DNA of 64,000 nucleotides, from positions 1,544,996 to 1,608,995 of the forward strand of contig CBDAPU010000001.1 in NCBI GenBank assembly GCA_965198875.1, given 5' to 3'. The notes below the pieces were generated by a model. The model saw nothing but the letters and a program-made list of their open reading frames with translations, was not told the origin of the DNA and did not search any database. Below are positions 1-64,000 of the stretch, one piece after another (the first letter of the stretch is position 1; each line of letters begins with the position of its first letter). The stretch is from Gammaproteobacteria bacterium. GTDB lineage: Bacteria; Pseudomonadota; Gammaproteobacteria; Eutrophobiales; Eutrophobiaceae. The translations under genes were made by a program, and so were the position numbers.

Positions 1-96
1 CAAGGATCCAGTGAAGGCAATTCAATCAATGGGTTAAACAGAAAATGGGCGGGTTATCCAGGGCAGTCCCGAAATAAACAGGGAGCGCACGCGCAA

Positions 97-630
97 ATGA
101 AACGGCCGACAGATCACACTGTTTTTCAAAACGCCTGGGTGGTGGATGATATTGAAGCCGCCGCCATGGACTGGGTAGAGACGTTTAATATCGGGCCGTT
201 CTTTCTGGCCGAATACGGCCCGGGGCAACTCACCGATGTGACCTATCGCGGCGAGCCGGGAGAGTTACACATGTATGTGGCCATCGCCCAGGCGGGGGCT
301 GTGCAGATAGAGTTAATCCAGCCAATGGGTGATGCACCCAATGCCTATCGAGACACAGTTCCTGAAGGGCAGAGCGGTTTTCATCATGTCTGTGTCTGGA
401 GCGATGATCTAGACGCCGATCTTAAATACTATGCCGAGCGGGATTGCCCAACGGCAAATGATGGTCGAATAAAAAACGGGCCCCGATTCGCCTACATCGA
501 TAGCCAGGCCAAATTGAATTGTATGCTGGAGCTCCTGGAACGCAATAAGCTGGTTGAAAATGTATTTCAAATGATCGCCGATACGGCCGCAAACTGGGAT
601 GGGAAAAACCCGATCCGGGGATATGAATAA
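97..630 (+). CDS. VOC-family (glyoxalase/bleomycin-resistance/extradiol-dioxygenase fold) protein
   Basis: 177-aa ORF; size and composition typical of a two-module VOC protein. It is divergent/adjacent to the E2 gene. This is a family-level guess from sequence character only. Confidence 0.45.
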   Translation: MKRPTDHTVFQNAWVVDDIEAAAMDWVETFNIGPFFLAEYGPGQLTDVTYRGEPGELHMYVAIAQAGAVQIELIQPMGDAPNAYRDTVPEGQSGFHHVCVWSDDLDADLKYYAERDCPTANDGRIKNGPRFAYIDSQAKLNCMLELLERNKLVENVFQMIADTAANWDGKNPIRGYE

Positions 631-634
631 ACGG

Positions 635-1876
635 CTATATCCGCACGGGATCTTCTATTATCGTTTTTAATCCAGCCAGAAATTGTGCGCCCAGCACCCC
701 GTCTATGGCGCGGTGATCACAGGACAGGCCGATTTTCATGATTTTTATCTCCTGCATACCTTCGCCAGCAGGGACATAGCGTTTACTGATCCTGCCGATA
801 GAAAGGATCGCCCCCTGGGGCGGATTGATGATCGCCTGGAATTCAGTAATGCCGTACATACCTAAATTCGACACCGTAAACGTTGCGCCCCTCAGATCAG
901 CGGAGGTTAAATGATTATTCCGTGCGCGCACACCCAGATCGCTAATAGCCTCACTCAACGCATGAATGGATAAGGACTCAGACTGATGTACCACCGGTGT
1001 GAGTAGCCCGTCATCGGTTGCCACGGCAATGGCCATGTTGATATGTTTGAACTGTCGTACTTCATCATCTACCAGATGAATATTCAACTGCGGGCAATCG
1101 CCTAACGCCAGGATCGCCGCACGCACGATAATGTCATTGACGGAAATCCTGCCCGCCCATTCCCGGTTTAGTTTCTCACGCCTTGATAAGGCTTTGGCAA
1201 CAGCAACTTCCGTGATGAGATAAAAATGCGGGATCTGTTGTTTTGACTGAACCAGGCGCCTGGCGATGCTCTTCCTGAGAGCGCTCAATGGTTTGGCTTC
1301 ATAGGCGGTCGTATCATGATCGGTCTCTCCAGCATGACTTTGTGCATAGTTCTCTACGTCTTCTGAGGAGATCCGCCCTCCCTTGCCGGTAGCGCTTACC
1401 TCGCTAATAGCCACATTCAGCTCTTTTGCCCGGCGTACCGCTGCCGGGCTTGCCTTGACTTTGACCTCACCATAACTGCTTTGGGTCTCTTGCTTTGAGC
1501 TACCCGCTGTGTTGGCGGGGCTCACTGTCGATGTGGGTGGCTCACCGGGATCTTCATCACCGAAAGCGGCGTCAGCCGGTTTGAACTCGGCAATAAATGT
1601 ATCGACTTCAGCATCACTGATCCCGGCATCGGCGATAACACCTAGCAGGGCGCCCACATTCAGGGTTTCCCCTTCTTCAACGATTCTCTTTCTCAGCACG
1701 CCATCAGCGGGGGTGTCCAGGGTATTGATGATCTTCTCGGTCTCTATATCAATCAGCGCTTCACCTTTGTTTACCCTCATACCCTCCTGAATATGCCAGG
1801 CAACGATGGTGCCCTCTTGCATCTCGATCCCCCACTTTGGAACGGTGACAGGATAAATGCCTTCAGCCATTGACAA
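635..1876 (-). CDS. dihydrolipoamide acyltransferase (E2) of a 2-oxoacid/acetoin dehydrogenase complex
   Basis: N-terminal lipoyl domain (IDIETEKI...). Pro/Ala-rich linker. Peripheral-subunit-binding domain (SPAAVRRAKELNV). C-terminal catalytic domain with DHRAIDG motif. Overlaps the E1beta stop by 14 bp. Confidence 0.85.
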   Translation of the reverse strand: MSMAEGIYPVTVPKWGIEMQEGTIVAWHIQEGMRVNKGEALIDIETEKIINTLDTPADGVLRKRIVEEGETLNVGALLGVIADAGISDAEVDTFIAEFKPADAAFGDEDPGEPPTSTVSPANTAGSSKQETQSSYGEVKVKASPAAVRRAKELNVAISEVSATGKGGRISSEDVENYAQSHAGETDHDTTAYEAKPLSALRKSIARRLVQSKQQIPHFYLITEVAVAKALSRREKLNREWAGRISVNDIIVRAAILALGDCPQLNIHLVDDEVRQFKHINMAIAVATDDGLLTPVVHQSESLSIHALSEAISDLGVRARNNHLTSADLRGATFTVSNLGMYGITEFQAIINPPQGAILSIGRISKRYVPAGEGMQEIKIMKIGLSCDHRAIDGVLGAQFLAGLKTIIEDPVRI

Positions 1877-2873
1877 TGGCTCTTATTGCAGCTTCGATTT
1901 TATCCGGGCCGGGGACGTATGCCCGTTCCAATTCCCTGGCGAAAGGCACCGGTGTATGGGGCGCCGTTACTGTTTTCACCGGTGCTTTTAGTAAATGAAA
2001 TGCCCTCTCAGCCACCATGCCGGCAATATCAGAGGCCAGACCGCAACGGGGCGGCGCCTCATCGATGATCACAAGCCTGCCTGTGTGTTCGAGGCTGTCA
2101 AAGATCATCTCATCATCCAGAGGGGATAAACTACGGGGGTCGATTAGATCACAGGTGACGCCTTCTCCCGCCAGTTTATCGATGACTTTCTCTGCAAACA
2201 CCACCATGCGTGCAATGGCGACCACCGTAACATCATCACCTTCACGTATCATGGCCGCCTCACCAATGGGGATCAGGTATTCCTCTTCCGGCACGTCCAT
2301 CTTTCTCGGATAAAGAGCCTTATGCTCGAAGAAGACCACTGGGTCATCGTCCCGGATCGCAGACTTTAGCAGTCCTTTTGCATCACGGGCATTACTGGGA
2401 ACAACGACTTTCAAGCCGGGCACCGCCGTCAACAATGGATAAATGATCTGCGAATGTTGCGCCCCCATATTCATGCCGGCGCCGGTTGCGGTACGGATCA
2501 CCAGTGGGCACCGGGTTTTACCACCGAACATATAACGAAACTTGGCCGCCTGGTTATAGACCTGGTCCATGCAGACGCCGATAAAATCAGCAAACATGAG
2601 CTCGGCAATGGGCCGCAAACCAGCCAGCGCCGCCCCGGCGCCGGCGCCCATGATGGCCGACTCAGAAATGGGCGTATCGATCACCCGTTCCTCGCCAAAC
2701 TCATGAATGAGCCCCTTAGATACACCAAAGATCCCGCCGGCGGCATCCCGTTCACCGGAGGTACCGCCAGCGCCACCTGAGACATCTTCACCCAATATAA
2801 TGACGGCGGGATCACGCCGCATTTCCTCATGCATGGCCTGATTAAGTGCATCACGAAATGAAATAACGGGCAT
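1863..2873 (-). CDS. TPP-dependent dehydrogenase E1 component beta subunit (acetoin/pyruvate dehydrogenase type)
   Basis: Transketolase-like pyrimidine-binding fold signature (VIDTPISE...GAAL.GLRPI.E.MF.DF). 336 aa. Lies in an operon between the E1alpha and E2 genes. Confidence 0.85.
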   Translation of the reverse strand: MPVISFRDALNQAMHEEMRRDPAVIILGEDVSGGAGGTSGERDAAGGIFGVSKGLIHEFGEERVIDTPISESAIMGAGAGAALAGLRPIAELMFADFIGVCMDQVYNQAAKFRYMFGGKTRCPLVIRTATGAGMNMGAQHSQIIYPLLTAVPGLKVVVPSNARDAKGLLKSAIRDDDPVVFFEHKALYPRKMDVPEEEYLIPIGEAAMIREGDDVTVVAIARMVVFAEKVIDKLAGEGVTCDLIDPRSLSPLDDEMIFDSLEHTGRLVIIDEAPPRCGLASDIAGMVAERAFHLLKAPVKTVTAPHTPVPFARELERAYVPGPDKIEAAIRAIVNG

Positions 2874-2893
2874 GGATAGATTATCTTTACGTT

Positions 2894-3865
2894 TTAATAG
2901 CTGATGTAGACATCTTCAAGCGCATCTTCGGGACGGGGTTTTGGCGCTGCTTTTGCCTGCATGACCGCCTTATCGATCAGCGCCATGACCTCGGCGTCAA
3001 TGGCGTCAAGCGCAGTCGCTTCCAACAAACCCTTCTCTGCAACATGTTGATGAAAGTTTTTCAAACAATCCATGGTCTCGCGCAATCGTTTTACTTCACC
3101 CCTGGCGCGATATAATTGCGGATCGCCTTCGAAGTGGCCGAAGTAACGGGTGATCGAACAGGTAACCGCACTCGGTCCCTCTCCATTACGGGCGCGTTCG
3201 ATGGCCTCACCGGCTGCCCCATGGACGGCAAAAAAATCCGCACCATCCACCGTAACTGCCGGCATGCCAAAGCCCCTCGCACGGCCTGCAATATCACCAC
3301 AGCCCACCGCATAGGCGGCGCCGGTGTGTTCGCTGTAACCGTTGTCTTCAAAAATGAATACGGTCGGGACGTTTAATACCACCGCCATGTTCATGGCTTC
3401 AAAAACCGTGCCCTGATTAGTGCCGCCATCACCGGTAAACGATACGCTCACCTTTTTAGTCTTTTGCAATTTTGTCGCTATGGCGGCGCCCACTGCAATG
3501 GGCGGGCCGCCGCCCACGATCGCATTGGCGCCTAACATGCCTTTATCAAAATCGGCAATGTGCATGGAACCGCCTTTGCCTTTGCAGATCCCATCGGCAC
3601 GCCCGTATATTTCCTTCATCATAGCCAGGACATCACAACCTTTTGCAATACAATGCCCGTGTCCCCTGTGCGTGCTGACGATGTAATCATCATCGGCAAG
3701 ATGTTCACAAACGCCCACTGCAATGGCCTCCTGCCCTGCATACAGATGGGTAAACCCGGGAATGTCTCCGGTTTGTATTTCCAGGTGCAGACGCTCTTCA
3801 AACTCGCGAATGGTTTTCATGCCTTGATAGGCACGTAATAACTTCTCTTTCGCTAATTCGCTCAA
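2894..3865 (-). CDS. TPP-dependent dehydrogenase E1 component alpha subunit
   Basis: THLYAGQEAIAVGV...STHRGHGHCIAKG and a TPP-binding GDG...N motif. 323 aa. Confidence 0.85.
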   Translation of the reverse strand: MSELAKEKLLRAYQGMKTIREFEERLHLEIQTGDIPGFTHLYAGQEAIAVGVCEHLADDDYIVSTHRGHGHCIAKGCDVLAMMKEIYGRADGICKGKGGSMHIADFDKGMLGANAIVGGGPPIAVGAAIATKLQKTKKVSVSFTGDGGTNQGTVFEAMNMAVVLNVPTVFIFEDNGYSEHTGAAYAVGCGDIAGRARGFGMPAVTVDGADFFAVHGAAGEAIERARNGEGPSAVTCSITRYFGHFEGDPQLYRARGEVKRLRETMDCLKNFHQHVAEKGLLEATALDAIDAEVMALIDKAVMQAKAAPKPRPEDALEDVYISY

Positions 3866-3912
3866 GGTGAGATACCTGGTAGGTTAATTTTTATATCCAT
3901 CAGACTGAAACC

Positions 3913-5196
3913 TTACTCGCTCAAATACGCTTCAAGCACTTTATGAAAATGCCGGATCCGCAATTCCTGCTCTCCTATCCATAGCCCGTCAAAGCCCCGC
4001 GAGCCCATGCCCCGCTGTACGTGAGGTAAGTTCTCTGCATCCTGTCTGATCACCAAATGGGTCTTCTTCTCGCCATGGATAAAACTATCATGCGCTGGTC
4101 TGTCCTCAGGCCATTTCTCACCATCAGCAACCAGCTCGAGCACCCAGAAATCAAAGAACATTTTATTCGGATCCTCAGGATGCGGTCTTTGTCTGAACAC
4201 CCACAGATCATCGGCATGTACATTCATGGTGACATTGGGAAAGATGAGATAATGATAATCATCAGTGAGTTGCTCATCATGAAGGCGGGAATAGTCGCGA
4301 CCAATTTTTGCGCCATGTTCACGTTTCCAGGCCTGCAGGTCTTCACGCACATCCTGAGGCTTACCCTCATAATCCGCCGGTTCCATGCCCGCCTCACTCA
4401 TCATCTGCCGCATCCCCGGCGGCACATCCGGCGGCATAGGCACTCTTGGGCTTAACGTGGCGAACTTGATCAAATAGCGGCTGTGTTTATCGTAGCAGTC
4501 GATTTGAATATTCACATCATCCAGGTGATATAATAACTGCGGGTGTATGCCCTGCACATGATAACTTTCATTGAAGGCGTCCACGGAGGTCTTCCAGTTG
4601 CAGTCCCATTCGATCGTCACGTCCTCTTTCAGGGCCATCTTCTGAAAACGATACGGCTCAAGGTGTTCTGGAATAATATCCAGATAATCCAGCAACGGCT
4701 CGACATCCGGATCAAAACTAAACCAGATGAAACCACCCCAGGTATCACAGGGCAGCGCTTTTAATCCGTAACAGGGCCTGCCCTGGGGGAAGGTATCCTC
4801 ATCGGGAATACGTTTGAAAGAGCCATCGAGATGATACTCCCAGTGATGATAGGCACATTGAAACGACTCCGCCGTACCCATGCCAGGCGGTCGCAAACGG
4901 TTACCGCGATGTTGACACACATTATAAAAAGCGCGGATCCCATGATCCTGCTGGCGAACAATCAATACCGATTCAGGGCCGATTTCACTGACGATGTAAT
5001 CACCCGGCGCTTTTATATCCGCTTCCAACGCACCCAGTAACCATACCTTGGTCCACATCCTCTCCCACTCCCGCTGCATAAACTCCCTGCAGACATACCG
5101 TTCTTTCGGGATCATGTCATGACCCAATTCTGGATCGGGGATCTTCTCCAACGGCGTTTTCTGCATCCCGATGAGGTTGTCTTTATTGGCGGCCAT
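3913..5196 (-). CDS. Rieske [2Fe-2S] non-heme-iron oxygenase alpha subunit (GbcA/CntA-like; no beta subunit present)
   Basis: Rieske motif CQH-x17-CAYHHW in the N-terminal third. C-terminal catalytic domain has conserved His/Asp. 427 aa. No adjacent small-subunit or reductase gene. Confidence 0.8.
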   Translation of the reverse strand: MAANKDNLIGMQKTPLEKIPDPELGHDMIPKERYVCREFMQREWERMWTKVWLLGALEADIKAPGDYIVSEIGPESVLIVRQQDHGIRAFYNVCQHRGNRLRPPGMGTAESFQCAYHHWEYHLDGSFKRIPDEDTFPQGRPCYGLKALPCDTWGGFIWFSFDPDVEPLLDYLDIIPEHLEPYRFQKMALKEDVTIEWDCNWKTSVDAFNESYHVQGIHPQLLYHLDDVNIQIDCYDKHSRYLIKFATLSPRVPMPPDVPPGMRQMMSEAGMEPADYEGKPQDVREDLQAWKREHGAKIGRDYSRLHDEQLTDDYHYLIFPNVTMNVHADDLWVFRQRPHPEDPNKMFFDFWVLELVADGEKWPEDRPAHDSFIHGEKKTHLVIRQDAENLPHVQRGMGSRGFDGLWIGEQELRIRHFHKVLEAYLSE

Positions 5197-5213
5197 GCTA
5201 TTTGTGTGCGGAA

Positions 5214-5975
5214 CTAGAACTGCACCCGTTTGGTATAACCATTATCAACAACCAGATTGACGCCGTTGATGGCGCTGGCGGCAGGACTTGAGATAAATGC
5301 GACAGTCCTGGCGACTTCTTCAGGCACGACCATACGACCTGTCGGAATTTGTCGCAGTGTTCTCTCGTAGAACTTCTCATTGCTGATCTTGAGCATTTCC
5401 CAGGCGCCGCCCTCGAAGTAAACCGGGCCGGGGCAAACACAGTTGATGCGTATGTCATGTTTGCCGACGAATTGACTTAATTGTTTCGCATAATTGACCA
5501 GGGCTGCTTTCATGGCATTGTATGCCATGGGGCCACCGAAGGTTTCAACCGCATTGGTGGAGCTGATGATGGTAATTGCGCCGCCACCCCCTTCCTGCAT
5601 TTTTGGCAACAGGATCTCGCAGGCACGCACCGTGTGTAATACGTCAATCTCAAAATTACGCCACCAGTTACGCTCTGAATCCATACCGGCTCCGCCACTC
5701 ACATTGGCGATAAAAATATCTGCGCCGCCCAAGCCCTCGGCTGCCTCCTCAACCCATGTTTTGTATTCATTCTCATCACGTACATTCAGCGCTTTGCCAA
5801 TGGCCCGCACACCCCGATCTTCCAGGGCTTCCACGGTTTCATTGACGGCCTCTTCATCACGGGCACAAAAGCCAATATCGACTTTCTCTCTGGCGAGCAA
5901 TTCAGCAATAGCCCGACCAATACCACGGGTCGCCCCGGTCACCAGGGCCTTTTTACCTTTTAATCCCAGATCCAT
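5214..5975 (-). CDS. short-chain dehydrogenase/reductase (SDR)
   Basis: TGATRGIGRAIA Rossmann motif and NAG...YNAMK catalytic motif. I prefer the start at the ATG at 5975, which has a GGAGGAG Shine-Dalgarno. The longest ORF extends to 6068. Confidence 0.75.
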   Translation of the reverse strand: MDLGLKGKKALVTGATRGIGRAIAELLAREKVDIGFCARDEEAVNETVEALEDRGVRAIGKALNVRDENEYKTWVEEAAEGLGGADIFIANVSGGAGMDSERNWWRNFEIDVLHTVRACEILLPKMQEGGGGAITIISSTNAVETFGGPMAYNAMKAALVNYAKQLSQFVGKHDIRINCVCPGPVYFEGGAWEMLKISNEKFYERTLRQIPTGRMVVPEEVARTVAFISSPAASAINGVNLVVDNGYTKRVQF

Positions 5976-6180
5976 CGTCTCTCCTCCCATGAGGTTAAGT
6001 GCGTGTTTTATTAAAGGCGCAACCATGAGATGCGCCCACGTTATCAGCGTAAGGATGATTATAGTCAAACAGACAAATAATAAACAGTCAGGCTTGTTTG
6101 TTTTTCCCGATCACCCCTATGCCCCACAACAAATGCACTAGGCCAGTGGGCGCTTGCTTTGAATGTGAATACGGGATTGC

Positions 6181-6933
6181 TTACTGCACAGACAAGGCGT
6201 TATCGATAACCAGCTCCTCGCCATTGATAAAACGCGACTCATCGCTGGCCAGAAACAAAACCAGATTAGCGACATCCTCGGCAGCGCCAACCCCGATTAG
6301 ATCCGCCTCCCCGGAGGGTTCCAGCCCCAGCATGGCATTGGCCTGGGTCACCATTGGGGTATCCATGGAGCCGGCATGGACAGAATTGCAGCGGATATTG
6401 TATTTGTTCATCTGGCAGTGAACGGCGATGGATTTGGTCATGGATCTGACCGCACCTTTTGCTGCGCTGTAGGCAAAGAAAACAGGATAACCCAGGTGAG
6501 AGGCAATGGACGACATATTAATAATGGAGCCGCCACCACTGCGCTGCATTAACGGGATGGCTGCTCTGCACCCTAAAAATACACCCTCGGACATAACCGC
6601 ATTGGCACGCCTGAACTCATCCAGCGTTGTCGTCTCGGGAGTGGCGACGATGACGATGCCGGCGTTGTTCACCAGAATATTCAACCCCCCATAACGCGCC
6701 TGCACCTGCTTGATGGTATCTTCCCATTCAGACTCACGGGTGACATCCTGCCTGATGAAAACGGCCTCACCTTTTAACTCTGATTTTATGTGATCGGCCA
6801 CTGCCTGACCGGCGTCATTTATATCGGTCAACACGACGCTCGCCCCCTGTCTCGCCAGCAAAATGGCGTCCGCCTTGCCAAGACCTGACGCCGCCCCGGT
6901 CACCAGCGCCACTTTATTCGTCACTCTACCCAT
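6181..6933 (-). CDS. short-chain dehydrogenase/reductase (SDR, 3-oxoacyl-ACP-reductase-like)
   Basis: KVALVTGAASGLGKA...NNAG...YSAAK motifs. Start ATG at 6933 gives MGRVTNK; the longest ORF extends to 6972. Confidence 0.75.
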   Translation of the reverse strand: MGRVTNKVALVTGAASGLGKADAILLARQGASVVLTDINDAGQAVADHIKSELKGEAVFIRQDVTRESEWEDTIKQVQARYGGLNILVNNAGIVIVATPETTTLDEFRRANAVMSEGVFLGCRAAIPLMQRSGGGSIINMSSIASHLGYPVFFAYSAAKGAVRSMTKSIAVHCQMNKYNIRCNSVHAGSMDTPMVTQANAMLGLEPSGEADLIGVGAAEDVANLVLFLASDESRFINGEELVIDNALSVQ

Positions 6934-7110
6934 AGCAGGGCTCCATTTTGAAAGATGAGCAAAGCGTATCAATGCACAAACAGGCTTGCAAACTATAACA
7001 GGATTTCACTTGTGATGTTGCATGTCAGCGGGTATAAAATGCTGAGTGGGTCTCGATGCGATACGGAAATAGTTAAGGAAACAGCCTCATAAAACACTAC
7101 CCAGGATAAA

Positions 7111-7767
7111 ATGGCTAACGCTGATAATGCCAATAAACCCCGGCAAACACCCAAAGGGCCGGGGGATGCTGGCTGGCAGGCACATAAAAGCTCAAACACC
7201 AGAGATCAGATCCTGGAGGCGGCGATAAAGTGCATTGTTGAGATGGGCTACGCCAACACGACGACAATTAAAATTGCCGAGCGGGCGGGATTATCGCGGG
7301 GTGCGACACTGCATCATTTCCCATCCAGAATGGGGATCATTCGTGCGGCAGTGGATTACCTGCATCAAAAACGCCTGCGTGCGTTTAGAAAATCCGTCGC
7401 GCATATTCCCAAAGATGTTGATCACGTAAAGATGGCGGTGGAATTTTACTGGGCACATGTTACACACCCCTTGTATGTTGCCTTCTTCGAGCTATCGGTG
7501 GCCGCCAGATATGACAGGGAATTGCGAGACATACTGCGACCTGCACAACAGGCGTTCGATGATGAATGGTATAAAACAGCGCAGGAACTGTATCCTGAAT
7601 GGCAATCAGACACAGATGCCTTTGATCTCGCCCTCAACTTGTCACAGCACTTAATGGAAGGCATGGCGATCAGCTATTTAACCCATGCCAGGGATGATAA
7701 AAAGGAAGTACTGCTCCAGTATCTGGAAAACAGCATTCGCTCCCTTGCACCTGATGAGGGAAGATAG
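7111..7767 (+). CDS. TetR-family transcriptional regulator
   Basis: N-terminal HTH (RDQILEAAIKCIVEMGYANTTTIKIAERAGLSRGATLHHFPSR). Divergent from the SDR-Rieske-E1-E2 operon. Confidence 0.8.
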   Translation: MANADNANKPRQTPKGPGDAGWQAHKSSNTRDQILEAAIKCIVEMGYANTTTIKIAERAGLSRGATLHHFPSRMGIIRAAVDYLHQKRLRAFRKSVAHIPKDVDHVKMAVEFYWAHVTHPLYVAFFELSVAARYDRELRDILRPAQQAFDDEWYKTAQELYPEWQSDTDAFDLALNLSQHLMEGMAISYLTHARDDKKEVLLQYLENSIRSLAPDEGR

Positions 7768-7831
7768 CGTCTTTATTCGGGAAGCCTTATTGAATACGAC
7801 ACGCCAAACCCGAAATAGCAGGCCATAGTGA

Positions 7832-8209
<378 letters not shown>

Positions 8210-8376
8210 CTTTGCAAAATAATGACAGGGATTGCTTCACGCATTCGCTGGCGATCATCACCCTTGCCGACGCGTTTTCAATACCTGCACTTCCCACATA
8301 TCAGCCGCGCCGCATGCAAGACAGGCTTTTATTTATGCCAGTAACCTTTTTATCCGCCGCTACCGAGGAAAAAATA

Positions 8377-9059
8377 TCACAAGCAAGGCAGATTCGAAAT
8401 TCCTATCGACGGACTACAGAGAACCCTGTCAAAAATCCATGCTGTAGTAGCAAGAAGTGAGAAGGAAAATTCAGCGTCTTTGTCATGACCGGGTTCGTTG
8501 CTCGCCACCGCTTGGATACTCGCCTTTCCTGCATGGGTCTGTATCACCAGTTGCGCCCCGACATCCACCTGCCTGCCGGATGGCTCAAGATTCGCATCAA
8601 GGGTTTTTTTCAATATCGCCCCCGCAGGAATAACCAGCCCCATTGTCCCGCTCTCCACTCTCACCAGGGAAGAAACCGAAAGTCGTATACCAGAACCTGC
8701 AAAAGTCTGCGGCTTGACTCTAATGCAAATAAACTTGTTATCACCTCAGATATATCACTAATCAAACCAGCTCCACTCCCGACATAAGACCCACCCATCT
8801 GTGCATCCCCGATCAGATCCCAGTCCGCCAGTCCATAATCAAAGCCCATGCTGGCAAAAACCGTCGATGAAGACAGATCCCCTAAGACGCCCTCCACAGT
8901 CACCCTAATAACAGACCTTGACTCTGCAATGTAACCCGAGCCAAGATGCAAGGGCAGGCCCGGCAAACGGTATGAAACAGCTACGCCCGGGGCAGGCTTC
9001 GTGGTAGGGCGGTCCTGACCACTGTGCCCAAGGGCAACAATCCCGCCAGGCAAGCACAC
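8377..9059 (-). pseudogene. frameshifted ORF pair (132 aa + 95 aa) of unknown function, probable gene remnant
   Basis: Two consecutive minus-strand ORFs overlap by 4 nt in different frames. No recognisable family and no good start context. They lie in a 1.1-kb stretch with no other coding signal. Confidence 0.2.
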
Positions 9060-9351
9060 TGAAAGAGACAGGGCTCTTGCCCGCTGTTATCCATAGTGAC
9101 CGATACGATAACAACATCCCATCCCGAAAACCCGAGCGTGAACGGCGCACTTGCTTTTTATCTCTCATGTGCGATGGGCTCCCCGGCTTATGCCACCCAT
9201 AGAAATTTTAGGCTAAAATCAACGAATGTTTATAGTTGATGATGTTTGCCTGTTTCAGGGCTTGGCTATAACATGCTGAATTAAGCTATTTCGCATCAAA
9301 GCCAATGCTGCCTTTCACATTGGGCCGCTCGCTTTACCATGACATTAGCGG

Positions 9352-9951
9352 TTGATCATCATAAACTATCCATCCTTCATTACCCGGGCAAGGCAAGTGA
9401 GAAAAACGGAGCGCATCACCACAGTCTTTATCGTTGCCATTATCGGCGTAACCCTGTGGCTATGGGTAAGCCCGGCAGGGATCAAACAGGCGCCGAACGT
9501 CACGTTTAACCTGCTTGACGGGCGCAAAATCCAGACCCAGGCATTACGCGGCAAACCGGTGTTGGTGACGTTCTGGGCGACAACCTGCTCCGGCTGCTTA
9601 AAAGAAATGCCGCATCTAGTCGAACTCTACCGTGAGCTCGGCACAAAGCGCTTTGAAATAATCGGCGTCGCCATGTCCTATGATCCCCCAAACCAGGTAT
9701 TGGAACTCGTAACAGAGCGGCGGATCCCCTATCCTGTTTCTCTGGATATTGACGGCGCTATCGCGATGGCCTTTGGCAACGTCATGCTAACCCCAACGTC
9801 GTTTCTGATCGCCCCCGATGGGAGAATCATCAAACACAAAATCGGTGAAATGGATATCGCCGATCTCAAGCTGGCGATTAAAAACCTGCCATCGCAACCA
9901 CCATATCTTGCAACAGGACAGCCGAAGCAGCAGCACAGGCTCAAGTCATAG
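9352..9951 (+). CDS. TlpA/ResA-like periplasmic thiol:disulfide oxidoreductase (thioredoxin fold)
   Basis: N-terminal membrane anchor and the thioredoxin-fold block VLVTFWATTCSGCLKEMP. ~180-200 aa. Start uncertain (GTG at ~9396 possible). Confidence 0.7.
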   Translation: MIIINYPSFITRARQVRKTERITTVFIVAIIGVTLWLWVSPAGIKQAPNVTFNLLDGRKIQTQALRGKPVLVTFWATTCSGCLKEMPHLVELYRELGTKRFEIIGVAMSYDPPNQVLELVTERRIPYPVSLDIDGAIAMAFGNVMLTPTSFLIAPDGRIIKHKIGEMDIADLKLAIKNLPSQPPYLATGQPKQQHRLKS

Positions 9952-10003
9952 TCTAACGATGAACCCCGACCACCTTCGGCCTTAGCCTTATCAAGCAAAA
10001 CGG

Positions 10004-10426
10004 ATGTTACTACTAAAAGCCCTGCACCTCATCACAATGGTCACCTGGTTTGCCGGATTATTCTATCTACCACGCCTGTTCGTTTATCACGCCATGAGTG
10101 AGGATGATATTAGCATCGCGCGCTTTAAGATCATGGAGAGAAAACTTTACTATGGGATCACCATGCCCGGCGGTGTTTTGACATTGCTGTTCGGCCTATG
10201 GTTGTTATCGGGCAGTTGGGCGCATTATCTCTCACAGCTCTGGATGCAGATAAAGCTCGCCCTGATCCTGTTGCTTGCTCTGTATCACTGCTATTGCGGC
10301 AGGCTGGTATGGTTGTTCAGGGAAGATAAAAATACCCGTGGCCATCTCTGGTATCGTTGGTTTAATGAGGTTCCGGTTGTCTTTTTAATCGCCATTGTGT
10401 TCCTGGCCGTCTATAAACCCCTATAA
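10004..10426 (+). CDS. hemJ: protoporphyrinogen IX oxidase HemJ (UPF0093 membrane protein)
   Basis: MLLLKALHLITMVTWFAGLFYLPRLFVYHA is the hallmark N-terminus of the HemJ family. 140 aa, four predicted TM segments. Confidence 0.75.
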   Translation: MLLLKALHLITMVTWFAGLFYLPRLFVYHAMSEDDISIARFKIMERKLYYGITMPGGVLTLLFGLWLLSGSWAHYLSQLWMQIKLALILLLALYHCYCGRLVWLFREDKNTRGHLWYRWFNEVPVVFLIAIVFLAVYKPL

Positions 10427-10979
10427 GCGCAACGTATCGCAAGGCCCTGTGATCTTTAGCAGAGATCATGTATGCGTTAATTCCGGCTCATCACCGCCCC
10501 TCGAAACAGAGTAAGATTATTCGCATCGCAAACGCCGATAACATCATCTGTGGTCACGATCATTCATGGTGATGGAAGGCATCGATGCAAGATCGGACTT
10601 GGGCAGGGATACACTGACAATGTTAAAAAGGCAAGCGGGAACCCACATCGCCGAGGTATAAGAGCGAAGACAGTATTTCCCGTGATGGTATTGTATTCGT
10701 GCCATTCCCGCTCATTTTCAATAATAACAGGTTTCAGGAAGGTCATTTGATTATATTCTCAACAACATAGCCGACAGCTTGACGATAGTGATAAGGGGTC
10801 TGTAAATGGCTACAGATAACCCGGGAGAGCGAGCGTTTAGCGGCTGTTAGCTGTGGCTTATTTGTAGCTACGGGCAATCTCAGTGCACACCAGATAGTAG
10901 TTTCCTCACGTCCGGCACGGCATGAAGGTGGATACCAGCAATACCCGTCCGCCGCTGGCATGGCGGTCATTTAACGTCT

Positions 10980-11064
10980 TGGTGCGGATGGTGAGAATCG
11001 AACTCACACTCCCGAGGGAACGGGTTTTTGAGACCCGCGCGTCTACCAATTCCGCCACACCCGC
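10980..11064 (-). tRNA. tRNA-Leu (anticodon CAA)
   Basis: The reverse complement reads GCGGGTG-TG-GCGGAATTGGTAGACGC-GCGGGTCTCAAAAACCCG-[long variable arm]-GTGAGTTCGATTCTCAC-CATCCGC-A-CCA. This gives a 7-bp acceptor stem, anticodon loop CU-CAA-AA, a class-II long variable arm, a GTTCGATTC T-loop and an encoded CCA. It closely parallels E. coli leuX. Confidence 0.8.
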
Positions 11065-11237
11065 ACGGGTTAAATTATAACGGCTTTGCCCAGGGCCGGA
11101 TCCGTTTTTTCCTGCCCGTCTTCTTAACCGCCTTGATCATTTTTATCGCCCCCGGCGTCTGCCGTATTATCCATCAAGCGCTTCCTGATCGGCATATCTA
11201 TCGCCTCGATCATCTCCGTTGGGTCGCAATCACGCGG

Positions 11238-11405
11238 TCATTGGATCGCCACCATCTCAAAATCTTCCTTTCTGGCGCCGCATTCCGGGCACATCCAGTT
11301 AAGCGGCACATCTTCCCACTTTGTGCCAGGTTCAATACCATCATCCGGCCAGCCTTTCTCTTCCTCATAGATATAGCCACAAATAACGCACAGGTATTTT
11401 TTCAT
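11238..11405 (-). CDS. rubredoxin (55 aa; missing from the ORF track because it is under 60 aa)
   Basis: Hand translation gives [55 protein letters not shown] with both CxxCG knuckles (CVICG, CPECG) and conserved aromatic residues. Codon-by-codon verified; stop TGA at 11238-11240. Confidence 0.8.
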
Positions 11406-11464
11406 GATGGTTAGCCCTTAAATCTTCTTGGTCGCCTCGGCTGTGAGTCGCTACAATATGCCCC

Positions 11465-12256
11465 ATGAGAGAGGCCGCAAAACCGGTTGTGCTGGCTTTA
11501 TCAGGCCATGATCCATCGGCCGGCGCAGGATTACAAGCCGATATTGAGGCCCTCGGCAGCACCGGGTGTCAGTGTGTTTCCGTGATCACCTCACTCACCA
11601 CGCAAAATACCGCACGCCTCACGGCTATCCAGCCGCAGCCGCCAGAGCAGTTTGCAGCGCAGTTACATCTGCTCACGGAAGACATCCGGGTGGATGTCTG
11701 CAAAATCGGCTTGATCGGCAGTGTTGAACTCGCCGAGGTGATTGCGGATTATCTCTCCACCAGCGGCCTGCCCACAGTGCTGGACCCGATTATTTATGCG
11801 GGCACAGGTGATAAAATAACCGGCGCAGATCTGCTTCAGAGCATCATCACAAACCTGCTGCCACATACCGCCATCATCACCCCCAACCTCAGGGAGGCGT
11901 TCAGTTTGACCGGCTGTGATGAGGCCGCCGACGCATTACCGGCATTATTAAAAATGGGCTGTGATGCGGCGCTGCTGACCAATGCGGATGCAGTGCAGAA
12001 AGAGGTGATCAACACCTTCATGGACTCCCGCGCCAGCATAGTCCGCTACCGATGGGAGCGCTTGCCGGGCACATATCACGGCTCAGGGTGTACCCTGTCG
12101 GCGGCCATCGCAGGCTATCTGGCCCGGGGTGATGGGATCCAGTCAGCCGTTGAGCAGGCCCAGGAATACACCTGGCGAACCCTCAGCAGGGCGAGAAAGA
12201 TCGGCCGCTCACAACTACACCCCGAACGTCTCTTTAATCTCGAAAATGAAAAATAA
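11465..12256 (+). CDS. thiD: hydroxymethylpyrimidine/phosphomethylpyrimidine kinase
   Basis: VVLALSGHDPSAGAGLQADIEALGSTG... PfkB-like fold with ThiD N-terminal signature. 263 aa. Confidence 0.85.
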   Translation: MREAAKPVVLALSGHDPSAGAGLQADIEALGSTGCQCVSVITSLTTQNTARLTAIQPQPPEQFAAQLHLLTEDIRVDVCKIGLIGSVELAEVIADYLSTSGLPTVLDPIIYAGTGDKITGADLLQSIITNLLPHTAIITPNLREAFSLTGCDEAADALPALLKMGCDAALLTNADAVQKEVINTFMDSRASIVRYRWERLPGTYHGSGCTLSAAIAGYLARGDGIQSAVEQAQEYTWRTLSRARKIGRSQLHPERLFNLENEK

Positions 12257-12884
12257 CCCGCTCCCCGGCAAAGGGCTCTATGCGATCACCGATTGTGCGA
12301 ACCTGGACACGGACACATTGCTCGAAAGAACGGAGCGCATCCTAAAAGCCGGGATCAGCATGTTGCAATATCGGGACAAATCAGGGGATAGGCGAAAGCG
12401 CGCCTATGAGGCCCGGGCCCTGGCCCGGCTTTGCAGGGAACACGGCTGTCCGTTTTTGATCAACGATGATATTACGCTGGCGAAAAACCTGCCGGGTGAT
12501 GGCGTGCATTTAGGGGCCGATGATGGCGGTTGTCGCCTTGCAAGGCAAGCGCTGGGGGCGGATGCGATCATCGGACTATCCTGTTATAACGACCTTGCCC
12601 TCGCCATATGCGCCGAGCAAGAGGGCGCCGACTATGTCGCCTTCGGCGCCTTCTACCAGACGAGAACAAAACCGGGCGCCACCAGGGCGGCCCCGGAGAT
12701 CATCTCCGAGGCGAAACACAGCCTGTCAATCCCGGTTATCGCCATCGGTGGCCTCACACCGGAGAATTGCCAGCCACTACTCTCCCGGGGGGCGGACATG
12801 CTCGCCGTTGCCCGTAGCCTCTACCAGAGCACAGACCCCCATGCCGTTGTGGGAGACTTCAATCGGCTACTACACCAACACTAA
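12246..12884 (+). CDS. thiE: thiamine-phosphate synthase
   Basis: GLYAITD...LQYRDKS...FLINDD...GVHLGADD...IGLSCY... motifs. Start ATG at 12246 overlaps the thiD stop. The longest ORF from 12129 adds an unlikely 39-aa extension. Confidence 0.85.
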   Translation: MKNNPLPGKGLYAITDCANLDTDTLLERTERILKAGISMLQYRDKSGDRRKRAYEARALARLCREHGCPFLINDDITLAKNLPGDGVHLGADDGGCRLARQALGADAIIGLSCYNDLALAICAEQEGADYVAFGAFYQTRTKPGATRAAPEIISEAKHSLSIPVIAIGGLTPENCQPLLSRGADMLAVARSLYQSTDPHAVVGDFNRLLHQH

Positions 12885-12893
12885 CTGACGACA

Positions 12894-14168
12894 ATGAATG
12901 ACCGACTTTTCGAAGAGGCGAAACGCTATATTCCAGGCGGCGTTAACTCCCCCGTGCGTGCCTTCAGGGCCGTTGGCGGCACGCCGGTTTTTTTTCAGCG
13001 GGGCAGCGGCGCCTACCTTTATGATCATAACGATAAGCCCTACATAGACTATGTGGGCTCATGGGGGCCGTTGATCCTCGGCCATGCGCACCCGCTCATC
13101 GTTGAGAAGGTGACCCGGGTGATGGCGAACGGCCTCACTTTCGGTGCGCCCACAAGTCTGGAGACGGCTCTGGCCAGGAAGATCTGCGAACTCATGCCGA
13201 GCATTGAGAAGATCAGGATGATGAGCTCGGGAACCGAAGCCGCCATGACGGCGATCAGGCTGGCCCGTGCTTATACCGCTCGAGATAAGATCGTAAAATT
13301 CGAGGGCTGCTATCATGGCCACACCGACCCCCTGCTGGTGAAGGCCGGCTCCGGCGCCCTGACCTTAGGCATTCCCACCTCGCCGGGGGTGCCGAAGGAC
13401 ACCGCAAAACACACGCTCACACTGGCCTTTAACGACCCATCTCAAATACGCCGGGTATTCAGCGACATGGGCGATGAGATCGCCGCCGTCATTGTCGAGC
13501 CTGTTGCCGGCAACATGAATTGCGTGCCCGGCTCACCGGCGTTTCTCCAGGCCCTGCGGGCGGTGTGCGATGAACACCGGGCGCTCCTCATCTTCGATGA
13601 GGTCATGAGTGGCTTTCGTGTTGCCCTGGGCGGGGCGCAATCGCTCTACAGCATAAAACCCGATCTGTCCATATTGGGCAAAGTCATCGGCGGTGGTATG
13701 CCCGTGGGCGCATTGGGCGGCAGAGAAGAGATCATGAACCACCTCGCCCCCGATGGCGCCGTCTACCAGGCCGGCACATTATCCGGCAACCCCATTGCCA
13801 TGGCGGCCGGCCTCGCCACCTTAAACCTCATCTCCGAGCCCGGTTTTTTCGACGCCTTATCCCATAAGCTCACCAGCCTGCTCGATGGCCTGAAAGATAC
13901 CGCCCGCTCCTGTGGCCTCCCCCTGTCAAGCAATCAGGCCGGCGGCATGTTCGGCTTGTTTCTCTCAAGCGCAGGGCCTGTCACAACCTATGAGCAGGTC
14001 ATGGCATGCGATAAAGACCGCTTTAACCGATTCTTCCACGGCATGCTGGACAGGGGCGTTTACTTTGCGCCATCGGCATTTGAGGCCGGCTTCATCTCCA
14101 GTGCCCACGGCGAGGATGAAATCGCCACCACCATCGAGGCCGCCGAGGCGGTATTCAAACAGCTTTAA
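12894..14168 (+). CDS. hemL: glutamate-1-semialdehyde 2,1-aminomutase
   Basis: [19 protein letters not shown]...[11 protein letters not shown] and the PLP-lysine region. 424 aa. thiD-thiE-hemL order as in Pseudomonas. Confidence 0.9.
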
Positions 14169-14576
14169 CCAACTTATGCCTGGCATGGTAAAGTATCAAC
14201 CGCCAGTGCAAACGAGGGGAGACAACAACACATCCACCTTTGTTGACGGGCGGGCACGCACGCCCCCCGGCCCACCGCAATCTCGCCGCCCCCTGCACGT
14301 CAGGCGCAAACAGCATGATCCTGATCCCCACAGCCCCTGGCGCAACACCTCCCGGCATCGAAAATCCGTCACTCATCTTTGGCATTCACGCAGACTTTTC
14401 CCTATAATCCCACCCGGGCACAAGCCCCAAAAAAGCAGACCAACCCACAACAAGGCGCAACAACACCGGGAGCACCACACAGATGAACATCGGCATCGGC
14501 GACAAGGGTAAAATCCTGACAATCCTGAAAACACTATTTAAATCAATAACTTAACAAACCCAAACCGGTCGATAAC

Positions 14577-15575
14577 GTGCAGATAGCCGCCGAGCTCTCC
14601 CGCACCTATGGGGGTGAGATAACGCCACTGAATGCCGACGGCGACGCCCCGGGGGACGTGAACGCGTATCTCTTTGTCGACCCCACCGGCCCGGCCGCCC
14701 AGGCGGCCTCAGTGGGGGCGCTGTTGCCGGGTCTGCTGGCCGGTGGAAGCGACCCCCTCATCTGGGGCGAGCTCTTCGCCTCTGACCGCCGCCGTGGACG
14801 GGATGGCTTCTCATTAGCCCACGGCCATGACTACCGGGGCGTACTCTTCGGCGCCGAGCAGGGCTATGCAAACGGACAACAGCGCTTAGGTGTACTCTTT
14901 GGCTATGCGGACGCCGACATCAACACCCACCTGCGCTCCCTGGACCTCGAGACCGGCAGCGTCTTTGGCGGGCTCTATGGTCGTATCTCAAAGGAGAGCC
15001 TGGATATCAACCTGGGACTGAATCTGGGCTATGAGTTCCATGATAACCGCCGTTATATCCCGCAACTGGATACGGAGGCCGAGGCCGACTACAACAGCTT
15101 CTTCATCAACCCCTGGCTGGGTCTCAGTCGCACCTGGTCCTTGCAGGATAATCTGGAGCTGCGCCCGGCCTTCCTGCTGAACTACACCTTCGCCCGTTAT
15201 GAGGGCTATGAAGAGCGAGGGGGCGAGGGCTTCGCCATTGACGTGGGCAGTCGCATCGCCCACAACCTCACCACCCGGGCGCAGGTGGCCGGGGTGTGGA
15301 CACTGCCGGATACGAGCAATGAGCTGGGACTGCGCTTAGGTGTTGAAGGACGCCTCGCCGGTGGCGGTGACTTCAAGGGGAGTCTCGGTGGGTCGAGCTT
15401 CAGTTACAGTGACACGGGCGATAAGCGTGCGACCAGCGTCTTTATCGGCCTGGACGGTCGCCATGCCTTCAGTGATGACCTGACCCTGCAGGTGGATGTG
15501 GAATACAGCCACGACCTCGGCGGGGTGAGTGAGCGTACTCTCGGTGGCTTTGTGCGCTTGGAGTATGAGTACTGA
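14577..15575 (+). CDS. autotransporter-type outer-membrane beta-barrel (translocator) domain with no signal peptide or passenger; probable truncated remnant
   Basis: 332 aa rich in alternating aromatic/Gly residues (ADYNSFFINPWLGLSRTW..., ...GGFVRLEYEY*). GTG start. No signal peptide. The 400-bp upstream region is non-coding. Confidence 0.4.
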   Translation: MQIAAELSRTYGGEITPLNADGDAPGDVNAYLFVDPTGPAAQAASVGALLPGLLAGGSDPLIWGELFASDRRRGRDGFSLAHGHDYRGVLFGAEQGYANGQQRLGVLFGYADADINTHLRSLDLETGSVFGGLYGRISKESLDINLGLNLGYEFHDNRRYIPQLDTEAEADYNSFFINPWLGLSRTWSLQDNLELRPAFLLNYTFARYEGYEERGGEGFAIDVGSRIAHNLTTRAQVAGVWTLPDTSNELGLRLGVEGRLAGGGDFKGSLGGSSFSYSDTGDKRATSVFIGLDGRHAFSDDLTLQVDVEYSHDLGGVSERTLGGFVRLEYEY

Positions 15576-15753
15576 GGGGTAATGGGCATGATGAGAAAGT
15601 AGATGGGTAGAAAATAGATAATTAGATGAATGGATAACCGGGGGCGGGGAAGACTGCCCTCGGTTATCTGTCTTCCGATCTCCGCCCTCTTTTTTTTAGT
15701 TCTCTGTTCTCCGGCTGATGTACATCACCATTCGAACGCTGTAGTATTCATCC

Positions 15754-15984
15754 ATGAGCACGACCGCCTTAATGATCGCCATTCTCGGCACGGGTGTTTC
15801 CCTGGCGGGTTTGATGATTGGGCTTATCGCCTGGCTGAGGGTGGATATGCGGCGTGTGGAAGAGCGCTTGAGCGAAGACATCAGTGTTTTACACAAGGAT
15901 GTGAGTGATTTGCGCGAGCGTATGGCACACCTGGAAGGTCTTCTTGAGGGGCTGCGTGAGGCGATTGTAAGGCGTGCCGCCTAG
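15754..15984 (+). CDS. small single-TM protein with a C-terminal coiled-coil (hypothetical)
   Basis: 76 aa: hydrophobic helix (ALMIAILGTGVSLAGLMIGLIAWL) followed by a heptad-like charged segment (RERMAHLEGLLEGLREAI). No family recognised. Confidence 0.3.
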   Translation: MSTTALMIAILGTGVSLAGLMIGLIAWLRVDMRRVEERLSEDISVLHKDVSDLRERMAHLEGLLEGLREAIVRRAA

Positions 15985-16428
15985 GCGGATGCGCTGGAAC
16001 AGGGCACTGACTACTAGCACCCTGTGAGCGGCCAGGGAGTAGAAAATAGCCGCCACCGAGCGGTGTTCTTTCTGGCTGTCCTTTTTCCTCTGCGCCCTTC
16101 TCCTGACATCTGCCTTCGACACGGGGCAGTATCACCAGCCAGGCTTTGTCCGCTGTGCCCGTTGAGGGACAGAAAGAAGCCCGTCTTGCTGTTTGGGCGG
16201 TGGCTTTCATATTTAGGCGATGGTGGATTGTGGGTAAGTGCCTGCCCTGCAAATAGGATTGCGGGTTTAATGGGAGATACAATCCATTTCGGCTCTCCGT
16301 CCCCTTCCCTGCGTCTTCTGTCTTCCCTCCTCGGTTAGGTATATCATTGTTCTATCATCTGCCATCCCGGGCGCTTCGCTGCGCCGGGATAAAGAGACGG
16401 ACTGCGAAAATAACAAAACAACACGCCC

Positions 16429-16950
16429 ATGCTGAAGATAATCGAAACCATAGCCGATAAAATCAACCGCTTTAGTGAGGCGGTGGGTGCGGCACTGTCC
16501 TGGCTGGTCTTGGTCCTGGTTTTACTCGTCTCATATGATGTGACGATGCGATACTTCTTCCTTAGCGGCTCTATTGCCATACAGGAGCTTCAATGGCATT
16601 TATTTTCCATGATTTTTTTGTTGGGCGCCGCCTACACACTCAAACATGACGGCCATGTCAGACTGGATCTGTTTTACAAAAGCCGGTTTATGACCGATCA
16701 CCACCGTGCCTGGGTTGATCTGATCTGCTCGATACTTTTTCTTCTGCCCTTCTGCCTGTTGATCATGATCAGCGCCTGGCCTTTCGTCTCTCAGGCGTAT
16801 TTGTTTTCCGAAGGCTCCCCTGATCCGGGCGGCCTGCCCCATCGCTGGATATTAAAAGCGGCGATACCCGCAGGCTTTTTTTTACTAGTCCTGCAAGGGA
16901 TCAGCGAAGGCTTGAAAAACCTGCTCTTCATCATTAAGCGGCAACAATGA
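16429..16950 (+). CDS. dctQ: TRAP transporter small permease subunit (DctQ family)
   Basis: 173 aa, 4 TM helices, N-terminal ...INRFSEAVGAALSWLVLVLVLLVSYDVTMRYFF typical of DctQ. Overlaps dctM by 4 bp. Confidence 0.8.
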   Translation: MLKIIETIADKINRFSEAVGAALSWLVLVLVLLVSYDVTMRYFFLSGSIAIQELQWHLFSMIFLLGAAYTLKHDGHVRLDLFYKSRFMTDHHRAWVDLICSILFLLPFCLLIMISAWPFVSQAYLFSEGSPDPGGLPHRWILKAAIPAGFFLLVLQGISEGLKNLLFIIKRQQ

Positions 16951-18260
16951 CTGTCTGGATAGCGCTCATGTTCCTGAGCCTGATGTTGGCGCTCATGCTT
17001 GGCTATCCCGTCGCCTTCACACTGGGTGCGGTTGCCTTGATATTCGGTAGTATCTTCCTGGGTCTGGATTTTTTTAATTTACTGCCATTGAGGATCTGGG
17101 GGGTGATGACAAATTTCACCCTGTTGGCCGTTCCTCTTTTTATCTTTATGGGTATCGTGTTGGATAAATGCGGTTTGGCCGAAGATCTGCTAGAGACCAT
17201 GGGGTTGTTGTTTGGCCGTATTCGAGGTGGTTTGGCCATGTCCGTTGTCATCGTCGGCGCCCTGCTCGCCGCCACTACCGGTGTGGTAGGCGCCACAGTC
17301 GTCACCATGGGGATCATCGCCCTGCCCACCATGTTGAAACATCACTACGCCAAAGAACTCTCATCTGCAACCATTGCGGCATCGGGAACACTAGGACAGA
17401 TCATCCCGCCGAGCATCGTCCTGATCCTGCTGGGTGATGTGATGGGGGTGCCGGTAGGGCGGTTATTTATCGGCGCCGTTGTCCCGGGCATGTTGCTGGT
17501 TGTGCTGTTTCTCGCCTATATCGGCATTTACGCCTGGATTAAGCCGCAAACTGCGCCGGCGCTGCTGGCGAAAGATGATAGACAATTATTCCGTAAAGTG
17601 TGTTTGACGTTGCTGCCGCCGTTGTTTCTGGTTGTCGGTGTGTTAGGTTCCATCTTCTTTGGCATCGCATCACCCACTGAATCGGCCGCCGTTGGCGCTT
17701 CAGGCGCACTGATCCTGGCCGCACTGCATGGTCAGCTTGGCCTTGAAAAATTACGCTCAGCCATGGCGTTGACGACCCGGCTGACGAGCATGGTCTTTTT
17801 AATCCTGATCGGGGCGACTGCATTTGGGCTGGTATTTAGGGGCATGGGTGGCGATCGCCTGGTACTGGACGTCATGATCAACCTGCCCGGTGGTACTTTG
17901 GGTTTTCTTATCGTCAGCATGTTGCTGATATTTTTACTTGGCTTCTTCTTGGATTTCCTGCAGATCTGTTTTATCGTTGTGCCCATACTGGCGCCCATCG
18001 CCGCCACCCTCGGCATAGACCTGTTATGGCTCGCCGTACTCATAGCCATGAACCTGCAAACATCATTCCTGACGCCGCCCTTTGGCTTCTCTTTATTTTA
18101 CCTAAAAGCGGTGGCGCCGGCAGATGTTCACATACAACACATCTACAAGGGCGTTATTCCGTTCGTCTTAATACAGATCGTGACGATTATCCTGCTCATC
18201 CTGGCGCCGGATCTGATCACATGGCTACCGGATCTGATGGATAGATTGCAGGGGTTGTGA
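16947..18260 (+). CDS. dctM: TRAP transporter large permease subunit (DctM family)
   Basis: 437 aa polytopic membrane protein with the DctM block GIIALPTMLKHHY...SGTLGQIIPPSIVLIL. Confidence 0.85.
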   Translation: MTVWIALMFLSLMLALMLGYPVAFTLGAVALIFGSIFLGLDFFNLLPLRIWGVMTNFTLLAVPLFIFMGIVLDKCGLAEDLLETMGLLFGRIRGGLAMSVVIVGALLAATTGVVGATVVTMGIIALPTMLKHHYAKELSSATIAASGTLGQIIPPSIVLILLGDVMGVPVGRLFIGAVVPGMLLVVLFLAYIGIYAWIKPQTAPALLAKDDRQLFRKVCLTLLPPLFLVVGVLGSIFFGIASPTESAAVGASGALILAALHGQLGLEKLRSAMALTTRLTSMVFLILIGATAFGLVFRGMGGDRLVLDVMINLPGGTLGFLIVSMLLIFLLGFFLDFLQICFIVVPILAPIAATLGIDLLWLAVLIAMNLQTSFLTPPFGFSLFYLKAVAPADVHIQHIYKGVIPFVLIQIVTIILLILAPDLITWLPDLMDRLQGL

Positions 18261-18391
18261 TGGTACAGCAGCGCTGATCAAGTCATCCATGAACCTGGCT
18301 TGAGGCGAGCACACTAAAAAAGCGTGTCCGGTTTTTGTCGGTGGCGTCCTCGATATGACCGCGTGCATCTGGTCTTTAAGGATCCGTCGGG

Positions 18392-19246
18392 TCAATCGGC
18401 GTTTCCTTGTTTTTCTCTCAGTTGTGCAATCACCGGCCTGGTCTCAGGCATGATCCCGCGCCATAGATAAAACGACTCGGCCGCCTGCTCCACCAACATG
18501 CCGAGGCCATCACAACACATCAGCGCATTGTTCTTCCGAGCCCAATCAAGGAACAGGCGTGCGCCTTCGCCATAGCTCATGTCATAGCAGCAACCATCAG
18601 TGGATAATATGCCGTCCGGCAACGGCAGCGGCTCCGCCCTCAATCCGGCGGAAGTGCCATTGATGATCAGATCGAATTGGTTAGCGGGCAGCTCATCGAA
18701 ACCACACACATGAGCACTTGCTTGCGGGAATGCTGCGGCCACCGCCTGGGCTCTCTCCCGGGTGCGATTGACAATGGTCATCGCTCGCGGGCGCTCATCC
18801 ATGAGATGACCGAGCACGCTTCTCACCGCACCACCGGCGCCAAGCAGTAATAATCGCTTATTACGGATGTCGATATGGTTGTTAGCCAGATCCCGTACCA
18901 GCCCGACGCCGTCTGTGGAGTCCCCGAAGCCCCGCTCATCTTCATCAAAGCTGATCACATTCACCGCCTTCACACGGTTTGCCCGATCAGTGCAGTCGTT
19001 CACATAACGCCAGGCCTGCTCCTTAAACGGCGTGGTGACATTCAAACCCCTGCCACCTGACAGACGGAACCCCTCTACCGTATCGCAAAATGCATCAAGC
19101 TCTGAGAACAAGCGCTGATAGTTCAGCGACTGGGCAGTCTGCTTTGAGAATAAGGCATGAATCTGCGGCGACTTGCTGTGGGCGATGGGATTGCCTATGA
19201 CGCAATACTGATCGGTGTTGTTATCGGGGCTAAGCGAAAATGGCAA
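18392..19246 (-). CDS. aroE: shikimate dehydrogenase
   Basis: GNPIAHSKSPQIHALFSKQT... N-terminal substrate-binding signature and an NADP Rossmann motif (LLLLGAGGAVRSV). Confidence 0.85.
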   Translation of the reverse strand: MPFSLSPDNNTDQYCVIGNPIAHSKSPQIHALFSKQTAQSLNYQRLFSELDAFCDTVEGFRLSGGRGLNVTTPFKEQAWRYVNDCTDRANRVKAVNVISFDEDERGFGDSTDGVGLVRDLANNHIDIRNKRLLLLGAGGAVRSVLGHLMDERPRAMTIVNRTRERAQAVAAAFPQASAHVCGFDELPANQFDLIINGTSAGLRAEPLPLPDGILSTDGCCYDMSYGEGARLFLDWARKNNALMCCDGLGMLVEQAAESFYLWRGIMPETRPVIAQLREKQGNAD

Positions 19247-19265
19247 TGTCAGTTACGGGGTTAAA

Positions 19266-20315
19266 TCAGCCCCGTGCATTTAAGCCGCCTTTAAGACAGG
19301 CAGCCTGAATGCCACGCTCACTGAGCAGGAATGCGGCCGCCGAGCTACGCCTGCCTGTATCACAATAGAGCACGTACTGTTTTGCCGGGTCCAGTTTCTC
19401 CGCTTTCAGCCTGAGCATAAACAACGGGATGTTGATGCTGCCTTTTATGCCATTATTCTTATGCTCACTCACCAGGCGAACATCCACCCACACAGCGCCC
19501 TTGCTTACCATGTCATTGGCCTCATCACTGCTCACCCAGCTCAGCATGGGCTCTTTGAGCAGTTCGTTAAAGTCCCCTTTGGACAAGCGCATCAATACCC
19601 CGTCCGTCAACATCACCACATTGGCGTTTCTTTTCGCCTCGGATAACAGCGCCTCTTCACCGAATGCATCACCATTGCCAAGCGTGGCCAACGTTAATTG
19701 GGCTTTTGTCTTGGATAAGCGCGTGACCTTGCATTTACCGGACTTGATGATGTAATAATAATCACCATCACCACCCTGCTTGATAATCACCTCACCTTTT
19801 TTTACCGGGCATTCCTGGATCCGCATGAACATGGCCTGGATATTTGCCGGGGGCACTTGCAAGAATGCCTTGGACTGAAGAATACGGGTCATCCAGTCGG
19901 TATCCGCATCGGCCTCTTCGGCATTTTCCTGCGCTACTATCTCATCTACCTCAATGCCGGATAGCTGATCCCAGGTCAGCAGTATATCCAGCAGATCACT
20001 GTCGATGCGGGTGATCTTCGTCGGCGTCTTGGTTGTTGCCGTATGTTGGCGAGGTTGATGATTGGCTAACGGGTGTTTGGCGATATCCGTACCGGCTTGA
20101 ACCGTGAGCGTTTTACCGCTACCGGCAACGAGTTGAACCTCACCTTCAATGAGGTAGACGGACTTGCGATCCACATCGCCCGTCTTAAATATCGCCTTAC
20201 CCTGACCCAGCGCCTCCACGATAGTCTTGCCGGCCAATTCCTGGAAGTTCTCCGTATTCAGGGAGTTCGGTGGTATGAATGTTCTTAACAGGTCTTTATC
20301 AACGAGATCAGCCAT
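19266..20315 (-). CDS. tandem cyclic-nucleotide-binding (CAP-like) domains fused to a C-terminal rhodanese domain
   Basis: Two cNMP-binding modules (GDVDRKSVYLIEGEV...; GEVIIKQGGDGDYYYIIKSG...FGEEALL...). C-terminal rhodanese fold with catalytic Cys (YVLYCDTGRRSSAAA). Confidence 0.7.
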   Translation of the reverse strand: MADLVDKDLLRTFIPPNSLNTENFQELAGKTIVEALGQGKAIFKTGDVDRKSVYLIEGEVQLVAGSGKTLTVQAGTDIAKHPLANHQPRQHTATTKTPTKITRIDSDLLDILLTWDQLSGIEVDEIVAQENAEEADADTDWMTRILQSKAFLQVPPANIQAMFMRIQECPVKKGEVIIKQGGDGDYYYIIKSGKCKVTRLSKTKAQLTLATLGNGDAFGEEALLSEAKRNANVVMLTDGVLMRLSKGDFNELLKEPMLSWVSSDEANDMVSKGAVWVDVRLVSEHKNNGIKGSINIPLFMLRLKAEKLDPAKQYVLYCDTGRRSSAAAFLLSERGIQAACLKGGLNARG

Positions 20316-20478
20316 GTCTGTTTGCCCTCAAATCTGCCTTTACATTGTTCATCTCAAGTGTGCAATTCTAAGCGGTGTTCAGGAAGATTGGAACAGGAAT
20401 TGATCCGTTGTGCATCCGCCATAAACGCAAAGCGGGCGCTATGCGCCCGCCAAAGTGGATATGAGCCGTTGATTTCGC

Positions 20479-21783
20479 TTAAAAAGTATAGCCACGCTCG
20501 TTGTGTGAGACCAGGTCCAGCCCCTCGGTTTCCTCTTCCTGGGAGACACGCAGTCCGATCACGGCGTCCAGGATTTTCAATAAAACAAAGCTGGCGATGG
20601 CGCACCAGGCGATGGTGGCGATGATCCCCGTCAGTTGCGTTACCAACTGCTCACCCATCGCATAATCCTCATCCGAGAGACCACCCAGCTCCCGGGCATA
20701 AAACACCGCCGTTAAGAAGGTGCCTAAAGCCCCACCCACGCCATGCACAGGAAACACGTCCAGGGAGTCATCTATCTTCAAACTGCGCTTGATGTATTGC
20801 GTGGCATAGTAACAGACGATGCCGGCTGAGATCCCAATGATCAAGGCGCCGAGCGGCCCCACATACCCGGACGCCGGTGTGATGGTGCCCAAACCCGCCA
20901 CCATCCCGGTGACAATACCCAAAACACTGGGTTTGCCATGTTTAACCCATTCGCAGGTAATCCAGGCCAGGGAGCCGGCGGCGGCGGATATATGTGTGAC
21001 CACCATCGCCATACCGGCGCTGCCATCGGCGGCCAAAGCGCTACCTGCATTAAAACCAAACCAGCCCACCCACAACATTGACGCACCGGCTACCGTCATC
21101 GTCATATTATGGGGCGGCATCATCGTCTCCGGAAAACCCTTACGATTACCCAGCACGATTGCGGCCACGATTGCGGCGACGCCGGCGTTAATGTGGACGA
21201 CTGAACCACCGGCAAAATCCATAAAACCCATATCGCCGAGCCAACCTCCACCCCACACCCAATGACAAACCGGGGCATAAACAATCAACAACCACAATGA
21301 AGAGAACCACAACACCGCCGAGAACTTCATCCGCTCGGCAAAACCACCCACAATCAACGCCGGGGTGATAATGGCGAAAGTCATCTGGAACATGAAAAAG
21401 ACAGTCTCGGGAATATCTCCGCTTAGGCTATCAACGGTGATCCCGTCCATAAAAAACTTGCCTGCTCCCAAAACCTTATTCATGCCGCCGCCATCGCCAA
21501 ACGCCAGGCCATAGGCGAGGATCATCCACAGCAACGACATCACACAGGCGATGGTGAAACACTGCATCAACACCGACAGGACATTTTTGCTTCTGACCAA
21601 TCCTGAGTAGAACAGCGCCAGCCCCGGCAACGTCATAAAGAGCACCAACACCGCCGATACTAAAATCCAGGCCGTATTGGCGCCGTTCAATTCAGCCGCA
21701 TCCTCGGCGACACTCACTTCCGGGGCAATGAGCCCGACAAGCGCTAATGATAAACATGGGACAAGTTTGTTAAACAGCTTCAT
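20479..21783 (-). CDS. amtB: ammonium transporter
   Basis: Signal peptide plus 11 TM helices. Amt signature blocks (DFAGGSVVHI..., GAxxER). 434 aa. Immediately downstream of glnK. Confidence 0.9.
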   Translation of the reverse strand: MKLFNKLVPCLSLALVGLIAPEVSVAEDAAELNGANTAWILVSAVLVLFMTLPGLALFYSGLVRSKNVLSVLMQCFTIACVMSLLWMILAYGLAFGDGGGMNKVLGAGKFFMDGITVDSLSGDIPETVFFMFQMTFAIITPALIVGGFAERMKFSAVLWFSSLWLLIVYAPVCHWVWGGGWLGDMGFMDFAGGSVVHINAGVAAIVAAIVLGNRKGFPETMMPPHNMTMTVAGASMLWVGWFGFNAGSALAADGSAGMAMVVTHISAAAGSLAWITCEWVKHGKPSVLGIVTGMVAGLGTITPASGYVGPLGALIIGISAGIVCYYATQYIKRSLKIDDSLDVFPVHGVGGALGTFLTAVFYARELGGLSDEDYAMGEQLVTQLTGIIATIAWCAIASFVLLKILDAVIGLRVSQEEETEGLDLVSHNERGYTF

Positions 21784-21807
21784 GTCATCTCCTCATTTAT
21801 TAGTCGT

Positions 21808-22215
<408 letters not shown>

Positions 22216-22664
22216 CTATCAGGGCATAAACTGAAAATCCTCGTTCGCTTGCAAAACCCAATGGCTGACGTCATGGGCTTTGCTGATCCTTCCCTGCACC
22301 ACAGGCAACGCCGACTTCATCTGCGTTTCCTTCAGACAAAACATCATCTACCGTCCATACACCAGGCCATCGCTAATCGGATCAGGGCCGATGTTGCCTG
22401 TTATGATTGCAGAGATCATGCCAGAGGATATAAGCCGATAGATTTCAAGGGTTTAAGCGCCGGGCCGGCGAAAGGGCAACAGGATCTATGATCAAACTCG
22501 CACTCTTTTTGTGCGTTTTCACCTGCCGGCGCACTAAAATAGAACTTCTGTGGGCTTCCCTCACGCCATGCCGCTGATAAGGTTTCATCATTGCGCGGAG
22601 CCATCTCATACCTGCCCTGCTACGGGATTGACGGATCGCCCATGGTATTATCGCCAGCGCCACG

Positions 22665-23378
22665 CTAGAAACTGGCGGAGACACTGACGATGAAGGCTTC
22701 ACAGATCTCACCACCGCAATCATTATCCGCATCATTCCAGGAACCGGCGATCTCCAGCGGGCCAAAGGCCTTACTCAGGGCGATGCTGTAATGGGTGTAA
22801 TGAAAACCCGCAGGGCCGGTGGTTTGATCGCCTTTAACATCCTGATAACCCACATACAATGACAACCCGGCCTCATAGGGAAGCGAGAGGCCCACACTGC
22901 CGTAGACATAAACGGCCTCACCATCCTCACCGAAGAAATCGGGAGAGTAGGCGAGACCGCCACCAACAGTCGGCGCCAGGTTCATATCGAATGTGTAACC
23001 GGTATTGAAATACACCTCGGCAAAGTTCTCTTCCGGCTCAGCGTTTGAGCCCGGGTAGATGTAGTACAAACCGCCGATGTCCCAACTGATCCCGTTGGAG
23101 AGTTCCCCGGCGAGGCCGGCGTAAATATCGATCTCCGAGCTTTCGGCAAAATCCACATTCGAAGCCCAGGCGCCGATATAAAATCCAGAGCGGGTATGCG
23201 CATAATCAAACCCGCCCTGTACGGCGGGATGCTCACTGGTTTGCGATATTCCTCTGTACAGATAATCTGAAACCAGAGTGATGTTCGCACTGATCTGATG
23301 GGGCGTCTCCTCAGCGGACACATTCATGTAAGAAAGACACAGGATAACCGCCCAGGATTGAGTCATTATTTTTCGCAT
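22665..23378 (-). CDS. predicted outer-membrane beta-barrel protein of a family recurrently found beside glnK-amtB (TIGR02001-like)
   Basis: Signal peptide (MTQSWAVILCLSYMNVSA). Aromatic-rich beta-strand character. Terminal Phe (...SASF*). Start taken at MRKIM (23378). Confidence 0.5.
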   Translation of the reverse strand: MRKIMTQSWAVILCLSYMNVSAEETPHQISANITLVSDYLYRGISQTSEHPAVQGGFDYAHTRSGFYIGAWASNVDFAESSEIDIYAGLAGELSNGISWDIGGLYYIYPGSNAEPEENFAEVYFNTGYTFDMNLAPTVGGGLAYSPDFFGEDGEAVYVYGSVGLSLPYEAGLSLYVGYQDVKGDQTTGPAGFHYTHYSIALSKAFGPLEIAGSWNDADNDCGGEICEAFIVSVSASF

Positions 23379-23588
23379 GTTCTGCTCCAGTGTTATAAAT
23401 AAAATCTTTAAGCGATTGCACACATCATGCCAACAGAGTGTATTGCTCTAAAAACAAAGGGATGGTAAATGTTTACGGAATGCGGTATACAGGTGAGATG
23501 ATTATCTTTGCACTTTGAACGTGCATAAATCAGGGGTTTGCACTGTATCAGTGCTTAAATACATGATCGGGGATCACCGCATAGGTCA

Positions 23589-23852
23589 ATGATGAAACAG
23601 CAGGGGATTGAAGAGGTTGTTCAGCAGTTTTTCAAACTGTTGCCGCAAGATATTAACCGCTCAAGGCAGGACATGGAGAAGAATATACGCGCGGCATTGA
23701 CGGCGACATTCAGTAAAATGCACCTTATTACCAGGGAAGAGTTTGATATCCAGTCCGAGCTATTAAGCAACACCCGGGCCGCTATGGATGAGCTGGAAAA
23801 TAAAATCACGGCATTGGAAAAGAAACTCTCCGGGGAATTAGGCGACAGTTAA
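23589..23852 (+). CDS. ubiK: ubiquinone biosynthesis accessory factor UbiK (YqiC/BMFP family)
   Basis: 87 aa coiled-coil protein. ...ITREEFDIQSELLSNTRAAMDELENKITALE matches the YqiC pattern (SREEFDVQ...L..R..L..LE.R...LE). Confidence 0.65.
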   Translation: MMKQQGIEEVVQQFFKLLPQDINRSRQDMEKNIRAALTATFSKMHLITREEFDIQSELLSNTRAAMDELENKITALEKKLSGELGDS

Positions 23853-23889
23853 CTACACAACATGGATTGATGCACAAGGAGGCGGATAA

Positions 23890-25413
23890 ATGGAAATTGC
23901 CATCGTCAACTCCCGCGCCCTTGAGGGCATTAGAGCCGTTCAGGTGACGGTTGAAGTACATTTATCCAGGGGGCTACCCAAGCTATCCATCGTCGGTCTG
24001 CCCGAGGCCGCCGTTAAAGAGAGTAAGGAACGGGTAAGAAGCGCCCTGTTAAATAATCAGTTTGAATTTCCACTCAAACGCATCACCATCAATCTCGCCC
24101 CGGCGGACCTGCCCAAAGAAGGGGGCAAATACGATTTGGCCATCGCTATCGGGATCCTGGCCGCATCGGCACAAATTGCCAAAAGTACGCTACAAGGCTA
24201 TGAGTTCATTGGCGAGCTTGCCCTGACCGGTGAGTTGCGGCCGGTAAAAGGCATATTGCCCATGGCCTGTTCAGTTAAAAAAAGCGCGCGCAGTTTGATA
24301 CTGCCGAGGCGCAATGCCCCGGAGGCGGGGCTGGTTGAGGGGCTACGGGTATTGCCGGCAGGGCATTTACTTGAGGTCTGTGCAGAAGTGAACGGTAGCG
24401 AGCCCCTCAATCCATTTATCAACAAAGCCATCCCCGCTATGGAGAGAAAAAGCGCACCTGATCTGTCCGATATCCACGCCCATCATGTTGCAAAACGGGC
24501 CCTGGAGATCAGCGCATCCGGTGGTCACAACATGTTGATGGTAGGCCCGCCGGGCAGTGGTAAAACCATGCTGGCTGAACGCTTGCCCGGGATCCTGCCG
24601 CCCATGACCGATGAGCAGGCCATAACCACTGCCGCCATCAGCTCAATCAGCACCCAGGGCTTTCATTTGAAAAACTGGAAACAGCGGCCGATTCGTATGC
24701 CCCATCACTCGGCCTCATCCGTGGCCATTGTCGGCGGCGGCAGCCATCCGCGTCCCGGTGAAGTCTCGCTCGCCCACAGCGGGGTGTTGTTTTTAGATGA
24801 GTTCCCCGAGTTCGATAGAAAGGTCCTGGAGGCGCTCAGGGAGCCGCTTGAGTCCGGCAGGATCGTCATCTCCCGCGCCGCCAGACAAACTGAGTTCCCG
24901 GCAAAGTTTCAACTTATCGCCGCCATGAACCCCTGTCCCTGCGGGTATTACGGTGATAACACAAACCGTTGCCGATGTAGCGTTGAGCAAATTAACCGCT
25001 ATCGAGGAAAACTCTCCGGCCCGCTGCTGGATCGCATAGACATACACATACAAGTGCCCAATATCGCCCTGGATATATTGGAAAAAATGCGCCATGAACA
25101 ACCCGAAACAAGCGCACAAGTGCAAAAGAGGGTTGTTGAGACCTTTCAGCTACAAACTCATCGTCTCGGCAAACAGAACAGCGAGATGAATAACAAGGAG
25201 TTAAAAAAATACTGTCGGCTTAGTGTTCAACAAAATCGCCTGTTGCAAAATGCGATTGAACAACTGGGTTTATCCACACGGGGGATGTACCGTATATTAC
25301 GGGTGGCCAGAACCATTGCCGATCTGGAAAAATCAGAGCCCATCCTGGACAAACACCTGACCGAGGCCATATCATATCGTTATTTTGAACGAAAAGAATC
25401 CAGATTTGTCTAG
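23890..25413 (+). CDS. comM: YifB/ComM-family Mg-chelatase-like AAA+ ATPase
   Basis: N-terminal Lon-like domain (GLPEAAVKESKERV). Walker A GPPGSGKT. C-terminal ChlI domain. 507 aa. Confidence 0.85.
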   Translation: MEIAIVNSRALEGIRAVQVTVEVHLSRGLPKLSIVGLPEAAVKESKERVRSALLNNQFEFPLKRITINLAPADLPKEGGKYDLAIAIGILAASAQIAKSTLQGYEFIGELALTGELRPVKGILPMACSVKKSARSLILPRRNAPEAGLVEGLRVLPAGHLLEVCAEVNGSEPLNPFINKAIPAMERKSAPDLSDIHAHHVAKRALEISASGGHNMLMVGPPGSGKTMLAERLPGILPPMTDEQAITTAAISSISTQGFHLKNWKQRPIRMPHHSASSVAIVGGGSHPRPGEVSLAHSGVLFLDEFPEFDRKVLEALREPLESGRIVISRAARQTEFPAKFQLIAAMNPCPCGYYGDNTNRCRCSVEQINRYRGKLSGPLLDRIDIHIQVPNIALDILEKMRHEQPETSAQVQKRVVETFQLQTHRLGKQNSEMNNKELKKYCRLSVQQNRLLQNAIEQLGLSTRGMYRILRVARTIADLEKSEPILDKHLTEAISYRYFERKESRFV

Positions 25414-25443
25414 CTATTCACTTCTCATATAATCCAGATCATT

Positions 25444-25827
25444 ATGACGCATCATGAACGCTACGAGTTTACGGTGGAAGTGGAAACCGCTTATATACAT
25501 GAGCAGTCGATCCCGGAAGATAGCCGGTTTGTTTTCGCCTATACCATTTCCATCACGAATACCGGTACCGTCTCTGCAAGACTGCTCAGACGACACTGGA
25601 TCATCACCGATGCGAATAACCGAACCCAGGAAGTCCATGGTGATGGTGTGGTTGGAGAGCAACCTCATCTGAATCCCGGGCAGCGTTTTCAATACACCAG
25701 CGGCGCCATACTGGAGACCCCCGTGGGTTGCATGGAAGGCACCTATGACATGATCGCAGATGATGGCATGGAGTTTGACTCCCCCATTCCCGCTTTTAAT
25801 TTGGCAACACCCAACACCCTTCATTAA
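25444..25827 (+). CDS. apaG: ApaG (DUF525) protein
   Basis: 127 aa; ...FAYTISITNTG...RHWIITDANNRTQEVHGDGVVGEQP... is the canonical ApaG fold sequence. Confidence 0.85.
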   Translation: MTHHERYEFTVEVETAYIHEQSIPEDSRFVFAYTISITNTGTVSARLLRRHWIITDANNRTQEVHGDGVVGEQPHLNPGQRFQYTSGAILETPVGCMEGTYDMIADDGMEFDSPIPAFNLATPNTLH

Positions 25828-25835
25828 GCAGGCCG

Positions 25836-26669
25836 GTGTCAACCTTCGCCATCGGCGATCTGCAAGGATGCTTTGATGCGCTCATGGATCTGCTCAATGA
25901 AATAAACTTTGACCCCGCCGCTGATCAACTGTGGTTCACGGGTGATCTGGTCAATCGCGGCCGACAATCTTTAGCCTGTTTACGCTTCGTTAAATCACTC
26001 GGCGATACCGCCATCACGGTGCTCGGTAATCATGATCTGCATTTATTAGCGATGGCCTGTGGGCAATCACACCACAGGCAAAAGGGCGATACCCTGGATG
26101 ACGTCCTGAATGCCGAGGATCGTACCACTCTGCTTCGCTGGTTGAGACAGCTACCACTGCTACACCATGATGAACAATCGGGCTTCACGATGCTTCATGC
26201 CGGACTGCCGCCACAATGGGATCGGATCAGGGCCGGGCGTTACGCCGCAGAAGTAGAACAGGCCCTGAAAGGGGCGCACCATAAAGACTACCTCGCCAAC
26301 ATGTATGGCGAGAGGCCGGATAGGTGGTCGGCTGATTTAAGCGCCTGGGACAGACTGCGATTTATTACCAATGCCCTCACCCGCATACGTTATTGCCACG
26401 CAAACGGCAGCCTGGACATGCGGGAGAAAGGTGCGCCCGGCACGCAGGGCAAGTCACTGCTGCCCTGGTTTGAAATGCAGATGAGAGCAAGCCGACATGA
26501 GAAGATCATATTCGGTCATTGGGCGTCACTCAGAGACTACCAACAAGACTATAAAAAATACAATGTCTACCCCCTGGATATGGGCTGTGTCTGGGGCGGC
26601 GAATTGGCGGCATTGCGTCTGGAAGATGAGAAATACTTTCGCGTGCCATGCAGGGAAAAACAGCAATAA
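25836..26669 (+). CDS. apaH: bis(5'-nucleosyl)-tetraphosphatase (symmetrical)
   Basis: Metallophosphoesterase motifs GDLQGC...GDLVNRG...GNHD. 277 aa. apaG-apaH order. Confidence 0.85.
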   Translation: MSTFAIGDLQGCFDALMDLLNEINFDPAADQLWFTGDLVNRGRQSLACLRFVKSLGDTAITVLGNHDLHLLAMACGQSHHRQKGDTLDDVLNAEDRTTLLRWLRQLPLLHHDEQSGFTMLHAGLPPQWDRIRAGRYAAEVEQALKGAHHKDYLANMYGERPDRWSADLSAWDRLRFITNALTRIRYCHANGSLDMREKGAPGTQGKSLLPWFEMQMRASRHEKIIFGHWASLRDYQQDYKKYNVYPLDMGCVWGGELAALRLEDEKYFRVPCREKQQ

Positions 26670-26737
26670 GCCGATGCGGTCGGTTTCTCTCAAATGCCCG
26701 AATTGGTCATTGCCCCGGCGCCCTTAAAAACATCGGC

Positions 26738-26912
26738 GTCATCACCCCACCCTCCAGTACTGCTGCCCGAGACAACATCAAGTCGTCCGTATCGCTATTA
26801 AGCGTCACCACCTCACCCACCGGCGCTGCTGTCCGGCAACATCAGGAACGCCTTTAACGGCACCTTCTCATCACCACCTCACCCACCGGCGCTACTGTGC
26901 GCGACATCTTGC
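26738..26912. repeat. three tandem degenerate direct repeats (~44-bp unit, 65-bp period) between apaH and folA
   Basis: GTCATCACCCCACCCTCCAGTACTGCTGCCCGAGACAACATCAAG / GTCACCACCTCACCCACCGGCGCTGCTGTCCGGCAACATCAGG / TCATCACCACCTCACCCACCGGCGCTACTGTGCGCGACATCTTG at 26738, 26804 and 26868. Confidence 0.7.
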
Positions 26913-26994
26913 ATATGCTAAGAGGACATTAGCCAATGTGATCATTTTCACATCGCCCGACTTCTCGGTTTTTTTTCTATGCGGGCGGGGTCTT

Positions 26995-27483
26995 TTATCT
27001 GCGCTTCTCCAACACCAGAAAACAACAGGCATAGGCATTATTCTCATCGGCCTTTCGCTCCTTGCGTGCTATCTCCTTCCAGTCACCGGGATCACATTGC
27101 GGAAAAAAGACATCACCTCTCACCCTGGCGTTGACTTGTGTTAAGTAGATGCGCGACGCTCGGGGGAGCAGTTGCCCATACAAATCAGCTCCCCCTATAA
27201 TCATCACTTCCTCTTTATCGGCGCAGTAGCCAAGGGCGCCGTCAATATCATGAAAAACAGTGCAACCATCCGCCCTGTAGGGATGTTGTCTCGTGATGAT
27301 GATGTTCTCCCGGCCCGGTAATGCCCGCCCGATGGACTCATGGGTTTTTCTGCCCATGATGATGGGTTTGCCCATCGTGATCGCCTTGAAGTGTCGCAAG
27401 TCCGAAGACAAACGCCACGGCAGGGCGCCATTGGCGCCGATAACACCTTGCTCATCCATGGCCACGACAAGGGATATTCGCAT
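26995..27483 (-). CDS. folA: dihydrofolate reductase
   Basis: MRISLVVAMDEQGVIGANGALPWRLSSDLRHFKAITMGKPIIMGRKT. Confidence 0.9.
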   Translation of the reverse strand: MRISLVVAMDEQGVIGANGALPWRLSSDLRHFKAITMGKPIIMGRKTHESIGRALPGRENIIITRQHPYRADGCTVFHDIDGALGYCADKEEVMIIGGADLYGQLLPRASRIYLTQVNARVRGDVFFPQCDPGDWKEIARKERKADENNAYACCFLVLEKRR

Positions 27484-27489
27484 CTTCTT

Positions 27490-28284
27490 CTATACCGAGA
27501 TAGGCGCAGTAATGGACGGATGTGTGTTGTAATTACTTAATTCAAAATCACTGTACTGAAAATCAAATATGTTTCTAATATCAGGGTTGATGCTCATGGA
27601 AGGCGGGGCAAAGGGTGTTCTGGTTAATTGACAATCAGCCTGTTCCAGGTGGTTGGTATACAAATGAGCATCGCCCAGCGTATGCACAAACTCGCCTGGT
27701 TTAAGATTAGTCACCTGCGCTACCATCATGGTCAACAAGGCGTAGGAGGCGATGTTGAACGGTACGCCAAGAAAAATATCGCAAGAACGCTGGTAGAGTT
27801 GGCATGACAACGAGCCCCTGTTCACATAAAACTGGAAAAACGCATGGCAAGGCGCCAACGCCATTTTATCCAGTTCCGCCACATTCCAGGCACTAACAAT
27901 TAAACGGCGAGAGTTGGGGTTGGTTTTAATCTCGTTAATAACATGGCTTATTTGATCAATGGTCTTGCCGTTAGTAGCAGGCCAGGCTCGCCATTGCACG
28001 CCATAGACCGGCCCAAGCTCGCCATTTTCATCAGCCCATTCATCCCAAATTGTGACATTATTTTCTTGCAAATAGCGGATGTTGGACTCGCCTCGCAAAA
28101 ACCACAATAACTCATGGATGATGGACTTCACATGCAGCTTCTTGGTTGTGAGCAGGGGAAAACCTGCTGTTAAATCAAAGCGCATTTGATAACCAAACAC
28201 GCTTAGCGTACCCGTGCCAGTGCGGTCATCTTTCTCAACGCCATGTTGGCGCACGTGTTTTAGCAGTTGCAGATATTCTCGCAT
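27490..28284 (-). CDS. thyA: thymidylate synthase
   Basis: Canonical ThyA throughout, including the active-site region ([12 protein letters not shown]). 264 aa. Confidence 0.95.
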
Positions 28285-28334
28285 GGATAATGCCGTTAGC
28301 TTTTGAAGCTCATCAATGTTATCCCGTCATACAT

Positions 28335-29132
28335 TCAAACAGCCGTGCTTTTATGCGCTTTGCGATAGGCCAATATCAACAACACGGCGCCGATCACGAT
28401 CATGGGTATGGACAGGATCTGCCCCATGCTCGACCAGTGAAAACCGATATAGCCAATATGCTGATCCGGCATACGCACAAACTCCACACAGAAACGGATG
28501 CTCCCGTAGAGCAGAAGAAATAATCCAAACACAGACCCGGACGGCCTCGGCTTCATGGAAAACCACCAGAGGATAACAAACAAAACCGCGCCTTCAAAAA
28601 ACGCCTCATAGAGCTGGGAGGGGTGTCTTGGCAGTGCATCCACATGGGGGAATACCATGCCCCAGGGCAGATCAGTGGGTCTGCCCCAGAGCTCACCGTT
28701 GATAAAATTTCCAATGCGTCCGCTAAATAAACCAAGCGGCGCCACCGGCGCCAGGAAGTCGCCAACCTCGAGCAGTTTTTGATTGATCCTGCGACCATAT
28801 AAATAGCCGGCGATGATGACGCCTATCAACCCCCCATGAAAAGACATGCCCCCTTGCCACACCTTAAAAACAGCCAACGGATTATCGATATAGTACGGCA
28901 GATGATAAAACAGCACCGAGCCTAACCGGCCGCCAAGGATAATCCCCAAGGTGCAGTAGAAAACCACATCGGCCACCTGCTCTTTCCGCCAATTAAAATG
29001 CGTCAGTCTCGCCCGATAATGTAATAACCACCAGGCAAGCAGAATACCGGCCACATAACTCAGCCCATACCAGCGCACCTGTAACATCCCAATGTCGATG
29101 GCAACCGGATCAATATCGGGATAAGTCAGCAT
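28335..29132 (-). CDS. lgt: prolipoprotein diacylglyceryl transferase
   Basis: Lgt signature blocks (YGLSYVAGILLAWWL; G.RIGNFINGELWGRPT). I prefer the start at MLTYPDIDPV (29132, ~266 aa). The longest ORF to 29351 would overlap the next gene. Confidence 0.85.
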   Translation of the reverse strand: MLTYPDIDPVAIDIGMLQVRWYGLSYVAGILLAWWLLHYRARLTHFNWRKEQVADVVFYCTLGIILGGRLGSVLFYHLPYYIDNPLAVFKVWQGGMSFHGGLIGVIIAGYLYGRRINQKLLEVGDFLAPVAPLGLFSGRIGNFINGELWGRPTDLPWGMVFPHVDALPRHPSQLYEAFFEGAVLFVILWWFSMKPRPSGSVFGLFLLLYGSIRFCVEFVRMPDQHIGYIGFHWSSMGQILSIPMIVIGAVLLILAYRKAHKSTAV

Positions 29133-29278
29133 GGCGGTTAATAGTTTAGCGGATAATCCCGGATCAAGCGCAGTTGAAAGTGGCGCCGGTTTAACTTGAG
29201 AAGGCGCGCTGACATAGACTGCCCGCATCATGCCGAAAACAGCTAGGTAAATGTGCCGGCCTGGCGGATAATGGCGAT

Positions 29279-31333
29279 ATGAGCACAACCAATTCCCTGA
29301 TTTACGAGACCAGCCCCTATCTGCTGCAACATGCCACCAATCCGGTGGCATGGTATCCCTGGTCAGAGAAGGCCCTGACGCTCGCCAAAGAACAACATAA
29401 ACCCATATTGCTTTCCATCGGTTACTCGGCCTGTCATTGGTGCCATGTTATGGCGCACGAATCATTTGCAGATGCAAAGACGGCCGCATTGATGAACGCC
29501 CATTTTATTAATATCAAGGTTGATCGGGAAGAGCGCCCGGATCTGGATAAAATCTACCAAACTGCACAACAACTTTTGAACCGCAGGACCGGCGGCTGGC
29601 CGTTGACGATGTTTTTAATGCCGGAAAATCAGGTCCCCTTTTTCGGCGGCACCTATTTCCCGCCAGAGCCACGTCATGGCTTGCCGGGTTTTAAGGCCCT
29701 GCTCATCCGCATTAACGCATTTTATCAAAACGAACGGGCTACGTTGCTGGAGCAGAACGCATCGTTTCTTGAGGCCCTGAGGCAAACAGAGAAGACGGAA
29801 ACTCCGGATGAGGCGGTGAGCCTGGATATTAGGCCCATTCAGCGCGCTATCGCAGAGCTAAAAGACAGCTATGATCCCAGGGACGGCGGTTTTGGCCCGG
29901 CGCCAAAGTTCCCGCACCCCACTCATCTTGATCTGTTGCTGAAAAACCCCTTTACCGAAGGTCCCGCTGAGGCGAGAGAAAATGCCGACATGGCCTGCTT
30001 GACGTTGCAAAAAATGGCCCAGGGCGGGATCCATGATCAACTGGGCGGCGGTTTCTGCCGATATTCAATCGATGCACACTGGCGGATCCCCCATTTTGAA
30101 AAAATGTTATATGACAACGGCCCGCTGTTGGCTCTCTACGCCGACGCCTTCCATATAACACAAAACGCACTTTTTGAGCGCACATCATACGGCATTGCAA
30201 ACTGGGTCATGCGTGAGATGCAATCCGCCGAAGGGGGGTACTTCTCTTCCCTGGACGCCGACTCAGAAGGCGAGGAAGGTAAGTTTTATGTGTGGGATAA
30301 AACAGAAATACAATCGCTACTGACAGATAAAGAGTATGCTCTGATAGCGAGACATTATGGTCTTGATAAACCCGCCAACTTTGAAGGACGATGGCATCTG
30401 CATGTCAATGAAACCCTGGATGATATGGAGAAGACAACATCACAGGATATAAAGCGGCAGATAACAAACGCCGCAAATACACTGTTTCACGCCAGGGAAA
30501 AACGCATAAGACCGGGCAGGGATGAGAAGATGCTAACCTCCTGGAACGCCTTAATGATAAAAGGCATGATAACAGCGGCATTGCGCCTGCAAGAGGATAA
30601 ATACTATGACTCGGCCGCCCGTTGCCTTGCGTTTATCCATGCAAAACTCTGGGACGGGGAGCGACTTCGGGCAACCTGTAAAGACGGCAGGGCGCATTTC
30701 AACGCCTACCTGGATGATTATGCCTTTCTCATCGACGCCATTTTGCATGTGCTCTCTTATAGATGGTCAGGTAAGTGGCTTTCCTTTTCAATGCAACTGG
30801 CCGATACCCTGATAGAGCAGTTCTACGATCAGGAGCAAGGCGGTTTCTTCTTCACCTCCCATGATCATGAGGCATTGCTGCAACGGCGCAAGGATTTTAT
30901 GGATGATTCATTACCCTCGGGAAACGGTATCGCCACTTTGGCCCTCCTTAACCTCGGCCATTTAACCGGCGAGCGGCGTTATCTTGCGGTTGCTGAGCAA
31001 ACCTTAAAATGCAGTTGGACATGGCTAGGGCGTCTGCCCCATGCCTGTCACGCCATGTTGTTGGCGTTGCTGGAGTTCAACAAGCCAAAGCCCCTGATCA
31101 TCATACGCGGGGAGCCATCCCTTATTGATACATGGCAAAACGAGTTACGCTCAATGAATGACATGCGCGCTGTGGTTTTCGCCATTGCCGATAAAACCCA
31201 ACACCTGCCGGCGTTGCTACGGGAGAGATGGGCTCAGGGTAAGGCCACCGCCTTTATCTGTGAAGGAAGCCGATGCCTGGAGCCCGTCCATGATCTGCAC
31301 AAATTAAAACAACTGCTCATACACCACCGCTAA
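29279..31333 (+). CDS. thioredoxin-domain protein of the DUF255/YyaL family (N-terminal Trx fold + (alpha/alpha)6 barrel)
   Basis: [22 protein letters not shown]...[23 protein letters not shown] is the DUF255 signature. 684 aa. Confidence 0.8.
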
Positions 31334-31402
31334 ACAACAACACGCTCGCCGTTACGCTCGCCGCCCATCCATGCCGCCCGGACAAGCGCAGGGGCATGAG
31401 GA

Positions 31403-31540
31403 GGATGATCTTGCGAGCGCCGATACCTCCACCCCAAGCATGATTTACTCAAAGGTTCCTTTTGGATGATGATCTTGCGAGCGCCGATCCCTCCACCTCG
31501 CCTTCGACTATCATGACTTCACGCCCTCCCCTGATGCCCC
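31403..31540. repeat. two tandem repeats (64-bp period) GGATGAT(GAT)CTTGCGAGCGCCGAT(A/C)CCTCCACC followed by CATCATGACTTCACGCCCTCC
   Basis: Copies at 31403 and 31464. The 3' flank shares the dispersed CATCATGACTT motif. Confidence 0.7.
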
Positions 31541-31622
31541 TTTACCCGCCTTGCAAGCACGCAGATAAACACAGGCGGGGCAGCCTCGCCCGTCCTGCCC
31601 TGTCGTTGGGTTTCGGTATTGA

Positions 31623-32468
31623 CTATCCCTGATAGGTCTGGCTCGCCAATGAAATACGGGTCGCTATGCTTTCCACCGCCATGATCAGGCAATAACTCAA
31701 TGCGGACTTTTCCGAATAGTCAGACGGCACCAGGTTGGACACCCGTCCATCTTCAATAAACCCCCAGGCCCGCCCCCATTTTTCACGGTTCTCGGTATCG
31801 AACACGCCGATGGCGATACCCTGGTCTTTTTTCACCAGGGAAAAACAGGGGATGTCGGTATACCCATCACCCACTATGATCATCTGCCTGATGGGCACCC
31901 GCAGTTTCGCCTGCTCGACCTTGCGATTGACCTCAAAGGGTTTACCGGCGAAATCGGCGCCGAATATGCCTTTTTGAATATGAAAAATATAACGGGTCTT
32001 ATCGGTGAAGCTGACAATCCTCCTGGGGTAGCGAATGTGGCCTTTGTCATCGTAATGAAAATCCGAGGCCCAGATCTCGCTAAACTCATGGGCGATGGGC
32101 GTGTGCCGCAATACCTCGCCGATCCCGGAGCTGATCAGATAAAACTCGAGGGTAATGCGGGGATTGGCCCTGTTCGCGGCATCACGTAGTCTCGCAAAGA
32201 TCGACTCAACCCCGGCATATAACGGCAGCTCCGCACCCCATCGGGCGAGGCTGTCCCGGCTAATGGGCGCAATCTCGCCGGCATCGGATTTCTCGATCAT
32301 TTTATATAGATACGCCGGCACCGGGTCCCAGCCATCCTCCATCAACGGGCCAACTTCATGGCGCCAGAAACCGGGGACATCCACCCCGCAACGGCTTAAA
32401 TAACCGGAAGTGCTATCCGGCGCCAGGGTGTCGTCAAAATCGAATATAACGGCGATAGTCTCGTGCAT
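31623..32468 (-). CDS. HAD-superfamily hydrolase
   Basis: Motif I VIFDFDDTL. Motif IV-like IIVGDGYTD. 281 aa. Confidence 0.6.
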   Translation of the reverse strand: MHETIAVIFDFDDTLAPDSTSGYLSRCGVDVPGFWRHEVGPLMEDGWDPVPAYLYKMIEKSDAGEIAPISRDSLARWGAELPLYAGVESIFARLRDAANRANPRITLEFYLISSGIGEVLRHTPIAHEFSEIWASDFHYDDKGHIRYPRRIVSFTDKTRYIFHIQKGIFGADFAGKPFEVNRKVEQAKLRVPIRQMIIVGDGYTDIPCFSLVKKDQGIAIGVFDTENREKWGRAWGFIEDGRVSNLVPSDYSEKSALSYCLIMAVESIATRISLASQTYQG

Positions 32469-32664
32469 TGATGGTTCCTGCTCTTAAATCAGATGGACTC
32501 TACATTCCAGGTGATGTAATTGAAACTGCTCATATAACGCGCTACTGTTGCGGCCAGGTGTCGCCAGTCTCCGGGCCTCTGAAGGAGCGCACCCCTATGG
32601 GATGCGCCTAACGCTATGCGATCAGGCGGAGCTCGCCAAAGTGAAGCCGCCCGGATCACCTGTG

Positions 32665-32730
32665 CTCATCATGACTTAACGCCCCCATCTTGTGCGGGCT
32701 TGCCTGCCTTCATCATGAAGGGGCGGCTTG
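32665..32730. repeat. solo copy of the dispersed CTCATCATGACTTAACGCCCCC...CTTGCCTG element, upstream of the TonB-dependent receptor gene
   Basis: Sequence similarity to 31507-31540 and 58936-59000. Confidence 0.5.
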
Positions 32731-32841
32731 ATAAAATCCTTAACATTGTTCACGACATCAAAGTTCGCTAAACTGCTTGCCATGATCTGGGCTTTTTCTC
32801 ACACAGGCATAACCGGTTTTTACTAACCCGACGGGCCTGGT

Positions 32842-35064
32842 ATGTTAGAACGCATTTTCATTAACGTAATCCAGCGCCGCGCCTTGATGTTTTATCTTGG
32901 CGCTTCTCTTTCCACACCGCTATGCGCCCAGAGCACCCTGGAAGAGGTTATCGTCACAGCGCAGAAGCGTGAGCAACGTCTGCAAGACGTCCCCGTGTCT
33001 ATTTCAGCGCTACTGCCCTCATCGGTTAATGATTATCTTGGCTCCGGCGAGAATATTCGCGCCTTGGCCCAGCGCGTCCCCAGTCTACAAATCGAATCAT
33101 CGAACGGCAGACAGCTACCCCGATTTTATATTCGCGGTTTGGGTAATACCGATTTTGACGTCAACGCCAACCAGCCCGTATCCATGATCTATGATGATAT
33201 TGTCCTTGAGAATGGCGTGTTAAAGAGCATTCCCCTCTATGACGTTGAACGTATAGAAGTCCTGCGCGGCCCGCAAGGCACATTGTTTGGGCGTAATACA
33301 CCGGCCGGCATTGTTAAAATCGACTCGGTTAAACCCACATACGAGAGAGATGGTTATCTACAGACATCTTACGGCAAGCGTGATAACCGCACGGTAGAAG
33401 GTGCGCTCGCCACTGGATTAACCGACAAGATGGCCGCCAGGGTGGCGTTCAAATATCAGGGACGAGGTGACTGGATCGAGAACAGAGGCCCCGGCGGCGA
33501 TGTGGGCGGTTTTGATGAGATAGCCTATCGCTTGCAATTCCTGTTCGAACCGGTGGAAGACTTCAGTGCGTTGATTAAATTTCATGGCTACCACATCGGT
33601 GGCGATACGCCGGCGACATTCTATGCAAATGCACTGGCCCTGGGTAGTGCGGGCGTGCGCCCCGGTTTTGACGCAAACCTCATAACACAGGACAGTTTAA
33701 CGGATGGGCATATCGATCATGTCGGCTTCGCCGCCAAACTGGAATATGCTTTTAACGGGTTTCTCTTCACGTCCATTAGCGGCTATGACGCCATAGACAG
33801 CCTGGGTCGGGGTGATGTTGACGGCGGCATTGTGGGCGGCCCGGGCAACATAGGCGAGCTTGGGTTTAATGCGTTTTTCGGCGTATCGACCGGTGATGGC
33901 TTATCCGATCATGCACAGATCAATCAGGAGTTTCGCCTGTCTCGAACCCATGGGCAGTGGTTCTATCAACTGGGTCTGTTCTACTTCAAGGAAGACATTA
34001 CTGTGGATAACATCAACTACAATACCGCCACGGATGCGTTATCGGATCTCACATTCACTATTCAGGATACAACATCCTTTGCCCTGTTCGCCCAGGTGGA
34101 ATATGCATTAACCGACTATCTCACATTAACCGGTGGTATTCGTTGGACCAGCGATGAGAAGGCGCTGGAGATCGTCCCGGGCGTCGGTTCACAAGCGATG
34201 TCGGCCAGCATCGAGAAGGACGACAGTTATATCGATGGCGACATAGCCGTCACCTTTGATGTGAATGAGGCGTGGGCGGTTTATGCCCGATTTGGCAGCG
34301 CTTCACGGGGGCCGGTCACCATTGGTCGATTCGGGTTCACGAGTACGGCCGAGACGGAGCAATTATTCTCATATGAGGGCGGTTTCAAAGCGGACTTGTT
34401 TGCTGGCCGTCTACGCTGGCAGGGTGCTGGTTATTACTATGAGATCCGGGATCAGCAACTCACCGCCACCGGCGGCGTGACGAACATAAACACATTATTG
34501 AATGCGGAGAGAACCATTGGCGCCGGTTTCGAGTCTGAAATGCAAATGCTCGTTAGCGAGAACTTTCGCATCAACACAAACCTCAGCTATAACTTCACAG
34601 AGATAAAGGACAGCGCCTTGCGTGATGATCTCTGTGGCTCTACACCCACCTGTACCGGCCTCGACCCGGTTGTCGGCTCCAGGGTTGGCGGCTTCGGGCC
34701 GGTAACCGAAGTCTCCATCGATGGCAACCCGTTACCACGGGCGCCGAGATGGATATTTAACATTGACGCCTGGTATGGCGTTGATATGTCTTTGGGCGCC
34801 CTCTACGTCTCCACGGACTGGAACTATCGTAGCGATGCAAACATCTTCTTCCATGAATCGGTGGAGTTTGTTGCAGATGCACGCTGGATAGGCGGGTTAC
34901 GCGCTGGTTATAAGACCCGGGACAAAAAATGGGACATCGCCGTTGTGGGCAGAAACATAACAAATGCAATAGCGGTTGATGGCGCCATTAACTTCCTTAA
35001 TCTGGCCGCTTTTATCAATGAACCGAGCTATTGGGGCGTGGAAGCCAGGTATGATTTCCACTAG
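32842..35064 (+). CDS. TonB-dependent outer-membrane receptor
   Basis: Signal peptide. TonB-box/plug (LEEVIVTAQKR...VEVLRGPQGTLFGRNTPAGIVK). Long beta-barrel. 740 aa. Substrate unknown. Confidence 0.8.
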   Translation: MLERIFINVIQRRALMFYLGASLSTPLCAQSTLEEVIVTAQKREQRLQDVPVSISALLPSSVNDYLGSGENIRALAQRVPSLQIESSNGRQLPRFYIRGLGNTDFDVNANQPVSMIYDDIVLENGVLKSIPLYDVERIEVLRGPQGTLFGRNTPAGIVKIDSVKPTYERDGYLQTSYGKRDNRTVEGALATGLTDKMAARVAFKYQGRGDWIENRGPGGDVGGFDEIAYRLQFLFEPVEDFSALIKFHGYHIGGDTPATFYANALALGSAGVRPGFDANLITQDSLTDGHIDHVGFAAKLEYAFNGFLFTSISGYDAIDSLGRGDVDGGIVGGPGNIGELGFNAFFGVSTGDGLSDHAQINQEFRLSRTHGQWFYQLGLFYFKEDITVDNINYNTATDALSDLTFTIQDTTSFALFAQVEYALTDYLTLTGGIRWTSDEKALEIVPGVGSQAMSASIEKDDSYIDGDIAVTFDVNEAWAVYARFGSASRGPVTIGRFGFTSTAETEQLFSYEGGFKADLFAGRLRWQGAGYYYEIRDQQLTATGGVTNINTLLNAERTIGAGFESEMQMLVSENFRINTNLSYNFTEIKDSALRDDLCGSTPTCTGLDPVVGSRVGGFGPVTEVSIDGNPLPRAPRWIFNIDAWYGVDMSLGALYVSTDWNYRSDANIFFHESVEFVADARWIGGLRAGYKTRDKKWDIAVVGRNITNAIAVDGAINFLNLAAFINEPSYWGVEARYDFH

Positions 35065-35597
35065 GCGCCCCTCCCATCATTGCCTTAGCCGGCGGACAGC
35101 AACACTGTCAACTGATGAACGAGGCCCCGAACATGGCCAGCACCGTATCCCCATCTGATCAGATATCCCACCCGATTCATGCAGGCCATCAATGTGCATA
35201 TCGCCTCAACCGTCCCGGGCCTAAACCCGATGCCGTTTATGTGGCGCCATCATCTCAATGCCCTGCCAGCCGTTCACCTCACTCAACCTGCGATCCGTAA
35301 TGTTGGCTGTTGTTAGCGTAGTGCAGGGAGTCAAAGCTGGGGAGTAACCTGAAAAGAAATAACACGGCCCTGATCGATGTGATGTCCATCACCCTCATCC
35401 GGCGCTGTTAATCAATGCCAAGCCTCAATCAGATCACCGACACTGGTGTTGCTGGCAACAACATGATCACAGGCTATAAGGTGTGATACGTTGAGTTTTT
35501 ATCCTTAAATTGAAGTGATCTGCGCCCATGTATGGCAACATCAATGATGGCTCCTGGTAGAAGTAATACCCGCATTTGCTCTGATATGCACAGTTAA

Positions 35598-36527
35598 ATG
35601 GGCGATACATCAAATATGAGAATTGCTGTTGTGGGGAGCACGAACTGGGATCTGTCCATGTATTTGCCCGGCCTGCCTGCACTTGGCGAGACGGTTATGG
35701 GTGGCGCCACGCATGCCTGTCTGGGCGGTAAAGGCGCCAACCAGGCGATAGCCGCCCGCCGCGCCGGCGGTGATGTGTTCTTTTTATCCTGTGTTGGCGA
35801 TGACAGTATTGCCGAGCAGGCACACAGGGCATTATCCGAAAACGGATTAGACCTGACGGGCCTGATCCGCGTTGATGAGGTCGAAACCGGTACGGCCATG
35901 ATATTTGTTGACGAGACGGGAGAGAATAGCATCGGTGTCGCCAGTGGCGCCAATGCCCATCTGACAGGTGACAGGGTGCTTGCCCACGCAGAAAAAATCC
36001 GCGCAACCGGGATCCTGTTATTGCAAATGGAGATCCCCCTGGCCGGTATTTTATCCGCCGCCCGGTTGCATCACAGGGTGATCCTGAACCCGGCGCCCGC
36101 ACAACAGTTAAGTGATGCGCTGTTGCACCATGTATCGATACTCACTCCCAATAAAATGGAAATGGAGCAGCTCATCGGCGAGCAGATCAGTGATGAGAAT
36201 GCGCTGATAAAAGCAGCGGGGTTGTTATTACATCGCGGGCCTGAGGCAATCATCATCACCCTGGGCGCAGCGGGTGTTTTCATCGTAACCCGGCAATCAT
36301 CATACAGGCTTGACGCCTATGAAGTGGATGTGGTGGATACCACTGCGGCAGGCGATGTATTTAATGGTGCATTGGCAAGCGCCCTGGTTTTTGGCGCTGA
36401 TCTGAAGGAAGCCTGTGAGTTCGCCATAGCCGCCGCTGCACTGTCGGTACAAAAACCCGGGGCCATACCCTCGATCCCCTACCGGGAAGAAATCGAAGAC
36501 CTGCTAGCCCGAGATCACCCGCTATGA
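35598..36527 (+). CDS. rbsK: ribokinase
   Basis: ...VVGSTNWDL...GGKGANQA... and C-terminal ...TTAAGD.FNGALA motifs (PfkB family). The start may be the second ATG at 35616 (MRIAVVGS). Confidence 0.8.
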   Translation: MGDTSNMRIAVVGSTNWDLSMYLPGLPALGETVMGGATHACLGGKGANQAIAARRAGGDVFFLSCVGDDSIAEQAHRALSENGLDLTGLIRVDEVETGTAMIFVDETGENSIGVASGANAHLTGDRVLAHAEKIRATGILLLQMEIPLAGILSAARLHHRVILNPAPAQQLSDALLHHVSILTPNKMEMEQLIGEQISDENALIKAAGLLLHRGPEAIIITLGAAGVFIVTRQSSYRLDAYEVDVVDTTAAGDVFNGALASALVFGADLKEACEFAIAAAALSVQKPGAIPSIPYREEIEDLLARDHPL

Positions 36528-36852
36528 CAGCGCTCGTGATCACAAACACCCTCTCAAGGGTATGCCGATATAGCCAACCAACACACCACCGGGAAAATCA
36601 GACGCTAAGCCTTGCTATCTTCACCCCATATCAATTTGTTATCGACCGATCAACATGCCCATTGCTGGCTGACCGTGGCATGATAACAGGGAGCGAATGC
36701 ACAATAGGCGAGGGAAGTGAATGCGCTCAAGAGTCATGTTAAGAGAGATGATAATGGGCGTTATGGTTGTTGGGCGGTTGGTTATGCACTTTGTAGAAAA
36801 ACACAGCCATGACGTCCCCGTTTATATAGAAAAATAATAATTGAGAGCCTAA

Positions 36853-38085
36853 ATGCAGATAGTAATGAGTCTTGTCGGGATGGCCACCCTTATCGGTTTG
36901 GCGCTGCTTTTATCTGCAAATCGAAAAGCGATAAGGCTGCAAACTGTCGTCCCGGCATTGTTCACACAGGCTGCTCTTGCCGGTTTTATTCTTTATTTCC
37001 CGCCCGGTCAGGCATTTCTTAATACCCTGGTGACTGGAGTACAACACGTTATTGATTATAGCCGTGTGGGTATTGAGTTTTTATTCGGAGACATCGGCAA
37101 GAAGAAGATCGGTTTTATTATCGCCTTCCATGTCCTGCCGGTGATCATCTTTCTCTCGGCATTGACGTCAACATTATACTATCTTGGGATCATGCAAAAA
37201 GTCGCATCCATATTGGGCGGCTGGCTTCACAGGGCGCTCGGTACCAGTAAAACGGAATCCATCTCGGCGGTATCCAATATATTCATCGGCCATACAGAGG
37301 CGCCATTGGTGATCAGGCCGTACTTAAAGGCGCTCACCCAATCGGAGTTGTTTGCGGTGATGACCGGCGGCATGGCGAGCATCTCCGGTTCAATCATGGC
37401 GGGTTATGCCGCAATGGGGGTAGACTTGAATTATCTGGTGACCGCCAGTTTTATGGCTGCACCGGGCGGTCTGTTCATGGCAAAAATGATCCAGCCGGAA
37501 ACTGAAAAACCTGAAGTGGATATAGAACATGGCCAATTTGGTGGCGCTCAGAAGGCCGTGAATATCTTTGAAGCCATCGGCAACGGCGCACTGGATGGCT
37601 TGAAACTGGCGCTGAATGTTGCCGCCATGTTAATTGCATTCATCGCCATGATCGCCCTCGTTAATGGCCTGATTGGCGGGATCGCCGGCGTATTCGGCTA
37701 TCCGGGATTAACGCTACAGGAAATACTTGGGAGACTATTGGCGCCACTGGCATTTTTATTAGGTGTGCCCTGGGAAGAGGCGATGGTTGCCGCAAGCCTG
37801 ATCGGACAGAAATTCGTGATCAATGAGTTCATCGCCTATGTGAGTTTTGTTGAGTTATTAAATCAACAGGAGCTATCCCGGCATACCCAGGTTATCTTAA
37901 CTTTTTCATTGTGTGGTTTCGCCAATCTTTCATCCATAGCGATTTTACTGGGCGGTCTGGGTAGTCTTGTGCCTGAACGCCGCGGCGATATCGCCCGCAT
38001 GGGGTTGATGGCGGTATGCGCCGGCACGTTATCCAATTTAATGAGCGCCGTACTGGCGGGTTTATTCATCTCTTTGCCGTTATAA
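36853..38085 (+). CDS. nupC: concentrative nucleoside transporter (NupC/CNT family)
   Basis: 410 aa polytopic membrane protein with NupC blocks ([16 protein letters not shown]; [16 protein letters not shown]). Confidence 0.85.
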
Positions 38086-38116
38086 TCATAGCGGTCAACA
38101 AATAAGGAGCTATCAC

Positions 38117-38824
38117 ATGGCCACACCACATATCAATGCTGAGCCAGGTGATTTTGCAGAAACGGTACTCATGCCGGGCGATCCCCTCAGGGCAAAGTTT
38201 ATTGCGGAGAATTACCTGCATGCCGCTCGCCAGGTAAACGCCGTACGCAACATGCTGGGCTTTACCGGGCTGTATAAAGAACAGGCTGTTTCGGTCATGG
38301 GGCATGGCATGGGCATTCCTTCCTGCTCTATCTACTGCACGGAATTGATCAAGGACTTTGGCGTGAAGCGGCTGTTGCGGGTTGGCAGTTGTGGCGCCGT
38401 GGGCGAGGCGGTGAGATTAAGAGATACGATTATTGCTATGGGCGCCTGTACCGACTCCAAAGTCAACCGCACTCGCTTTAAGGGTCACGACTTTGCCGCT
38501 ATCGCTGATTATGACATGTTGCAATCCGCCGTCACCCATGCAAAAGAGAGGAACCTGTCTTTTCATGTGGGCAATATTTATTCAGCCGATCTGTTTTATA
38601 CGCCCGAGCCGGACATGTTCAAACTCATGGAAAAGTTCAATGTGCTGGGGGTTGACATGGAGGCCGCCGGGATTTATGGGCTGGCCGCAGAGTTTGGCGC
38701 CAGGGCCCTGGCGATATGTGCGGTTAGCGATCACATTGCCAGCGGCGAGAGACTGAACGCCCAGGAGCGAGAGAGCGGTTTTACCCAGATGATCGAGCTC
38801 GCCCTGGAGGTGGCGGTCGGTTAG
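38117..38824 (+). CDS. deoD: purine nucleoside phosphorylase, DeoD type
   Basis: [31 protein letters not shown]...[10 protein letters not shown]...[11 protein letters not shown]. 235 aa. Confidence 0.9.
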
Positions 38825-38930
38825 CCTGACGGCGCCGCTCACAATCCCTTCCATAACCCCCAGAGCAAAATATGAAGAGACGCTCCTTTTAAGGCGCCGC
38901 TAAAACCCTTCCATCGCCCTCACCCAAAGG

Positions 38931-39593
38931 CTACTCAGGGCCCGCGATAATTTTTACCCCGGAGCTCGTTCCAAGACGAGTGGCGCCCGCTGCGATCATT
39001 CTGCATGCCGTTTCATAATCCCTCACACCACCACTGGCTTTCACTCCGAAATCCGCCCCAACAGCGGCACGCAGCAGTTGTATATCTTCTACGGTGGCGC
39101 CCGCCTGATTAAAGCCGGTGGCGGTTTTAACAAAATCAGCGCCCGCCTCAACACAGGCCCCACAGGCCACCACCTTCTCATCATCGCTTAATAAACAGGT
39201 CTCTAAAATGACCTTGACGATCCGCCCCCGTGTGCTTCTTACTACCGCTTCAATATCGGATTTAACTTCTCCCCAATCACCGGCCCTGGCCGCACCCACA
39301 TTCATGACCATGTCGATCTCATCAGCGCCCTGCCTTATGGCCACACTCGCCTCATAGGCTTTTACGTCCGTTTCATGGGCACCGGACGGGAAACCCACCA
39401 CTGTGCACACCTTCACGCCTGATCCCTCTAACAACCTGCTCGCCAGGCTGACAAAAACCGGGGACACACACACAGCGCAAAAATGATACTCGCACGCTTG
39501 CCGACATAATTTTTTTATTCTTTCCGGGGTGGCCTCCGGTGTTAGCAGGGTATGGTCAATGATGCCGGCCATTTCCCGTTCTCGTATGTTCAT
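38931..39593 (-). CDS. deoC: deoxyribose-phosphate aldolase
   Basis: ...IDHTLLTPEAT...AVCVSP... and Schiff-base Lys region (FVKTATGF). Start taken at MNIRE (39593); ATG at 39572 is an alternative. The longest ORF extends to 39695. Confidence 0.8.
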   Translation of the reverse strand: MNIREREMAGIIDHTLLTPEATPERIKKLCRQACEYHFCAVCVSPVFVSLASRLLEGSGVKVCTVVGFPSGAHETDVKAYEASVAIRQGADEIDMVMNVGAARAGDWGEVKSDIEAVVRSTRGRIVKVILETCLLSDDEKVVACGACVEAGADFVKTATGFNQAGATVEDIQLLRAAVGADFGVKASGGVRDYETACRMIAAGATRLGTSSGVKIIAGPE

Positions 39594-39799
39594 CGTTATC
39601 TTCAGTCTCTCCGCCAGATGATACGAAGTCGTTTTAATCTGCGAGAAACCCGGCCCCTGTGAGAGCCCCTGTATTGCACTGCCCGGCAACAACACCCCGC
39701 CATTAAACCATGCTCAACGGCCATCTGTGATCCACCCTCATCGGCCGCGGATGCTTTTTCGGCAATACATCGGCTCCCAATCGTTGCGCGCTATCGTTT

Positions 39800-40741
39800 T
39801 TATTTGAGCGATAGCGAGTAACCAAAGTCCTCCTTAAACTGATCAACAAACGCCTGCTCATCAAACCTATGATTTTGCGTGCCCTGCACTTCGATTTTGA
39901 GTGCGCCCATTAAAGCGGCGACCCGGCCTGTTGTTTCCCAGTCCATGTCATTCATCAGTCCATACAATAAACCGGCCCGGTAGGCGTCCCCACAACCTGT
40001 GGGGTCCACCACCTGCTTTGCCTTCGCCGCCGGGATCTCAATCTGTTTGCCTTTGCTGTATATCGTTGAGCCCTGTGCACCACGGGTTACGATTAAGGCG
40101 TCAATCATCTCAAGCAGGCGCTCGGTAGTCAGGCCGGTTTTGCTCTCAACTAATTGCCACTCATAATCATTGAATGTAACCCAGGTAGCGTGTTCAAAAC
40201 TGCTTATCAACTCCGCTTTGTTCAATACCGTGACATTCTGCCCGGGATCGAAGATAAACGGCGTGCCCTGGCGGGCAAATTGCTCGGCGTGTTCTAGCAT
40301 GCCGTCTTTGCCATCGGGGGCGACAATGCCGATGCGGATATGTTCAGCCGCCGATACTGTGTTTTCATGGGCATGGGTCAAGGCGCCTAATTGAAATGCC
40401 GTGATTTGATTATCATCCAGATCGGTTGTAATAAAACATTGTGCGGTAAAGGTGTTGTCTATGATTTTAATGTGCTTATCATCAATACCCTGCCTTTTGA
40501 GCCATGCGCCGTAGCTGGCGAAATCCTCTCCAACGGCGCCCATGGGCAGGCAATCCGCACCCAGCAATTTCATGTTATAGGCGATGTTCCCTGCACAGCC
40601 TCCAAACTCGCGTTTCATATCCGGCACGACAAAACAGACATTGAGCATGTGTATCTTCTCCGGCAGGATATGATCCTTAAAGCGACCCGGGAAAACCATG
40701 ATATGATCATAGGCAAAAGAGCCACAAATCAAGGCGGTCAT
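39800..40741 (-). CDS. PfkB-family carbohydrate/nucleoside kinase (adenosine-kinase-like)
   Basis: 313 aa; C-terminal ...DPTGCGDAYRAGLLYGL PfkB anion-hole motif. Lies in the nucleoside-catabolic neighbourhood. Confidence 0.6.
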   Translation of the reverse strand: MTALICGSFAYDHIMVFPGRFKDHILPEKIHMLNVCFVVPDMKREFGGCAGNIAYNMKLLGADCLPMGAVGEDFASYGAWLKRQGIDDKHIKIIDNTFTAQCFITTDLDDNQITAFQLGALTHAHENTVSAAEHIRIGIVAPDGKDGMLEHAEQFARQGTPFIFDPGQNVTVLNKAELISSFEHATWVTFNDYEWQLVESKTGLTTERLLEMIDALIVTRGAQGSTIYSKGKQIEIPAAKAKQVVDPTGCGDAYRAGLLYGLMNDMDWETTGRVAALMGALKIEVQGTQNHRFDEQAFVDQFKEDFGYSLSLK

Positions 40742-40973
40742 GGCAACATCTGTGCAACAGGTGAAGGGTGTGTGAGGACAGGTTCTTTAAGGCTCTTCAT
40801 CATGGCAAGGTGGATCTGAGTGGCCCCAAGTTTAAGGGCGAACATTAAAAATCCCATTGGCCTGACGTCAACGGGTTGATCCCATTCATTCTCGCAGGAT
40901 ATGTCTATACCCTAGTTTTAATCAACGGCTCCCTTATCGATCAGTCATAATCAAAGACGCTATTATAGCGAGA

Positions 40974-41546
40974 ATGGCCAATAAAAATATATGTCTGTTT
41001 TGCGGCGCTAACCCCGGGGTCAGACCTGAATATGCAGAGGCAGCCGTGCTGTTGGGCAATGAGCTGGCGGTGCGTGGTATCGGGCTGGTTTATGGCGGCG
41101 CCACAGTTGGCCTTATGGGGGTCGTGGCAGATACGGTCCTTGCCAAAGGCGGTAAGGTGATTGGCGTTATACCCGGGTTCCTTGCTGAGAAAGAGATCAT
41201 GCACGAGCGGGTAGATAAGATGCACATTGTCAGCTCCATGCATGAGCGAAAGGCGCTGATGTCAGAACTTGCCAGTGGTTTTATCGCCTTGCCAGGGGGG
41301 TTTGGGACTGTTGAAGAACTACTGGAAATGCTCACCTGGGGGCAATTAGGTCTGCATGACAAGCCTTGCCTCGCCTTGAGTATTGGCGGGTACTTCGATC
41401 ACCTCCTGGCGTTTCTCGATCATGCCGTTCGAGAGGGGTTTCTAAAGCCCGTCCATCGTGAGCGGTTAATGGTGGAGACAACGGCCAGATCCGCCCTTGA
41501 GAGCATAGTCAATGATGCACGCTGGCAGGTGGTTGCAGACAGATAA
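40974..41546 (+). CDS. LOG-family (TIGR00730) cytokinin-riboside-5'-monophosphate phosphoribohydrolase-like protein
   Basis: ...ICLFCGAN...LVYGGATVGLMG...ALPGGFGTVEEL... with PGGxGTxxE motif. 190 aa. Confidence 0.8.
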   Translation: MANKNICLFCGANPGVRPEYAEAAVLLGNELAVRGIGLVYGGATVGLMGVVADTVLAKGGKVIGVIPGFLAEKEIMHERVDKMHIVSSMHERKALMSELASGFIALPGGFGTVEELLEMLTWGQLGLHDKPCLALSIGGYFDHLLAFLDHAVREGFLKPVHRERLMVETTARSALESIVNDARWQVVADR

Positions 41547-41743
41547 CACCACATCCATACCGAGCCCAGCGGCATGACAGTGTCTCATATGCGCCAGTAG
41601 CCATACCCGCTTTGCAGGATCTATCCGGCGTCACTGATCCCTGAAAACAGCAAGAGGCCCCTTAGTCAAGGCCGCACGTTCTATCTTCTCCCATCACCGG
41701 GTTCTCTTGACGCAGAGACATTCAGGATAGCGGTTGGCTGATC

Positions 41744-44623
41744 TCAATCGGGCAGGACTTCGGCCTTCTTTTTGCGGGTTGTCTTCTTGCGGGCTTTGCG
41801 CTTTCTAAATAGCGGTGCAAGATGCTGTCCCGTGTATGAGTGATGTTGCCTGGCTAATTCTTCAGGTGTGCCGAAGGCAATGATCTCACCGCCGCCATCA
41901 CCGCCTTCCGGGCCCAGATCGATAATCCAGTCCGCTGTTTTTATGACATCCAGATTATGCTCAATGATCACAACGGTGTTGCCATGATCCCTTAGCCTGT
42001 GCAATACACCGAGCAGTTGCTTCACATCATGAAAATGCAGTCCCGTGGTCGGCTCATCGAGGATATACAGGGTTTTACCCGTATCTCGCTTGGACAATTC
42101 CCGGGAGAGTTTCACCCTTTGCGCCTCACCCCCTGAGAGCGTCGTCGCATTTTGACCCAGGTGGATATAGGAAAGCCCCACATCGATCAATGTTTGCAAC
42201 TTGCGGGCGATCACCGGCACGGGATCAAAAAACGCCCTTGCCTCTTCCACCGTCATCTGCAACACCTCGTTGATGTTTTTACTTTTATAACGCACGTCCA
42301 GTGTTTCCCGGTTATATCGCCTGCCTTGACATACGTCACAGTCCACATACACATCCGGCAGAAAATGCATCTCAACCTTGATCACCCCGTCACCTTGACA
42401 GGCTTCACACCTGCCGCCTTTCACATTGAAGCTGAAACGACCGGGTTTATAGCCCCTGGAACGCGCCTCCTTCGTGGCCGAGAACAATTCCCTTATTGGC
42501 GTAAACAGCCCGGTGTATGTGGCCGGGTTTGAACGGGGCGTGCGTCCAATGGGGCTTTGATCTATATCGACAACCTTATCAATCTGTTTCAGTCCGGAAA
42601 TGGACTTATAGGGGGACGGATCGACGTTAGCGCCATTTAACTCCCGGCTGGCGATGCGATACAAGGTATCATTGATGAGGGTGGATTTGCCCGAGCCGGA
42701 CACCCCGGTCACACAGGTCATCAACCCCAGGGGTAATGCCAGTTTGATTGATTTCAGATTATTGCCCGTTGCGCCGCTGAGTCTTATTATCCGTTTTCTG
42801 TTATATGCGGTGCGCTCCCCGGGTATGTTGATCTGTGCGCGGCGGGACAAATAATCACCCGTCAACGATGCGGTATTGGCCGCAATGTCATCTGGCGCCC
42901 CCTGGGCGACAACACGTCCCCCATGTACACCTGCGCCCGGGCCCATGTCAATAACATGATCTGCGGCATTGATAGCCTCTTCATCATGCTCAACGACAAT
43001 GACGGTATTGCCTAGGTCCCTGAGGTGTTTCAATGTCGACAACAAGCGATGATTATCACGCTGATGCAACCCGATAGAGGGCTCATCCAGCACATACATG
43101 ACGCCCACCAGCCCGGCCCCGATTTGACTTGCCAGGCGTATACGCTGCGCCTCACCGCCGGATAAGGTCTCCGCGCTTCTGTCCAGGGTTAAATAATCCA
43201 GACCCACATTCACCAGAAACTGCAATCGCGCCCCCACTTCTTTCAGTATCTTCCCGGCAATCTCACCACGTCTACCCGGGATGTTTAACGTCAGGAAAAA
43301 GTCCTGGGCCGCTATCACCGGCATGGCCGTTATCTGCGGCAAACTCGTGTCATGGATAAACACATGCCGCGCCGATTGATTTAAGCGATGCCCATGACAG
43401 GATAGACAGGGCTGGCTGCTTTGATACTTCATCAGCTCTTCGCGCACCATGGATGACTCGGTTTCATGATAACGCCGTTGCATATTGGGTATGATCCCCT
43501 CAAAGGGATGGGTGCGTTTCACCGAGCCCCGTTTATCATGCAGATATTCAAATTCAATCTTCTCATCACCACTGCCGTTTAGGATGATCGAGCGGATTTT
43601 TTTGCCTAGCCTTGAAAAAGGGGCGTCAATATCAAATGTGTAGTGCTTCGCCAGCGATACCATCATCTGATAATAATAGGCATTGCGTCTGTCCCAACCG
43701 CAAATCGCCCCGCCGGGCAGGCTAAGAGAGGGATCCTGTACCACCTTGCCGGGGTCAAAAAACGGGATCATCCCAAGACCATCACAGGCAGGGCATGCCC
43801 CTGAGGGGTTATTAAAAGAGAACAACCGCGGCTCCATTTCACTTAAACTATAACCACATTCTGAGCAGGCGAAACGGGTTGAAAACACCAGCTCATCAGC
43901 CGTCTCATCGTCCATGGAAGAGACAATAACCAGGCCCTCAGAGAGCCTGATCGCCGTCTCCAGTGACTCCGCCAGACGCAAGGCGATATCCGCCCTGATC
44001 CGAAACCGATCAACGATGACCTCAATCGTATGTTTTTGACGCAAACCAAGAGCCGGGGCATTTTCCAACTCCATGACTTTCCCATCGATCCTTGCCCTGA
44101 CAAACCCCTCGGCCCTCAATCTATCCAGTATTTGCACATGCTCACCTTTGCGCCCCTGAACCACAGGCGCTAACAACATCAGAGCTTGCCCCTGCGGCTG
44201 CTCCAGGATCAAGTCCACCATCTGGCTGATGGTCTGCGCCGCCAGGGTGGTATTGTGAGTTGGACATCGAGGCTCACCGACCCGGGCGAACAATAACCGC
44301 AGATAATCGTAGATCTCGGTAATGGTGCCGACCGTTGAACGGGGGTTGTGTGAAGTGGATTTTTGCTCGATGGAGATGGCTGGCGATAGCCCTTCTATGT
44401 GATCGACATCGGGTTTTTCCATCATCGAGAGAAACTGCCGGGCATAGGCCGACAGGGACTCCACATAGCGCCGCTGCCCATCTGCATAAATCGTATCAAA
44501 GGCGAGGGAGGATTTACCGGAGCCGGATAGCCCGGTGATGACCACCAGTTTATCCCGCGGCAGATCCACGTCAATGCTTTTCAAATTGTGTGTTCTCGCC
44601 CCGCGAATCCTAATAGCGTTCAT
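41744..44623 (-). CDS. uvrA: excinuclease ABC subunit A
   Basis: 959 aa. Two ABC ATPase modules ([10 protein letters not shown]; [10 protein letters not shown]). Zinc-finger Cys clusters. Canonical N-terminus [15 protein letters not shown]. Confidence 0.95.
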
Positions 44624-44722
44624 AATTGTTTAGATGAAATTTGGCTAACCTGCTAATATAAAATCTTTCGGTGGTGTTGATCAAACCGATTGCTTTCATC
44701 TCCAAAATAAAGGAGTAAAAAC

Positions 44723-45166
44723 ATGGCCAGCAGAGGAGTAAATAAAGTCATTCTTATCGGCAATTTAGGGAACGATCCGGACGTCAGATACACCCAGGCC
44801 GGCGCGGCGGTCGCCAACATCAGCCTGGCGACATCGGATACATGGCGTGATAAAGAAACAGGCAACCAGCAGGAGCGCACAGAATGGCACCGGATCGTAT
44901 TCTTTGGTCGATTGGCCGAGATCGTATCTGAATATCTGCGTAAAGGCGCCAAGGTATATGTGGAAGGGCGACTACAGACGAGAAAATGGCAGGATAAAGA
45001 AGGCCATGATCGCTATACCACCGAAATAGTCGCTAATGAGATGCAAATGCTCGATAGCAAAGGCAACTCAGGCGATGTTCATCAACCCCCCGCCAAACCT
45101 GCTGCATCCAGACATAGCGATGCGCAGGCAGACAGTGCGTTTGTGGACGATGACATACCGTTTTAG
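44723..45166 (+). CDS. ssb: single-stranded DNA-binding protein
   Basis: [24 protein letters not shown]... OB fold. Gly/Pro-rich tail ending DDDIPF. Divergent from uvrA. Confidence 0.95.
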
Positions 45167-45314
45167 ATGATCCTAAGGTTTAAGCCGTTACAAAGATAAA
45201 GACCGGTTCGATAACGTAGCGGGGATGAGGAGGCCCTGTTGGGGGGTATCAACGGCCGGGTATGCAGGGGCTATCGTCGATGTAAAGGGATGAAGATACC
45301 CTGTTGGGCGGGGC

Positions 45315-45803
45315 TCAGCGGTATTTATAGAGCGGCGGGGCGCCGTCTGCGGCGCTCTGGTATTTGACGGTGAAGTCCGCCAGGCCCTTCAAGGCGTCTT
45401 CCATGTTCTTATCGGCTCTCACCTGGAATGAATCAATGCCGCATCTTTGCATAAAGAATAACTGATCCCTCAACACATCCCCCACTGCCCGTAACTCACC
45501 CCGGTAGTTATACTTATCACGCAACAGACGCGCATGGGAGTAGGCGCGGCCATCCCTGAAATCAGGGAACGCTAATGCTATCAAGTCAAACACATGCAAG
45601 ACGTTGGCGATATCATCTACATTATCATCACCGTCCAGGCAAATGGCGATGTTTCCCTGATGTTGCGAGAGCGCTTGCTGATTATCAACCCAGTAGGCCA
45701 ACGGGATGATAAAATCTCCATCAGGCAGGGGATCTTCAGGTGCGAGAGCAACTATTCTCTGCCAATCGTCGGTGAGTATTTTGCCGCATTTAATGACTTG
45801 CAA
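45315..45803 (-). CDS. DUF934-family protein (sulfite-reductase-associated)
   Basis: The conserved DUF934 body is present. It sits immediately downstream of the sulfite-reductase hemoprotein gene, as in Pseudomonas. Start uncertain: a TTG at 45803 would overlap the cysI stop by 14 bp; the longest ORF to 45911 would overlap it by 120 bp. Confidence 0.55.
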   Translation of the reverse strand: MQVIKCGKILTDDWQRIVALAPEDPLPDGDFIIPLAYWVDNQQALSQHQGNIAICLDGDDNVDDIANVLHVFDLIALAFPDFRDGRAYSHARLLRDKYNYRGELRAVGDVLRDQLFFMQRCGIDSFQVRADKNMEDALKGLADFTVKYQSAADGAPPLYKYR

Positions 45804-47484
45804 CGCTATTTGCCTCCTGGCCCTCCCGGGCCGCCACCTCGTAGACCTTATCCCTAAACGGCTTAATCCCGATCCGCAAACAGGTTTCAAGAAATGGCTC
45901 ATCGCCCTCACGCCTTTGCAAATACACCTGCAAGATTTTATCTATGGTATCGGCCACGGCGTCCTTCGCCACGGCAGGCCCTAACCTCTCTCCAAGCCGT
46001 GCCCGATTGCCGGCGGAGCCACCCAAAGTGAGCTGATAGAACTCCTCGCCTTTTTTATTCACGCCCAGAATACCGATATGCCCCACATGATGATGTCCAC
46101 AGGCATTCATACAACCGGACATCTTTATTTGAAAGTCGCCGATATCATGCAGGTAGTCCAGCTCGGTAAAACGCGCATTAATTTGCCTGGCGATACCGAT
46201 TGAACCGGCATTGGCCAGATTGCAAAAGTCAAGGCCCGGACAACAGATCATGTCCGTCAACAGGCCAATATTGGGCGTGGCCAGTTGTTTCTCTTCTAAC
46301 GCCGCCCACAGATCATAAAGATCCGATTGTTTCACATGGGGCAGAAGCAGGTTTTGATCATGGCTAACCCGGGCCTCGGAATAACTGAACTGATCGGCCA
46401 GATCGGCAATGAAGCGCATCTGCTCGGCAGTGGCGTCCCCGGGGGGCATTTGTGGGGATTTCAGTGAAACGTAGACCGGGTGATAGCCGGTTTGCTTGTG
46501 TTTCTTCACATTGCGCCTCACCCATCTGCAAAAGTCGCCATCTGCCTGAAGGCGATCAGTGAAGGAGATGTCCTCACTGTCGGTGGTATCATAATCGGGC
46601 TCTGTGAAACAGCTTTTTACCCTGGCAATTTCTTTCTCATCCAGCAACAGGGCGGAGTCTTTTATACGCGCCCATTCCGCTTCCACCCGTTGCGTAAATT
46701 TTTCCGCACCAACAGCATTGATCAGTATTTTGATCCTGGCCTTGTTCATGTTATCGCGTCGGCCAAGCTGGTTATACACCCGCAGTATGGCCTCCAGATA
46801 CGACAACACATGTTTCTTCTCAAGGAAGGCACGGATACAAATACCAATAAACGGCGTACGCCCCAAACCGCCGCCCACTAACACCTTAAACCCCACTTCA
46901 CCCTGTGCGTTTGCGACCAGGTAGGCGCCGATATCATGGATCTGCACCGCCGCCCGGTCATTCTCAGCACCGGAGATAGCGATTTTGAATTTTCTGGGCA
47001 GGAACGAGAACTCCGGATGAAAGGTAGACCACTGGCGTATGATCTCACAATAGGGGCGCGGATCTTCCAACTCATCCTCGGCGATACCGGCAAAGTGATC
47101 GGAGGTGATGTTGCGAATGCAGTTACCGCTGGTCTGAATGGCGTGCATCTGCACCGTGGCCAAGTCCGCCAGGATGTCCGGCACCCGCTCCAATGCAGGC
47201 CAGTTGAACTGAATGTTCTGCCGCGTGCTGAAATGGCCATAACCCCTGTCGTACTTCTCGGCGATATGGGCGAGCATACGTAACTGCCTTGAGGATAACA
47301 GGCCGTAAGGGATGGCCACACGTAACATGGGCGCATGACGCTGAATATACAGGCCATTCATCAAGCGCAGGGGGCGGTATTCATCCTCGCTCAATTCGCC
47401 TTTGAGGAAACGTTCCGTTTGATCGCGGAACTGGGCGATGCGTTCATTGACGATCTGCTGATCGTACTCGTCATACTGGTACAT
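45790..47484 (-). CDS. cysI: sulfite (or nitrite) reductase hemoprotein, siroheme/[4Fe-4S] NirA/CysI type
   Basis: 564 aa. Two nitrite/sulfite-reductase ferredoxin-like half-domains and a Cys cluster (CPGLDFC...C...C). Confidence 0.8.
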   Translation of the reverse strand: MYQYDEYDQQIVNERIAQFRDQTERFLKGELSEDEYRPLRLMNGLYIQRHAPMLRVAIPYGLLSSRQLRMLAHIAEKYDRGYGHFSTRQNIQFNWPALERVPDILADLATVQMHAIQTSGNCIRNITSDHFAGIAEDELEDPRPYCEIIRQWSTFHPEFSFLPRKFKIAISGAENDRAAVQIHDIGAYLVANAQGEVGFKVLVGGGLGRTPFIGICIRAFLEKKHVLSYLEAILRVYNQLGRRDNMNKARIKILINAVGAEKFTQRVEAEWARIKDSALLLDEKEIARVKSCFTEPDYDTTDSEDISFTDRLQADGDFCRWVRRNVKKHKQTGYHPVYVSLKSPQMPPGDATAEQMRFIADLADQFSYSEARVSHDQNLLLPHVKQSDLYDLWAALEEKQLATPNIGLLTDMICCPGLDFCNLANAGSIGIARQINARFTELDYLHDIGDFQIKMSGCMNACGHHHVGHIGILGVNKKGEEFYQLTLGGSAGNRARLGERLGPAVAKDAVADTIDKILQVYLQRREGDEPFLETCLRIGIKPFRDKVYEVAAREGQEANSVASH

Positions 47485-47619
47485 AAGCGCTGATGATCAC
47501 ACCTGGCTATAGGAGAAGCGGTGCAAGATAGCAATAACGCTTTATGCAGAGAAGTACTTAATTTAACTAAATATATAATTAAATCGCATAAAAGGTGGGT
47601 TATAACGCCTTGATGATGT

Positions 47620-49674
47620 CTACTCGCCTTCCTCGGCTGAGGGCTTGTATTCGGCCATCAGCGCTTTTTGGGTTTTCACAGGGACGGGGTCATAGTGACT
47701 GAAACTGAGGGAAAACGAACCCGCCCCGCCGGTCATTGACTTTAACTGTGACGGGTAACTCTCCAGCTCACTCATGGGCGCTGTGGCCGTGATCGTGGTC
47801 ATCCCGCCGGGCATCGCCAGGGTATTACTGATCCGCCCGCGTTTGCCGGATAAATCCGCGTTGATATCCCCCATGGCATCATTGGGCGCGGTCACAGCCA
47901 GTTCAACGATGGGTTCCAGTACCACCGGTTTGGCCCGATGAACCGCGTCAAGAAAGGCTTTCTTGCCGGCGGCGATAAAAGCGACTTCTTTGGAGTCCAC
48001 CGCATGGTGCTTGCCATCATAGACGGTGACCTTGACGTCCTGCATGGGATTACCCGACAGGGCGCCACCCTCCAGCGCCTGTTTTATGCCTTTCTCCACC
48101 GCTGGTATAAAGGGTTTGGGGATGACGCCGCCCACGACCGCATCGACAAACTCAAAACCACCCCCGCGCGGCAGGGGCTCGATCCTTAAAAACACTTCGC
48201 CGAATTGCCCGGCGCCGCCGGTTTGTTTCTTGTGTCTGTGATGGCCTTCGGCTTTGGCGGTGATGGTTTCCTTATAGGCGATTTTGGGGGGATGGGTTTC
48301 AACCTCCACATGATAGCGTTGCTTTAACTTCTCCAGCATCATGCGTAAATGAAGCTCGCCCAGGCCGCGGATCACGGTTTCATTGGTGCTCGCATTATGT
48401 TCAACAACAAAGCTCTGATCTTCCGCCTCCAGCTTGTGTATGGCATCGGATATCTTTTGCTCATCACCCCGGCTTCTCGCCTGTATCGCCAGGCCATACA
48501 TGGGGGCGGGAATGTCGATGGAGCGAAGGTGAATGTGATCTTCATCATGGGAGTTGTGCAATACGGAATCAAACTGGATCTCATCTACCTTCGCCACCGC
48601 ACAGATATCACCGGGGATCCCTTTATCTATTTCAATGTGCTCTTTACCCTGCAACTTCAGTAAATGGCCCACCTTAAAGGGTTTTCGCCCATCGCCAATA
48701 AAAAGCTGGCTATCTTTGCTCACCGAGCCCTGATGGATCCTGAATATACCCAGCTTGCCGATAAAGGGATCGATATTTACCTTGAACACATGGGCCAGTA
48801 CATGGCTGTCGGGATCAGGCGCTATGCTGATCGCTTTCGCTCCATCGCCCTCACCCCGGTAGAATTGCGGCGGGTTTCCCTCGCCAGGGTTAGGGATCAA
48901 TTTAGCGAATATGTCCAGTAATTCCGGCACACCCGCACCGGTTTGCGCTGAAACAAAACACACCGGGATCAGGTGACCTTCCCTCAGCGCCTGCTCAAAG
49001 GGCTCATGTAGTTGCTCAGGCCGAATATCCTCTCCCTGCTCCAGGTATTGCTCCATCAACGCCTCATCCAGCTCCACCACCTGATCAATGATATGCGTGT
49101 GGGCCTCTTCAACAGAGGAGAAAACCGTGTCTTTACCGCTGGCTTGAAAGAAACAATCGACCACCTCGGCGCCGCCCGCCGCAGGCAGGTTCAGCGGTAA
49201 ACATTCCCTGCCATAGGTTTCTCTGAGCTGCTGTAACAGTAATTCCAGATCGGTTTCTTCAACATCGATTTTATTCACAATAATGAGCCGCTCCATGTGC
49301 CTGTCCTTCGCTACCTCCATCATCTTTCTCGTTACCAGCTCGATGCCCGTTTGTGCATTCACCACCACAGCGCATGTTTCCACCGCCGGCAAGACCGAGA
49401 GCGCACGGCCAAGAAAGTCGGGGTAGCCGGGCGTATCAATAAGATGAATATGCCCGCCGTGGTAATCCATGCTGATCACAGCGCTGTCCAGGGAATGTTG
49501 ATGCGCCCTCTCCTGTGGATCAAAATCGCATACCGTGGTGCCTTTCTCTACCGAGCCCATTTGCTTGATCACACCGGCCTGATGCAACAGGGCCTCAACG
49601 AGGGTGGTCTTGCCTGCACCGCCGTGTCCGGTAATCGCAATATTGCGAATGTCCTCAGTTGTATAGCTCGCCAT
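47620..49674 (-). CDS. elongation factor G-family GTPase (EF-G paralogue, not in str operon context)
   Basis: G1 AITGHGGAGKTT, G3 DTPGYPDF, G4 NKID. Domains II-V present. 684 aa. Confidence 0.8.
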   Translation of the reverse strand: MASYTTEDIRNIAITGHGGAGKTTLVEALLHQAGVIKQMGSVEKGTTVCDFDPQERAHQHSLDSAVISMDYHGGHIHLIDTPGYPDFLGRALSVLPAVETCAVVVNAQTGIELVTRKMMEVAKDRHMERLIIVNKIDVEETDLELLLQQLRETYGRECLPLNLPAAGGAEVVDCFFQASGKDTVFSSVEEAHTHIIDQVVELDEALMEQYLEQGEDIRPEQLHEPFEQALREGHLIPVCFVSAQTGAGVPELLDIFAKLIPNPGEGNPPQFYRGEGDGAKAISIAPDPDSHVLAHVFKVNIDPFIGKLGIFRIHQGSVSKDSQLFIGDGRKPFKVGHLLKLQGKEHIEIDKGIPGDICAVAKVDEIQFDSVLHNSHDEDHIHLRSIDIPAPMYGLAIQARSRGDEQKISDAIHKLEAEDQSFVVEHNASTNETVIRGLGELHLRMMLEKLKQRYHVEVETHPPKIAYKETITAKAEGHHRHKKQTGGAGQFGEVFLRIEPLPRGGGFEFVDAVVGGVIPKPFIPAVEKGIKQALEGGALSGNPMQDVKVTVYDGKHHAVDSKEVAFIAAGKKAFLDAVHRAKPVVLEPIVELAVTAPNDAMGDINADLSGKRGRISNTLAMPGGMTTITATAPMSELESYPSQLKSMTGGAGSFSLSFSHYDPVPVKTQKALMAEYKPSAEEGE

Positions 49675-49870
49675 CGGCTGCTCCTCTTCTCGTGTGGTTG
49701 TCTCCCTTAACCGCCAAGCATAAATAATGCCGGGAAACTATGAAAGCGCATTATGTCACTTTGCCTGATCACCCCCTGACACATTCTGCGCAAGGGTCTT
49801 TGGCGGTTAAACCCGACTGATAGCATAAGGGGTTGTTTTATAAGCCAATGTCATGGTGTTGACGCCGTCG

Positions 49871-50965
49871 CTATGGGGGCAGATGCGGCCTCGCCAGATA
49901 GTCATGGGATTGCATTTCCATGAGTCGGCTACTGGTACGGGCAAATATATCGGCATGACGCCGACCGAGATACAGATCCTGAATGTTGACTTCGGCGGTC
50001 ATGATGAGCTTGACGTTTCTGTCGTAGAACTCATCAACCAGCATGATAAATCGCCTCGCTGCATCATTGCTCATATCGTCCATGGCCGGGACGTTTTCGA
50101 TGAGCACCGTCTGGAACTGTTTGGCGATTTCAATATAGTCCGCAACGCCTCTCGGCCCGTCACAAATCTCATAAAAATCAAACCACACCACACTGGCCGC
50201 AAAGCGTCTTACCTTAATCTTGCGCCCCTCGATCTCAATGGTGGAATTGACCCTGCCAGCTTCCGGGGATATGGCGGCGAAACTTGCCTTTAATCTATCA
50301 CGGCCTTCGCTATCTAACGGGTAATGATAGATCTTCGCCTGATCGAGATAACGCAGACGATAATCCGTTTCAGTATCCAGGTTTAGAATCTCGGTATGTC
50401 TTTTTATTAACGCGATGGCGGGCAAAAACCGCTCCCTTTGCAGGCCATCCCAGTACAGCTTTTCAGGGTGTTGGTTAGAGGTGGCGACGAATGTGACGCC
50501 CTGCCCAAACAGGGCATGAAACAGACCGCTCAGGAGCATGGCGTCGGTAATGTCGGAGACATGAAACTCATCGAAACACATGACGACAACATCCCTGGCC
50601 AGTTTAGCGGCGATGCGCCCCAGGGGATCGGCAACGTTTTGCATGGACTTTAATTCGCTATGCACCATCTGCATGAAACGATGAAAATGGATGCGAGTTT
50701 TGTTATCAAAGGGAAGGCATTCATAGAATGAGTCGATGATATAGGTTTTCCCACGCCCCACTCCGCCCCACAGATACAGACCCTTTAGCGGTTGCTTTTG
50801 TTCGCCAAGAAACCTTAAAAAACCACCACTCGCAAAACCCCTTGCCTTATCTTTCGTGAGCGCATGGTATAAACCCTCCGTATGCCTGACGATGTCCATC
50901 TGCACCGGATCGGAGATGATTTTTCTCTCCCTGATATCGGATTCATAGCGTTGCAACGGCGTCAT
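49871..50965 (-). CDS. zapE: AFG1-like ATPase ZapE
   Basis: Walker A GGVGRGKT. Conserved ZapE N-terminal region. 364 aa. Confidence 0.8.
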   Translation of the reverse strand: MTPLQRYESDIRERKIISDPVQMDIVRHTEGLYHALTKDKARGFASGGFLRFLGEQKQPLKGLYLWGGVGRGKTYIIDSFYECLPFDNKTRIHFHRFMQMVHSELKSMQNVADPLGRIAAKLARDVVVMCFDEFHVSDITDAMLLSGLFHALFGQGVTFVATSNQHPEKLYWDGLQRERFLPAIALIKRHTEILNLDTETDYRLRYLDQAKIYHYPLDSEGRDRLKASFAAISPEAGRVNSTIEIEGRKIKVRRFAASVVWFDFYEICDGPRGVADYIEIAKQFQTVLIENVPAMDDMSNDAARRFIMLVDEFYDRNVKLIMTAEVNIQDLYLGRRHADIFARTSSRLMEMQSHDYLARPHLPP

Positions 50966-51045
50966 CGTGTTATGATTATTTCGCTTATGATCATGATGAA
51001 TACGCCATCCCGGTTATTATACAAAGGCGGCAAGGGGTAGAGAAG

Positions 51046-51732
51046 ATGTTGGTTGCAGCGCTCCTCGGTTTGTTGTTTGTCGTCATTCTCGCCCCCCACT
51101 TCTGGATAAAGTATGTGTTCAAACGTTATAACACCGCAATCGACTCTTTGCCGGGCACAGGCGGGGAGCTGGCGCAGCATTTAATTAACAGGCTGAACCT
51201 GAATGAGTGCAAGGTAGAAATATCTGAAAAAGAGGGCGATCACTACAACCCTGAAAATAAAACCGTTTGTCTATCCCCGGGCGTTCATGATCATAAATCC
51301 ATCACGGCCGTCGTCATCGCCGCCCATGAAGTAGGCCATGCACTACAGCATGATGCAAACTTCAAGCCCCTTTACCTGCGTTGCAGTCTGGCGAGGTTTA
51401 TCGCCGTCACCGAGAAGCTCGCATCCATCGTGCTGATCAGCTTTCCTTTTGTCACCATGCTCAGCAAACTGCCGATCATCGGCGTCATCATGCTGGCCTC
51501 AGGGTTGTCCATCCTCGTGCTCCCCATCGTATTTCACCTTGTCACATTGCCCGTTGAATGGGACGCCAGTTTCAACCGGGCGCTGCCTATTCTCATAGAA
51601 GGGCAATACTTACCAGCGGATGCTGAGCCGGTTGTGCGCCGCATATTAACTGCCGCCGCACTCACCTATGTGTCTGCATCTTTGGCCAGCCTGCTTAACT
51701 TCTACAGATGGATTGCGTTCCTTAGAAGGTAA
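51046..51732 (+). CDS. membrane zinc metallopeptidase (YugP-like, HExxH)
   Basis: N-terminal TM helix, HEVGHALQH zinc-binding motif, additional C-terminal TM helices. 228 aa. Confidence 0.65.
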   Translation: MLVAALLGLLFVVILAPHFWIKYVFKRYNTAIDSLPGTGGELAQHLINRLNLNECKVEISEKEGDHYNPENKTVCLSPGVHDHKSITAVVIAAHEVGHALQHDANFKPLYLRCSLARFIAVTEKLASIVLISFPFVTMLSKLPIIGVIMLASGLSILVLPIVFHLVTLPVEWDASFNRALPILIEGQYLPADAEPVVRRILTAAALTYVSASLASLLNFYRWIAFLRR

Positions 51733-51735
51733 CTA

Positions 51736-52809
51736 TCAGAGCAGTGTCTGTTGCATCCCGGGCAACACCGGGCGCTTAAACAGCGCGGTATTTAACTGCT
51801 GTCGATGATTATTTAGCCCAAGTCGTTTGCAGGTAATATGAAAACGATCATGGATCAATTTAGCGAACACACCATCACCCTTCATGCGGCTGAAATAGCC
51901 CGGATCGTTTTCTTTGCCGGCGCGCAGATCACGGATCACATTAAACACCCGCGCTATCTTCTGGGGCTCGTGTTGCGCCAGCCACTCCCTGAACAGGGTC
52001 TTCACTTCGTGGGGTAGTCGAAGCATCACATAGCCGGCGGTATCGGCGCCGGCAGCTTTGGCCGCATCAAGCACCGCCTCCATCTCGGCGTCATTGATAA
52101 ACGGGATCACAGGTGCGAACATAACGCCAGTGGGGATCCCGGCTGCACTCAGTTTTTTTATCGTTTCAAGGCGACGTTTGGGGGCGGTGGTTCTTGGTTC
52201 AAGCCGCCGGGTTAGATCCTGTTGCAACGACGTCACGGACAGGAAAACCCTGAGCAGGCCTTTTTTAGCCATGGGGCTGAGCAGATCCCGATCCCGCTCT
52301 ACCAACCAGGACTTGGTGACGATAGACAAAGGGTGATCACAATCATGCAGCACCTGAATAATATCCCGTGTGATCCCCAATTCCCGCTCAGCAGGCTGAT
52401 AGGGATCGGTGTTTGTGCCCATGGCGATGGGCTTGCAAACATACCCTGGGCGGCTTAATTCGTTTATCAGTAGCTCCCCGGCATGGGTTTTAGCGAATAT
52501 CTTCGTCTCAAAGTCTATGCCCGGCGACAGATCGAAGTAGGCATGGGTAGGTCTCGCATAACAATAAACACAACCATGCTCACAACCACGGTAGGGGTTG
52601 ATGGATGTTTCAAAGGGGATATCGGGCGAGCTGTTGCGGGTGATGATGGTCTTCGCCTTCTCATGCCGGATTTCCGTTTTCATCTTCTCGCTGGCCGCCT
52701 CCTGCATCCATCCATCATCGAAATCTTCTCTTTGATACTCAAGATAGCGGCCATCAACACTCGAGGCCGTGCCCCTGCCTTTCGCAATGGCTTTAACCTT
52801 GCTGCTCAT
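51736..52809 (-). CDS. radical SAM protein (PA0069-like family)
   Basis: CEHGCVYC (Cx3Cx2C) cluster motif near the N-terminus. 357 aa. Confidence 0.7.
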   Translation of the reverse strand: MSSKVKAIAKGRGTASSVDGRYLEYQREDFDDGWMQEAASEKMKTEIRHEKAKTIITRNSSPDIPFETSINPYRGCEHGCVYCYARPTHAYFDLSPGIDFETKIFAKTHAGELLINELSRPGYVCKPIAMGTNTDPYQPAERELGITRDIIQVLHDCDHPLSIVTKSWLVERDRDLLSPMAKKGLLRVFLSVTSLQQDLTRRLEPRTTAPKRRLETIKKLSAAGIPTGVMFAPVIPFINDAEMEAVLDAAKAAGADTAGYVMLRLPHEVKTLFREWLAQHEPQKIARVFNVIRDLRAGKENDPGYFSRMKGDGVFAKLIHDRFHITCKRLGLNNHRQQLNTALFKRPVLPGMQQTLL

Positions 52810-52838
52810 CCTGGAGGATCAATGCAATCTTCAGCATC

Positions 52839-52939
52839 GGTGTTTAGTGCGTTCATCGCCGTGTTGTTATCCATCTAACACGCCGTTTATCTGCATCATG
52901 CAAGGTGTTTAGTGCGCTCATAGCCGTGTTGTTACCCAT
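52839..52939. repeat. two tandem repeats (65-bp period) GGTGTTTAGTGCG(T/C)TCAT(C/A)GCCGTGTTGTTA(T/C)CCAT between the radical-SAM gene and rmuC
   Basis: Copies at 52839 and 52904. Confidence 0.7.
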
Positions 52940-53189
52940 TTTACAGATCACTCACGGCAGCAAACGATCTGCCGCATCAACATAAAAACCCGCATCCAGC
53001 CCGGGCTATTCATTTATCTGCAAGCCATAATACCATCCCTGGCAAGGCAAAACCCTCTAAAGATGTTTCAATCAGCCCCTGGATGTATAACGAGCGGTTT
53101 GCATTTCTGCAAAAATATCCTCGCCCGGGCGCCATTTTATATAAACCGGCGTGTATCTCGGTTAAGGTAATCTGGCATAATAATCCCAC

Positions 53190-54521
53190 ATGTTCACACC
53201 GATCATAACCGACCTGCTGCTCCTCGCCCTGTTACTTCTGATCATCGGGGTGTTGGTTAAAATATCATCAAAATCAACGGGCTCCGAGACCTTAACAAAG
53301 CTCGACGCCAGACTGGATGAATACCTGCGCCGCATCAGCCAACTGGAGCAACAGATCGGCAAAGCCCAGCTTGAGCAGCTCGACGCCTTATCTCAGTTAA
53401 GAGAAAGACTGGTCGGCGCCTTCTCAGAATTGCGAGAGGAGCTAAGAGCCATACTCCTGGGGCACGACACCCGCTTTGAGAAGCGCCAGGGAGAGGCCTT
53501 AAAAGACTTAACCGACTCCCTGCAATCCGGTATGACGAACACGCAGAAACTACTCGGAGAGAGCCTGTCCAGATACAGCGAAGATGTGGGGAAACGGGTG
53601 GCTGATCTAACCGAAAAAACCGATCAACGACTGCTGGAGATCAGTGGCCAGGTGGAGAAGAAATTATCCGCAGGCTTTGAAAAAACCAATGCGACATTTA
53701 TCGATATATTAAAAAGACTGACGCTGATAGATGCGGCGCAGAAAAAGATCACCGAGCTCTCCAGCAATGTCGTCAGTCTTCAGGAAATCCTGGCGGACAA
53801 ACGCTCCCGCGGGGCCTTCGGTGAAGTGCAATTAAAGAGTTTGATCCAGAACGTCATCCCTGAGGCCCATTACAAAATGCAATATACATTAGCCAACAAT
53901 AAAGTGGCTGATTGCGTCTTATTTCTACCTGAACCAACAGGGATGATCGCCATAGACTCCAAGTTCCCGCTGGAGTCCTATCAGCGTATGACGGATCATG
54001 AGGTATCCGATGGGGAGCGCAGGGAGGCCCAAAGACAGTTCAAGGCGGACATACAAAAACACGTTGCGGACATCTCAAGCAAATACATCATTCCGGGGAC
54101 AACCGCCGATGGGGCCATGATGTTTGTGCCGGCGGAGTCCATCTTCTCGGAGATCCAGTCACATCACCCCGATGTGGTTGAAAAAGCCCATCGGGCGAAA
54201 GTCTGGATTGTCTCTCCGACGACCATGTGGGCGATACTGAATACGGCCAGAACCGTGTTGAAAGATGCGGCCACTAAAGAGCAGGTGCATATTATTCAGG
54301 AGCACCTGGGCTATTTAGGCAAGGATTTTGAACGCTTTCAAAAACGCATGGATGAGCTGTCCAGACACATCAAACAGGCCCACGATGACGTCGAAAATGT
54401 GAATAAATCAGCTAGAAAAATATCATCACGATTCAGTAAAATTGAGCAGGTGGAATTAGAGCATGAGCAGGAAGTCTCGCGAAAGGTAATTGAGATAGAC
54501 GATAAAAAGCAGATCACGTAA
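53190..54521 (+). CDS. rmuC: DNA recombination protein RmuC
   Basis: N-terminal TM helix. Long coiled-coil. C-terminal RmuC nuclease-like domain (GAFGEVQL...IAIDSKFPLESY...). 443 aa. Confidence 0.8.
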   Translation: MFTPIITDLLLLALLLLIIGVLVKISSKSTGSETLTKLDARLDEYLRRISQLEQQIGKAQLEQLDALSQLRERLVGAFSELREELRAILLGHDTRFEKRQGEALKDLTDSLQSGMTNTQKLLGESLSRYSEDVGKRVADLTEKTDQRLLEISGQVEKKLSAGFEKTNATFIDILKRLTLIDAAQKKITELSSNVVSLQEILADKRSRGAFGEVQLKSLIQNVIPEAHYKMQYTLANNKVADCVLFLPEPTGMIAIDSKFPLESYQRMTDHEVSDGERREAQRQFKADIQKHVADISSKYIIPGTTADGAMMFVPAESIFSEIQSHHPDVVEKAHRAKVWIVSPTTMWAILNTARTVLKDAATKEQVHIIQEHLGYLGKDFERFQKRMDELSRHIKQAHDDVENVNKSARKISSRFSKIEQVELEHEQEVSRKVIEIDDKKQIT

Positions 54522-54611
54522 CATCGATCACACTAACACTTTCCCCCGACAGAGCTTTTTTCAACAACGCTATTTAAGGATGACATCCCCCGTCTTTTTT
54601 GCAGTGACGCC

Positions 54612-55427
54612 ATGCATGGATTGAAAGCGGTCCTGTTCGATATGGACGGCACGATTGCTGATAATGAGGATATACACCGGCAGGCCTTTAATATTGCCTT
54701 TGAGGCGTTCGGCTACCCGCTTAACTGGTCCCGTGAAGCGTATCAATCCCTGCTTGGTATCTCCGGTGGCAAGGAACGCATACGCCACTGCTTAAAGATG
54801 CACCCTCTCATCGAAGGTAGCCATGAGGCGCTATGCCAGATCACAGATGCGATACACCTGAAAAAATCCGCTGTATACAGACAGCGATTGCTGGCGGATA
54901 AAATCACCTTGCGCCCGGGCGTTCGCAGGCTTATCACCGAGTTACGAAACGCCGGCCTTCGCCTCGCCATCGCCACCAGCTCATCCAGAGAGAACGTCGA
55001 TACTTTATTACACCATGCCTTTGGCCCGGCAGGCATTGATTTATTCACAACCATTGTGACCTCGGACAGTGTAGAAGATAAAAAACCATCGCCGGCGGTA
55101 TATTATTCTGCCCTGTCTGAATTGGACGTGGCCCCTGAGAGCTGTATCGCCATAGAAGATACCGAAAATGGTAATCTGGCGGCGCTCGCCGCCGGTATTA
55201 ACACCATCATCACCACCCATCCCCTGACACGGGATCACGATTTTACCGGCGCTGCGCTTGTCCTTGATCAGCTCGGTGAGCCGGACAGCCCGTTTGAGGT
55301 GCTGGCCGGCAACCACCATCACCATCATTACGTTGATCTAAAACTCCTGCGAACCATACATGGGATTGCCGGGCCCCATAAACCTGCCGTCGGTTATGTC
55401 AATGCGGGCGAAGTTGCGGCAAGATAA
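54612..55427 (+). CDS. HAD-IA hydrolase (beta-phosphoglucomutase/CbbY-like) with a natural His5 run near the C-terminus
   Basis: Motif I VLFDMDGTIAD. Motif III K. Motif IV EDTENG. ...AGNHHHHHYVD... 271 aa. Confidence 0.7.
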   Translation: MHGLKAVLFDMDGTIADNEDIHRQAFNIAFEAFGYPLNWSREAYQSLLGISGGKERIRHCLKMHPLIEGSHEALCQITDAIHLKKSAVYRQRLLADKITLRPGVRRLITELRNAGLRLAIATSSSRENVDTLLHHAFGPAGIDLFTTIVTSDSVEDKKPSPAVYYSALSELDVAPESCIAIEDTENGNLAALAAGINTIITTHPLTRDHDFTGAALVLDQLGEPDSPFEVLAGNHHHHHYVDLKLLRTIHGIAGPHKPAVGYVNAGEVAAR

Positions 55428-55480
55428 AGCGGATGATTTACCTTTGGCGGCCAAGTGGATAGCCATGAAACACAGCTAAC

Positions 55481-56416
55481 ATGACCCTCACGGAATTACG
55501 CTACATTGTCGCCGTCTCACGGGAATTACACTTTGGCAGGGCCGCGGCGGCCTGTTATGTCAGCCAACCCACTCTCAGTGTCGCCGTAAAGAAGCTGGAA
55601 GATGAGCTCGATGTGACCATCTTTGAGCGACATCAACATGACGTCACCATCACCCCCGTCGGTCAACGAATTATTGATCAGGCCATGCTTGTGCTGGAGC
55701 AGGCAAGCTCAATCAAAGCCATCGCTGAGGAGGGTAAAGATCAGTTAAAAGGCACCTTAAAACTGGGGATCATATACACCATAGGGCCTTTTTTACTACC
55801 GCATCTTATCCCGTTGTTAAACCGGGAGACACCGGATCTGGTGCTGATCATAAAAGAAGACTTTACCGTAAACCTGGCGGATAGATTAAAACGTGGCGAA
55901 CTAGATATGATCATCGTATCAACCCCCTTTGAACAACCCGGCGTCACAGTGGAGGTGTTATATAAAGAACCCTTCACCGTCGTGTTACCCAACAACCATA
56001 AACTGGCCCGTAAAAAACACATCAAAACCGATGATCTGATTGAGGAGACATTATTATTACTGAAATCCGGCAACTGCTTCCGGGATCAGGTCATGGACGC
56101 CTGTCCCGCCTGCAAGAGCGACACCTTTTCAAAGGACAAGATCCAGAAAACCCTGGAAGGCAGCTCCATTGAAACGATTAAACAAATGGTCGCCGCCGGA
56201 TCAGGGGTGACCATATTGCCCTCCACAGCCATACAGCAACACGATGGTCTTAACAAGCTGGTTGAATACCGGCCATTCGCAAAACCAGCGCCACAAAGAG
56301 ATGTCGCCCTCGCCTACCGTCATTCCTTTCCCCGGAGGCGATTGGCGGGGCTTATCTGCGATATGATCCGGCAGTGTGAGATCCCGAATACGAAACACTC
56401 ACACATCGGTGAGTGA
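55481..56416 (+). CDS. oxyR: LysR-family hydrogen-peroxide sensor OxyR
   Basis: LysR HTH (MTLTELRYIVAVSRELHFGRAAAACYVSQPTLS). Redox-Cys pair with OxyR spacing (GNC-FRDQVMDA-C, 9 residues apart, like C199/C208). Overall very similar to Pseudomonas-type OxyR. Confidence 0.8.
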   Translation: MTLTELRYIVAVSRELHFGRAAAACYVSQPTLSVAVKKLEDELDVTIFERHQHDVTITPVGQRIIDQAMLVLEQASSIKAIAEEGKDQLKGTLKLGIIYTIGPFLLPHLIPLLNRETPDLVLIIKEDFTVNLADRLKRGELDMIIVSTPFEQPGVTVEVLYKEPFTVVLPNNHKLARKKHIKTDDLIEETLLLLKSGNCFRDQVMDACPACKSDTFSKDKIQKTLEGSSIETIKQMVAAGSGVTILPSTAIQQHDGLNKLVEYRPFAKPAPQRDVALAYRHSFPRRRLAGLICDMIRQCEIPNTKHSHIGE

Positions 56417-56436
56417 CGTTCTCTTCGGAAGAGGTG

Positions 56437-57810
56437 CTATTTGATCACTAAAAAAGCGGCGGCATTACCCCGGATCACCCTCAGCAGCAAGGTGTTCTTC
56501 AGGGGATCAACCAGTTTCAAAAAAGAGTTTAGATGAGCAATGTTCTTGTGATTCACAGAGGTGATAATATCCCCTCTCCTTAACCCCGCCGACCAGGCCC
56601 GTGTGCCCCGTTGCACACCGACCACCACCACCCCCTTTATTTTTCCATAATAGGGATGGGCTTCATCCAGATCACCCAGTGTTACGCCTTCCAGTCTTGG
56701 GTTGACAATCTGCGGGTTATCCGGAAACGCTTTAGCGGCCGCAATGTTGGCCTGTAGTCGCCTCTTTTTGCCGTCTCTCACTATTTCAAACCGCACCTCC
56801 TCACCGACCGGCAACAAACCAATGTGGTTTCTCACATCACCGGCCATCTTGATGGGCTTGGCGTTAATGGATGTGATGATGTCGCCGGGCTGTAGGCCGG
56901 CTTTATCAGCGGGCGAGTCCGGCAAGACCTTATTCACCACCGCGCCGCTTTGCTTTGTAATGCCGAAGGCCTCGGCCAAATCAGGGTTTAAGTCCTGCAC
57001 ATGAATACCAATAAAACCCCGTTCAACGACCCCCTTATCCAGCAACTGCTCCATGACCTGTAACGCCAGATTAACAGGGATGGCGAAGCCAATGCCAATA
57101 TTGCCGCCGCTACGCGAGAAGATAGCGGTATTGATACCAATGAGCTCGCCGTTCAGATTAACCAGCGCACCGCCGGAATTGCCCGGGTTAATCGATGCGT
57201 CCGTTTGAATAAAATCTTCATAACCCTCAATGCCGAGACCGCTACGACCCAGCGCACTGACAATGCCGGAGGTCACGGTTTGCCCCAAACCAAAAGGGTT
57301 ACCGATGGCCACCGCAAAGTCGCCCACGCGCAGATTATTCGAATCCGCCGGCTTTATATCAACCAGATCTTCTGACGGGATTTTAATCACGGCCACATCG
57401 GTTGCCGGATCAGTACCGACTATCTCTGCATCAAGGTGTCTTCCATCACGCAAGGTGACGGTTATTTGCACGGCGTTTGCGATCACATGATGATTGGTTA
57501 ATACCAGGCCACGTTTGGCGTCAACGATCACGCCGGAGCCCAGGCTTTGGGTTTTTCTTTCAATGGGTTGATTGGGCATATTAAAGAAGCGGCGAAAAAA
57601 CGGATCGGCAAACAAGGGGGTTTGTTTTAACTGTACCCGTCCTTCACTTGCAATGTTCACAACAGCCGGGGTAACCTCATCGAGCATCGGGGCGAGGCTG
57701 GGCAGGGCTTTATTGTTGATCGACTGCGGGAGCGCTGCATGCGCGGATATGAAATGACATAAACCGAAAAGCCATATCAAGACGGAATAACGTTGTTGTT
57801 TGACGATCAC
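56437..57810 (-). CDS. periplasmic serine endoprotease, DegP/DegQ/MucD (HtrA) family, two PDZ domains
   Basis: Catalytic triad regions (TNHHV; D; GNSGG). Two PDZ domains. I prefer the start at the GTG at 57810, giving the signal peptide MIVKQQRYSVLIWLFGLCHFISAHAA. The annotated longest-ORF start at 57903 lies upstream of the putative sigma-E promoter. Confidence 0.8.
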   Translation of the reverse strand: MIVKQQRYSVLIWLFGLCHFISAHAALPQSINNKALPSLAPMLDEVTPAVVNIASEGRVQLKQTPLFADPFFRRFFNMPNQPIERKTQSLGSGVIVDAKRGLVLTNHHVIANAVQITVTLRDGRHLDAEIVGTDPATDVAVIKIPSEDLVDIKPADSNNLRVGDFAVAIGNPFGLGQTVTSGIVSALGRSGLGIEGYEDFIQTDASINPGNSGGALVNLNGELIGINTAIFSRSGGNIGIGFAIPVNLALQVMEQLLDKGVVERGFIGIHVQDLNPDLAEAFGITKQSGAVVNKVLPDSPADKAGLQPGDIITSINAKPIKMAGDVRNHIGLLPVGEEVRFEIVRDGKKRRLQANIAAAKAFPDNPQIVNPRLEGVTLGDLDEAHPYYGKIKGVVVVGVQRGTRAWSAGLRRGDIITSVNHKNIAHLNSFLKLVDPLKNTLLLRVIRGNAAAFLVIK

Positions 57811-57845
57811 TGCGCCACCCGATGATTTAACTGATTGTTGTGTTG

Positions 57846-57871
57846 TTAGAGAAGAAGGATGATAAAAGTTC
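57846..57871 (-). promoter_or_regulatory. sigma-E (RpoE/AlgU)-type promoter for the DegP-like protease gene
   Basis: The minus strand reads GAACTT-N15-TCTAA (consensus GGAACTT-N16-TCTGA/TCAAA), ending ~30 nt upstream of the GTG at 57810. Confidence 0.45.
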
Positions 57872-58083
57872 AGATGGACGGACAAGGCGCTGTTGGAGAA
57901 CATACCCCACCACCATAAACCATCTTCATCTTCAACAGGTTAAGGGGCATACCGGCCGCTTCGTACATCCGTGTACCCTTCGGCATAAGCACACCCCTAT
58001 ACAAGTACAAGTCTCGGCAAAGACGGCGCCATCTTCCTGGATCTTGCATCTTCTGATCACGCCAGCCGGCTCTCAATATGGGC

Positions 58084-58518
58084 TTAATGATTAACGGTGA
58101 TTTTTTTAGCTTGCTCCTTCTCTTGCTTGGGTATGGAGATCTCCAGCACACCATGTTTACCGCTCGCTTCAATTTTTTCCTCATCCACACCGTCAGGCAA
58201 ACTGAATTGACGATAAAAAGCGCCTCGCACCCTTTCTATCTTTTTATACCCATTCTTCTCTTCGCCCTGCTCATGCTCACGCCCACCTTTCAGGCTAAGC
58301 ACACCATCCTCCGTGGTAACGTCAATATCCCGAGGGTCCACACCCGGCAGATCGACCAGGATAAGAAAACGACTCTCCTCTTCTTTCACATCCACAGCAG
58401 GTCGCCAATGACCGCCAATGGCTCTCGATTGCGGCCGCGCTTTAAGCCCATGGAAGAACGACTCGGCCAGACCCAGCCTGTCAACAAAATGAAATGGTTC
58501 ATAACGAATGAATGACAT
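58084..58518 (-). CDS. ibpA: small heat-shock protein (Hsp20/alpha-crystallin, IbpA-like)
   Basis: MSFIRYEPFHFVDRL... alpha-crystallin domain ...GVLEISIPK... 144 aa from the ATG at 58518. The longest ORF to 58692 has an unlikely 58-aa leader. Confidence 0.85.
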   Translation of the reverse strand: MSFIRYEPFHFVDRLGLAESFFHGLKARPQSRAIGGHWRPAVDVKEEESRFLILVDLPGVDPRDIDVTTEDGVLSLKGGREHEQGEEKNGYKKIERVRGAFYRQFSLPDGVDEEKIEASGKHGVLEISIPKQEKEQAKKITVNH

Positions 58519-58553
58519 ACTCTCTCTCCAGAATGAAATTATCTTGAGAACCC

Positions 58554-58581
58554 ATATAGGGCCGTACATCAAAAAATCAAG
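58554..58581 (-). promoter_or_regulatory. sigma-32 (RpoH) heat-shock promoter for ibpA
   Basis: The minus strand reads CTTGATT-N13-CCCTATAT (consensus CTTGAAA-N13/14-CCCCATNT). Its -10 element ends ~36 nt upstream of the ibpA ATG; GGAGAGAG Shine-Dalgarno. Confidence 0.5.
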
Positions 58582-58648
58582 CCTCCGACCCATTGTGATG
58601 CACCAGACATGTTGATGGATTAGGCGTGGTTTTAAGTGAATGATGTTG

Positions 58649-58887
58649 TGTACACCTTCGGGAAGTCGCCTGATGGCAACAGACATATTCATTTGATGAA
58701 GATACGTTAAACTTGTGCATACCTTCGGGGTGCCGCCTGATGACAGCTATTCAATCCCGTGTCTGAACCTGCATCTCATTAGGCGGTGTTCATGCTGCAG
58801 ATAGTGATGTTGTCGGCGGGGGCTCTTCTATGCGAAGACAAGCGACAACCACATCCAAATCGAGATAGTGATGTTACCGGCGGTGGG
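58649..58887. repeat. two different tandem repeat pairs (66- and 64-bp periods) upstream of ibpA
   Basis: GTG(T/C)A(C/T)ACCTTCGGG(A/G)(A/T)G(T/C)CGCCTGATG(G/A)CA at 58649 and 58715. (C/G)AGATAGTGATGTT(G/A)(T/C)CGGCGG(G/T)GGG at 58798 and 58862. A related CCGTGTACCCTTCGGCATAAGC lies at ~57975. Confidence 0.65.
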
Positions 58888-59020
58888 ATATTCTATATTC
58901 TTCCATGTCTTTCGATCAGCGAGCGTCCACCTCGGCTCATCATCATGACTTGACGGCCTGCCCGGCGTGGACGAGCCGCATCGCCCTCGTTGCCTGATCA
59001 AGAAAAAGCCATGCCTTGAA

Positions 59021-59665
59021 TTAAATCCAGTAAGCCGTAGTCGTCATCACCCTGGCGCAATAACCCATGCTCACCTTGACGGGCTCCGGTAACTCGGCGG
59101 CGCCGGCCGCCAACGCATCCCCTGCATGTGTTAATTCATCCTCGCGGATCTGCTCTAAAATCTGCCTGCTCTTATGATCGTTTTCCGGTAACTGCGAAAG
59201 ATGCCTATCCAGATGGGCGACCACCTGACGTTCTGTTTCAAGCACAAAACCCAAACTCCACTTCTCTCCCAGCAAACCGGCCATTGCGCCAATCGCAAAT
59301 GATCCCGTATACCAGATCGGATTAAGATAACTGACATGACTGTTTAATGCGACCACCCGCTCTTCACACCAGTGCAGGTGATCGCGCTCCTCGGCTGCGG
59401 CCTGTTGCAGGGAATGACGCACCCCGGGCTCTTTCGCCACCAAAGCCTGACCTGCATACAGGGCCTGTGCGGCCACCTCCCCGGCATGATTAACACGCAT
59501 CAGTCCTGCTGAATGACGTCTTTCAGATCGCGCTAAGGGTTGCTCTTCCTCACCGCTGGCAGGGCTTGGGCGCGCCGGCTGGCCATGTTTGGCGAAGATA
59601 GCCGAGAAGGCCCTATCAAGGCCCATGATCAGCTCATCGACTGAATTGAACGTGCGTTGACCCAT
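59021..59665 (-). CDS. coq7: demethoxyubiquinone hydroxylase, Coq7 family (di-iron)
   Basis: Di-iron carboxylate motifs (E...EERDHLHW; E...DELTHAG). The RVNHAGEVAAQALYAGQ block matches Pseudomonas Coq7. Start taken at MGQRTF (59665). Confidence 0.8.
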   Translation of the reverse strand: MGQRTFNSVDELIMGLDRAFSAIFAKHGQPARPSPASGEEEQPLARSERRHSAGLMRVNHAGEVAAQALYAGQALVAKEPGVRHSLQQAAAEERDHLHWCEERVVALNSHVSYLNPIWYTGSFAIGAMAGLLGEKWSLGFVLETERQVVAHLDRHLSQLPENDHKSRQILEQIREDELTHAGDALAAGAAELPEPVKVSMGYCARVMTTTAYWI

Positions 59666-59768
59666 GCCGGGATTGTTGAAAAAAATCGCTGGAAAGTCCA
59701 GATTTATTGACACAAAAGAGGGCAGTCCGTACCATTGCTTCTTTTTTTTCGCCGTCATCTAACACACA

Positions 59769-60197
59769 ATGAAGACCTACACCGCAACACCATCGAAGAT
59801 CAGGCGTAATTGGTATCTTGTGGACGCCAGAGGAAAAGTCCTGGGAAGACTGGCTTCCAAAATCGCCCTTCGCCTGCGCGGGAAACACAAACCCGAATAC
59901 ACCCCAAACATGGACACGGGCGATTACATCGTCGTGATCAACGCCAGGGAGGTTCATGTCACCGGCAATAAGGCGAAGGATAAAATCTACTACCGTCACA
60001 GCGGCTATCCCGGGGGCATTAAGTCAACCCGCTTTGAGAAGCTGATGCAGTCAAGACCTGAGCGTGTTATTGAAAAAGCCGTGAAGGGCATGTTGCCGAA
60101 AGGCCCGCTGGGGCGTGAGATGTTTCGCAAACTACGTGTGTATGCGGACGGGCGTCATCAACATGCAGCACAACAACCACAACCCCTGGACATTTAA
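59769..60197 (+). CDS. rplM: 50S ribosomal protein L13
   Basis: [20 protein letters not shown]... Confidence 0.95.
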
Positions 60198-60199
60198 TC

Positions 60200-60592
60200 A
60201 TGGCGGAGAACATTTACTACAGCACCGGTCGCAGAAAAAGCGCCAGCGCACGGGTTTATCTCAAGCAAGGCACGGGCAACATCGTGGTGAATAATCGTAC
60301 ATTGGATCAGTATTTCGGTAGAGAAACCGGCAGGATGATCGTCAGGCAACCTTTAGAGAAGCTCGATATGATGCAACACTTTGACATTAAAGTGACCGTG
60401 GCGGGCGGTGGTATTTCAGGTCAGGCCGGCGCTATCCGCCATGGGATCAGCCGGGCGCTCATCAAATATGACGAAACCTTACGCAAACCCCTGCGTCAAG
60501 CGGGCTTTGTCACGCGCGATGCAAGAGAAGTCGAACGCAAGAAAATCGGTCTGCACAAGGCTAGGAAACGACCGCAATACAGCAAACGTTAA
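60200..60592 (+). CDS. rpsI: 30S ribosomal protein S9
   Basis: ...[16 protein letters not shown]...[11 protein letters not shown]. Confidence 0.95.
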
Positions 60593-60860
60593 GCCCTTAC
60601 ATCATCTTGACCCTTATCTGCCCATCATCGTGCGCCGATGTGGGCTGTTTTATTGCGGCAGTGGATAGCATATAAAAACACATGTCGGCTGAAAAAGTCG
60701 GCGAAGGAATAACTTTTATCGCTCATGATGATGTGACTAAAATCAAGGGAAAAGCGTGAATGACATGCCGGTAATAAAAGTGTTATCACGATCATCATGA
60801 TCAGTTGAGATAACATCAGGAGAGTCTGCGCCAGGTGAAGGCCATCAAGCTATGAGGGAC

Positions 60861-61020
60861 GAGGCAAAGTGGATGTATGCGGGACTTGCGAGAGCATCAT
60901 CATGTGACGAAACAGGCAGAGCGAGCGCAAAGCTGGGGGCTCACGCCAAGCGGGCGTCAAGTCATAGGTCAGAGGCGAAGTGGACGGTCGCGACTTGGCG
61001 AGACCATCATCATGACCGGG
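60861..61020. repeat. two ~49-bp direct repeats (111-bp period) GAGGC(A/G)AAGTGGA(T/C)G...GACTTG(C/G)CGAGA(G/C)CATCATCATG(T/A)(G/C)AC downstream of rpsI
   Basis: Copies at 60861 and 60972. Each contains the shared CTTGCGAG..CATCATCATGAC motif also seen at 31410 and 31475. Confidence 0.65.
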
Positions 61021-61643
61021 CATTGTTAAGAACACTCTATCAATGCCCGCTGTTCGAAAGGCATAGATGACTGGCGAGACGATCAGCATAGTACGTCCTT
61101 TCTACCCCTCAACGGGCACATCGGATAAAGCCTGCCCGGTATCGCAGACAGATGATCGCACCGAGCAGGTATTTCTTTAGCGAGAGGCGAAATGGATTAT
61201 ATTCCCTTTAAACCTGCAAATCTATTTGCTAGGCAGGCACTTACCCACAATCCGCCACTTCTCAATGGGGGGTGACTATCATTTTGAGACAGGGGGAAAT
61301 GGACAAAAAACGGCGGAAAGCCAGTGTGGGTAAGGGTTTGGGGGATAGGGGGTGGAAATAAAAGAATCACTCATTTTGCGACAAAAATACACTTTTATGT
61401 CACAAAAATGTGCATTTAATGTTCCAGAATGTCTACTTTATCCCCCTTAAATCCACCAAAATGATCATTTTAATGGCGGTTAAAGGGGATTTAATCGGGT
61501 TTTATGATGGGTTTAATGCTACACTGAAGGCATGCCGCATGAGGCTGAAAAATCGCCGCTGACAGCCATGAGCCCATCTTTGGCCTCTGTATGCGGGGGT
61601 GCCAGGCATAGTGACCTGGATGGCGTCCCGCCATGCGGCACAC

Positions 61644-62882
61644 TCATAGCTTCCCTATTACTTGTTCGTACACATTCTCATCTTTGAGATTTCTAATCGG
61701 CACCATGCCACCTGAGCGGACACTGTTGGTGATTTCGCCTTTATCTTTGAAGTTGACGCGGACTACAAACTTACCTAAGTGCTTCTCCCGAACTGCATCA
61801 AAGACATAAAACAAAGCGGGGTCTACCTTATCAAACAGCACGGCCTGTGGTTTTTCGATGTGCCTGGATAATTTTAGTAGCTCATCTGTCGGGATGTCCT
61901 TTTTGATACGCTTTTTCAAGTCTCTGACCATACGTCTCAGGCGTGCATCGGTCAGGGTAATCGCCAGATTCCGAGGCGCCATACCCCGCTGCTCCAAAGC
62001 CGCTACGACATCCTTATCCAGGTAGCCCACCACCACCTGTTTGTTTTGTACCTGATAGTCCTCAGCCAGTACCTGCTCTGCCCAGCGCTGATACGGCCGA
62101 TGCAGGTGGCGGGCGAAGCCAGGCAACTGTTCCAGGGCGGCGTCACGCAGGGCTTTGGGCAAGCTGGCGAGCCTTTGTCCGAAGACACTCTCCGGGGCCA
62201 GCCAGGCCTTGCCGACATTGTAATCCCAGCCCACACCAATGCCTTTGGGCACAGCGCCATAGACCTCGCCGGTGCGGGCATTGATGCGCTCCGTCCTATG
62301 CAGAGGTGGGGCCTGGCTAACCTGCTTGCCTTCCCGTTCTAGCTGACGTTGGCTTAGGGTGCGTACTGTGCAGCGACAGCCGAAACCATTCGGGGGGTAG
62401 TGGGTATCCCAGAAGGGGTCATCAAGGGCTAAGATGAGCCCGTGCCAGGCTCGATGCTCTGGCCGGACGCGGCTATCGCCCACCGACAGGTATTGCAGAT
62501 AAGGCCGTGTCTCTTTCGTGCGTTGCATCTGCTGCCAGCGACCGGCCATAGAGGCGCTACGCATGTTGTTATCGAAGATGATGCGGCTACGCCAGCCACG
62601 TTTGCCCTTGTAGCTCCAGCCGTATCGCTTGACGATACGGTCGAAGTCCTTACGGAAGTCGGTAATCGTGCCACCGGCTTTCCGGGTCTTTATCAGCGCT
62701 TGCCTGAAGTCACCCACCATCGCCACTTTGGTCGCCCCGGCCACTGCAAAGGCTTTGGTTCTGATATCACCCAGCAGGTCATCCCAGTGCCTGGTGGGGA
62801 GATCGAGCTTATCCTTGAGATAGGCAATGGCCTCCGGGAAGGGGACAGCGCCGAGCTTAACGTCTGGCATCGGTGGACTCAT
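61644..62882 (-). CDS. phage head-morphogenesis protein (Mu gpF / SPP1 gp7 family, PF04233-like)
   Basis: Signature block VGDSRVRPEHRAWHG...DDPFW..HYPPNGFGCRCTV (R..PEH...HG...W...PP.H..CRC). 412 aa. Confidence 0.75.
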   Translation of the reverse strand: MSPPMPDVKLGAVPFPEAIAYLKDKLDLPTRHWDDLLGDIRTKAFAVAGATKVAMVGDFRQALIKTRKAGGTITDFRKDFDRIVKRYGWSYKGKRGWRSRIIFDNNMRSASMAGRWQQMQRTKETRPYLQYLSVGDSRVRPEHRAWHGLILALDDPFWDTHYPPNGFGCRCTVRTLSQRQLEREGKQVSQAPPLHRTERINARTGEVYGAVPKGIGVGWDYNVGKAWLAPESVFGQRLASLPKALRDAALEQLPGFARHLHRPYQRWAEQVLAEDYQVQNKQVVVGYLDKDVVAALEQRGMAPRNLAITLTDARLRRMVRDLKKRIKKDIPTDELLKLSRHIEKPQAVLFDKVDPALFYVFDAVREKHLGKFVVRVNFKDKGEITNSVRSGGMVPIRNLKDENVYEQVIGKL

Positions 62883-63081
62883 CCATGCCGCTAAGATAGG
62901 CGGTAGACAGGCTAAGCTGAATGACTTGCGCTAAGGCCGTCTCATCGAGCTCCGGCAGCAGTGCTGGCAGGGCGGCCTCGAACTCATCGAGGGACTTGCC
63001 TTGCCTCTCAAACTCAATCAGCGTGTCATAGATAATGCCGGACACGGCGCCGTGCAGCCGGGTGAGACCCTGGAACTGCAC
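62857..63081 (-). CDS. 74-aa ORF immediately 5' of the Mu-F-like gene; possible C-terminal remnant of a portal gene
   Basis: GTG start; an in-frame stop lies 8 codons upstream, so it cannot be longer. In Mu-like modules the portal gene precedes gpF. No direct homology visible. Confidence 0.2.
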   Translation of the reverse strand: MQFQGLTRLHGAVSGIIYDTLIEFERQGKSLDEFEAALPALLPELDETALAQVIQLSLSTAYLSGMDESTDARR

Positions 63082-63191
63082 CCCCGCCAGGCGGTGTTTC
63101 TCTTAACCACCGGGGTGATTGAGAAAGCGCAGACCACAGCGCCCCCCGCTAAAACAACCCGCAAAGGCGCTCAGCCTAAGGAGACGAGAAC

Positions 63192-63491
63192 ATGACCAGG
63201 TATGACCTGCTGCCGCGCACCGCTGAGGGTGAGGTGGATGTGGAGAAGGTGCAATTCCCGATCCATCTGCCGCTACTCTCACCGATTACCGTCAATGGTG
63301 AGGCCATCGATGAGTTGGTGCTCCGTGAACCCAACATCAACGATATGGAGATCGCCGGACGGGAGAAGTCGGACATCCTCAAGATGCGCTGTCTCATCGC
63401 CCAGGTGGCCGAGCTTAGCCCGGATGAAGCGGGCCTGATTGGCGGGCGAGATACCCGCCGCTTAAATGAGTTGCTTGCCCATTTTTTATGA
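63192..63491 (+). CDS. P2 gpE-like tail assembly chaperone (E)
   Basis: 99 aa; ...ITVNGEAIDELVLREPNINDMEIAGREKSD...LIAQVAELSPDEAGLIGGRDTRRLNELLAHFL matches the short gpE/gp41-type tail chaperone pattern. It ends in the slippery heptamer T_TTT_TTA. Confidence 0.6.
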   Translation: MTRYDLLPRTAEGEVDVEKVQFPIHLPLLSPITVNGEAIDELVLREPNINDMEIAGREKSDILKMRCLIAQVAELSPDEAGLIGGRDTRRLNELLAHFL

Positions 63492-63631
63492 TGAACACTG
63501 CCGCCTTACGCCCGCTCATGGCCAATCTGGCGGCAGTGTTTCACTGGCAACCCTCGGAGATCAAGCGCTTAAGTCTGTCCGAGCTCAAGGCATTCCACGA
63601 CCTGGCCGCCGAGCGTAGTGGGGGCGGCTAA
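63192..63631 (+). CDS. tail assembly chaperone E' (E extended by programmed -1 frameshift)
   Basis: A -1 slip on T_TTT_TTA (63482-63488) continues ...AHF-FMMNTAALRPLMANLAAVFHWQPSEIKRLSLSELKAFHDLAAERSGGG* to the stop at 63629-63631. Combined length ~145 aa, the same size class as P2 E+E' (142 aa). Confidence 0.5.
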
Positions 63632-63879
63632 TCGCCCCCCAGGGTCAGCGCCATACCCATGAGACCAATAAATACGAGTAGAGCAAACCAGATCCCGAGA
63701 GTACCCACCAGCATGGCGGCGATCACATCGACACTCAGCCAGTCGACGTCCCCCGGCGGTAAGTGGATAAGCCACCAGGTGGCCACCGCACTGAACACCG
63801 GCAACAGATACATAAGCGCCATAAAGGCCATGTATTTGCAGCGGGCGATGATATAGGCAAGGTCATGGGTCGTGAACAT
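63628..63879 (-). CDS. 83-aa two-TM membrane protein encoded antisense between E' and the next tail gene (hypothetical; may be spurious)
   Basis: Two strongly hydrophobic helices. No family assignment. Location is unusual for a tail operon. Confidence 0.2.
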   Translation of the reverse strand: MFTTHDLAYIIARCKYMAFMALMYLLPVFSAVATWWLIHLPPGDVDWLSVDVIAAMLVGTLGIWFALLVFIGLMGMALTLGGD

Positions 63880-63899
63880 ACTTGCCAGTATAGCATCTC

Positions 63900-64000
63900 A
63901 TGAGTGAATTACACATCAGCCTGGTCATCGAGGCCTTGGACCGCTTCAGCGCGCCGGCGCGCAAGGTAGCGAAGGCGGGTGAGATGATGGCGGCCAGATT
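63900..64000 (+). CDS. 5' end of a large ORF, positionally the tail tape-measure protein (gpT-like), running off the window
   Basis: ATG at 63900 reads MSELHISLVIEALDRFSAPARKVAKAGEMMAAR... with no stop before the window end. It follows E/E' as T does in P2-like tail clusters. Confidence 0.3.
   Translation, partial: MSELHISLVIEALDRFSAPARKVAKAGEMMAAR

Follow-up and report, generated by a model that had tools for sequence, protein, structure and literature searches.

A widespread operon linking a Rieske oxygenase and two dehydrogenases to a probable acetoin dehydrogenase-derived C-C cleaving complex

The acetoin dehydrogenase system (AcoA/AcoB/AcoC/AcoL) combines TPP-dependent E1alpha and E1beta subunits of the heterotetramer type with a lipoyl E2, and classical aco operons pair AcoABC with an SDR (butanediol or acetoin dehydrogenase). 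The locus described here is similar in that E1alpha, E1beta and a lipoyl E2 follow each other in one operon with SDR-type dehydrogenases. However, it carries an oxygenase gene immediately upstream of these genes, a TetR regulator instead of the sigma-54 AcoR, neither E3 nor lipA within the operon, two SDRs of which neither is a BudC or acetoin reductase equivalog, and a surrounding regulon that would suit a large CoA-processed substrate. The oxygenase resembles CntA, GbcA and Stc2, Rieske mono-oxygenases that act on quaternary amines, in being alpha-only and in its PF00848 catalytic domain. TPP-dependent C-C cleavage beside a carbonyl with a vicinal hydroxyl is known from the steroid 17,20-desmolase DesAB, which is transketolase-like, and from the single-chain 2-hydroxyacyl-CoA lyase, both without a lipoyl E2 and with no known link to a Rieske oxygenase; the chemical logic would be that proposed below, but the subunit type differs and the comparison is an analogy only. 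Alpha-only Rieske proteins are also represented by the 3-ketosteroid 9alpha-hydroxylase KshAB and the sphingomonad KshA-like steroid oxygenases (e.g. Nov2c228, Sphingobium sp. Chol11), whose catabolic islands also encode SDRs, ACADs, MaoC hydratases, thiolase/DUF35 pairs and TonB receptors (10.1101/2021.06.24.449856; 10.1101/2021.05.19.444901); the described bile-salt clusters are without TPP E1/E2. The present protein is likewise an alpha-only Rieske oxygenase in a catabolic island context, with paralogues at 36-38% identity in steroid-degrading sphingomonads, but it has the PF00848 catalytic domain and no KshA was found among the solved structures that match it.

The operon lies at the left end of the window, i.e. 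the whole 64-kb stretch of DNA analysed, with the following features:

1-35, plus strand: 3' end of an ORF crossing the left window edge, co-directional with the VOC gene (stop TAA at 33-35)
97-630, plus strand: VOC protein (Glyoxalase_4; PF13669, 58.7 bits)
635-1870 (1876 with the upstream TTG), minus strand: E2 dihydrolipoyl acyltransferase (PF00364 + PF02817 + PF00198)
1863-2873, minus strand: TPP-dependent E1beta, acetoin-dehydrogenase clade (PF02779 + PF02780)
2894-3865, minus strand: TPP-dependent E1alpha, acetoin-dehydrogenase clade (PF00676)
3913-5196, minus strand: Rieske non-haem-iron oxygenase, alpha-only catalytic subunit (PF00355 + PF00848)
5214-5975, minus strand: SDR2, classical short-chain dehydrogenase (PF13561/PF00106)
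6181-6933, minus strand: SDR1, classical short-chain dehydrogenase, first gene of the operon (PF13561/PF00106)
7009-7038, minus strand: conserved 30-bp element between TetR and SDR1, candidate operator or promoter (by conservation)
7111-7767, plus strand: TetR-family regulator, divergent from the operon (PF00440)
7850-8209, plus strand: hemB (porphobilinogen synthase) remnant, C-terminal third only (PF00490)

All eight genes of the preliminary description, including the divergent TetR and the adjacent VOC gene, are present in the order and with the motifs given there, and full-length alignment to the closest relative (L001) indicates that they are intact. The same alignment corrects some starts: SDR2 begins at 5975 and not at the longest-ORF start 6068, SDR1 at 6933 and not at 6972, and the ATG at 1870 is favoured for E2. 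The overlap of E1beta and E2 is therefore real but measures 8 bp, the 14 bp given earlier applying only if E2 begins at the upstream TTG. This overlap and the tight spacing (17-47 bp between genes) indicate a single transcript. VOC and E2 are convergent, with stop codons 4 bp apart.

Dozens of Gamma-, Alpha- and Betaproteobacteria have the layout TetR, SDR-SDR-Rieske-E1alpha-E1beta-E2, with or without VOC. In a set of 58 loci whose Rieske orthologue is at least 60% identical (the denominators differ per gene), SDR2 immediately precedes the Rieske gene in 55/56 and E1alpha immediately follows it in 34/54; SDR1 is found within 5 kb upstream in 40 of 50, E2 downstream in 27 of 45, and TetR nearby in divergent position in 30 of 45. 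A VOC homologue lies within 6 kb downstream in 10/41 orthologue loci, the family occurs anywhere in 16 of the retrieved loci, and a VOC gene directly follows the Rieske gene, in place of E1, in 9/55. In about one third of the orthologue loci E1/E2 do not adjoin the Rieske gene (in Paracoccus they lie 25 kb away), so the coupling is strong but not obligatory; among Rieske paralogues at 50-60% identity it is lost. The preliminary description regarded the layout as unusual. No characterised counterpart or homologue of the operon was found in the literature, but the recurrence of the same gene order in dozens of genomes of three proteobacterial classes shows that the operon is conserved rather than a hybrid peculiar to this genome.

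The E1 subunits had been assigned to the acetoin type, and classification agrees with this. E1alpha and E1beta are 60% and 56% identical to those of an Acinetobacter aco operon, which is plasmid-borne and encodes acetoin reductase and 2,3-butanediol dehydrogenase further along, versus 38% and 40% to pdhA. E1alpha is also 51% identical to the E1 of an Enterococcus aco operon with a sigma-54 regulator, lpdA and 2,3-butanediol dehydrogenase. In neighbour-joining trees, which are rapidly built distance trees that lack support values and include few reference sequences, the Rieske-linked E1 subunits are monophyletic and nested in the acetoin dehydrogenase radiation, as sister to the Acinetobacter/Salmonella E1 and within the Enterococcus aco E1. 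E1alpha scores 310 bits against TIGR03182, under its cut-off of 394, E1alpha and E2 are under every PDH and OGDH equivalog cut-off, and E2 is under all NCBIfam equivalog cut-offs. E2 has lipoyl, E3-binding and 2-oxoacid_dh catalytic domains, the last with a DHRxxDG motif, and is less conserved (58% to L001, 36% to Acinetobacter) than E1 (E1beta 93% to L001). Judged from these relationships, E1alpha/E1beta appear to be a dedicated offshoot of AcoA/AcoB, forming a clade separate from the Aco proteins themselves.

The Rieske oxygenase is alpha-only, as described previously, and no beta-subunit gene is adjacent to it in any orthologue locus. The Rieske motif C94-Q-H96-x17-C114-A-Y-H117-H118 is invariant across 35 homologues, and so are N209-E210-S-Y-H213-x4-H218 and D386. 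The protein is remote from any solved structure: its AF2 model (pLDDT 79) has CntA as best fold match (TM 0.65, about 20% identity), and CntA/GbcA-like proteins are its nearest structural neighbours. The best solved relative of SDR1 is the Comamonas 3beta/17beta-hydroxysteroid dehydrogenase 1hxh (E 3e-49), followed by R-specific secondary-alcohol dehydrogenases. The nearest solved structures of SDR2 are generic (sorbose reductase, E 5e-30). VOC and TetR are respectively 80% (at the same position) and 83% identical to their L001 counterparts; the best solved relative of VOC is 3gm5 (E 3.5e-11), a putative methylmalonyl-CoA epimerase. The intergenic element at 7009-7038 (minus strand, TTTATACCCGCTGACATGCAACATCACAAG) occurs at the same place in three loci of relatives (L001-L003), and its core also in L056, with a chance expectation of zero matches; this conservation makes it a candidate operator or promoter.

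No E3 and no oxygenase beta subunit was found in the window by Pfam scans of 20 of its larger ORFs and from the gene spacing, and tblastn of the 64 kb with the relatives' ferredoxin, candidate reductase, ThuA, MaoC, PQQ dehydrogenase, CoA-ligase and ABM proteins gave no match. The preliminary description was thus right about the absence of E3, reductase, ferredoxin and beta subunit here, but the absence is not a feature of the system: operons of the relatives encode a putidaredoxin-type Fer2 ferredoxin and a ferredoxin reductase of the glutathione-reductase type, and one relative's island has lpdA in the same regulon. The presence of ferredoxin and reductase inside these operons indicates that the Rieske protein belongs to a functional three-component oxygenase, and since ferredoxin, reductase, ThuA and E3 are missing from the 64 kb, the activity of the present copy would depend on genes outside it. 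In L001, VOC is followed by an SDR, ThuA, a second VOC, a PQQ dehydrogenase, ABM and a CoA ligase, which suggests that the regulon here continues left of coordinate 1 and is probably cut by the window edge. Recurrent neighbours in the relatives also include a TonB receptor, CoA ligase, ACAD, MaoC, an SCP-x thiolase with a DUF35 protein, a family III CoA-transferase, and PQQ dehydrogenase, pointing to a hydrophobic, CoA-processed substrate.

The reading we prefer, to which we give about an even chance, is that of a conserved, TetR-repressed catabolic operon in which the SDRs and the Rieske mono-oxygenase turn a secondary alcohol or a ketone into a 2-hydroxy-ketone (acyloin) that the Aco-derived E1/E2 cleaves to an acyl-CoA. 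The substrate would be a hydrophobic molecule, probably CoA-activated and either alicyclic or branched. One SDR would make or adjust the carbonyl and the oxygenase would hydroxylate the neighbouring carbon, supplying the second oxygen, with the SDR and the AcoABC-type complex paired as in aco operons. E1alpha/E1beta would then cleave the bond between the carbonyl and carbinol carbons, opening the ring if the acyloin lies in one. The acyl (possibly acetyl) fragment would pass from E1 to the lipoyl arm of E2 and leave as acyl-CoA, and the other fragment as aldehyde or ketone. VOC would most likely serve as an epimerase or isomerase of the enediolate type, with the ketol or the acyl-CoA product as its substrate, and E3 and the redox partners of the oxygenase would act in trans, encoded off-window or shared with housekeeping systems.

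From sequence, acyloin cleavage and 2-oxoacid decarboxylation by E1 are not separable with certainty, and a bacterial alpha-oxidation is an unlikely alternative. Here the Rieske enzyme would 2-hydroxylate an acid blocked for beta-oxidation (e.g. 3-methyl-branched or ring-attached), an SDR would form the 2-oxoacid, E1/E2/E3 would yield CO2 and an acyl-CoA one carbon shorter, and VOC would racemise the product for beta-oxidation. The full 2-oxoacid-dehydrogenase architecture of E2 including the E3-binding domain, an E1beta above the NCBIfam PDH-E1beta subfamily cut-off (342.8 vs 321), the beta-oxidation, family III CoA-transferase and MaoC neighbours and the VOC match to 3gm5 are all consistent with it, but E1 nests among acetoin-operon E1s (51-60%) rather than with pdhA (38-40%) or BCKDH (E 1e-28 vs 1e-50 for PDH in the PDB search), and SDRs seldom oxidise 2-hydroxy acids, SDR1 being closer to secondary-alcohol/hydroxysteroid dehydrogenases.

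Less probable still is a chance neighbourhood of two unrelated modules, one a true acetoin/2,3-butanediol system (E1/E2 and an SDR) and the other a separate module for Rieske/SDR hydroxylation. The 60% identity between E1alpha and its counterpart in an authentic aco operon and the genomes with a Rieske-SDR pair lacking adjacent E1/E2 would fit this, and both SDRs match the BudC/acetoin-reductase models, but below threshold (164 and 126 bits vs 270 for BudC; SDR1 148 vs 304 for acetoin reductase); moreover, the Rieske-E1alpha adjacency is kept across three classes, the linked E1 subunits have their own clade, the regulator is not AcoR and the short gaps imply co-transcription. A quaternary-amine (betaine- or carnitine-like) substrate, a possibility raised in the preliminary description, with the Rieske enzyme acting like GbcA or CntA, is the least credible and we regard it as very improbable. 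GbcA is the best NCBIfam match, but at 126 bits versus a cut-off of 670 and over the N-terminal half only, and CntA, the best fold match, is only about 20% identical; E210, a Glu three positions before the first iron-ligand His, is found in the CntA/GbcA/Stc2 group as well. Against this substrate, the relatives use separate ferredoxin and reductase proteins and not a fused GbcB/CntB-type reductase, and no BCCT/betaine transporter or C1/glycine-pathway genes were seen, the neighbours being CoA-dependent lipid-type catabolic (beta-oxidation) genes and TonB receptors.

The hemB remnant forms the right-hand boundary of the cluster, outside the pathway. As noted previously, only its C-terminal third remains (positions 195-305 of 317 of the ALAD profile), with homology starting at about 7850, some 80 bp past the TetR stop and downstream of in-frame stops at 7826-7831; in the alignment, 7 internal residues are also missing and the C-terminus is scrambled, and about 1.1 kb of uninterpretable debris follows. 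Among the dozens of genomes with the same gene order, none has hemB beside the cluster; L001 and L003 have MaoC at this position and flanks that have nothing in common with those here. A recent acquisition of the cluster, as a genomic island inserted into hemB, seems doubtful to us. In its favour, besides this junction, the L001 genome is the best match to the cluster (77-93% identity, except E2 at 58%) while its UvrA is only 77% identical to that of the window and ranks about 93rd, and the UvrA relatives at 83%, on contigs of 1-3.8 Mb, are absent from the top Rieske matches. The GC3 of the cluster is slightly lower (0.565 vs 0.607, p = 0.002) but falls among the values of the other genes, and by codon-usage distance the cluster does not stand out from the remaining window genes (p = 0.44), so that the compositional check proposed earlier gives no island signal. 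The visible border shows no integrase, transposase, IS or direct repeat, and the closest tRNA lies at a distance of 3.2 kb. Insertion would also place the 5' part of hemB left of coordinate 1, outside the window. An equally good explanation of the junction is that a resident cluster suffered a deletion reaching from MaoC into the middle of hemB, and the E1 tree mostly tracks class-level taxonomy, which argues for long residence. The island-like character proposed before is supported in part: the junction and the UvrA discordance suggest a rearrangement and possibly an old lateral transfer.

The present copy is a trimmed or window-truncated version, and its absent redox partners are not a trait of the system. 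The locus is one copy of a widespread, uncharacterised degradation operon, in which a Rieske oxygenase and two dehydrogenases are tied to a C-C cleaving complex that appears to derive from acetoin dehydrogenase.

All the genes named in the preliminary description of the cluster are present, as judged from a six-frame ORF list, Pfam and NCBIfam, and they are arranged as follows.

97-630, plus strand: VOC protein (Glyoxalase_4), from the ORF list, Pfam and NCBIfam
635-1870, minus strand: E2, with lipoyl, E3-binding and catalytic domains
1863-2873, minus strand: E1beta, from the ORF list, Pfam and NCBIfam
2894-3865, minus strand: E1alpha, from the ORF list, Pfam and NCBIfam
3913-5196, minus strand: Rieske oxygenase alpha subunit (PF00355 and PF00848)
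5214-5975, minus strand: SDR2, start set by alignment to the closest relative
6181-6933, minus strand: SDR1, start set by alignment to the closest relative
7111-7767, plus strand: TetR regulator, divergent (PF00440)

The SDR2 and SDR1 starts were shifted to 5975 and 6933 by alignment to L001, the locus most closely related to the cluster (L-numbers denote loci from other genomes with a Rieske homologue). The reported overlap between E1beta and E2 exists but measures 8 bp, with the E2 ATG at 1870 favoured by alignment; the 14 bp given initially is obtained only with an upstream TTG as the E2 start. Since the eight cluster proteins align essentially over their full length with their L001 counterparts, we consider all of them intact.

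Scanning genomes with the Rieske protein as query gave 80 loci, and linkage was counted for Rieske orthologues at 60% identity or more (58 loci). SDR2 lies directly upstream of the Rieske gene in 55 of 56 loci and E1alpha directly downstream in 34 of 54, with E2 following in 27 of 45; SDR1 is nearby in 40 of 50, and a TetR gene is nearby, its divergent position kept, in 30 of 45. A VOC gene takes the place of E1 directly downstream of the Rieske gene in 9 of 55 loci. Among Rieske paralogues at 50-60% identity, mostly from Chloroflexota, the linkage is gone. Tblastn with all window proteins showed that the order TetR, SDR1-SDR2-Rieske-E1alpha-E1beta-E2, with or without VOC, is shared by many lineages, namely Gammaproteobacteria MAGs, Woeseiaceae, Elongatibacter, Steroidobacteraceae, Burkholderiales, Hydrogenophaga, Niveispirillum and many Sphingomonadales. 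In cultured strains, including Niveispirillum cyanobacteriorum, Croceicoccus marinus, Terrarubrum flagellatum, Novosphingobium resinovorum, strain PP1Y, Sphingobium RAC03 and Paracoccus pantotrophus/versutus, orthologues also occur on megaplasmids or chromids, where their annotation is only generic. The layout, initially regarded as non-textbook, is therefore not unique to this genome, but full-text literature searches returned no characterised homologue. All the enzyme families are known; what is new is the conserved design that places a complex derived from acetoin dehydrogenase behind a Rieske mono-oxygenase.

E1alpha and E1beta share 60% and 56% identity with the E1 encoded by an Acinetobacter plasmid operon with the order lipA-E1alpha-E1beta-E2-...-acetoin reductase-2,3-butanediol dehydrogenase, 59% and 55% with that of a Salmonella E1-E2-lpdA-lipA operon, and only 38-40% with a protein named pdhA by PGAP. 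Identity to the E1 of an Enterococcus operon comprising a sigma-54 regulator, lpdA, E1, E2 and 2,3-butanediol dehydrogenase is 51%. The E1s encoded beside a Rieske oxygenase are monophyletic in the NJ tree of either subunit and are sister to the Acinetobacter and Salmonella proteins, and this clade lies inside the E1 of the Enterococcus acetoin dehydrogenase (aco) system, far from pdhA. Identities and trees thus agree with the initial suggestion of an acetoin-type E1, the closest proteins being AcoA and AcoB from operons with acetoin or butanediol dehydrogenases. All three subunits fall short of the PDH equivalog models (E1alpha, TIGR03182, 310 against 394; E1beta, NF008854, 341 against 454; E2, TIGR01349, 337 against 445), and E1beta passes only one broad subfamily model (NF006667, 343 against 321). 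E2 bears a lipoyl domain (PF00364, with PF02817 and PF00198) and shares just 36% identity with the E2 from Acinetobacter.

Other parts of a classical acetoin system are not found. A dedicated E3 and/or lipA and sigma-54 AcoR-type control would be expected of an AcoABCL system, whereas the window operon has a TetR regulator and neither of these features: no E3 (AcoL/LpdA), lipA or sigma-54 AcoR-type regulator was detected with Pfam in the cluster or in 20 larger ORFs of the window, in keeping with the absence of E3 noted at the outset. Neither SDR reaches the BudC cut-off of 270 bits (SDR1 164, SDR2 126), and SDR1 scores 148 bits against the cut-off of 304 of the acetoin-reductase model TIGR02415. 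Among solved structures, SDR1 is nearest to the 3beta/17beta-hydroxysteroid dehydrogenase of Comamonas and to R-specific alcohol dehydrogenases, and SDR2 shows a generic match profile. The VOC protein has 3gm5 as its sole meaningful solved relative, and one metagenome scan found nothing closer to it than 53%.

The Rieske protein has the features of an oxygenase alpha subunit, with a [2Fe-2S] CxH...CxxH motif, the residues H213, H218 and D386, a PF00848 catalytic domain and a matching fold. No variation occurs among 35 homologues at C94-x-H96, C114-x2-H117, E210-x2-H213-x4-H218 or D386, and D386 is probably the carboxylate iron ligand. In the orthologue loci, SDR2 or ThuA and E1alpha directly adjoin the Rieske gene and no ORF for a beta or small subunit flanks it; three loci (L081, L082 and L089) carry a Fer2 protein and a reductase inside the operon. 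Judged by sequence and gene content, the protein would fit the alpha-only (alpha3) mono-oxygenases, with no beta gene and with separate electron-transfer partners. PDB sequence matches cover only its N-terminal half (naphthalene dioxygenase alpha, E 1e-29; CntA, 4e-26), as does the match to the GbcA model NF058607 (125.8 bits for a cut-off of 670). The top fold match of its AlphaFold model (pLDDT 79, pTM 0.83) is CntA, with a TM-score of 0.65 and 20% identity. We therefore place it in a distinct clade of alpha-only oxygenases. Moreover, GbcA and CntA work with a fused GbcB/CntB-type reductase, whereas relatives of the window protein have a separate ferredoxin and reductase.

On plasmid pNL2 of Novosphingobium aromaticivorans DSM 12444 (L086, record 144177-169442), one cluster holds four Rieske-alpha genes and three NTF2-like proteins together with a P450, several SDRs, ThuA, VOC, a large FAD-dependent oxidoreductase, TetR and a TonB receptor. 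The family of the window oxygenase has thus expanded in this model sphingomonad, which is a known bile-salt degrader. The cluster for bile-salt side chains in Sphingobium sp. Chol11 was considered as the same system and rejected, as its Rieske proteins are described as KshA homologues and no TPP enzyme is present.

In fuller relatives, the operon or its flanks also encode a putidaredoxin-type ferredoxin of 104 aa, together with a ferredoxin reductase and a ThuA-domain protein. Other recurrent neighbours are MaoC, a Rieske-type ferredoxin, ACAD, a second VOC, PQQ dehydrogenase, ABM proteins, CoA ligases, a family III CoA-transferase, an SCP-x thiolase with a DUF35 protein, GST, TonB-dependent receptors and further Rieske-alpha paralogues; lpdA was found only in the Paracoccus island. 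The L001 locus, for example, reads MaoC> TetR< SDR> SDR> Rieske> E1a> E1b> E2> VOC< SDR< ThuA> VOC> PQQ> ABM< CoA-ligase<. Tblastn with the ferredoxin, candidate reductase, ThuA, MaoC, PQQ dehydrogenase, CoA-ligase and ABM proteins of relatives gave no match in the 64-kb window. A plus-strand ORF leaves the window at its left edge (stop at 33-35), so that the regulon is probably contained in it only in part. ThuA-domain proteins (PF06283), a family named for trehalose utilisation, adjoin Rieske or SDR genes (in L081-L083, L084, L087 and L089, and in 18 of the loci fetched), sometimes twice per island, and the window copy of the operon is without one.

The TetR protein has an N-terminal HTH (PF00440). 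In the divergent intergenic region between TetR and SDR1, a 30-bp element, TTTATACCnnnTGAnnTnCnnnnTnACAAG, for which zero matches are expected by chance, lies at 7009-7038 of the window (minus strand) and is kept in the four closest loci, with positions 8140-8169 in L001, 8159-8188 in L002 and 8138-8167 in L003, but was not found in more distant ones. We regard it as a candidate promoter, or as a candidate operator for TetR. No inverted repeats were found in the two intergenic regions, and consensus scans for promoters and terminators gave no excess over the shuffled expectation.

On its right side, the cluster is bordered by a truncated hemB, as first described: homology begins at about 7850, some 80 bp past the TetR stop. 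The remnant, which includes a 94-aa ORF (7925-8209), spans positions 195-305 of the 317 of the ALAD profile, so that the first 200 residues or so are gone; in addition, seven internal residues are deleted and the C-terminus is scrambled. A search with the remnant returned mostly short partial proteins at no more than 75% identity. The following 1.1 kb, up to the redoxin gene (8212-9350), contain only broken minus-strand ORFs, in pieces from 9168 down to 8377, without any Pfam or Rfam match, and may represent a decayed gene or a residue of rearrangement; a frameshifted outer-membrane-protein gene was considered here and dropped for want of Pfam support. Beyond this stretch lie core genes (redoxin, HemJ, tRNA-Leu, ThiD, ThiE and a HemL-like aminotransferase), which indicates that the cluster abuts the native haem/thiamine neighbourhood at a scar. 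The tRNA-Leu(CAA) (10980-11064, minus strand), the only Rfam match, is 3.2 kb from the cluster border, with no integrase or repeat beside it. In L001 and L003, MaoC adjoins TetR at the place occupied in the window by the hemB remnant.

The island-like context proposed for the cluster is supported only in part. Its codon-usage distance is indistinguishable from native (p = 0.44), its GC3 is slightly lower (0.565 versus 0.607, p = 0.002) but within the native range, and no integrase or IS is present at the visible right border, made up of the hemB remnant and debris. What speaks for such a context is the hemB scar and a discordance with UvrA. The cluster proteins find their closest counterparts in the L001 genome (77-93%; 58% for E2), whereas the UvrA of that genome (P0213) is 77% identical to that of the window (41744-44623) and ranks only about 93rd, some 90 protein clusters having a UvrA nearer to the window's, at up to 83%. 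The nearest UvrA relatives appear without a close Rieske orthologue among the top Rieske matches listed. With UvrA as the single marker, this is a hint of differential loss or of lateral spread. The E1 tree is broadly in line with the division into classes; the one clear departure is a Hydrogenophaga MAG that groups with Niveispirillum. We conclude that the cluster is an old, occasionally transferred module, which here sits beside a site at which hemB was destroyed and MaoC lost by deletion or rearrangement.

The E1 of the Hydrogenophaga intermedia MAG (L029) is nearly identical to those of the Niveispirillum loci L023 and L085 in NJ trees, and its Rieske protein and neighbours match them in identities and layout, which means that either the contig was mis-binned or horizontal transfer took place recently. 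At the right end of the window, GC rises up to 0.59 (62000-64000) near a phage Mu F-like gene (61644-62882), and a second GC-rich stretch (11000-15000, 0.57-0.60) corresponds to the thiD/thiE/hemL-like/autotransporter region.

In the classical aco logic, a diol is converted to a ketol, which TPP-dependent cleavage turns into acetyl-CoA and an aldehyde. The most economical reading of the operon, built on the linkage and E1 ancestry observed, is an aco-like scheme, the steps of which we infer: the same logic would operate on a larger substrate, the Rieske enzyme adding the oxygen already present in acetoin or butanediol, the SDRs fixing the oxidation state of the carbonyl and carbinol, E1 splitting the ketol, and E2 freeing an acyl-CoA for neighbouring genes of beta-oxidation type. 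Its main rival, alpha-oxidation via a true 2-oxoacid, agrees with the CoA context and with the architecture of E2 but does not fit the E1 phylogeny. That a genuine acetoin operon lies by chance beside a Rieske module is contradicted by the conserved Rieske/E1 adjacency and by the dedicated clade formed by these E1s. A quaternary-amine pathway, suggested initially from a GbcA/CntA-like reading of the oxygenase, is likewise contradicted: the score of 125.8 bits against 670 is too low, identity to CntA is about 20%, and the genomic context points elsewhere.

We tentatively suggest, as a reading somewhat less likely than not, that the operon family serves an undescribed breakdown of ketones and of sec- or tert-alcohols with alicyclic or isoprenoid skeletons, by Rieske alpha-hydroxylation followed by ketol cleavage to acyl-CoA by an Aco descendant, which would open the ring or clip the side chain. 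If true, such a route would conserve the thioester and would offer an alternative to Baeyer-Villiger oxygenation in common bacteria of marine sediment, freshwater and soil (Woeseiaceae, sphingomonads, Niveispirillum and Paracoccus). The window itself offers a more modest finding, an intact but partial copy of the operon beside a hemB rearrangement scar. The ketol-cleavage hypothesis is directly testable, several carriers being cultured and sequenced. To our knowledge, complexes of the acetoin-dehydrogenase type are known almost solely from the use of acetoin and butanediol. In the present case, a clade of their own has become a fixed neighbour of a Rieske oxygenase, and the regulon concerned is widespread in abundant environmental bacteria. 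Related oxygenase paralogues occur in sponge-associated Chloroflexota. If ketol cleavage is right, it would represent a new strategy of ring or chain opening for steroid-, terpenoid- and naphthenic-type compounds, and would assign a function to the many proteins labelled "aromatic ring-hydroxylating dioxygenase alpha subunits", a large family whose members are probably no aromatic dioxygenases.

Follow-up and report, generated by a model that had tools for sequence, protein, structure and literature searches.

Results

Seven intergenic loci of one layout

The window, that is, the whole stretch of 64 kb of gammaproteobacterial DNA analysed here, carries seven loci at which a block X of 30–45 bp is followed by a unique insert of 21–34 bp and then by X again. 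X is different at each locus, and in effect a sequence of about 33 bp is copied again about 65 bp further on. All seven occupy intergenic DNA: convergent genes flank four of them, divergent genes flank one, and the remaining two are situated between the stop of coq7 and the promoter of hsp20.

Locus A, 26736-26908 (strand not applicable): three copies, period 66/66; blocks A1 26736-26780, A2 26802-26844 and A3 26868-26908; inserts 26781-26801 and 26845-26867; between the stops of apaH (26669) and folA (26995)
Locus B, 31400-31497: blocks 31400-31433 and 31464-31497, 94% identical; insert 31434-31463; period 64; between the stops of a DUF255 thioredoxin gene (31333) and a HAD gene (31623)
Locus C, 45222-45321: blocks 45222-45255 and 45287-45321, 80% identical; insert 45256-45286; period 65; between the stops of ssb (45166) and a DUF934 gene (45315), the latter overlapped by block C2 by 7 nt
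Locus D, 52839-52945: blocks 52839-52880 and 52904-52945, 88% identical; insert 52881-52903; period 65; in the divergent gap between a radical-SAM gene (start 52809) and an rmuC-like gene (start 53190)
Locus E, 58646-58745: blocks 58646-58678 and 58713-58745, 82% identical; insert 58679-58712; period 67; upstream of a sigma32-type hsp20 promoter; a small minus-strand hairpin is kept through one compensatory change
Locus F, 58799-58896: blocks 58799-58831 and 58863-58896, 85% identical; insert 58832-58862; period 64; downstream of the coq7 stop (59021)
Locus G, 38831-38922: blocks 38831-38862 and 38893-38922, 81% identical with a 2-nt indel; insert 38863-38892; period 60–62; fills the entire gap between the stops of PNP and deoC; the weakest of the seven

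A preliminary description of this DNA had reported tandem units at five of these loci. They are present there, far beyond chance in an offset scan against shuffles, but loci C (45222) and G (38831) had been missed. Its periods of 64, 65 and 64 bp for B, D and F were reproduced, but A measures 66/66 rather than 65/64 bp and E measures 67 rather than 66 bp.

The period is constant and non-random

With at least 19 matches in a 24-nt window as the criterion, all matches at offsets of 20–250 bp in the whole window fell at offsets 64–67, at six loci. Offsets of 8–19 and 251–5000 bp gave threshold-level chance matches only (29 in 4,762 offsets). Over the full range of 8–5000 bp, strong short-range direct repeats occur in the window only at spacings of 62–67 bp. 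Looser thresholds gave eight matches at 62–68 bp vs 0.45–0.65 in shuffles.

The density here is about 100 per Mb vs about 2 per Mb elsewhere, the latter from three non-coding-type matches at 63–69 bp in other gammaproteobacterial loci totalling 1.34 Mb. This confirms a real and highly non-random set of 65-bp-spaced repeats.

The period averages 64.9 ± 1.6 bp and spans about 60–67 bp across the seven loci. Five loci combine blocks of 30–35 bp with inserts of 30–34 bp (about 33+31 bp), and loci A and D combine blocks of 38–45 bp with inserts of 21–27 bp (about 43+22 bp) at an unchanged period. Thus, block and insert lengths trade off (r = -0.93), and the period varies far less (sd 1.6) than either the blocks (sd 4.7) or the inserts (sd 4.4). 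The copies within a locus are 80–94% identical. As no pair is identical, no duplication event is recent.

Only the blocks are repeated

The blocks of different loci are unrelated, their cross-locus similarity being that of shuffled controls. The constant phasing of about 65 bp over unrelated units, which the preliminary description had put down to a possible common mechanism or constraint, is real, and it points to a shared mechanism rather than a shared sequence. Neither blocks nor inserts have a second copy elsewhere in the window, except block B, so the small mobile element also offered there is not supported. No target motif common to the putative integration sites was found, apart from a weak GG where the blocks start.

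Neither the preceding nor the following flank resembles the inserts more than shuffled sequence does, and this includes A2/A3 and B, with their blocks 90–94% identical. Since only X is duplicated and the inserts are unlike the flanks, a duplication of whole units in tandem followed by uniform decay is excluded. Tandem Repeats Finder (TRF) reported none of the seven loci in the window, as the repeat covers just a part of each unit.

The units had been called non-palindromic, rightly, since no inverted repeats involve the blocks. RNA folding gave no consistent structure: on either strand, most z-scores stayed within ±1.5. Rfam gave no match at the gathering score or at E<=10 and no resemblance to CRISPR direct repeats. 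The suggestion of a structured-RNA family is thereby not supported.

A small dispersed family is a separate phenomenon

Block B belongs to a small dispersed family, K, which is separate from the 65-bp repeats and has copies at 31400, 31464, 58907, 60856 and 60967. It forms at most a marginal 5-bp stem. Its members outside locus B, and an isolated copy of a 17-nt motif, are as follows.

58907-58960, plus strand: shortened K element; the ATCATGACTTGACGGCC motif lies within it at 58942-58958
60856-60908 and 60967-61018, minus strand: two K elements, 111 bp apart
32668-32684, plus strand: the 17-nt motif ATCATGACTTAACGCCC on its own, in a divergent gap upstream of a TonB-dependent receptor gene

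The minus-strand pair sits between rpsI and a phage remnant, in a gap of 1051 bp. It had been listed with the 65-bp loci as a 111-bp-period pair (60861/60972); the pair is real, but it is not of the 65-bp kind and consists of two K elements beside the phage remnant. Block B is indeed homologous to these units at 60.8–61.0 kb, but in the opposite orientation, not on the same strand as aligned before. Of the shared cores proposed earlier, ATCATGACTTNACGSCC occurs three times (31510, 32668 and 58942) vs 0.01 expected, but CTTGCGAGMGC by itself is not significant in the window.

Order of events and gain of DNA

At locus A, blocks A2 and A3 are 90–94% identical, A1 and A2 80% and A1 and A3 about 71%, which gives the tree (A1,(A2,A3)). 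Hence, the A2/A3 duplication is the younger one. This youngest pair, with the newest insert between its blocks, lies on the side of the AT-rich flank that adjoins A3. Such an order shows sequential growth with polarity, like that of a CRISPR array from its leader end.

At locus B, B2 is a full K element running to about 31526 and B1 is only the first 34 nt of K. There is a sharp breakpoint within a pre-existing K element, and the remainder of K follows only the second copy. This is as expected of a target-site duplication.

The orthologous gaps in relatives are 4–5 times shorter and lack the blocks, and the repeat-free gaps are equal in size. The gap of locus D is 380 bp here vs about 91 bp in relatives, and the coq7-to-hsp20 gap is 502 bp here vs about 108 bp in L088/L089. 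The relatives that lack the blocks have retained these genes as well as the same hsp20 promoter. Therefore, the repeat DNA was added in this lineage. The 64-kb window holds neither cas genes nor a CRISPR array.

Composition and a phage match of the inserts

The GC content is 44% in the inserts, 50.6% in other intergenic DNA and 58% in the blocks. The AT-richer inserts are consistent with a different origin. Searches with the inserts against the window, curated phage genomes and plasmids gave nothing meaningful. One stretch matched viral DNA.

26846-26867, plus strand: core of the newest insert of locus A, GAACGCCTTTAACGGCACCTTC, 22 nt equal to part of the tail tube gene of a P2-type phage

All 22 of its nucleotides agree, in three exact matches in IMG/VR (L091-L093). 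The match spans nearly the whole insert and is bounded by mismatches, and beyond it the viral sequence does not resemble the blocks. The matched gene encodes a Phage_tube protein (PF04985, E=5e-61). It is the only match among six inserts, with a calibrated chance of about 0.03–0.05 per scan and about 0.1–0.2 across all scans, and, though suggestive of a foreign origin of the inserts, is statistically weak.

Discussion

Off-target integration as the suspected cause

We tentatively suspect that the loci are scars of insertions of the CRISPR-integrase type made off target, that is, “neo-CRISPR” proto-arrays. The insertion process would make a very long staggered cut at an intergenic site, and a DNA piece of about 30 bp would be spliced into it. 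The host sequence of about 33 bp between the nicks would then be filled in on both sides to give X, insert and X, where X would be whatever host sequence occupied the site. The base geometry would be about 33+31 bp.

The enzyme would be the CRISPR adaptation integrase Cas1-Cas2, which is the only one known to us to give such products at these dimensions. The seven loci would be one- and two-spacer proto-arrays from a promiscuous adaptation module in this lineage. They would survive only where an insertion is harmless, between genes and mostly at convergent 3′ ends, and would since have decayed to the present 80–94% identity. What we find duplicated is arbitrary host sequence round a unique insert and nothing else. 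Also in favour of this reading are the sharp breakpoint at locus B, dimensions within the CRISPR range, the specificity of X to its locus, the polar growth of locus A and the phage match of its newest insert, the gain of DNA relative to the orthologous gaps, the AT-richer inserts, and the lack of palindromes, folds, Rfam matches and TRF arrays that other repeat types would show.

Several observations speak against the integrase. The Cas1-Cas2 ruler sets block and insert lengths separately, not their sum, and the partition at loci A and D is not directly explained by the model. Gene conversion overshooting into the insert could rescue their long blocks. Scaled up from seven loci per 64 kb, the genome would carry a few hundred, far more than the few natural cases on record. 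Moreover, the 64 kb have no cas genes or array, the sites share no target motif, the phage match is statistically weak and no event is recent.

It appears somewhat doubtful to us that the chromosome of this lineage carries hundreds of proto-arrays with one or two spacers, every one built on its own host sequence, or else that a novel Cas-independent enzyme that measures 65 bp and captures phage DNA put the inserts in place. If true, such proto-arrays would preserve, as natural fossils, a record of rampant DNA capture off target and of CRISPR arrays arising de novo.

Alternative explanations

The tight period leaves room for an undescribed, Cas-independent mutational process that copies 30–45 bp of sequence once more at a set spacing of about 65 bp. 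A template switch in replication or repair with a structural ruler, or an undescribed long-stagger integrase, could do so with the ruler acting on the period. The period sd being so much smaller than those of block and insert, together with their trade-off, suits such a process, as do the window without a cas gene, the lack of a common target motif and a phage match that may be chance. However, five of the seven loci fit a fixed 33+31 geometry, the source of the unique insert is left unexplained and the microhomology between block and insert ends predicted by jump-back-and-return switching is absent at most loci. We know of no bacterial process with a 65-bp ruler. We consider this process unlikely. 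The blocks could instead be functional sites for protein binding, or short RNA modules, held about 65 bp apart by selection while the linker drifts in sequence at fixed length. A distance of 65 bp is roughly six helical turns, the period is constant with a varying partition, the blocks are conserved and GC-rich with AT-rich linkers, locus E keeps a hairpin by compensation, and D, E and F are each located upstream of a promoter. Yet no common factor could read blocks that share nothing between loci, regulation is not expected between the convergent stop codons of four loci, no fold is consistent, and the orthologous gaps of relatives do without the blocks despite the same genes and hsp20 promoter; such sites are improbable.

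An ordinary minisatellite, in which slippage duplicated whole units of about 65 bp and part of each then decayed, would account for head-to-tail, intergenic arrays of 2–3 copies, and the 3′ end of the locus D insert is weakly like the sequence before its first block (p = 0.04). It is largely refuted by blocks of 90–94% identity next to a rest of the unit at random level, and neither the missing TRF array nor the sharp end of B1 agrees with it. Slippage also gives no reason for one period over unrelated sequences. We consider this origin very improbable. Chance coincidence or an assembly artefact is scarcely credible. The source is a single metagenome-type contig of one assembly, but 6–8 matches stand against 0.02–0.65 expected, and the copies differ by 6–20% with indels, whereas duplications made by an assembler are identical. 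The loci also lie within normal, syntenic housekeeping DNA.

Comparison with known systems

Mycobacterial interspersed repetitive units and variable-number tandem repeats (MIRU/VNTR), of mycobacteria and other bacteria, resemble the loci in being intergenic, head-to-tail, tens of bp long and of few copies. However, a MIRU repeats the whole unit and has a family sequence, whereas here only a 30–45-bp part is repeated, TRF is blank and the loci are unrelated. The earlier proposal of a VNTR/MIRU-like minisatellite is thus not supported, and the preliminary interpretation as a whole is partly supported.

The REP/BIME elements of enterobacteria likewise prefer gaps at gene 3′ ends, especially convergent ones, and are lineage-specific intergenic filler. 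They are imperfect palindromes with a common consensus and often alternate in orientation, whereas the blocks here are neither palindromic nor consensus-sharing; only the small K family comes near. We rejected a REP/BIME or MITE origin, as no inverted repeats involve the blocks and no dispersed copies were found save those of block B.

A canonical CRISPR has the same repeat in all units, usually in all arrays of one system, with uniform spacers and a period of about 55–75 bp. The loci share with it the order repeat-spacer-repeat, unique spacers, a 60–72-bp period and, at locus A, polar growth at one end, but each has its own “repeat” in 2–3 degenerate copies and no cas lies within 64 kb. With copies only 80–94% identical, blocks unrelated between loci and no cas in the window, a canonical array was rejected. 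The earlier dismissal of CRISPR thus holds for arrays, but its argument from spacers of about 21 bp does not, as the inserts measure 21–34 bp (30–34 bp at five loci) in a repeat-spacer-repeat anatomy.

The loci would be flagged as questionable CRISPRs, like the “False-CRISPR” elements (Zhang & Ye 2017, PMC5294841), in being repeat-spacer-like micro-arrays without cas. That catalogue groups by shared repeat sequence into tandem repeats, STAR-like and simple repeats, with about 40% unexplained, whereas the repeats here are unrelated, the period is the unifying feature and the STAR signature is absent.

Off-target Cas1-Cas2 integration was demonstrated in E. coli, and its products were inferred in Yersinia pestis and Sulfolobus islandicus and termed “neo-CRISPR” loci (Nivala, Shipman & Church 2018, Nat Microbiol 3:310, as represented in PMC7054753, PMC6698737 and bioRxiv 10.1101/148544). 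As far as those accounts portray them, they differ from our loci in that the density here is far higher, the events are all old (80–94% identity), blocks are longer and inserts shorter at two loci and there is one weak phage match only. The likeness, within the same accounts, is that host sequence particular to the locus and as long as a repeat is duplicated round a unique insert of spacer size, dispersed outside arrays, at a site reusable for a second unit and with a period in the CRISPR range. Although the loci are not CRISPR arrays, integration of the CRISPR type is the best available explanation, one that we hold with less than even confidence.

Phasing of the intergenic repeats

The whole window was compared with itself at fixed offsets, at a threshold of at least 19 matches in 24 nt. 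Over offsets of 20-250, matches occur only at 64-67 and mark six loci, at 26.7, 31.4, 45.2, 52.8, 58.65 and 58.8 kb. At offsets of 8-19 and 251-5000, threshold-level matches in the window come at the chance rate (29 in 4,762 offsets). Looser thresholds give eight matches at offsets of 62-68 against 0.45-0.65 in block-shuffled controls, and an artefact or chance is a barely credible source of the phasing.

A seventh, weaker locus with a period of 60-62 lies at 38.8 kb. In 1.34 Mb of other gammaproteobacterial loci, three non-coding-type matches at 63-69 bp were found, about 40-fold fewer per base than in the window. A search for older, decayed events returned five weak matches against about three expected, none convincing. 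The first 26 kb of the window are devoid of any 65-bp locus.

The loci of the preliminary description were recovered by both a gap-free repeat search and the direct offset scan. They are real; two further loci, at 45222 and 38831, had been missed, and the period given as 66 at 58646 is in fact 67.

Anatomy of the loci

Limits of the blocks (locus-specific duplicated sequences) and the inserts (unique stretches between two blocks) were set by local alignment at each locus.

Block and insert lengths at the seven loci
Locus A (26736-26908), copies A1-A2: block 43-45 bp, insert 21 bp
Locus A, copies A2-A3: block 38-39 bp, insert 27 bp
Locus B (31400-31497): block 34 bp, insert 30 bp
Locus G (38831-38922): block 30-32 bp, insert 30 bp
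Locus C (45222-45321): block 34-35 bp, insert 31 bp
Locus D (52839-52945): block 42 bp, insert 23 bp
Locus E (58646-58745): block 33 bp, insert 34 bp
Locus F (58799-58896): block 33-34 bp, insert 31 bp

Every locus shows the same layout in register, that is, a sharp left edge, a conserved block and then a stretch of random-level identity. The period is 64.9 ± 1.6 bp across the loci, and the copies are 80-94% identical. The inserts resemble the sequence before the first block and after the last one only at shuffle level (mean z of 0.7 and 0.3), even where the blocks are 90-94% identical. Hence, the loci are built as [X]-unique-[X] and are not decayed tandem duplications of a whole unit. The same observation speaks against the earlier suggestion of a minisatellite, as does Tandem Repeats Finder, which reports no array of about 65-bp period in the window and none at the seven loci. 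An ordinary VNTR is thus very improbable.

The blocks of different loci are unrelated, with mean local scores of 12.6 and 12.3 in the two orientations against 11.9 when shuffled. A constant period across unrelated blocks supports the common mechanism that had been proposed. The alternative proposal of a mobile element finds no support, as neither blocks nor inserts recur in the window, in 89 related loci, in curated phages or in plasmids. The inverted-repeat search found the blocks non-palindromic and without REP-, BIME- or MITE-like arms. Nor is a structured-RNA family supported by our analysis: single units take no consistent fold on either strand, and Rfam matches none of the loci at the gathering score or at E<=10, giving only a tRNA and chance snoRNA-like matches in coding DNA.

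Blocks have a GC content of 58%, inserts 44% and other intergenic DNA 50.6%. Stacking the loci on their edges reveals a weak GG at the block starts and nothing else. That the loci are functional sites held in phase would accord with a constant period, but we consider this improbable. Promoter and terminator scans are at or below the shuffle expectation, and k-mer recurrence among the gaps recovers only the core of a separate family, K. Both E blocks (58646-58745, minus strand) can form the hairpin GYUGYC-AUCA-GGCGRC, in which one stem position is changed on both sides, from U-A to C-G, between the two copies.

Three further candidates were rejected. Mini-ORFs begin at runs of ATG in loci B, C and E; inspection ruled them out, since the periods are not divisible by 3 and the peptides lack conservation. 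A C/D-box reading (RUGAUGA...CUGA) of the GATGA-rich block starts is not backed by any Rfam match, and the host is a bacterium. Template and variable repeats of a DGR are discounted by mismatches that are not adenine-specific and by the absence of a reverse transcriptase.

Genomic context

The window is core chromosome, with apaH, folA, thyA, lgt, a TonB-dependent receptor gene, nucleoside-salvage genes, uvrA, ssb, cysI, an EF-G paralogue, zapE-like and rmuC-like genes, degP, hsp20, coq7, rplM and rpsI. No cas, integrase or transposase gene is among the genes of these 64 kb. Four of the loci (A, B, C and G) sit where two genes converge, between their stop codons. D occupies the promoter gap of a divergent gene pair, and E and F the stretch between the coq7 stop and the conserved sigma32-type hsp20 promoter.

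The nearest relatives (UvrA 83% and Coq7 66-70% identical; contigs of 3.6-3.8 Mb) have their gene order in common with the window. In the genome collection, the best relative has a 66% identical Coq7; in the metagenome collection, the best one has a 46% identical ApaH. The coq7-hsp20 gap is 502 bp here and about 108 bp in the relatives, and the rSAM-rmuC gap 380 and about 91 bp, whereas repeat-free gaps are equal in size. Moreover, the relatives' loci show no 65-bp phasing. The repeat loci are therefore DNA gained in this lineage.

The extra DNA stems only partly from the 65-bp events, which contribute 131 bp of the roughly 400 bp gained in the coq7-hsp20 gap. At 2.41 Mb, the source contig is smaller than those of the nearest relatives, yet several intergenic gaps are 4-5 times longer than in the fetched loci L001, L088, L089, L009 and L059. 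This combination points to a reduced genome in which selection for compactness is relaxed.

Several neighbouring features were noted on the way.
10980-11064, minus: tRNA-Leu(CAA) in a 600-bp gap, the sole RNA gene detected in the window
12000-16000: GC of 58-60% against about 52% elsewhere, with a class-III aminotransferase gene and an autotransporter beta-domain gene; may be horizontally acquired
58084-58692: ORF 58 codons too long for hsp20, which truly starts at 58518
58519-58600, minus: sigma32-type promoter CTTGAT-N14-CCCTATAT upstream of hsp20, conserved in position as CTTGAA-N14-CCCCACAT in L088 and L089
59021-59758, minus: coq7, 159 aa in the database call against 245 aa permitted by the ORF and 214-217 aa in relatives; the start in the deposited record is therefore probably wrong

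A separate dispersed family

The preliminary description had several loci sharing a core. The core exists, but as part of the small dispersed family K and not as a common unit of the phased loci; K differs from the units of A, C, D, E, F and G. The sequence ATCATGACTTNACGSCC occurs at 31510, 32668 and 58942, three times against 0.01 expected. Block B (plus strand) and both units of a 111-bp pair (minus strand) align over about 45 nt as ATGATGATG.TCT.GC.AG...TCCACYTYGCCT, and the sequence after locus F is a shortened copy. K is thus an element of about 45 nt, often followed by ATCATGACTTNACGSCC, and is present 5-6 times in 30 kb, on either strand.

Copies of K
31400-31526
32668-32684, an isolated ATCATGACTTNACGSCC
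58907-58960
60856-60908, minus
60967-61018, minus
about 61185, minus

At best, K has a marginal 5-bp stem with one or two compensatory changes, and it is absent from all fetched loci, relatives included. Copy B2 is a full K element, while B1 matches only nucleotides 1-34 of it, with unrelated sequence following. Hence, 34 bp of an element already in place have been re-copied, as a defined piece, across the 30-bp insert.

The gene-free gap of 1051 bp between rpsI and a phage remnant (60593-61643) is dense in short repeats, with GAGGCRAARTGGA at 60861, 60972 and 61184, several copies of CATCATCATG and numerous small inverted repeats. The gap may represent the decayed terminus of a prophage or its attachment region.

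Phage match at locus A

A 22-nt core of the newest locus A insert (26846-26867) is identical to a stretch of a P2-type phage tail tube gene (PF04985) in three IMG/VR contigs, with mismatches on both sides and viral flanks unlike the blocks. In calibration, a composition-like 16-mer gave at least 120 matches and a codon-permuted 19-mer none. Chance expectation for a 22-mer is about 0.03-0.05 per scan, and five other insert scans were negative. As the family-wise probability is about 0.1-0.2, the match is only suggestive of a foreign origin. A gapped extension into block A2 added 6 score units at a chance of 0.03 and was set aside.

Phage remnants lie beyond 61.6 kb (61644-64000, GC 59%).
61644-62882, minus: Mu F-like minor head protein gene
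63192-63491, plus: gpE-type tail assembly chaperone gene

The remnant lacks the tail sheath and tube genes usually found ahead of gpE, and stop codons interrupt its downstream frames. The gpE-type chaperone shows that this lineage was once host to a P2-like myovirus, which is distant from the matching phages. No link between the remnant and the protospacer donor could be established, the chaperones being only 42% identical over 33 residues and the window having no tail tube gene.

Origin of the loci

The product expected of a transposition-like reaction with a stagger of about 33 bp has the form seen here: a target duplication of some 33 bp, different at each locus, that flanks a unique insert of some 30 bp. 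DDE transposases duplicate 2-15 bp and casposases 14-15 bp. To our knowledge, duplicating a target as long as a repeat around an insert as long as a spacer is peculiar to Cas1-Cas2. We therefore tentatively read the loci as scars of off-target insertion of the CRISPR-integrase type, at somewhat below even confidence. At locus A, the copy tree is (A1,(A2,A3)), and the newest pair, which encloses the newest insert, adjoins the AT-rich flank; this would fit sequential acquisition with the newest unit on the AT-rich side.

Against integrase scars, the period is tighter than block or insert, whose lengths trade off (r = -0.93, mainly from loci A and D), while a CRISPR ruler does not fix their sum. 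Moreover, no locus retains an identical copy pair, and the density is unprecedented for off-target integration. The geometry could be rescued if a base of about 33+31 bp were later altered by gene conversion between neighbouring copies, overshooting by about 10 bp into the insert with the period kept. Template switching predicts junction microhomology, which is absent at most loci. A mechanism of another kind, with a ruler for the period itself, is somewhat less likely than integrase scars; if cas genes are absent, a constant 65-bp ruler on arbitrary sequence would point to an undescribed mechanism of DNA insertion or duplication.

The loci bear on how new CRISPR arrays arise. If scars sit in about one of five intergenic gaps, off-target integration would be observable in nature, and its site preference, ruler behaviour on non-canonical targets, decay rate and fitness filtering, by which only harmless gaps survive, would be readable from sequence. 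Tandem Repeats Finder does not see such loci, and array finders would class them as 'questionable CRISPRs'; the large unexplained class of false CRISPRs may therefore contain similar cases.

In E. coli, off-target integration was seen under over-expression of Cas1-Cas2, and the natural cases we know of are few and circumstantial. Nivala et al. 2018, as cited in PMC7054753, PMC6698737 and 10.1101/148544, showed it in E. coli and inferred it for Y. pestis and S. islandicus. The loci are most likely an unusually dense new instance of a known but rarely seen process.

Follow-up and report, generated by a model that had tools for sequence, protein, structure and literature searches.

A probable internally deleted Mu-like prophage with a P2-type tail chaperone gene and putative -1 frameshift site downstream of rplM-rpsI

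Overview of the element

Examination of a window of 64,000 nucleotides from a gammaproteobacterial genome (GCA_965198875.1, CBDAPU010000001.1:1544996-1608995; this whole stretch is the window below) indicates that positions 61266-64000, along with the sequence beyond, very probably belong to an internally deleted, defective Mu-like (transposable) myovirus prophage, of which they form the left part. The region following rpsI is an ordinary decaying prophage, and neither a new mosaic nor a tailocin. The original prediction of a phage-derived region is upheld, in that all the ORFs it listed are present where it placed them with family support, and its reading of a prophage remnant is borne out by sibling copies of the element, a left terminus and a deletion joint. 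The siblings (L001/L002, L003, L176 and L177) occupy four different host contexts. The features are as follows:

61266-61643, no strand: non-coding left terminal region of the transposable prophage, beginning TGGGGGGTGACTATCATTTTGAGAC (four-copy alignment)
61279-61290, minus: subterminal repeat GTCTCAAAATGA, a candidate transposase-binding site (at most one mismatch to GTCGCAAAATGA)
61371-61382, minus: second subterminal repeat GTCGCAAAATGA, exact match (motif scan and copy alignment)
61644-62870, minus: intact gene for a minor head protein of the MuF / SPP1 gp7 family (start ATG at 62870 for 408 aa, or at 62882 for 412 aa)
62857-63047, minus: portal (Mu gp29-type) pseudogene remnant, last 62-63 codons (homology to the L003 portal; phrog_113 at 1e-5)
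63037-63048, no strand: deletion joint with ~12 nt of microhomology, TG(G)CCGGACAxGG (three-way comparison with L001 and L003)
63049-63195, plus: 3' part of a small ORF truncated by the deletion (alignment with L001 9798-10004 and L003)
63192-63491, plus: gpE-type tail assembly chaperone, 99 aa (PF10109, phrog_166)
63482-63488, plus: slippery heptamer T_TTT_TTA (X_XXY_YYZ phase of the E frame, with the E stop TGA directly after)
63488-63631, plus: E' extension in the -1 frame, 47 codons (PF06528 Phage_P2_GpE, phrog_6416)
63493-63541, plus: possible stimulatory hairpin with a 13-bp stem, 4 nt 3' of the heptamer (prediction)
63628-63879, minus: hydrophobic 83-aa ORF between E' and T, antisense (intact in three copies)
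63900-64000, plus: 5' end of the tape-measure gene (gpT), which runs past the window end (identity to L003 10413-11255)

Left terminus and host setting

An alignment of four copies with unrelated flanks (the window, L001, L176 and L177) shows that homology begins exactly at 61266, and the common left end of these copies, found at four unrelated insertion sites, starts with TG. The first ~300 nt of the terminal region (to ~61570) are far better conserved between copies than the adjoining MuF coding sequence (~85% identity), and its middle part, up to an invariant block, is variable; the MuF stop codon lies 378 bp from the terminus. Matches to the subterminal motif with at most one mismatch occur within the window only at 61279 and 61371. 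In L001 the same motif is found twice at the left end (minus strand) and once, inverted, at the right end (plus strand), which mirrors ~25 nt of the left end as an imperfect inverted repeat. L001 also displays a possible 5-bp target duplication (TTACA / CTACA, a 4/5 match).

As hallmarks of Mu-like prophages we considered a DDE transposase (with rve and Mu-transpos_C domains) together with a B-type ATPase, inverted subterminal binding sites, and insertion at unrelated sites with a 5-bp duplication. The transposase and the ATPase are absent from the window copy, where they fall in the deleted interval, and are present in the MuF arm of the sibling L177. The lack of A and B therefore marks the element in the window as a defective derivative.

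The prophage would have inserted into intergenic DNA 3' of rplM-rpsI, such that the non-coding DNA to the left of the MuF gene comprises host intergenic sequence (60593-61265) followed by the prophage terminal region. What had been described as a ~1-kb AT-rich leader is thus correctly non-coding but consists of two parts of different origin, and is modestly AT-rich only at 61200-61600 (GC 0.44). The GC content of the prophage (0.58-0.61) against that of the host (~0.50) points to a foreign composition. The earlier description of the host as a Pseudomonas-type genome was too loose: the organism branches deeply within the Gammaproteobacteria, and no species representative has a HemL more than 73% identical to its own.

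The MuF gene and the portal remnant

Profile searches with the MuF product recovered Phage_Mu_F (PF04233, 75.4 bits against a cutoff of 29.6, 7e-21), phrog_220 (3e-96) and TIGR01641 (58.7 bits against a cutoff of 39.65), all in agreement with its initial assignment to the Mu gpF/SPP1 gp7 family on the minus strand. Its best match among known phages is the Curvibacter phage TJ1 protein (41% identity over 99% of its length), and the public protein P0002 is 100% identical to it. The start is likely to be the ATG at 62870 (408 aa), as judged from the same predicted start in P0002 and the sibling copies. Comparison with these copies yields dS values of 0.5-0.77 with dN/dS of 0.15-0.21, which implies that they descend from independent phage lineages and are not products of decay in situ. 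We also considered a MuF-fused polymorphic toxin, a class typified by a variable toxin domain C-terminal to the MuF domain and, in most cases, a neighboring immunity gene. This candidate was rejected: the whole 412 aa are collinear with ordinary phage MuF proteins (TJ1 residues 5-412; phrog_220 residues 10-379), and profile searches recovered only a sub-threshold MuF_C match and no toxin family.

The adjoining 74-aa ORF (62857-63081, minus strand), previously noted as a possible portal remnant, indeed preserves the C-terminal 62 residues of a Mu-type portal, with its residues 13-74 being 90% identical to residues 464-525 of the 525-aa Portal_Mu protein of L003. The 3' end of this remnant overlaps the MuF start by 14 nt, and complete portal-MuF pairs are seen in L003, L176 and L177.

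The deletion joint

The nucleotide homology of the portal side to the siblings ends at 63041-63047. Window segments 61270-63041 and 63037-64000 correspond to sibling stretches separated by 6.5 kb in L001 and by 8.3 kb in L003, and the microhomology at the joint is common to the portal side and the side 5' of gpE. The truncated small ORF following the joint is in its intact form 68-71 aa long and located between the tube gene and gpE in the siblings, where it shows weak PHROG matches of unknown function. Illegitimate recombination across the ~12 nt of microhomology would have removed everything between the last 62 codons of the portal and the small ORF 5' of gpE, leaving MuF facing E/E'/T. The anomaly in the window is an internal deletion rather than an inversion or a fusion of two phages.

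The left terminal region and its subterminal repeats are intact and highly conserved, genes for the transposition proteins A and B occur in sibling elements, at least one further MuF copy (P0009) is present in the source genome, and there are several independent internal-deletion derivatives. These observations might be expected of a non-autonomous, "mini-Mu"-like derivative that kept both termini and was moved or packaged in trans by intact sibling prophages of the same genome. We regard this as quite improbable: the window copy is visible from its left end only, to 64000, no deletion joint is common to two copies, contrary to what amplified mini-elements would display, and an intact helper in the source genome would be hypothetical. 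Moreover, retained ends are equally expected from random internal deletions.

Sibling copies and the ancestral gene order

The siblings supply much of what the window copy has lost. In L177, A (rve and Mu-transpos_C), B, Gam, GemA, a lysin, a holin, TerS, TerL, the portal and MuF lie on one strand and are followed by host genes. L001 contains an S24 repressor, a chimera of the head protease and the sheath, the tube, E, E', a T::D fusion and Dam, and L003 contains the tube, E, E', an IS-disrupted T, U, X and D. Together, the sibling tail arms run in the order sheath, tube, E, E', T, U, X and D up to the right end, and their sheaths are ~48% identical to P2-like sheaths, which vindicates the recognition of a P2-like tail module from the window alone.

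From these we reconstruct an ancestral phage in which two arms would have diverged from a central repressor/ner region. Its leftward arm would have encoded ner, a DUF3102 protein, the transposase A, B, Gam, GemA, lysis genes, TerS, TerL, the portal and MuF, its end lying ~380 bp short of the left terminus. The rightward arm would have encoded the S24 repressor, the head protease, capsid genes, P2-like baseplate and fibre genes, sheath, tube, E/E', T, U, X and D, with or without Dam after D, and ended at the right terminus. We assembled this map from three siblings with different deletions and from intact relatives at a greater distance; a wholly undeleted copy of precisely this lineage, combining the Mu-type arm with the P2-type tail arm, was not recovered.

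MuF is likewise the terminal gene, on the minus strand and opposite the capsid and tail genes, in the phages KS10, TJ1 and vB_PR2c, and the head module has been described as interrupted in KS10 (PMC2628397). In IMG/VR relatives the genes from A through MuF are collinear with MuF at the contig end, and intact contigs of 38-41 kb code for a head protease (phrog_976, 7e-80) and the major capsid protein on the strand opposite MuF. A terminal MuF on the opposite strand is therefore the native layout and no evidence of rearrangement. The proposal that the opposite orientation of the head and tail genes betrays a rearranged or composite element is not supported in view of this layout and of the matching terminal repeats on both arms.

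A fusion of two unrelated remnants, one a head fragment of the Mu-like and the other a tail fragment of the P2-like type, does find some points in its favor: the head-packaging genes are of the Mu type and the tail genes are nearest to P2-like phages, the nearest MuF-bearing and the nearest sheath-bearing viral contigs have no contig in common, and the two arms differ strongly in between-copy identity (~85% as against 97%). It is nevertheless improbable, given that three copies, each with its own internal deletion joint, have both arms side by side and identically oriented relative to one another. Furthermore, their outer ends form an inverted-repeat pair with common subterminal motifs, L001 shows the possible 5-bp duplication, the split layout is native to the above phages and intact relatives, and a Mu-type capsid assembly module is already known alongside a P2-type tail in BcepMu. 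What the difference between the tail arm (96-98% identical between copies) and the MuF arm does indicate is recombination or gene conversion between phages or copies, and some mosaicism in the phage population is real.

Relationship to known transposable phages

Our preferred reading, that of an internally deleted Mu-like prophage with a native split layout, can be set against several characterized phages. In the Mu-like transposable myoviruses with an interrupted head module (Burkholderia phage KS10, Curvibacter phage TJ1 and Burkholderia phage vB_PR2c/vB_D1), gene 1 is MuF, encoded on the minus strand at a distance of 175-370 bp from the left terminus. As in the present lineage, the portal, TerL, TerS and lysis genes of KS10, TJ1 and vB_PR2c lie upstream of MuF on the same strand, and the capsid protease, major capsid and tail genes on the opposite one. 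However, these phages bear the transposase A/B and early genes on the tail arm, whereas here A, B, Gam and GemA are on the MuF arm. Their tails are of the Mu type (sheath, tube, chaperone, tape measure, N and P, then baseplate and fibres), unlike the P2-type tail arm seen here, which ends in U-X-D, and unlike them the window copy is internally deleted.

The Burkholderia phage BcepMu (Bcepmuvirus) is also transposable, and has a P2-type tail of FI, FII, E-like, T, U, X-like and D genes, with a programmed-frameshift chaperone pair 5' of the tape-measure gene. It differs in that only its early region is inverted, with lysis, terminase, portal and MuF genes on the tail strand, and V, W, J, I and H following D; in the present lineage MuF occupies the terminus on the strand opposite the tail arm, and the tail genes finish with D. 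Additionally, the E'-like frame of BcepMu is +1 relative to gp41, in contrast to the -1 frame here. Enterobacteria phage Mu resembles this lineage in having A, B, gam, gemA, lysis, terminase, portal (gp29) and F (gp30) genes on one strand, and termini that start with TG, with subterminal repeats and mutually unrelated insertion sites. In Mu, everything after F (G, I, T and the tail genes) is encoded on that strand as far as the right end. In the present lineage, by contrast, the genome ends after MuF, the post-F genes form a divergent arm beyond the repressor, and the tail is of the P2 rather than the Mu type.

Retention of a tail-derived machine

R-type tailocins are distinguished by a full set of sheath, tube and baseplate genes without head or packaging genes. 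In the window, no sheath or tube gene lies upstream of gpE, and MuF and the portal remnant are found instead. The suggestion of a tailocin-like cluster consequently fails, since the sheath, tube and everything else 5' of gpE are deleted and the head genes are still there. We accordingly consider it highly improbable that the host has kept a domesticated tail-derived machine (a tailocin or R-pyocin-like cluster), or a part of one. In three copies, E, E' and the beginning of T up to the window end are undisrupted and almost the same in sequence, with all substitutions in E' and T being synonymous, as such retention might predict; yet this pattern involves only seven sites and would also be expected of copies derived from phages that were active until recently. 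The transposition terminus persists in the window along with the head genes, the sibling tail arms stop after U-X-D with a truncated or IS-disrupted T and a chimeric sheath, and PADLOC returned no matches. Most likely, the genes surviving in this prophage, devoid of their operon promoters and partner genes, do nothing for the cell, although MuF, E and E' may have some residual function or expression, as their ORFs are intact.

The tail chaperone gene and its frameshift site

The assignment of a gpE-like chaperone is confirmed in both frames by matches above the respective cutoffs: PF10109 in the 0 frame (41.7 bits against 25, 1.2e-10) and PF06528 in the -1 frame (43.9 bits against 23, 1.7e-11), with E in reading frame 3 and E' in reading frame 2. 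The gpE product is 100% identical to that of L001 and 98% identical to that of L003. The tape-measure gene lies downstream, and the tube gene, deleted in the window, is directly upstream in L001 and L003. An intact -1 site and an E' product of ~145 aa, the size of its P2 counterpart, had been predicted; the heptamer is in phase, and the E+E' fusion is 146 aa long (142 aa in the P2-like phage L-413C) and aligns collinearly with gpE+E' of L-413C (E=7e-11). All four variable sites in E' among three copies are at third codon positions of the -1 frame.

The comparison with P2-type relatives extends this conservation: six diverged P2-like contigs (L168 and L170-L174) have T_TTT_TTG at the homologous ..xFL codons, as does L-413C at its F-L codons, where a -1 frameshift is annotated. 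The FI-FII-E-E'-T-U-D operon of P2 and L-413C is similar in having PF10109 in the 0 frame, PF06528 in the -1 frame, T_TTT_TTR at F-L codons and the tape-measure gene downstream, with the sheath, tube, U and D genes being kept in the siblings. The present gene differs in that its heptamer ends in A and is directly followed by the E stop, as opposed to 6-22 further E codons in the relatives, and in that its -1 frame opens with ATG ATG. Here, E' and T are separated by a 268-nt spacer with the antisense 83-aa ORF, whereas they overlap in L-413C; the upstream tube gene, present in P2 and L-413C, is deleted in the window.

In a functional phage, gpE and gpE+E' would both act as tail assembly chaperones, with E+E' arising from a -1 slip of ribosomes on T_TTT_TTA, at the two sense codons that precede the E stop. 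Such frameshifting would probably take place in E. The ATG ATG directly after the heptamer, which overlaps the E stop codon (ATGA), and the annotation of a separate 47-aa E' gene by gene callers could instead favor production of E' as a separate protein through termination-reinitiation without any -1 frameshifting. This appears unlikely, since no Shine-Dalgarno-like sequence precedes the E' ATG, the six relatives and L-413C have the heptamer at the homologous codons with no -1-frame start codon after it, and the fused protein is collinear with gpE+E'. The predicted peptide across the E+E' frameshift junction reads ..LAHFLMMNTAALR, and a reinitiation product would begin with Met-Met-Asn. The energy of the possible stimulatory hairpin is not significant relative to shuffled sequences (z = -1.4), and one of its stem pairs is broken in L003.

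The tape-measure gene and the antisense ORF

The long ORF starting at 63900 occupies the tape-measure position, as proposed, and its 33 visible codons specify a sequence identical to the start of the product of L003 10413-11255, which matches phrog_28 (2.4e-34) and TIGR01760. The antisense membrane ORF between E' and T is likewise present as described. It yielded nothing above threshold in Pfam and no match in PHROGs, NCBIfam or PADLOC, and its homologs are confined to these elements. About five of its seven variable sites among the three copies alter the amino acid. This putative coding sequence looks like a lineage-specific insert (moron).

Phage genes at the end of the window

Every ORF named in the original prediction was found in the window, each backed by family matches, and the gene content as read there is correct:

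Phage features of the window
MuF/gp7 minor head protein, minus strand, 412 aa: PF04233 (7e-21), phrog_220 'minor head protein and DNA pilot' (3e-96) and TIGR01641
Portal remnant, 74-aa ORF: residues 13-74 match the last 62 residues of a sibling's 525-aa Portal_Mu protein at 90% identity
gpE, plus strand, 99 aa: PF10109 (E/gp41/gp14 tail assembly chaperones), above curated cutoff
63482-63488, slippery heptamer T_TTT_TTA: phased as X_XXY_YYZ with respect to E, with the E stop codon directly after it
E', plus strand, 47-codon -1 ORF overlapping E: PF06528 (Phage_P2_GpE), above curated cutoff
Tape-measure 5' end, from 63900: 33 visible residues, identical to the start of a sibling protein

The sibling counterpart of the ORF starting at 63900 matches the tape-measure families phrog_28 (2e-34) and TIGR01760, and the GC content rises from ~0.50 in the host DNA to 0.58-0.61 over 62000-64000. 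ORFs inside 60593-61643 gave no Pfam matches, Rfam searches over 58500-64000 no meaningful match and promoter and terminator scans nothing better than background; no tRNA or tmRNA integration site was found.

Sibling copies and the termini of the element

Looking up exact and near-exact protein matches led to four related elements (L001/L002, L003, L176 and L177), all from one ENA assembly (ERZ25067590). Alignment of the DNA past the MuF stop in four copies with unrelated flanks revealed that homology starts abruptly at window position 61266, with a common left-end sequence opening TG(GGGG/TAGG)GTGACTATCATTTTGAGAC. Conservation over the first ~300 nt of the 378-nt terminal region is far higher than in the MuF coding sequence. 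Two copies of the motif GTC(G/T)CAAAATGA lie in this region; at up to one mismatch, the motif has no other match in the 64-kb window. L001 has this motif twice at its left end and once, inverted, right after its Dam methylase gene; the right end of L001, ..GTCAGGCTACA(C), is an imperfect inverted repeat (~25 nt) of the left end, and L003 has the same right end. The 5-mers on either side of the L001 element are TTACA and CTACA, and the one directly before window 61266 is CTCAA. The shared start, the motif copies and the inverted ends of L001 and L003 are hallmarks of a Mu-type transposable prophage; hence the arm that ends in MuF and the arm that carries the tail genes are the two ends of one element. 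By extrapolation from the siblings, the window copy is predicted to continue past 64000 with T (which may be truncated), U, X and D, Dam being optional, and to end in a right terminus that resembles ..GTCGCAAAATGAACGTCAnGCTACA and has a second CTCAA after it as target duplication.

These boundaries also redefine the non-coding 'leader' that had been described after rpsI as a single unit. Because homology among the copies starts at 61266, it comprises two separate things, namely host intergenic DNA (60593-61265) and the prophage terminal region (61266-61643).

Just 3' of the MuF stop, at 61593-61640, a ~45-nt block (GGCATAGTGACCTGGATGGCGTCCCGCCATGCGGC and neighboring bases) is near-invariant in the four copies, save that its first ~10 nt deviate in L176, while the bases around it are variable. 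It contains short palindromes (ATGGCG..CGCCAT) without a T-run, and may serve as a protein-binding or packaging site.

Internal deletions in the window copy and its siblings

Comparison of the window with L001 showed that 61270-63041 aligns at 85.7% identity and 63037-64000 at 97.9%, these segments being contiguous in the window, 6.5 kb apart in L001 and 8.3 kb apart in L003. The joint (63037-63048) consists of ~12 nt, TGGCCGG(A)CAGGG, shared by the portal flank and the flank 5' of gpE, which is the signature of a microhomology-mediated deletion. As a consequence the window retains just the last 62-63 codons of the portal gene, and fused to this remnant is the 3' portion of a small ORF whose place, in the undeleted layout, is between the tube gene and gpE. 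The locus is a clean example of prophage erosion via microhomology-mediated deletion.

Gene content of L001, L003 and L177
L001, first part: portal remnant, DUF3102-like, ner-like, S24 repressor, tyrosinase gene
L001, continued: 406-aa chimera ORF, tube, E, E', T::D fusion, Dam methylase
L003, one strand: Gam, GemA, lysin, holin, TerS, TerL, portal, MuF
L003, other strand: fibre fragment, tube, E, E', IS-disrupted T, U, X, D
L177: transposase A (rve + Mu-transpos_C), B, Gam, GemA, lysis genes, TerS, TerL, portal, MuF, then host genes

The siblings are themselves eroded, though at positions other than that of the window deletion, and none of the elements retrieved is a complete genome of this precise lineage. 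Precomputed public Phage_sheath Pfam matches would make L001 8037-9257 a plain sheath gene; this assignment was rejected, as the 406-aa product is an in-frame chimera of a head maturation protease N-terminus (187 aa; residues 13-187 match phrog_976) and a sheath C-terminus (217 aa; residues 188-404 match phrog_23). The chimera marks a second internal deletion in L001, and it follows that the apparent 'sheath' matches beside MuF in relatives from IMG/VR are protease matches. Further along, the 153-aa 'T' of L001 (10709-11170) joins the tape-measure N-terminus to the last gpD codons (compare L003 15268-15335), a deletion that took out most of T, U, X and D. Between the S24 repressor and the structural arm, L001 also has a tyrosinase-domain gene (6501-7547; PF00264), possibly a cargo gene (moron). 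A PADLOC defence search with this tyrosinase, MuF, gpE and the antisense 83-aa ORF found nothing.

IS elements of the DDE_Tnp_1 and IS1595 families are present in L003 (11775-12677, 15631-16296 and 16765-17724), where they split the tape-measure gene and adjoin the right prophage end. Taken with the multiple eroded prophages, they point to a genome that is rich in IS elements and in flux.

Divergence between the copies differs along the element. For MuF, dS is 0.5-0.77 and dN/dS 0.15-0.21, values which indicate that the copies diverged as functional phage genes and stem from separate lysogenisations rather than from duplication followed by decay on the spot. In the tail arm the copies share 96-98% identity, which implies recent exchange among phages or copies. 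The 2.41-Mb source contig (proteins P0009, P0124 and P0125) encodes at least one further MuF, P0009, which is truncated (309 aa) and 92% identical, so that the source genome holds at least two related prophage remnants. Exact-protein look-ups with MuF, its 100% identical public counterpart P0002, P0009, P0122, RpsI and the 83-aa ORF returned no record, and those with gpE and E' only the sibling contigs. Searches with gpE found nothing among genome contigs or viral contigs, and scanning metagenomes yielded one weak fragment; protein searches with the gpE+E' fusion and the 83-aa ORF retrieved nothing outside these same elements.

Opposed head and tail genes are native to the group

The opposite orientation of head and tail genes had been read as a sign of rearrangement. 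Among sequenced phages, MuF is most similar to the proteins of Curvibacter phage TJ1 and of the Burkholderia phages vB_PR2c and vB_D1. In TJ1, vB_PR2c and KS10, MuF is gene 1, on the minus strand, with 175-370 bp between it and the left end; it is preceded on that strand by portal, TerL, TerS and lysis genes, and capsid protease, major capsid and tail genes occupy the opposite one. For KS10, the interruption of the head module by this opposed-strand arrangement has already been described (PMC2628397). The IMG/VR relatives show the same layout. In the closest of them (MuF identity 38-54%) A, B, Gam, GemA, TerS, TerL, portal and MuF are collinear, and in many MuF lies ~0.4-1.7 kb from the end of a 37-45 kb contig. 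Walking leftward in two of these contigs, we encountered regulators and then a head protease (phrog_976, 7e-80) on the strand opposite MuF, followed in L182 by a major capsid gene, also on the opposite strand; the walk in L180 passed a repressor, an HNH-like gene and regulators, with no structural genes within the stretch reached.

Portal and MuF genes opposed to tail genes in Mu-like prophages should therefore not be taken as rearrangement, since an entire group among them is built so. The mosaic look of the locus is due to an already known native architecture and a single deletion, and a tailocin is ruled out for the visible part. The window locus is a Mu-like prophage remnant of the ordinary kind, with an internal deletion, and implies no new mechanism or system.

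The layout of the lineage is modestly novel, combining a Mu-ordered arm that ends in MuF with a divergent P2-ordered tail arm. In contrast to KS10 and TJ1, its early genes lie on the MuF arm and its tail arm is of P2 rather than Mu type; its sheath shares ~48% identity with Fels-2/RE2010-type sheaths, and its final genes are U, X and D. BcepMu likewise combines Mu-type capsid assembly with a P2-type tail, but in a different arrangement. The locus may point to an under-sampled lineage of transposable phages whose host is an uncultured gammaproteobacterium. We raise tentatively, as a rather doubtful extension, that these remnants and the IMG/VR contigs may represent widespread transposable myoviruses with a layout absent from the phage records examined (arm 1 with ner, A, B, gam, gemA, lysis, terminase, portal and MuF to the terminus; divergent arm 2 past the repressor with head protease, capsid and a P2-ordered tail to U-X-D-Dam), and that internally deleted derivatives retaining both termini, on this reading the window copy among them, could act as natural mini-Mu elements mobilized by intact siblings.

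Several IMG/VR relatives (L005, L006, L008 and L010; about 11.7-12.4 kb in each locus) have a Dam-like methylase gene after MuF at the terminus, whereas in L001 and TJ1 Dam is at the opposite terminus, on the tail arm.

The predicted E/E' frameshift

Across three copies, the variable sites of E' and T are all third-codon positions in their own frames (4/4 in E' and 3/3 in T). At the corresponding ..xFL codons of E, six diverged P2-like IMG/VR contigs from three lineages (E' 39-44% identical) carry an in-phase T_TTT_TTG, with E' in the -1 frame and no start codon after the slip site. The P2-like phage L-413C, with an annotated -1 frameshift, has T_TTT_TTG at ..GFL and a 142-aa product, with which the predicted 146-aa fusion of the window (junction peptide LAHFLMMNTAALR) aligns collinearly (E=7e-11). 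The original prediction had staked its reading of gpE and E' on homology of gpE to tail chaperones, which is present (PF10109), and on a -1 ORF conserved in relatives, as it is in the six contigs and L-413C; this part of its reading stands. The window heptamer differs from those of L-413C and the six contigs in ending in A rather than G and in abutting the E stop. With a slip site that touches the stop codon, the locus provides another, diverged case of the P2-type E/E' frameshift arrangement, which is conserved.

After the heptamer the -1 frame of the window runs ATG ATG, by virtue of which production of E' by reinitiation is a minor rival; the six P2-like contigs have no such start codon. 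A -1 slip is the preferred reading. A 13-bp hairpin 4 nt 3' of the heptamer is plausible as a frameshift element, though it is not significant against shuffles and is without covariation. In BcepMu (L175, 24602-25061) the frame of an E'-like (PF06528-like) sequence is offset by +1 from that of the gp41 chaperone ORF, as opposed to -1 in P2 and the window element.

Between E' and T the window has a 268-nt spacer filled by the antisense 83-aa ORF; P2-like phages are without such a spacer, and E+E' overlaps T in L-413C. Three copies have the ORF undamaged, and public annotation includes it among the genes; its homologues occur in these elements only, family libraries gave no match above threshold and ~5 of its 7 variable sites are nonsynonymous. 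A small membrane moron is one possibility, the other being that it is no gene at all.

Host DNA beside the prophage

The host is a deep-branching gammaproteobacterium, its HemL being at most 73% identical to that of any species representative. The intergenic DNA after rpsI includes a terminator hairpin near 60621-60655, spotted by eye. Just outside the prophage terminus, blocks at 61098-61140 and 61182-61257 share 86-87% identity with intergenic units at 16134-16297, 45 kb off, inverted and permuted in order; their appearance is that of REP/MITE-like repeats of the host. A weaker ~45-nt repeat (78-80% identity) recurs at 60861-60904, 60972-61014 and 58919-58969, in intergenic host DNA that follows rpsI and ahead of a COQ7-like gene.
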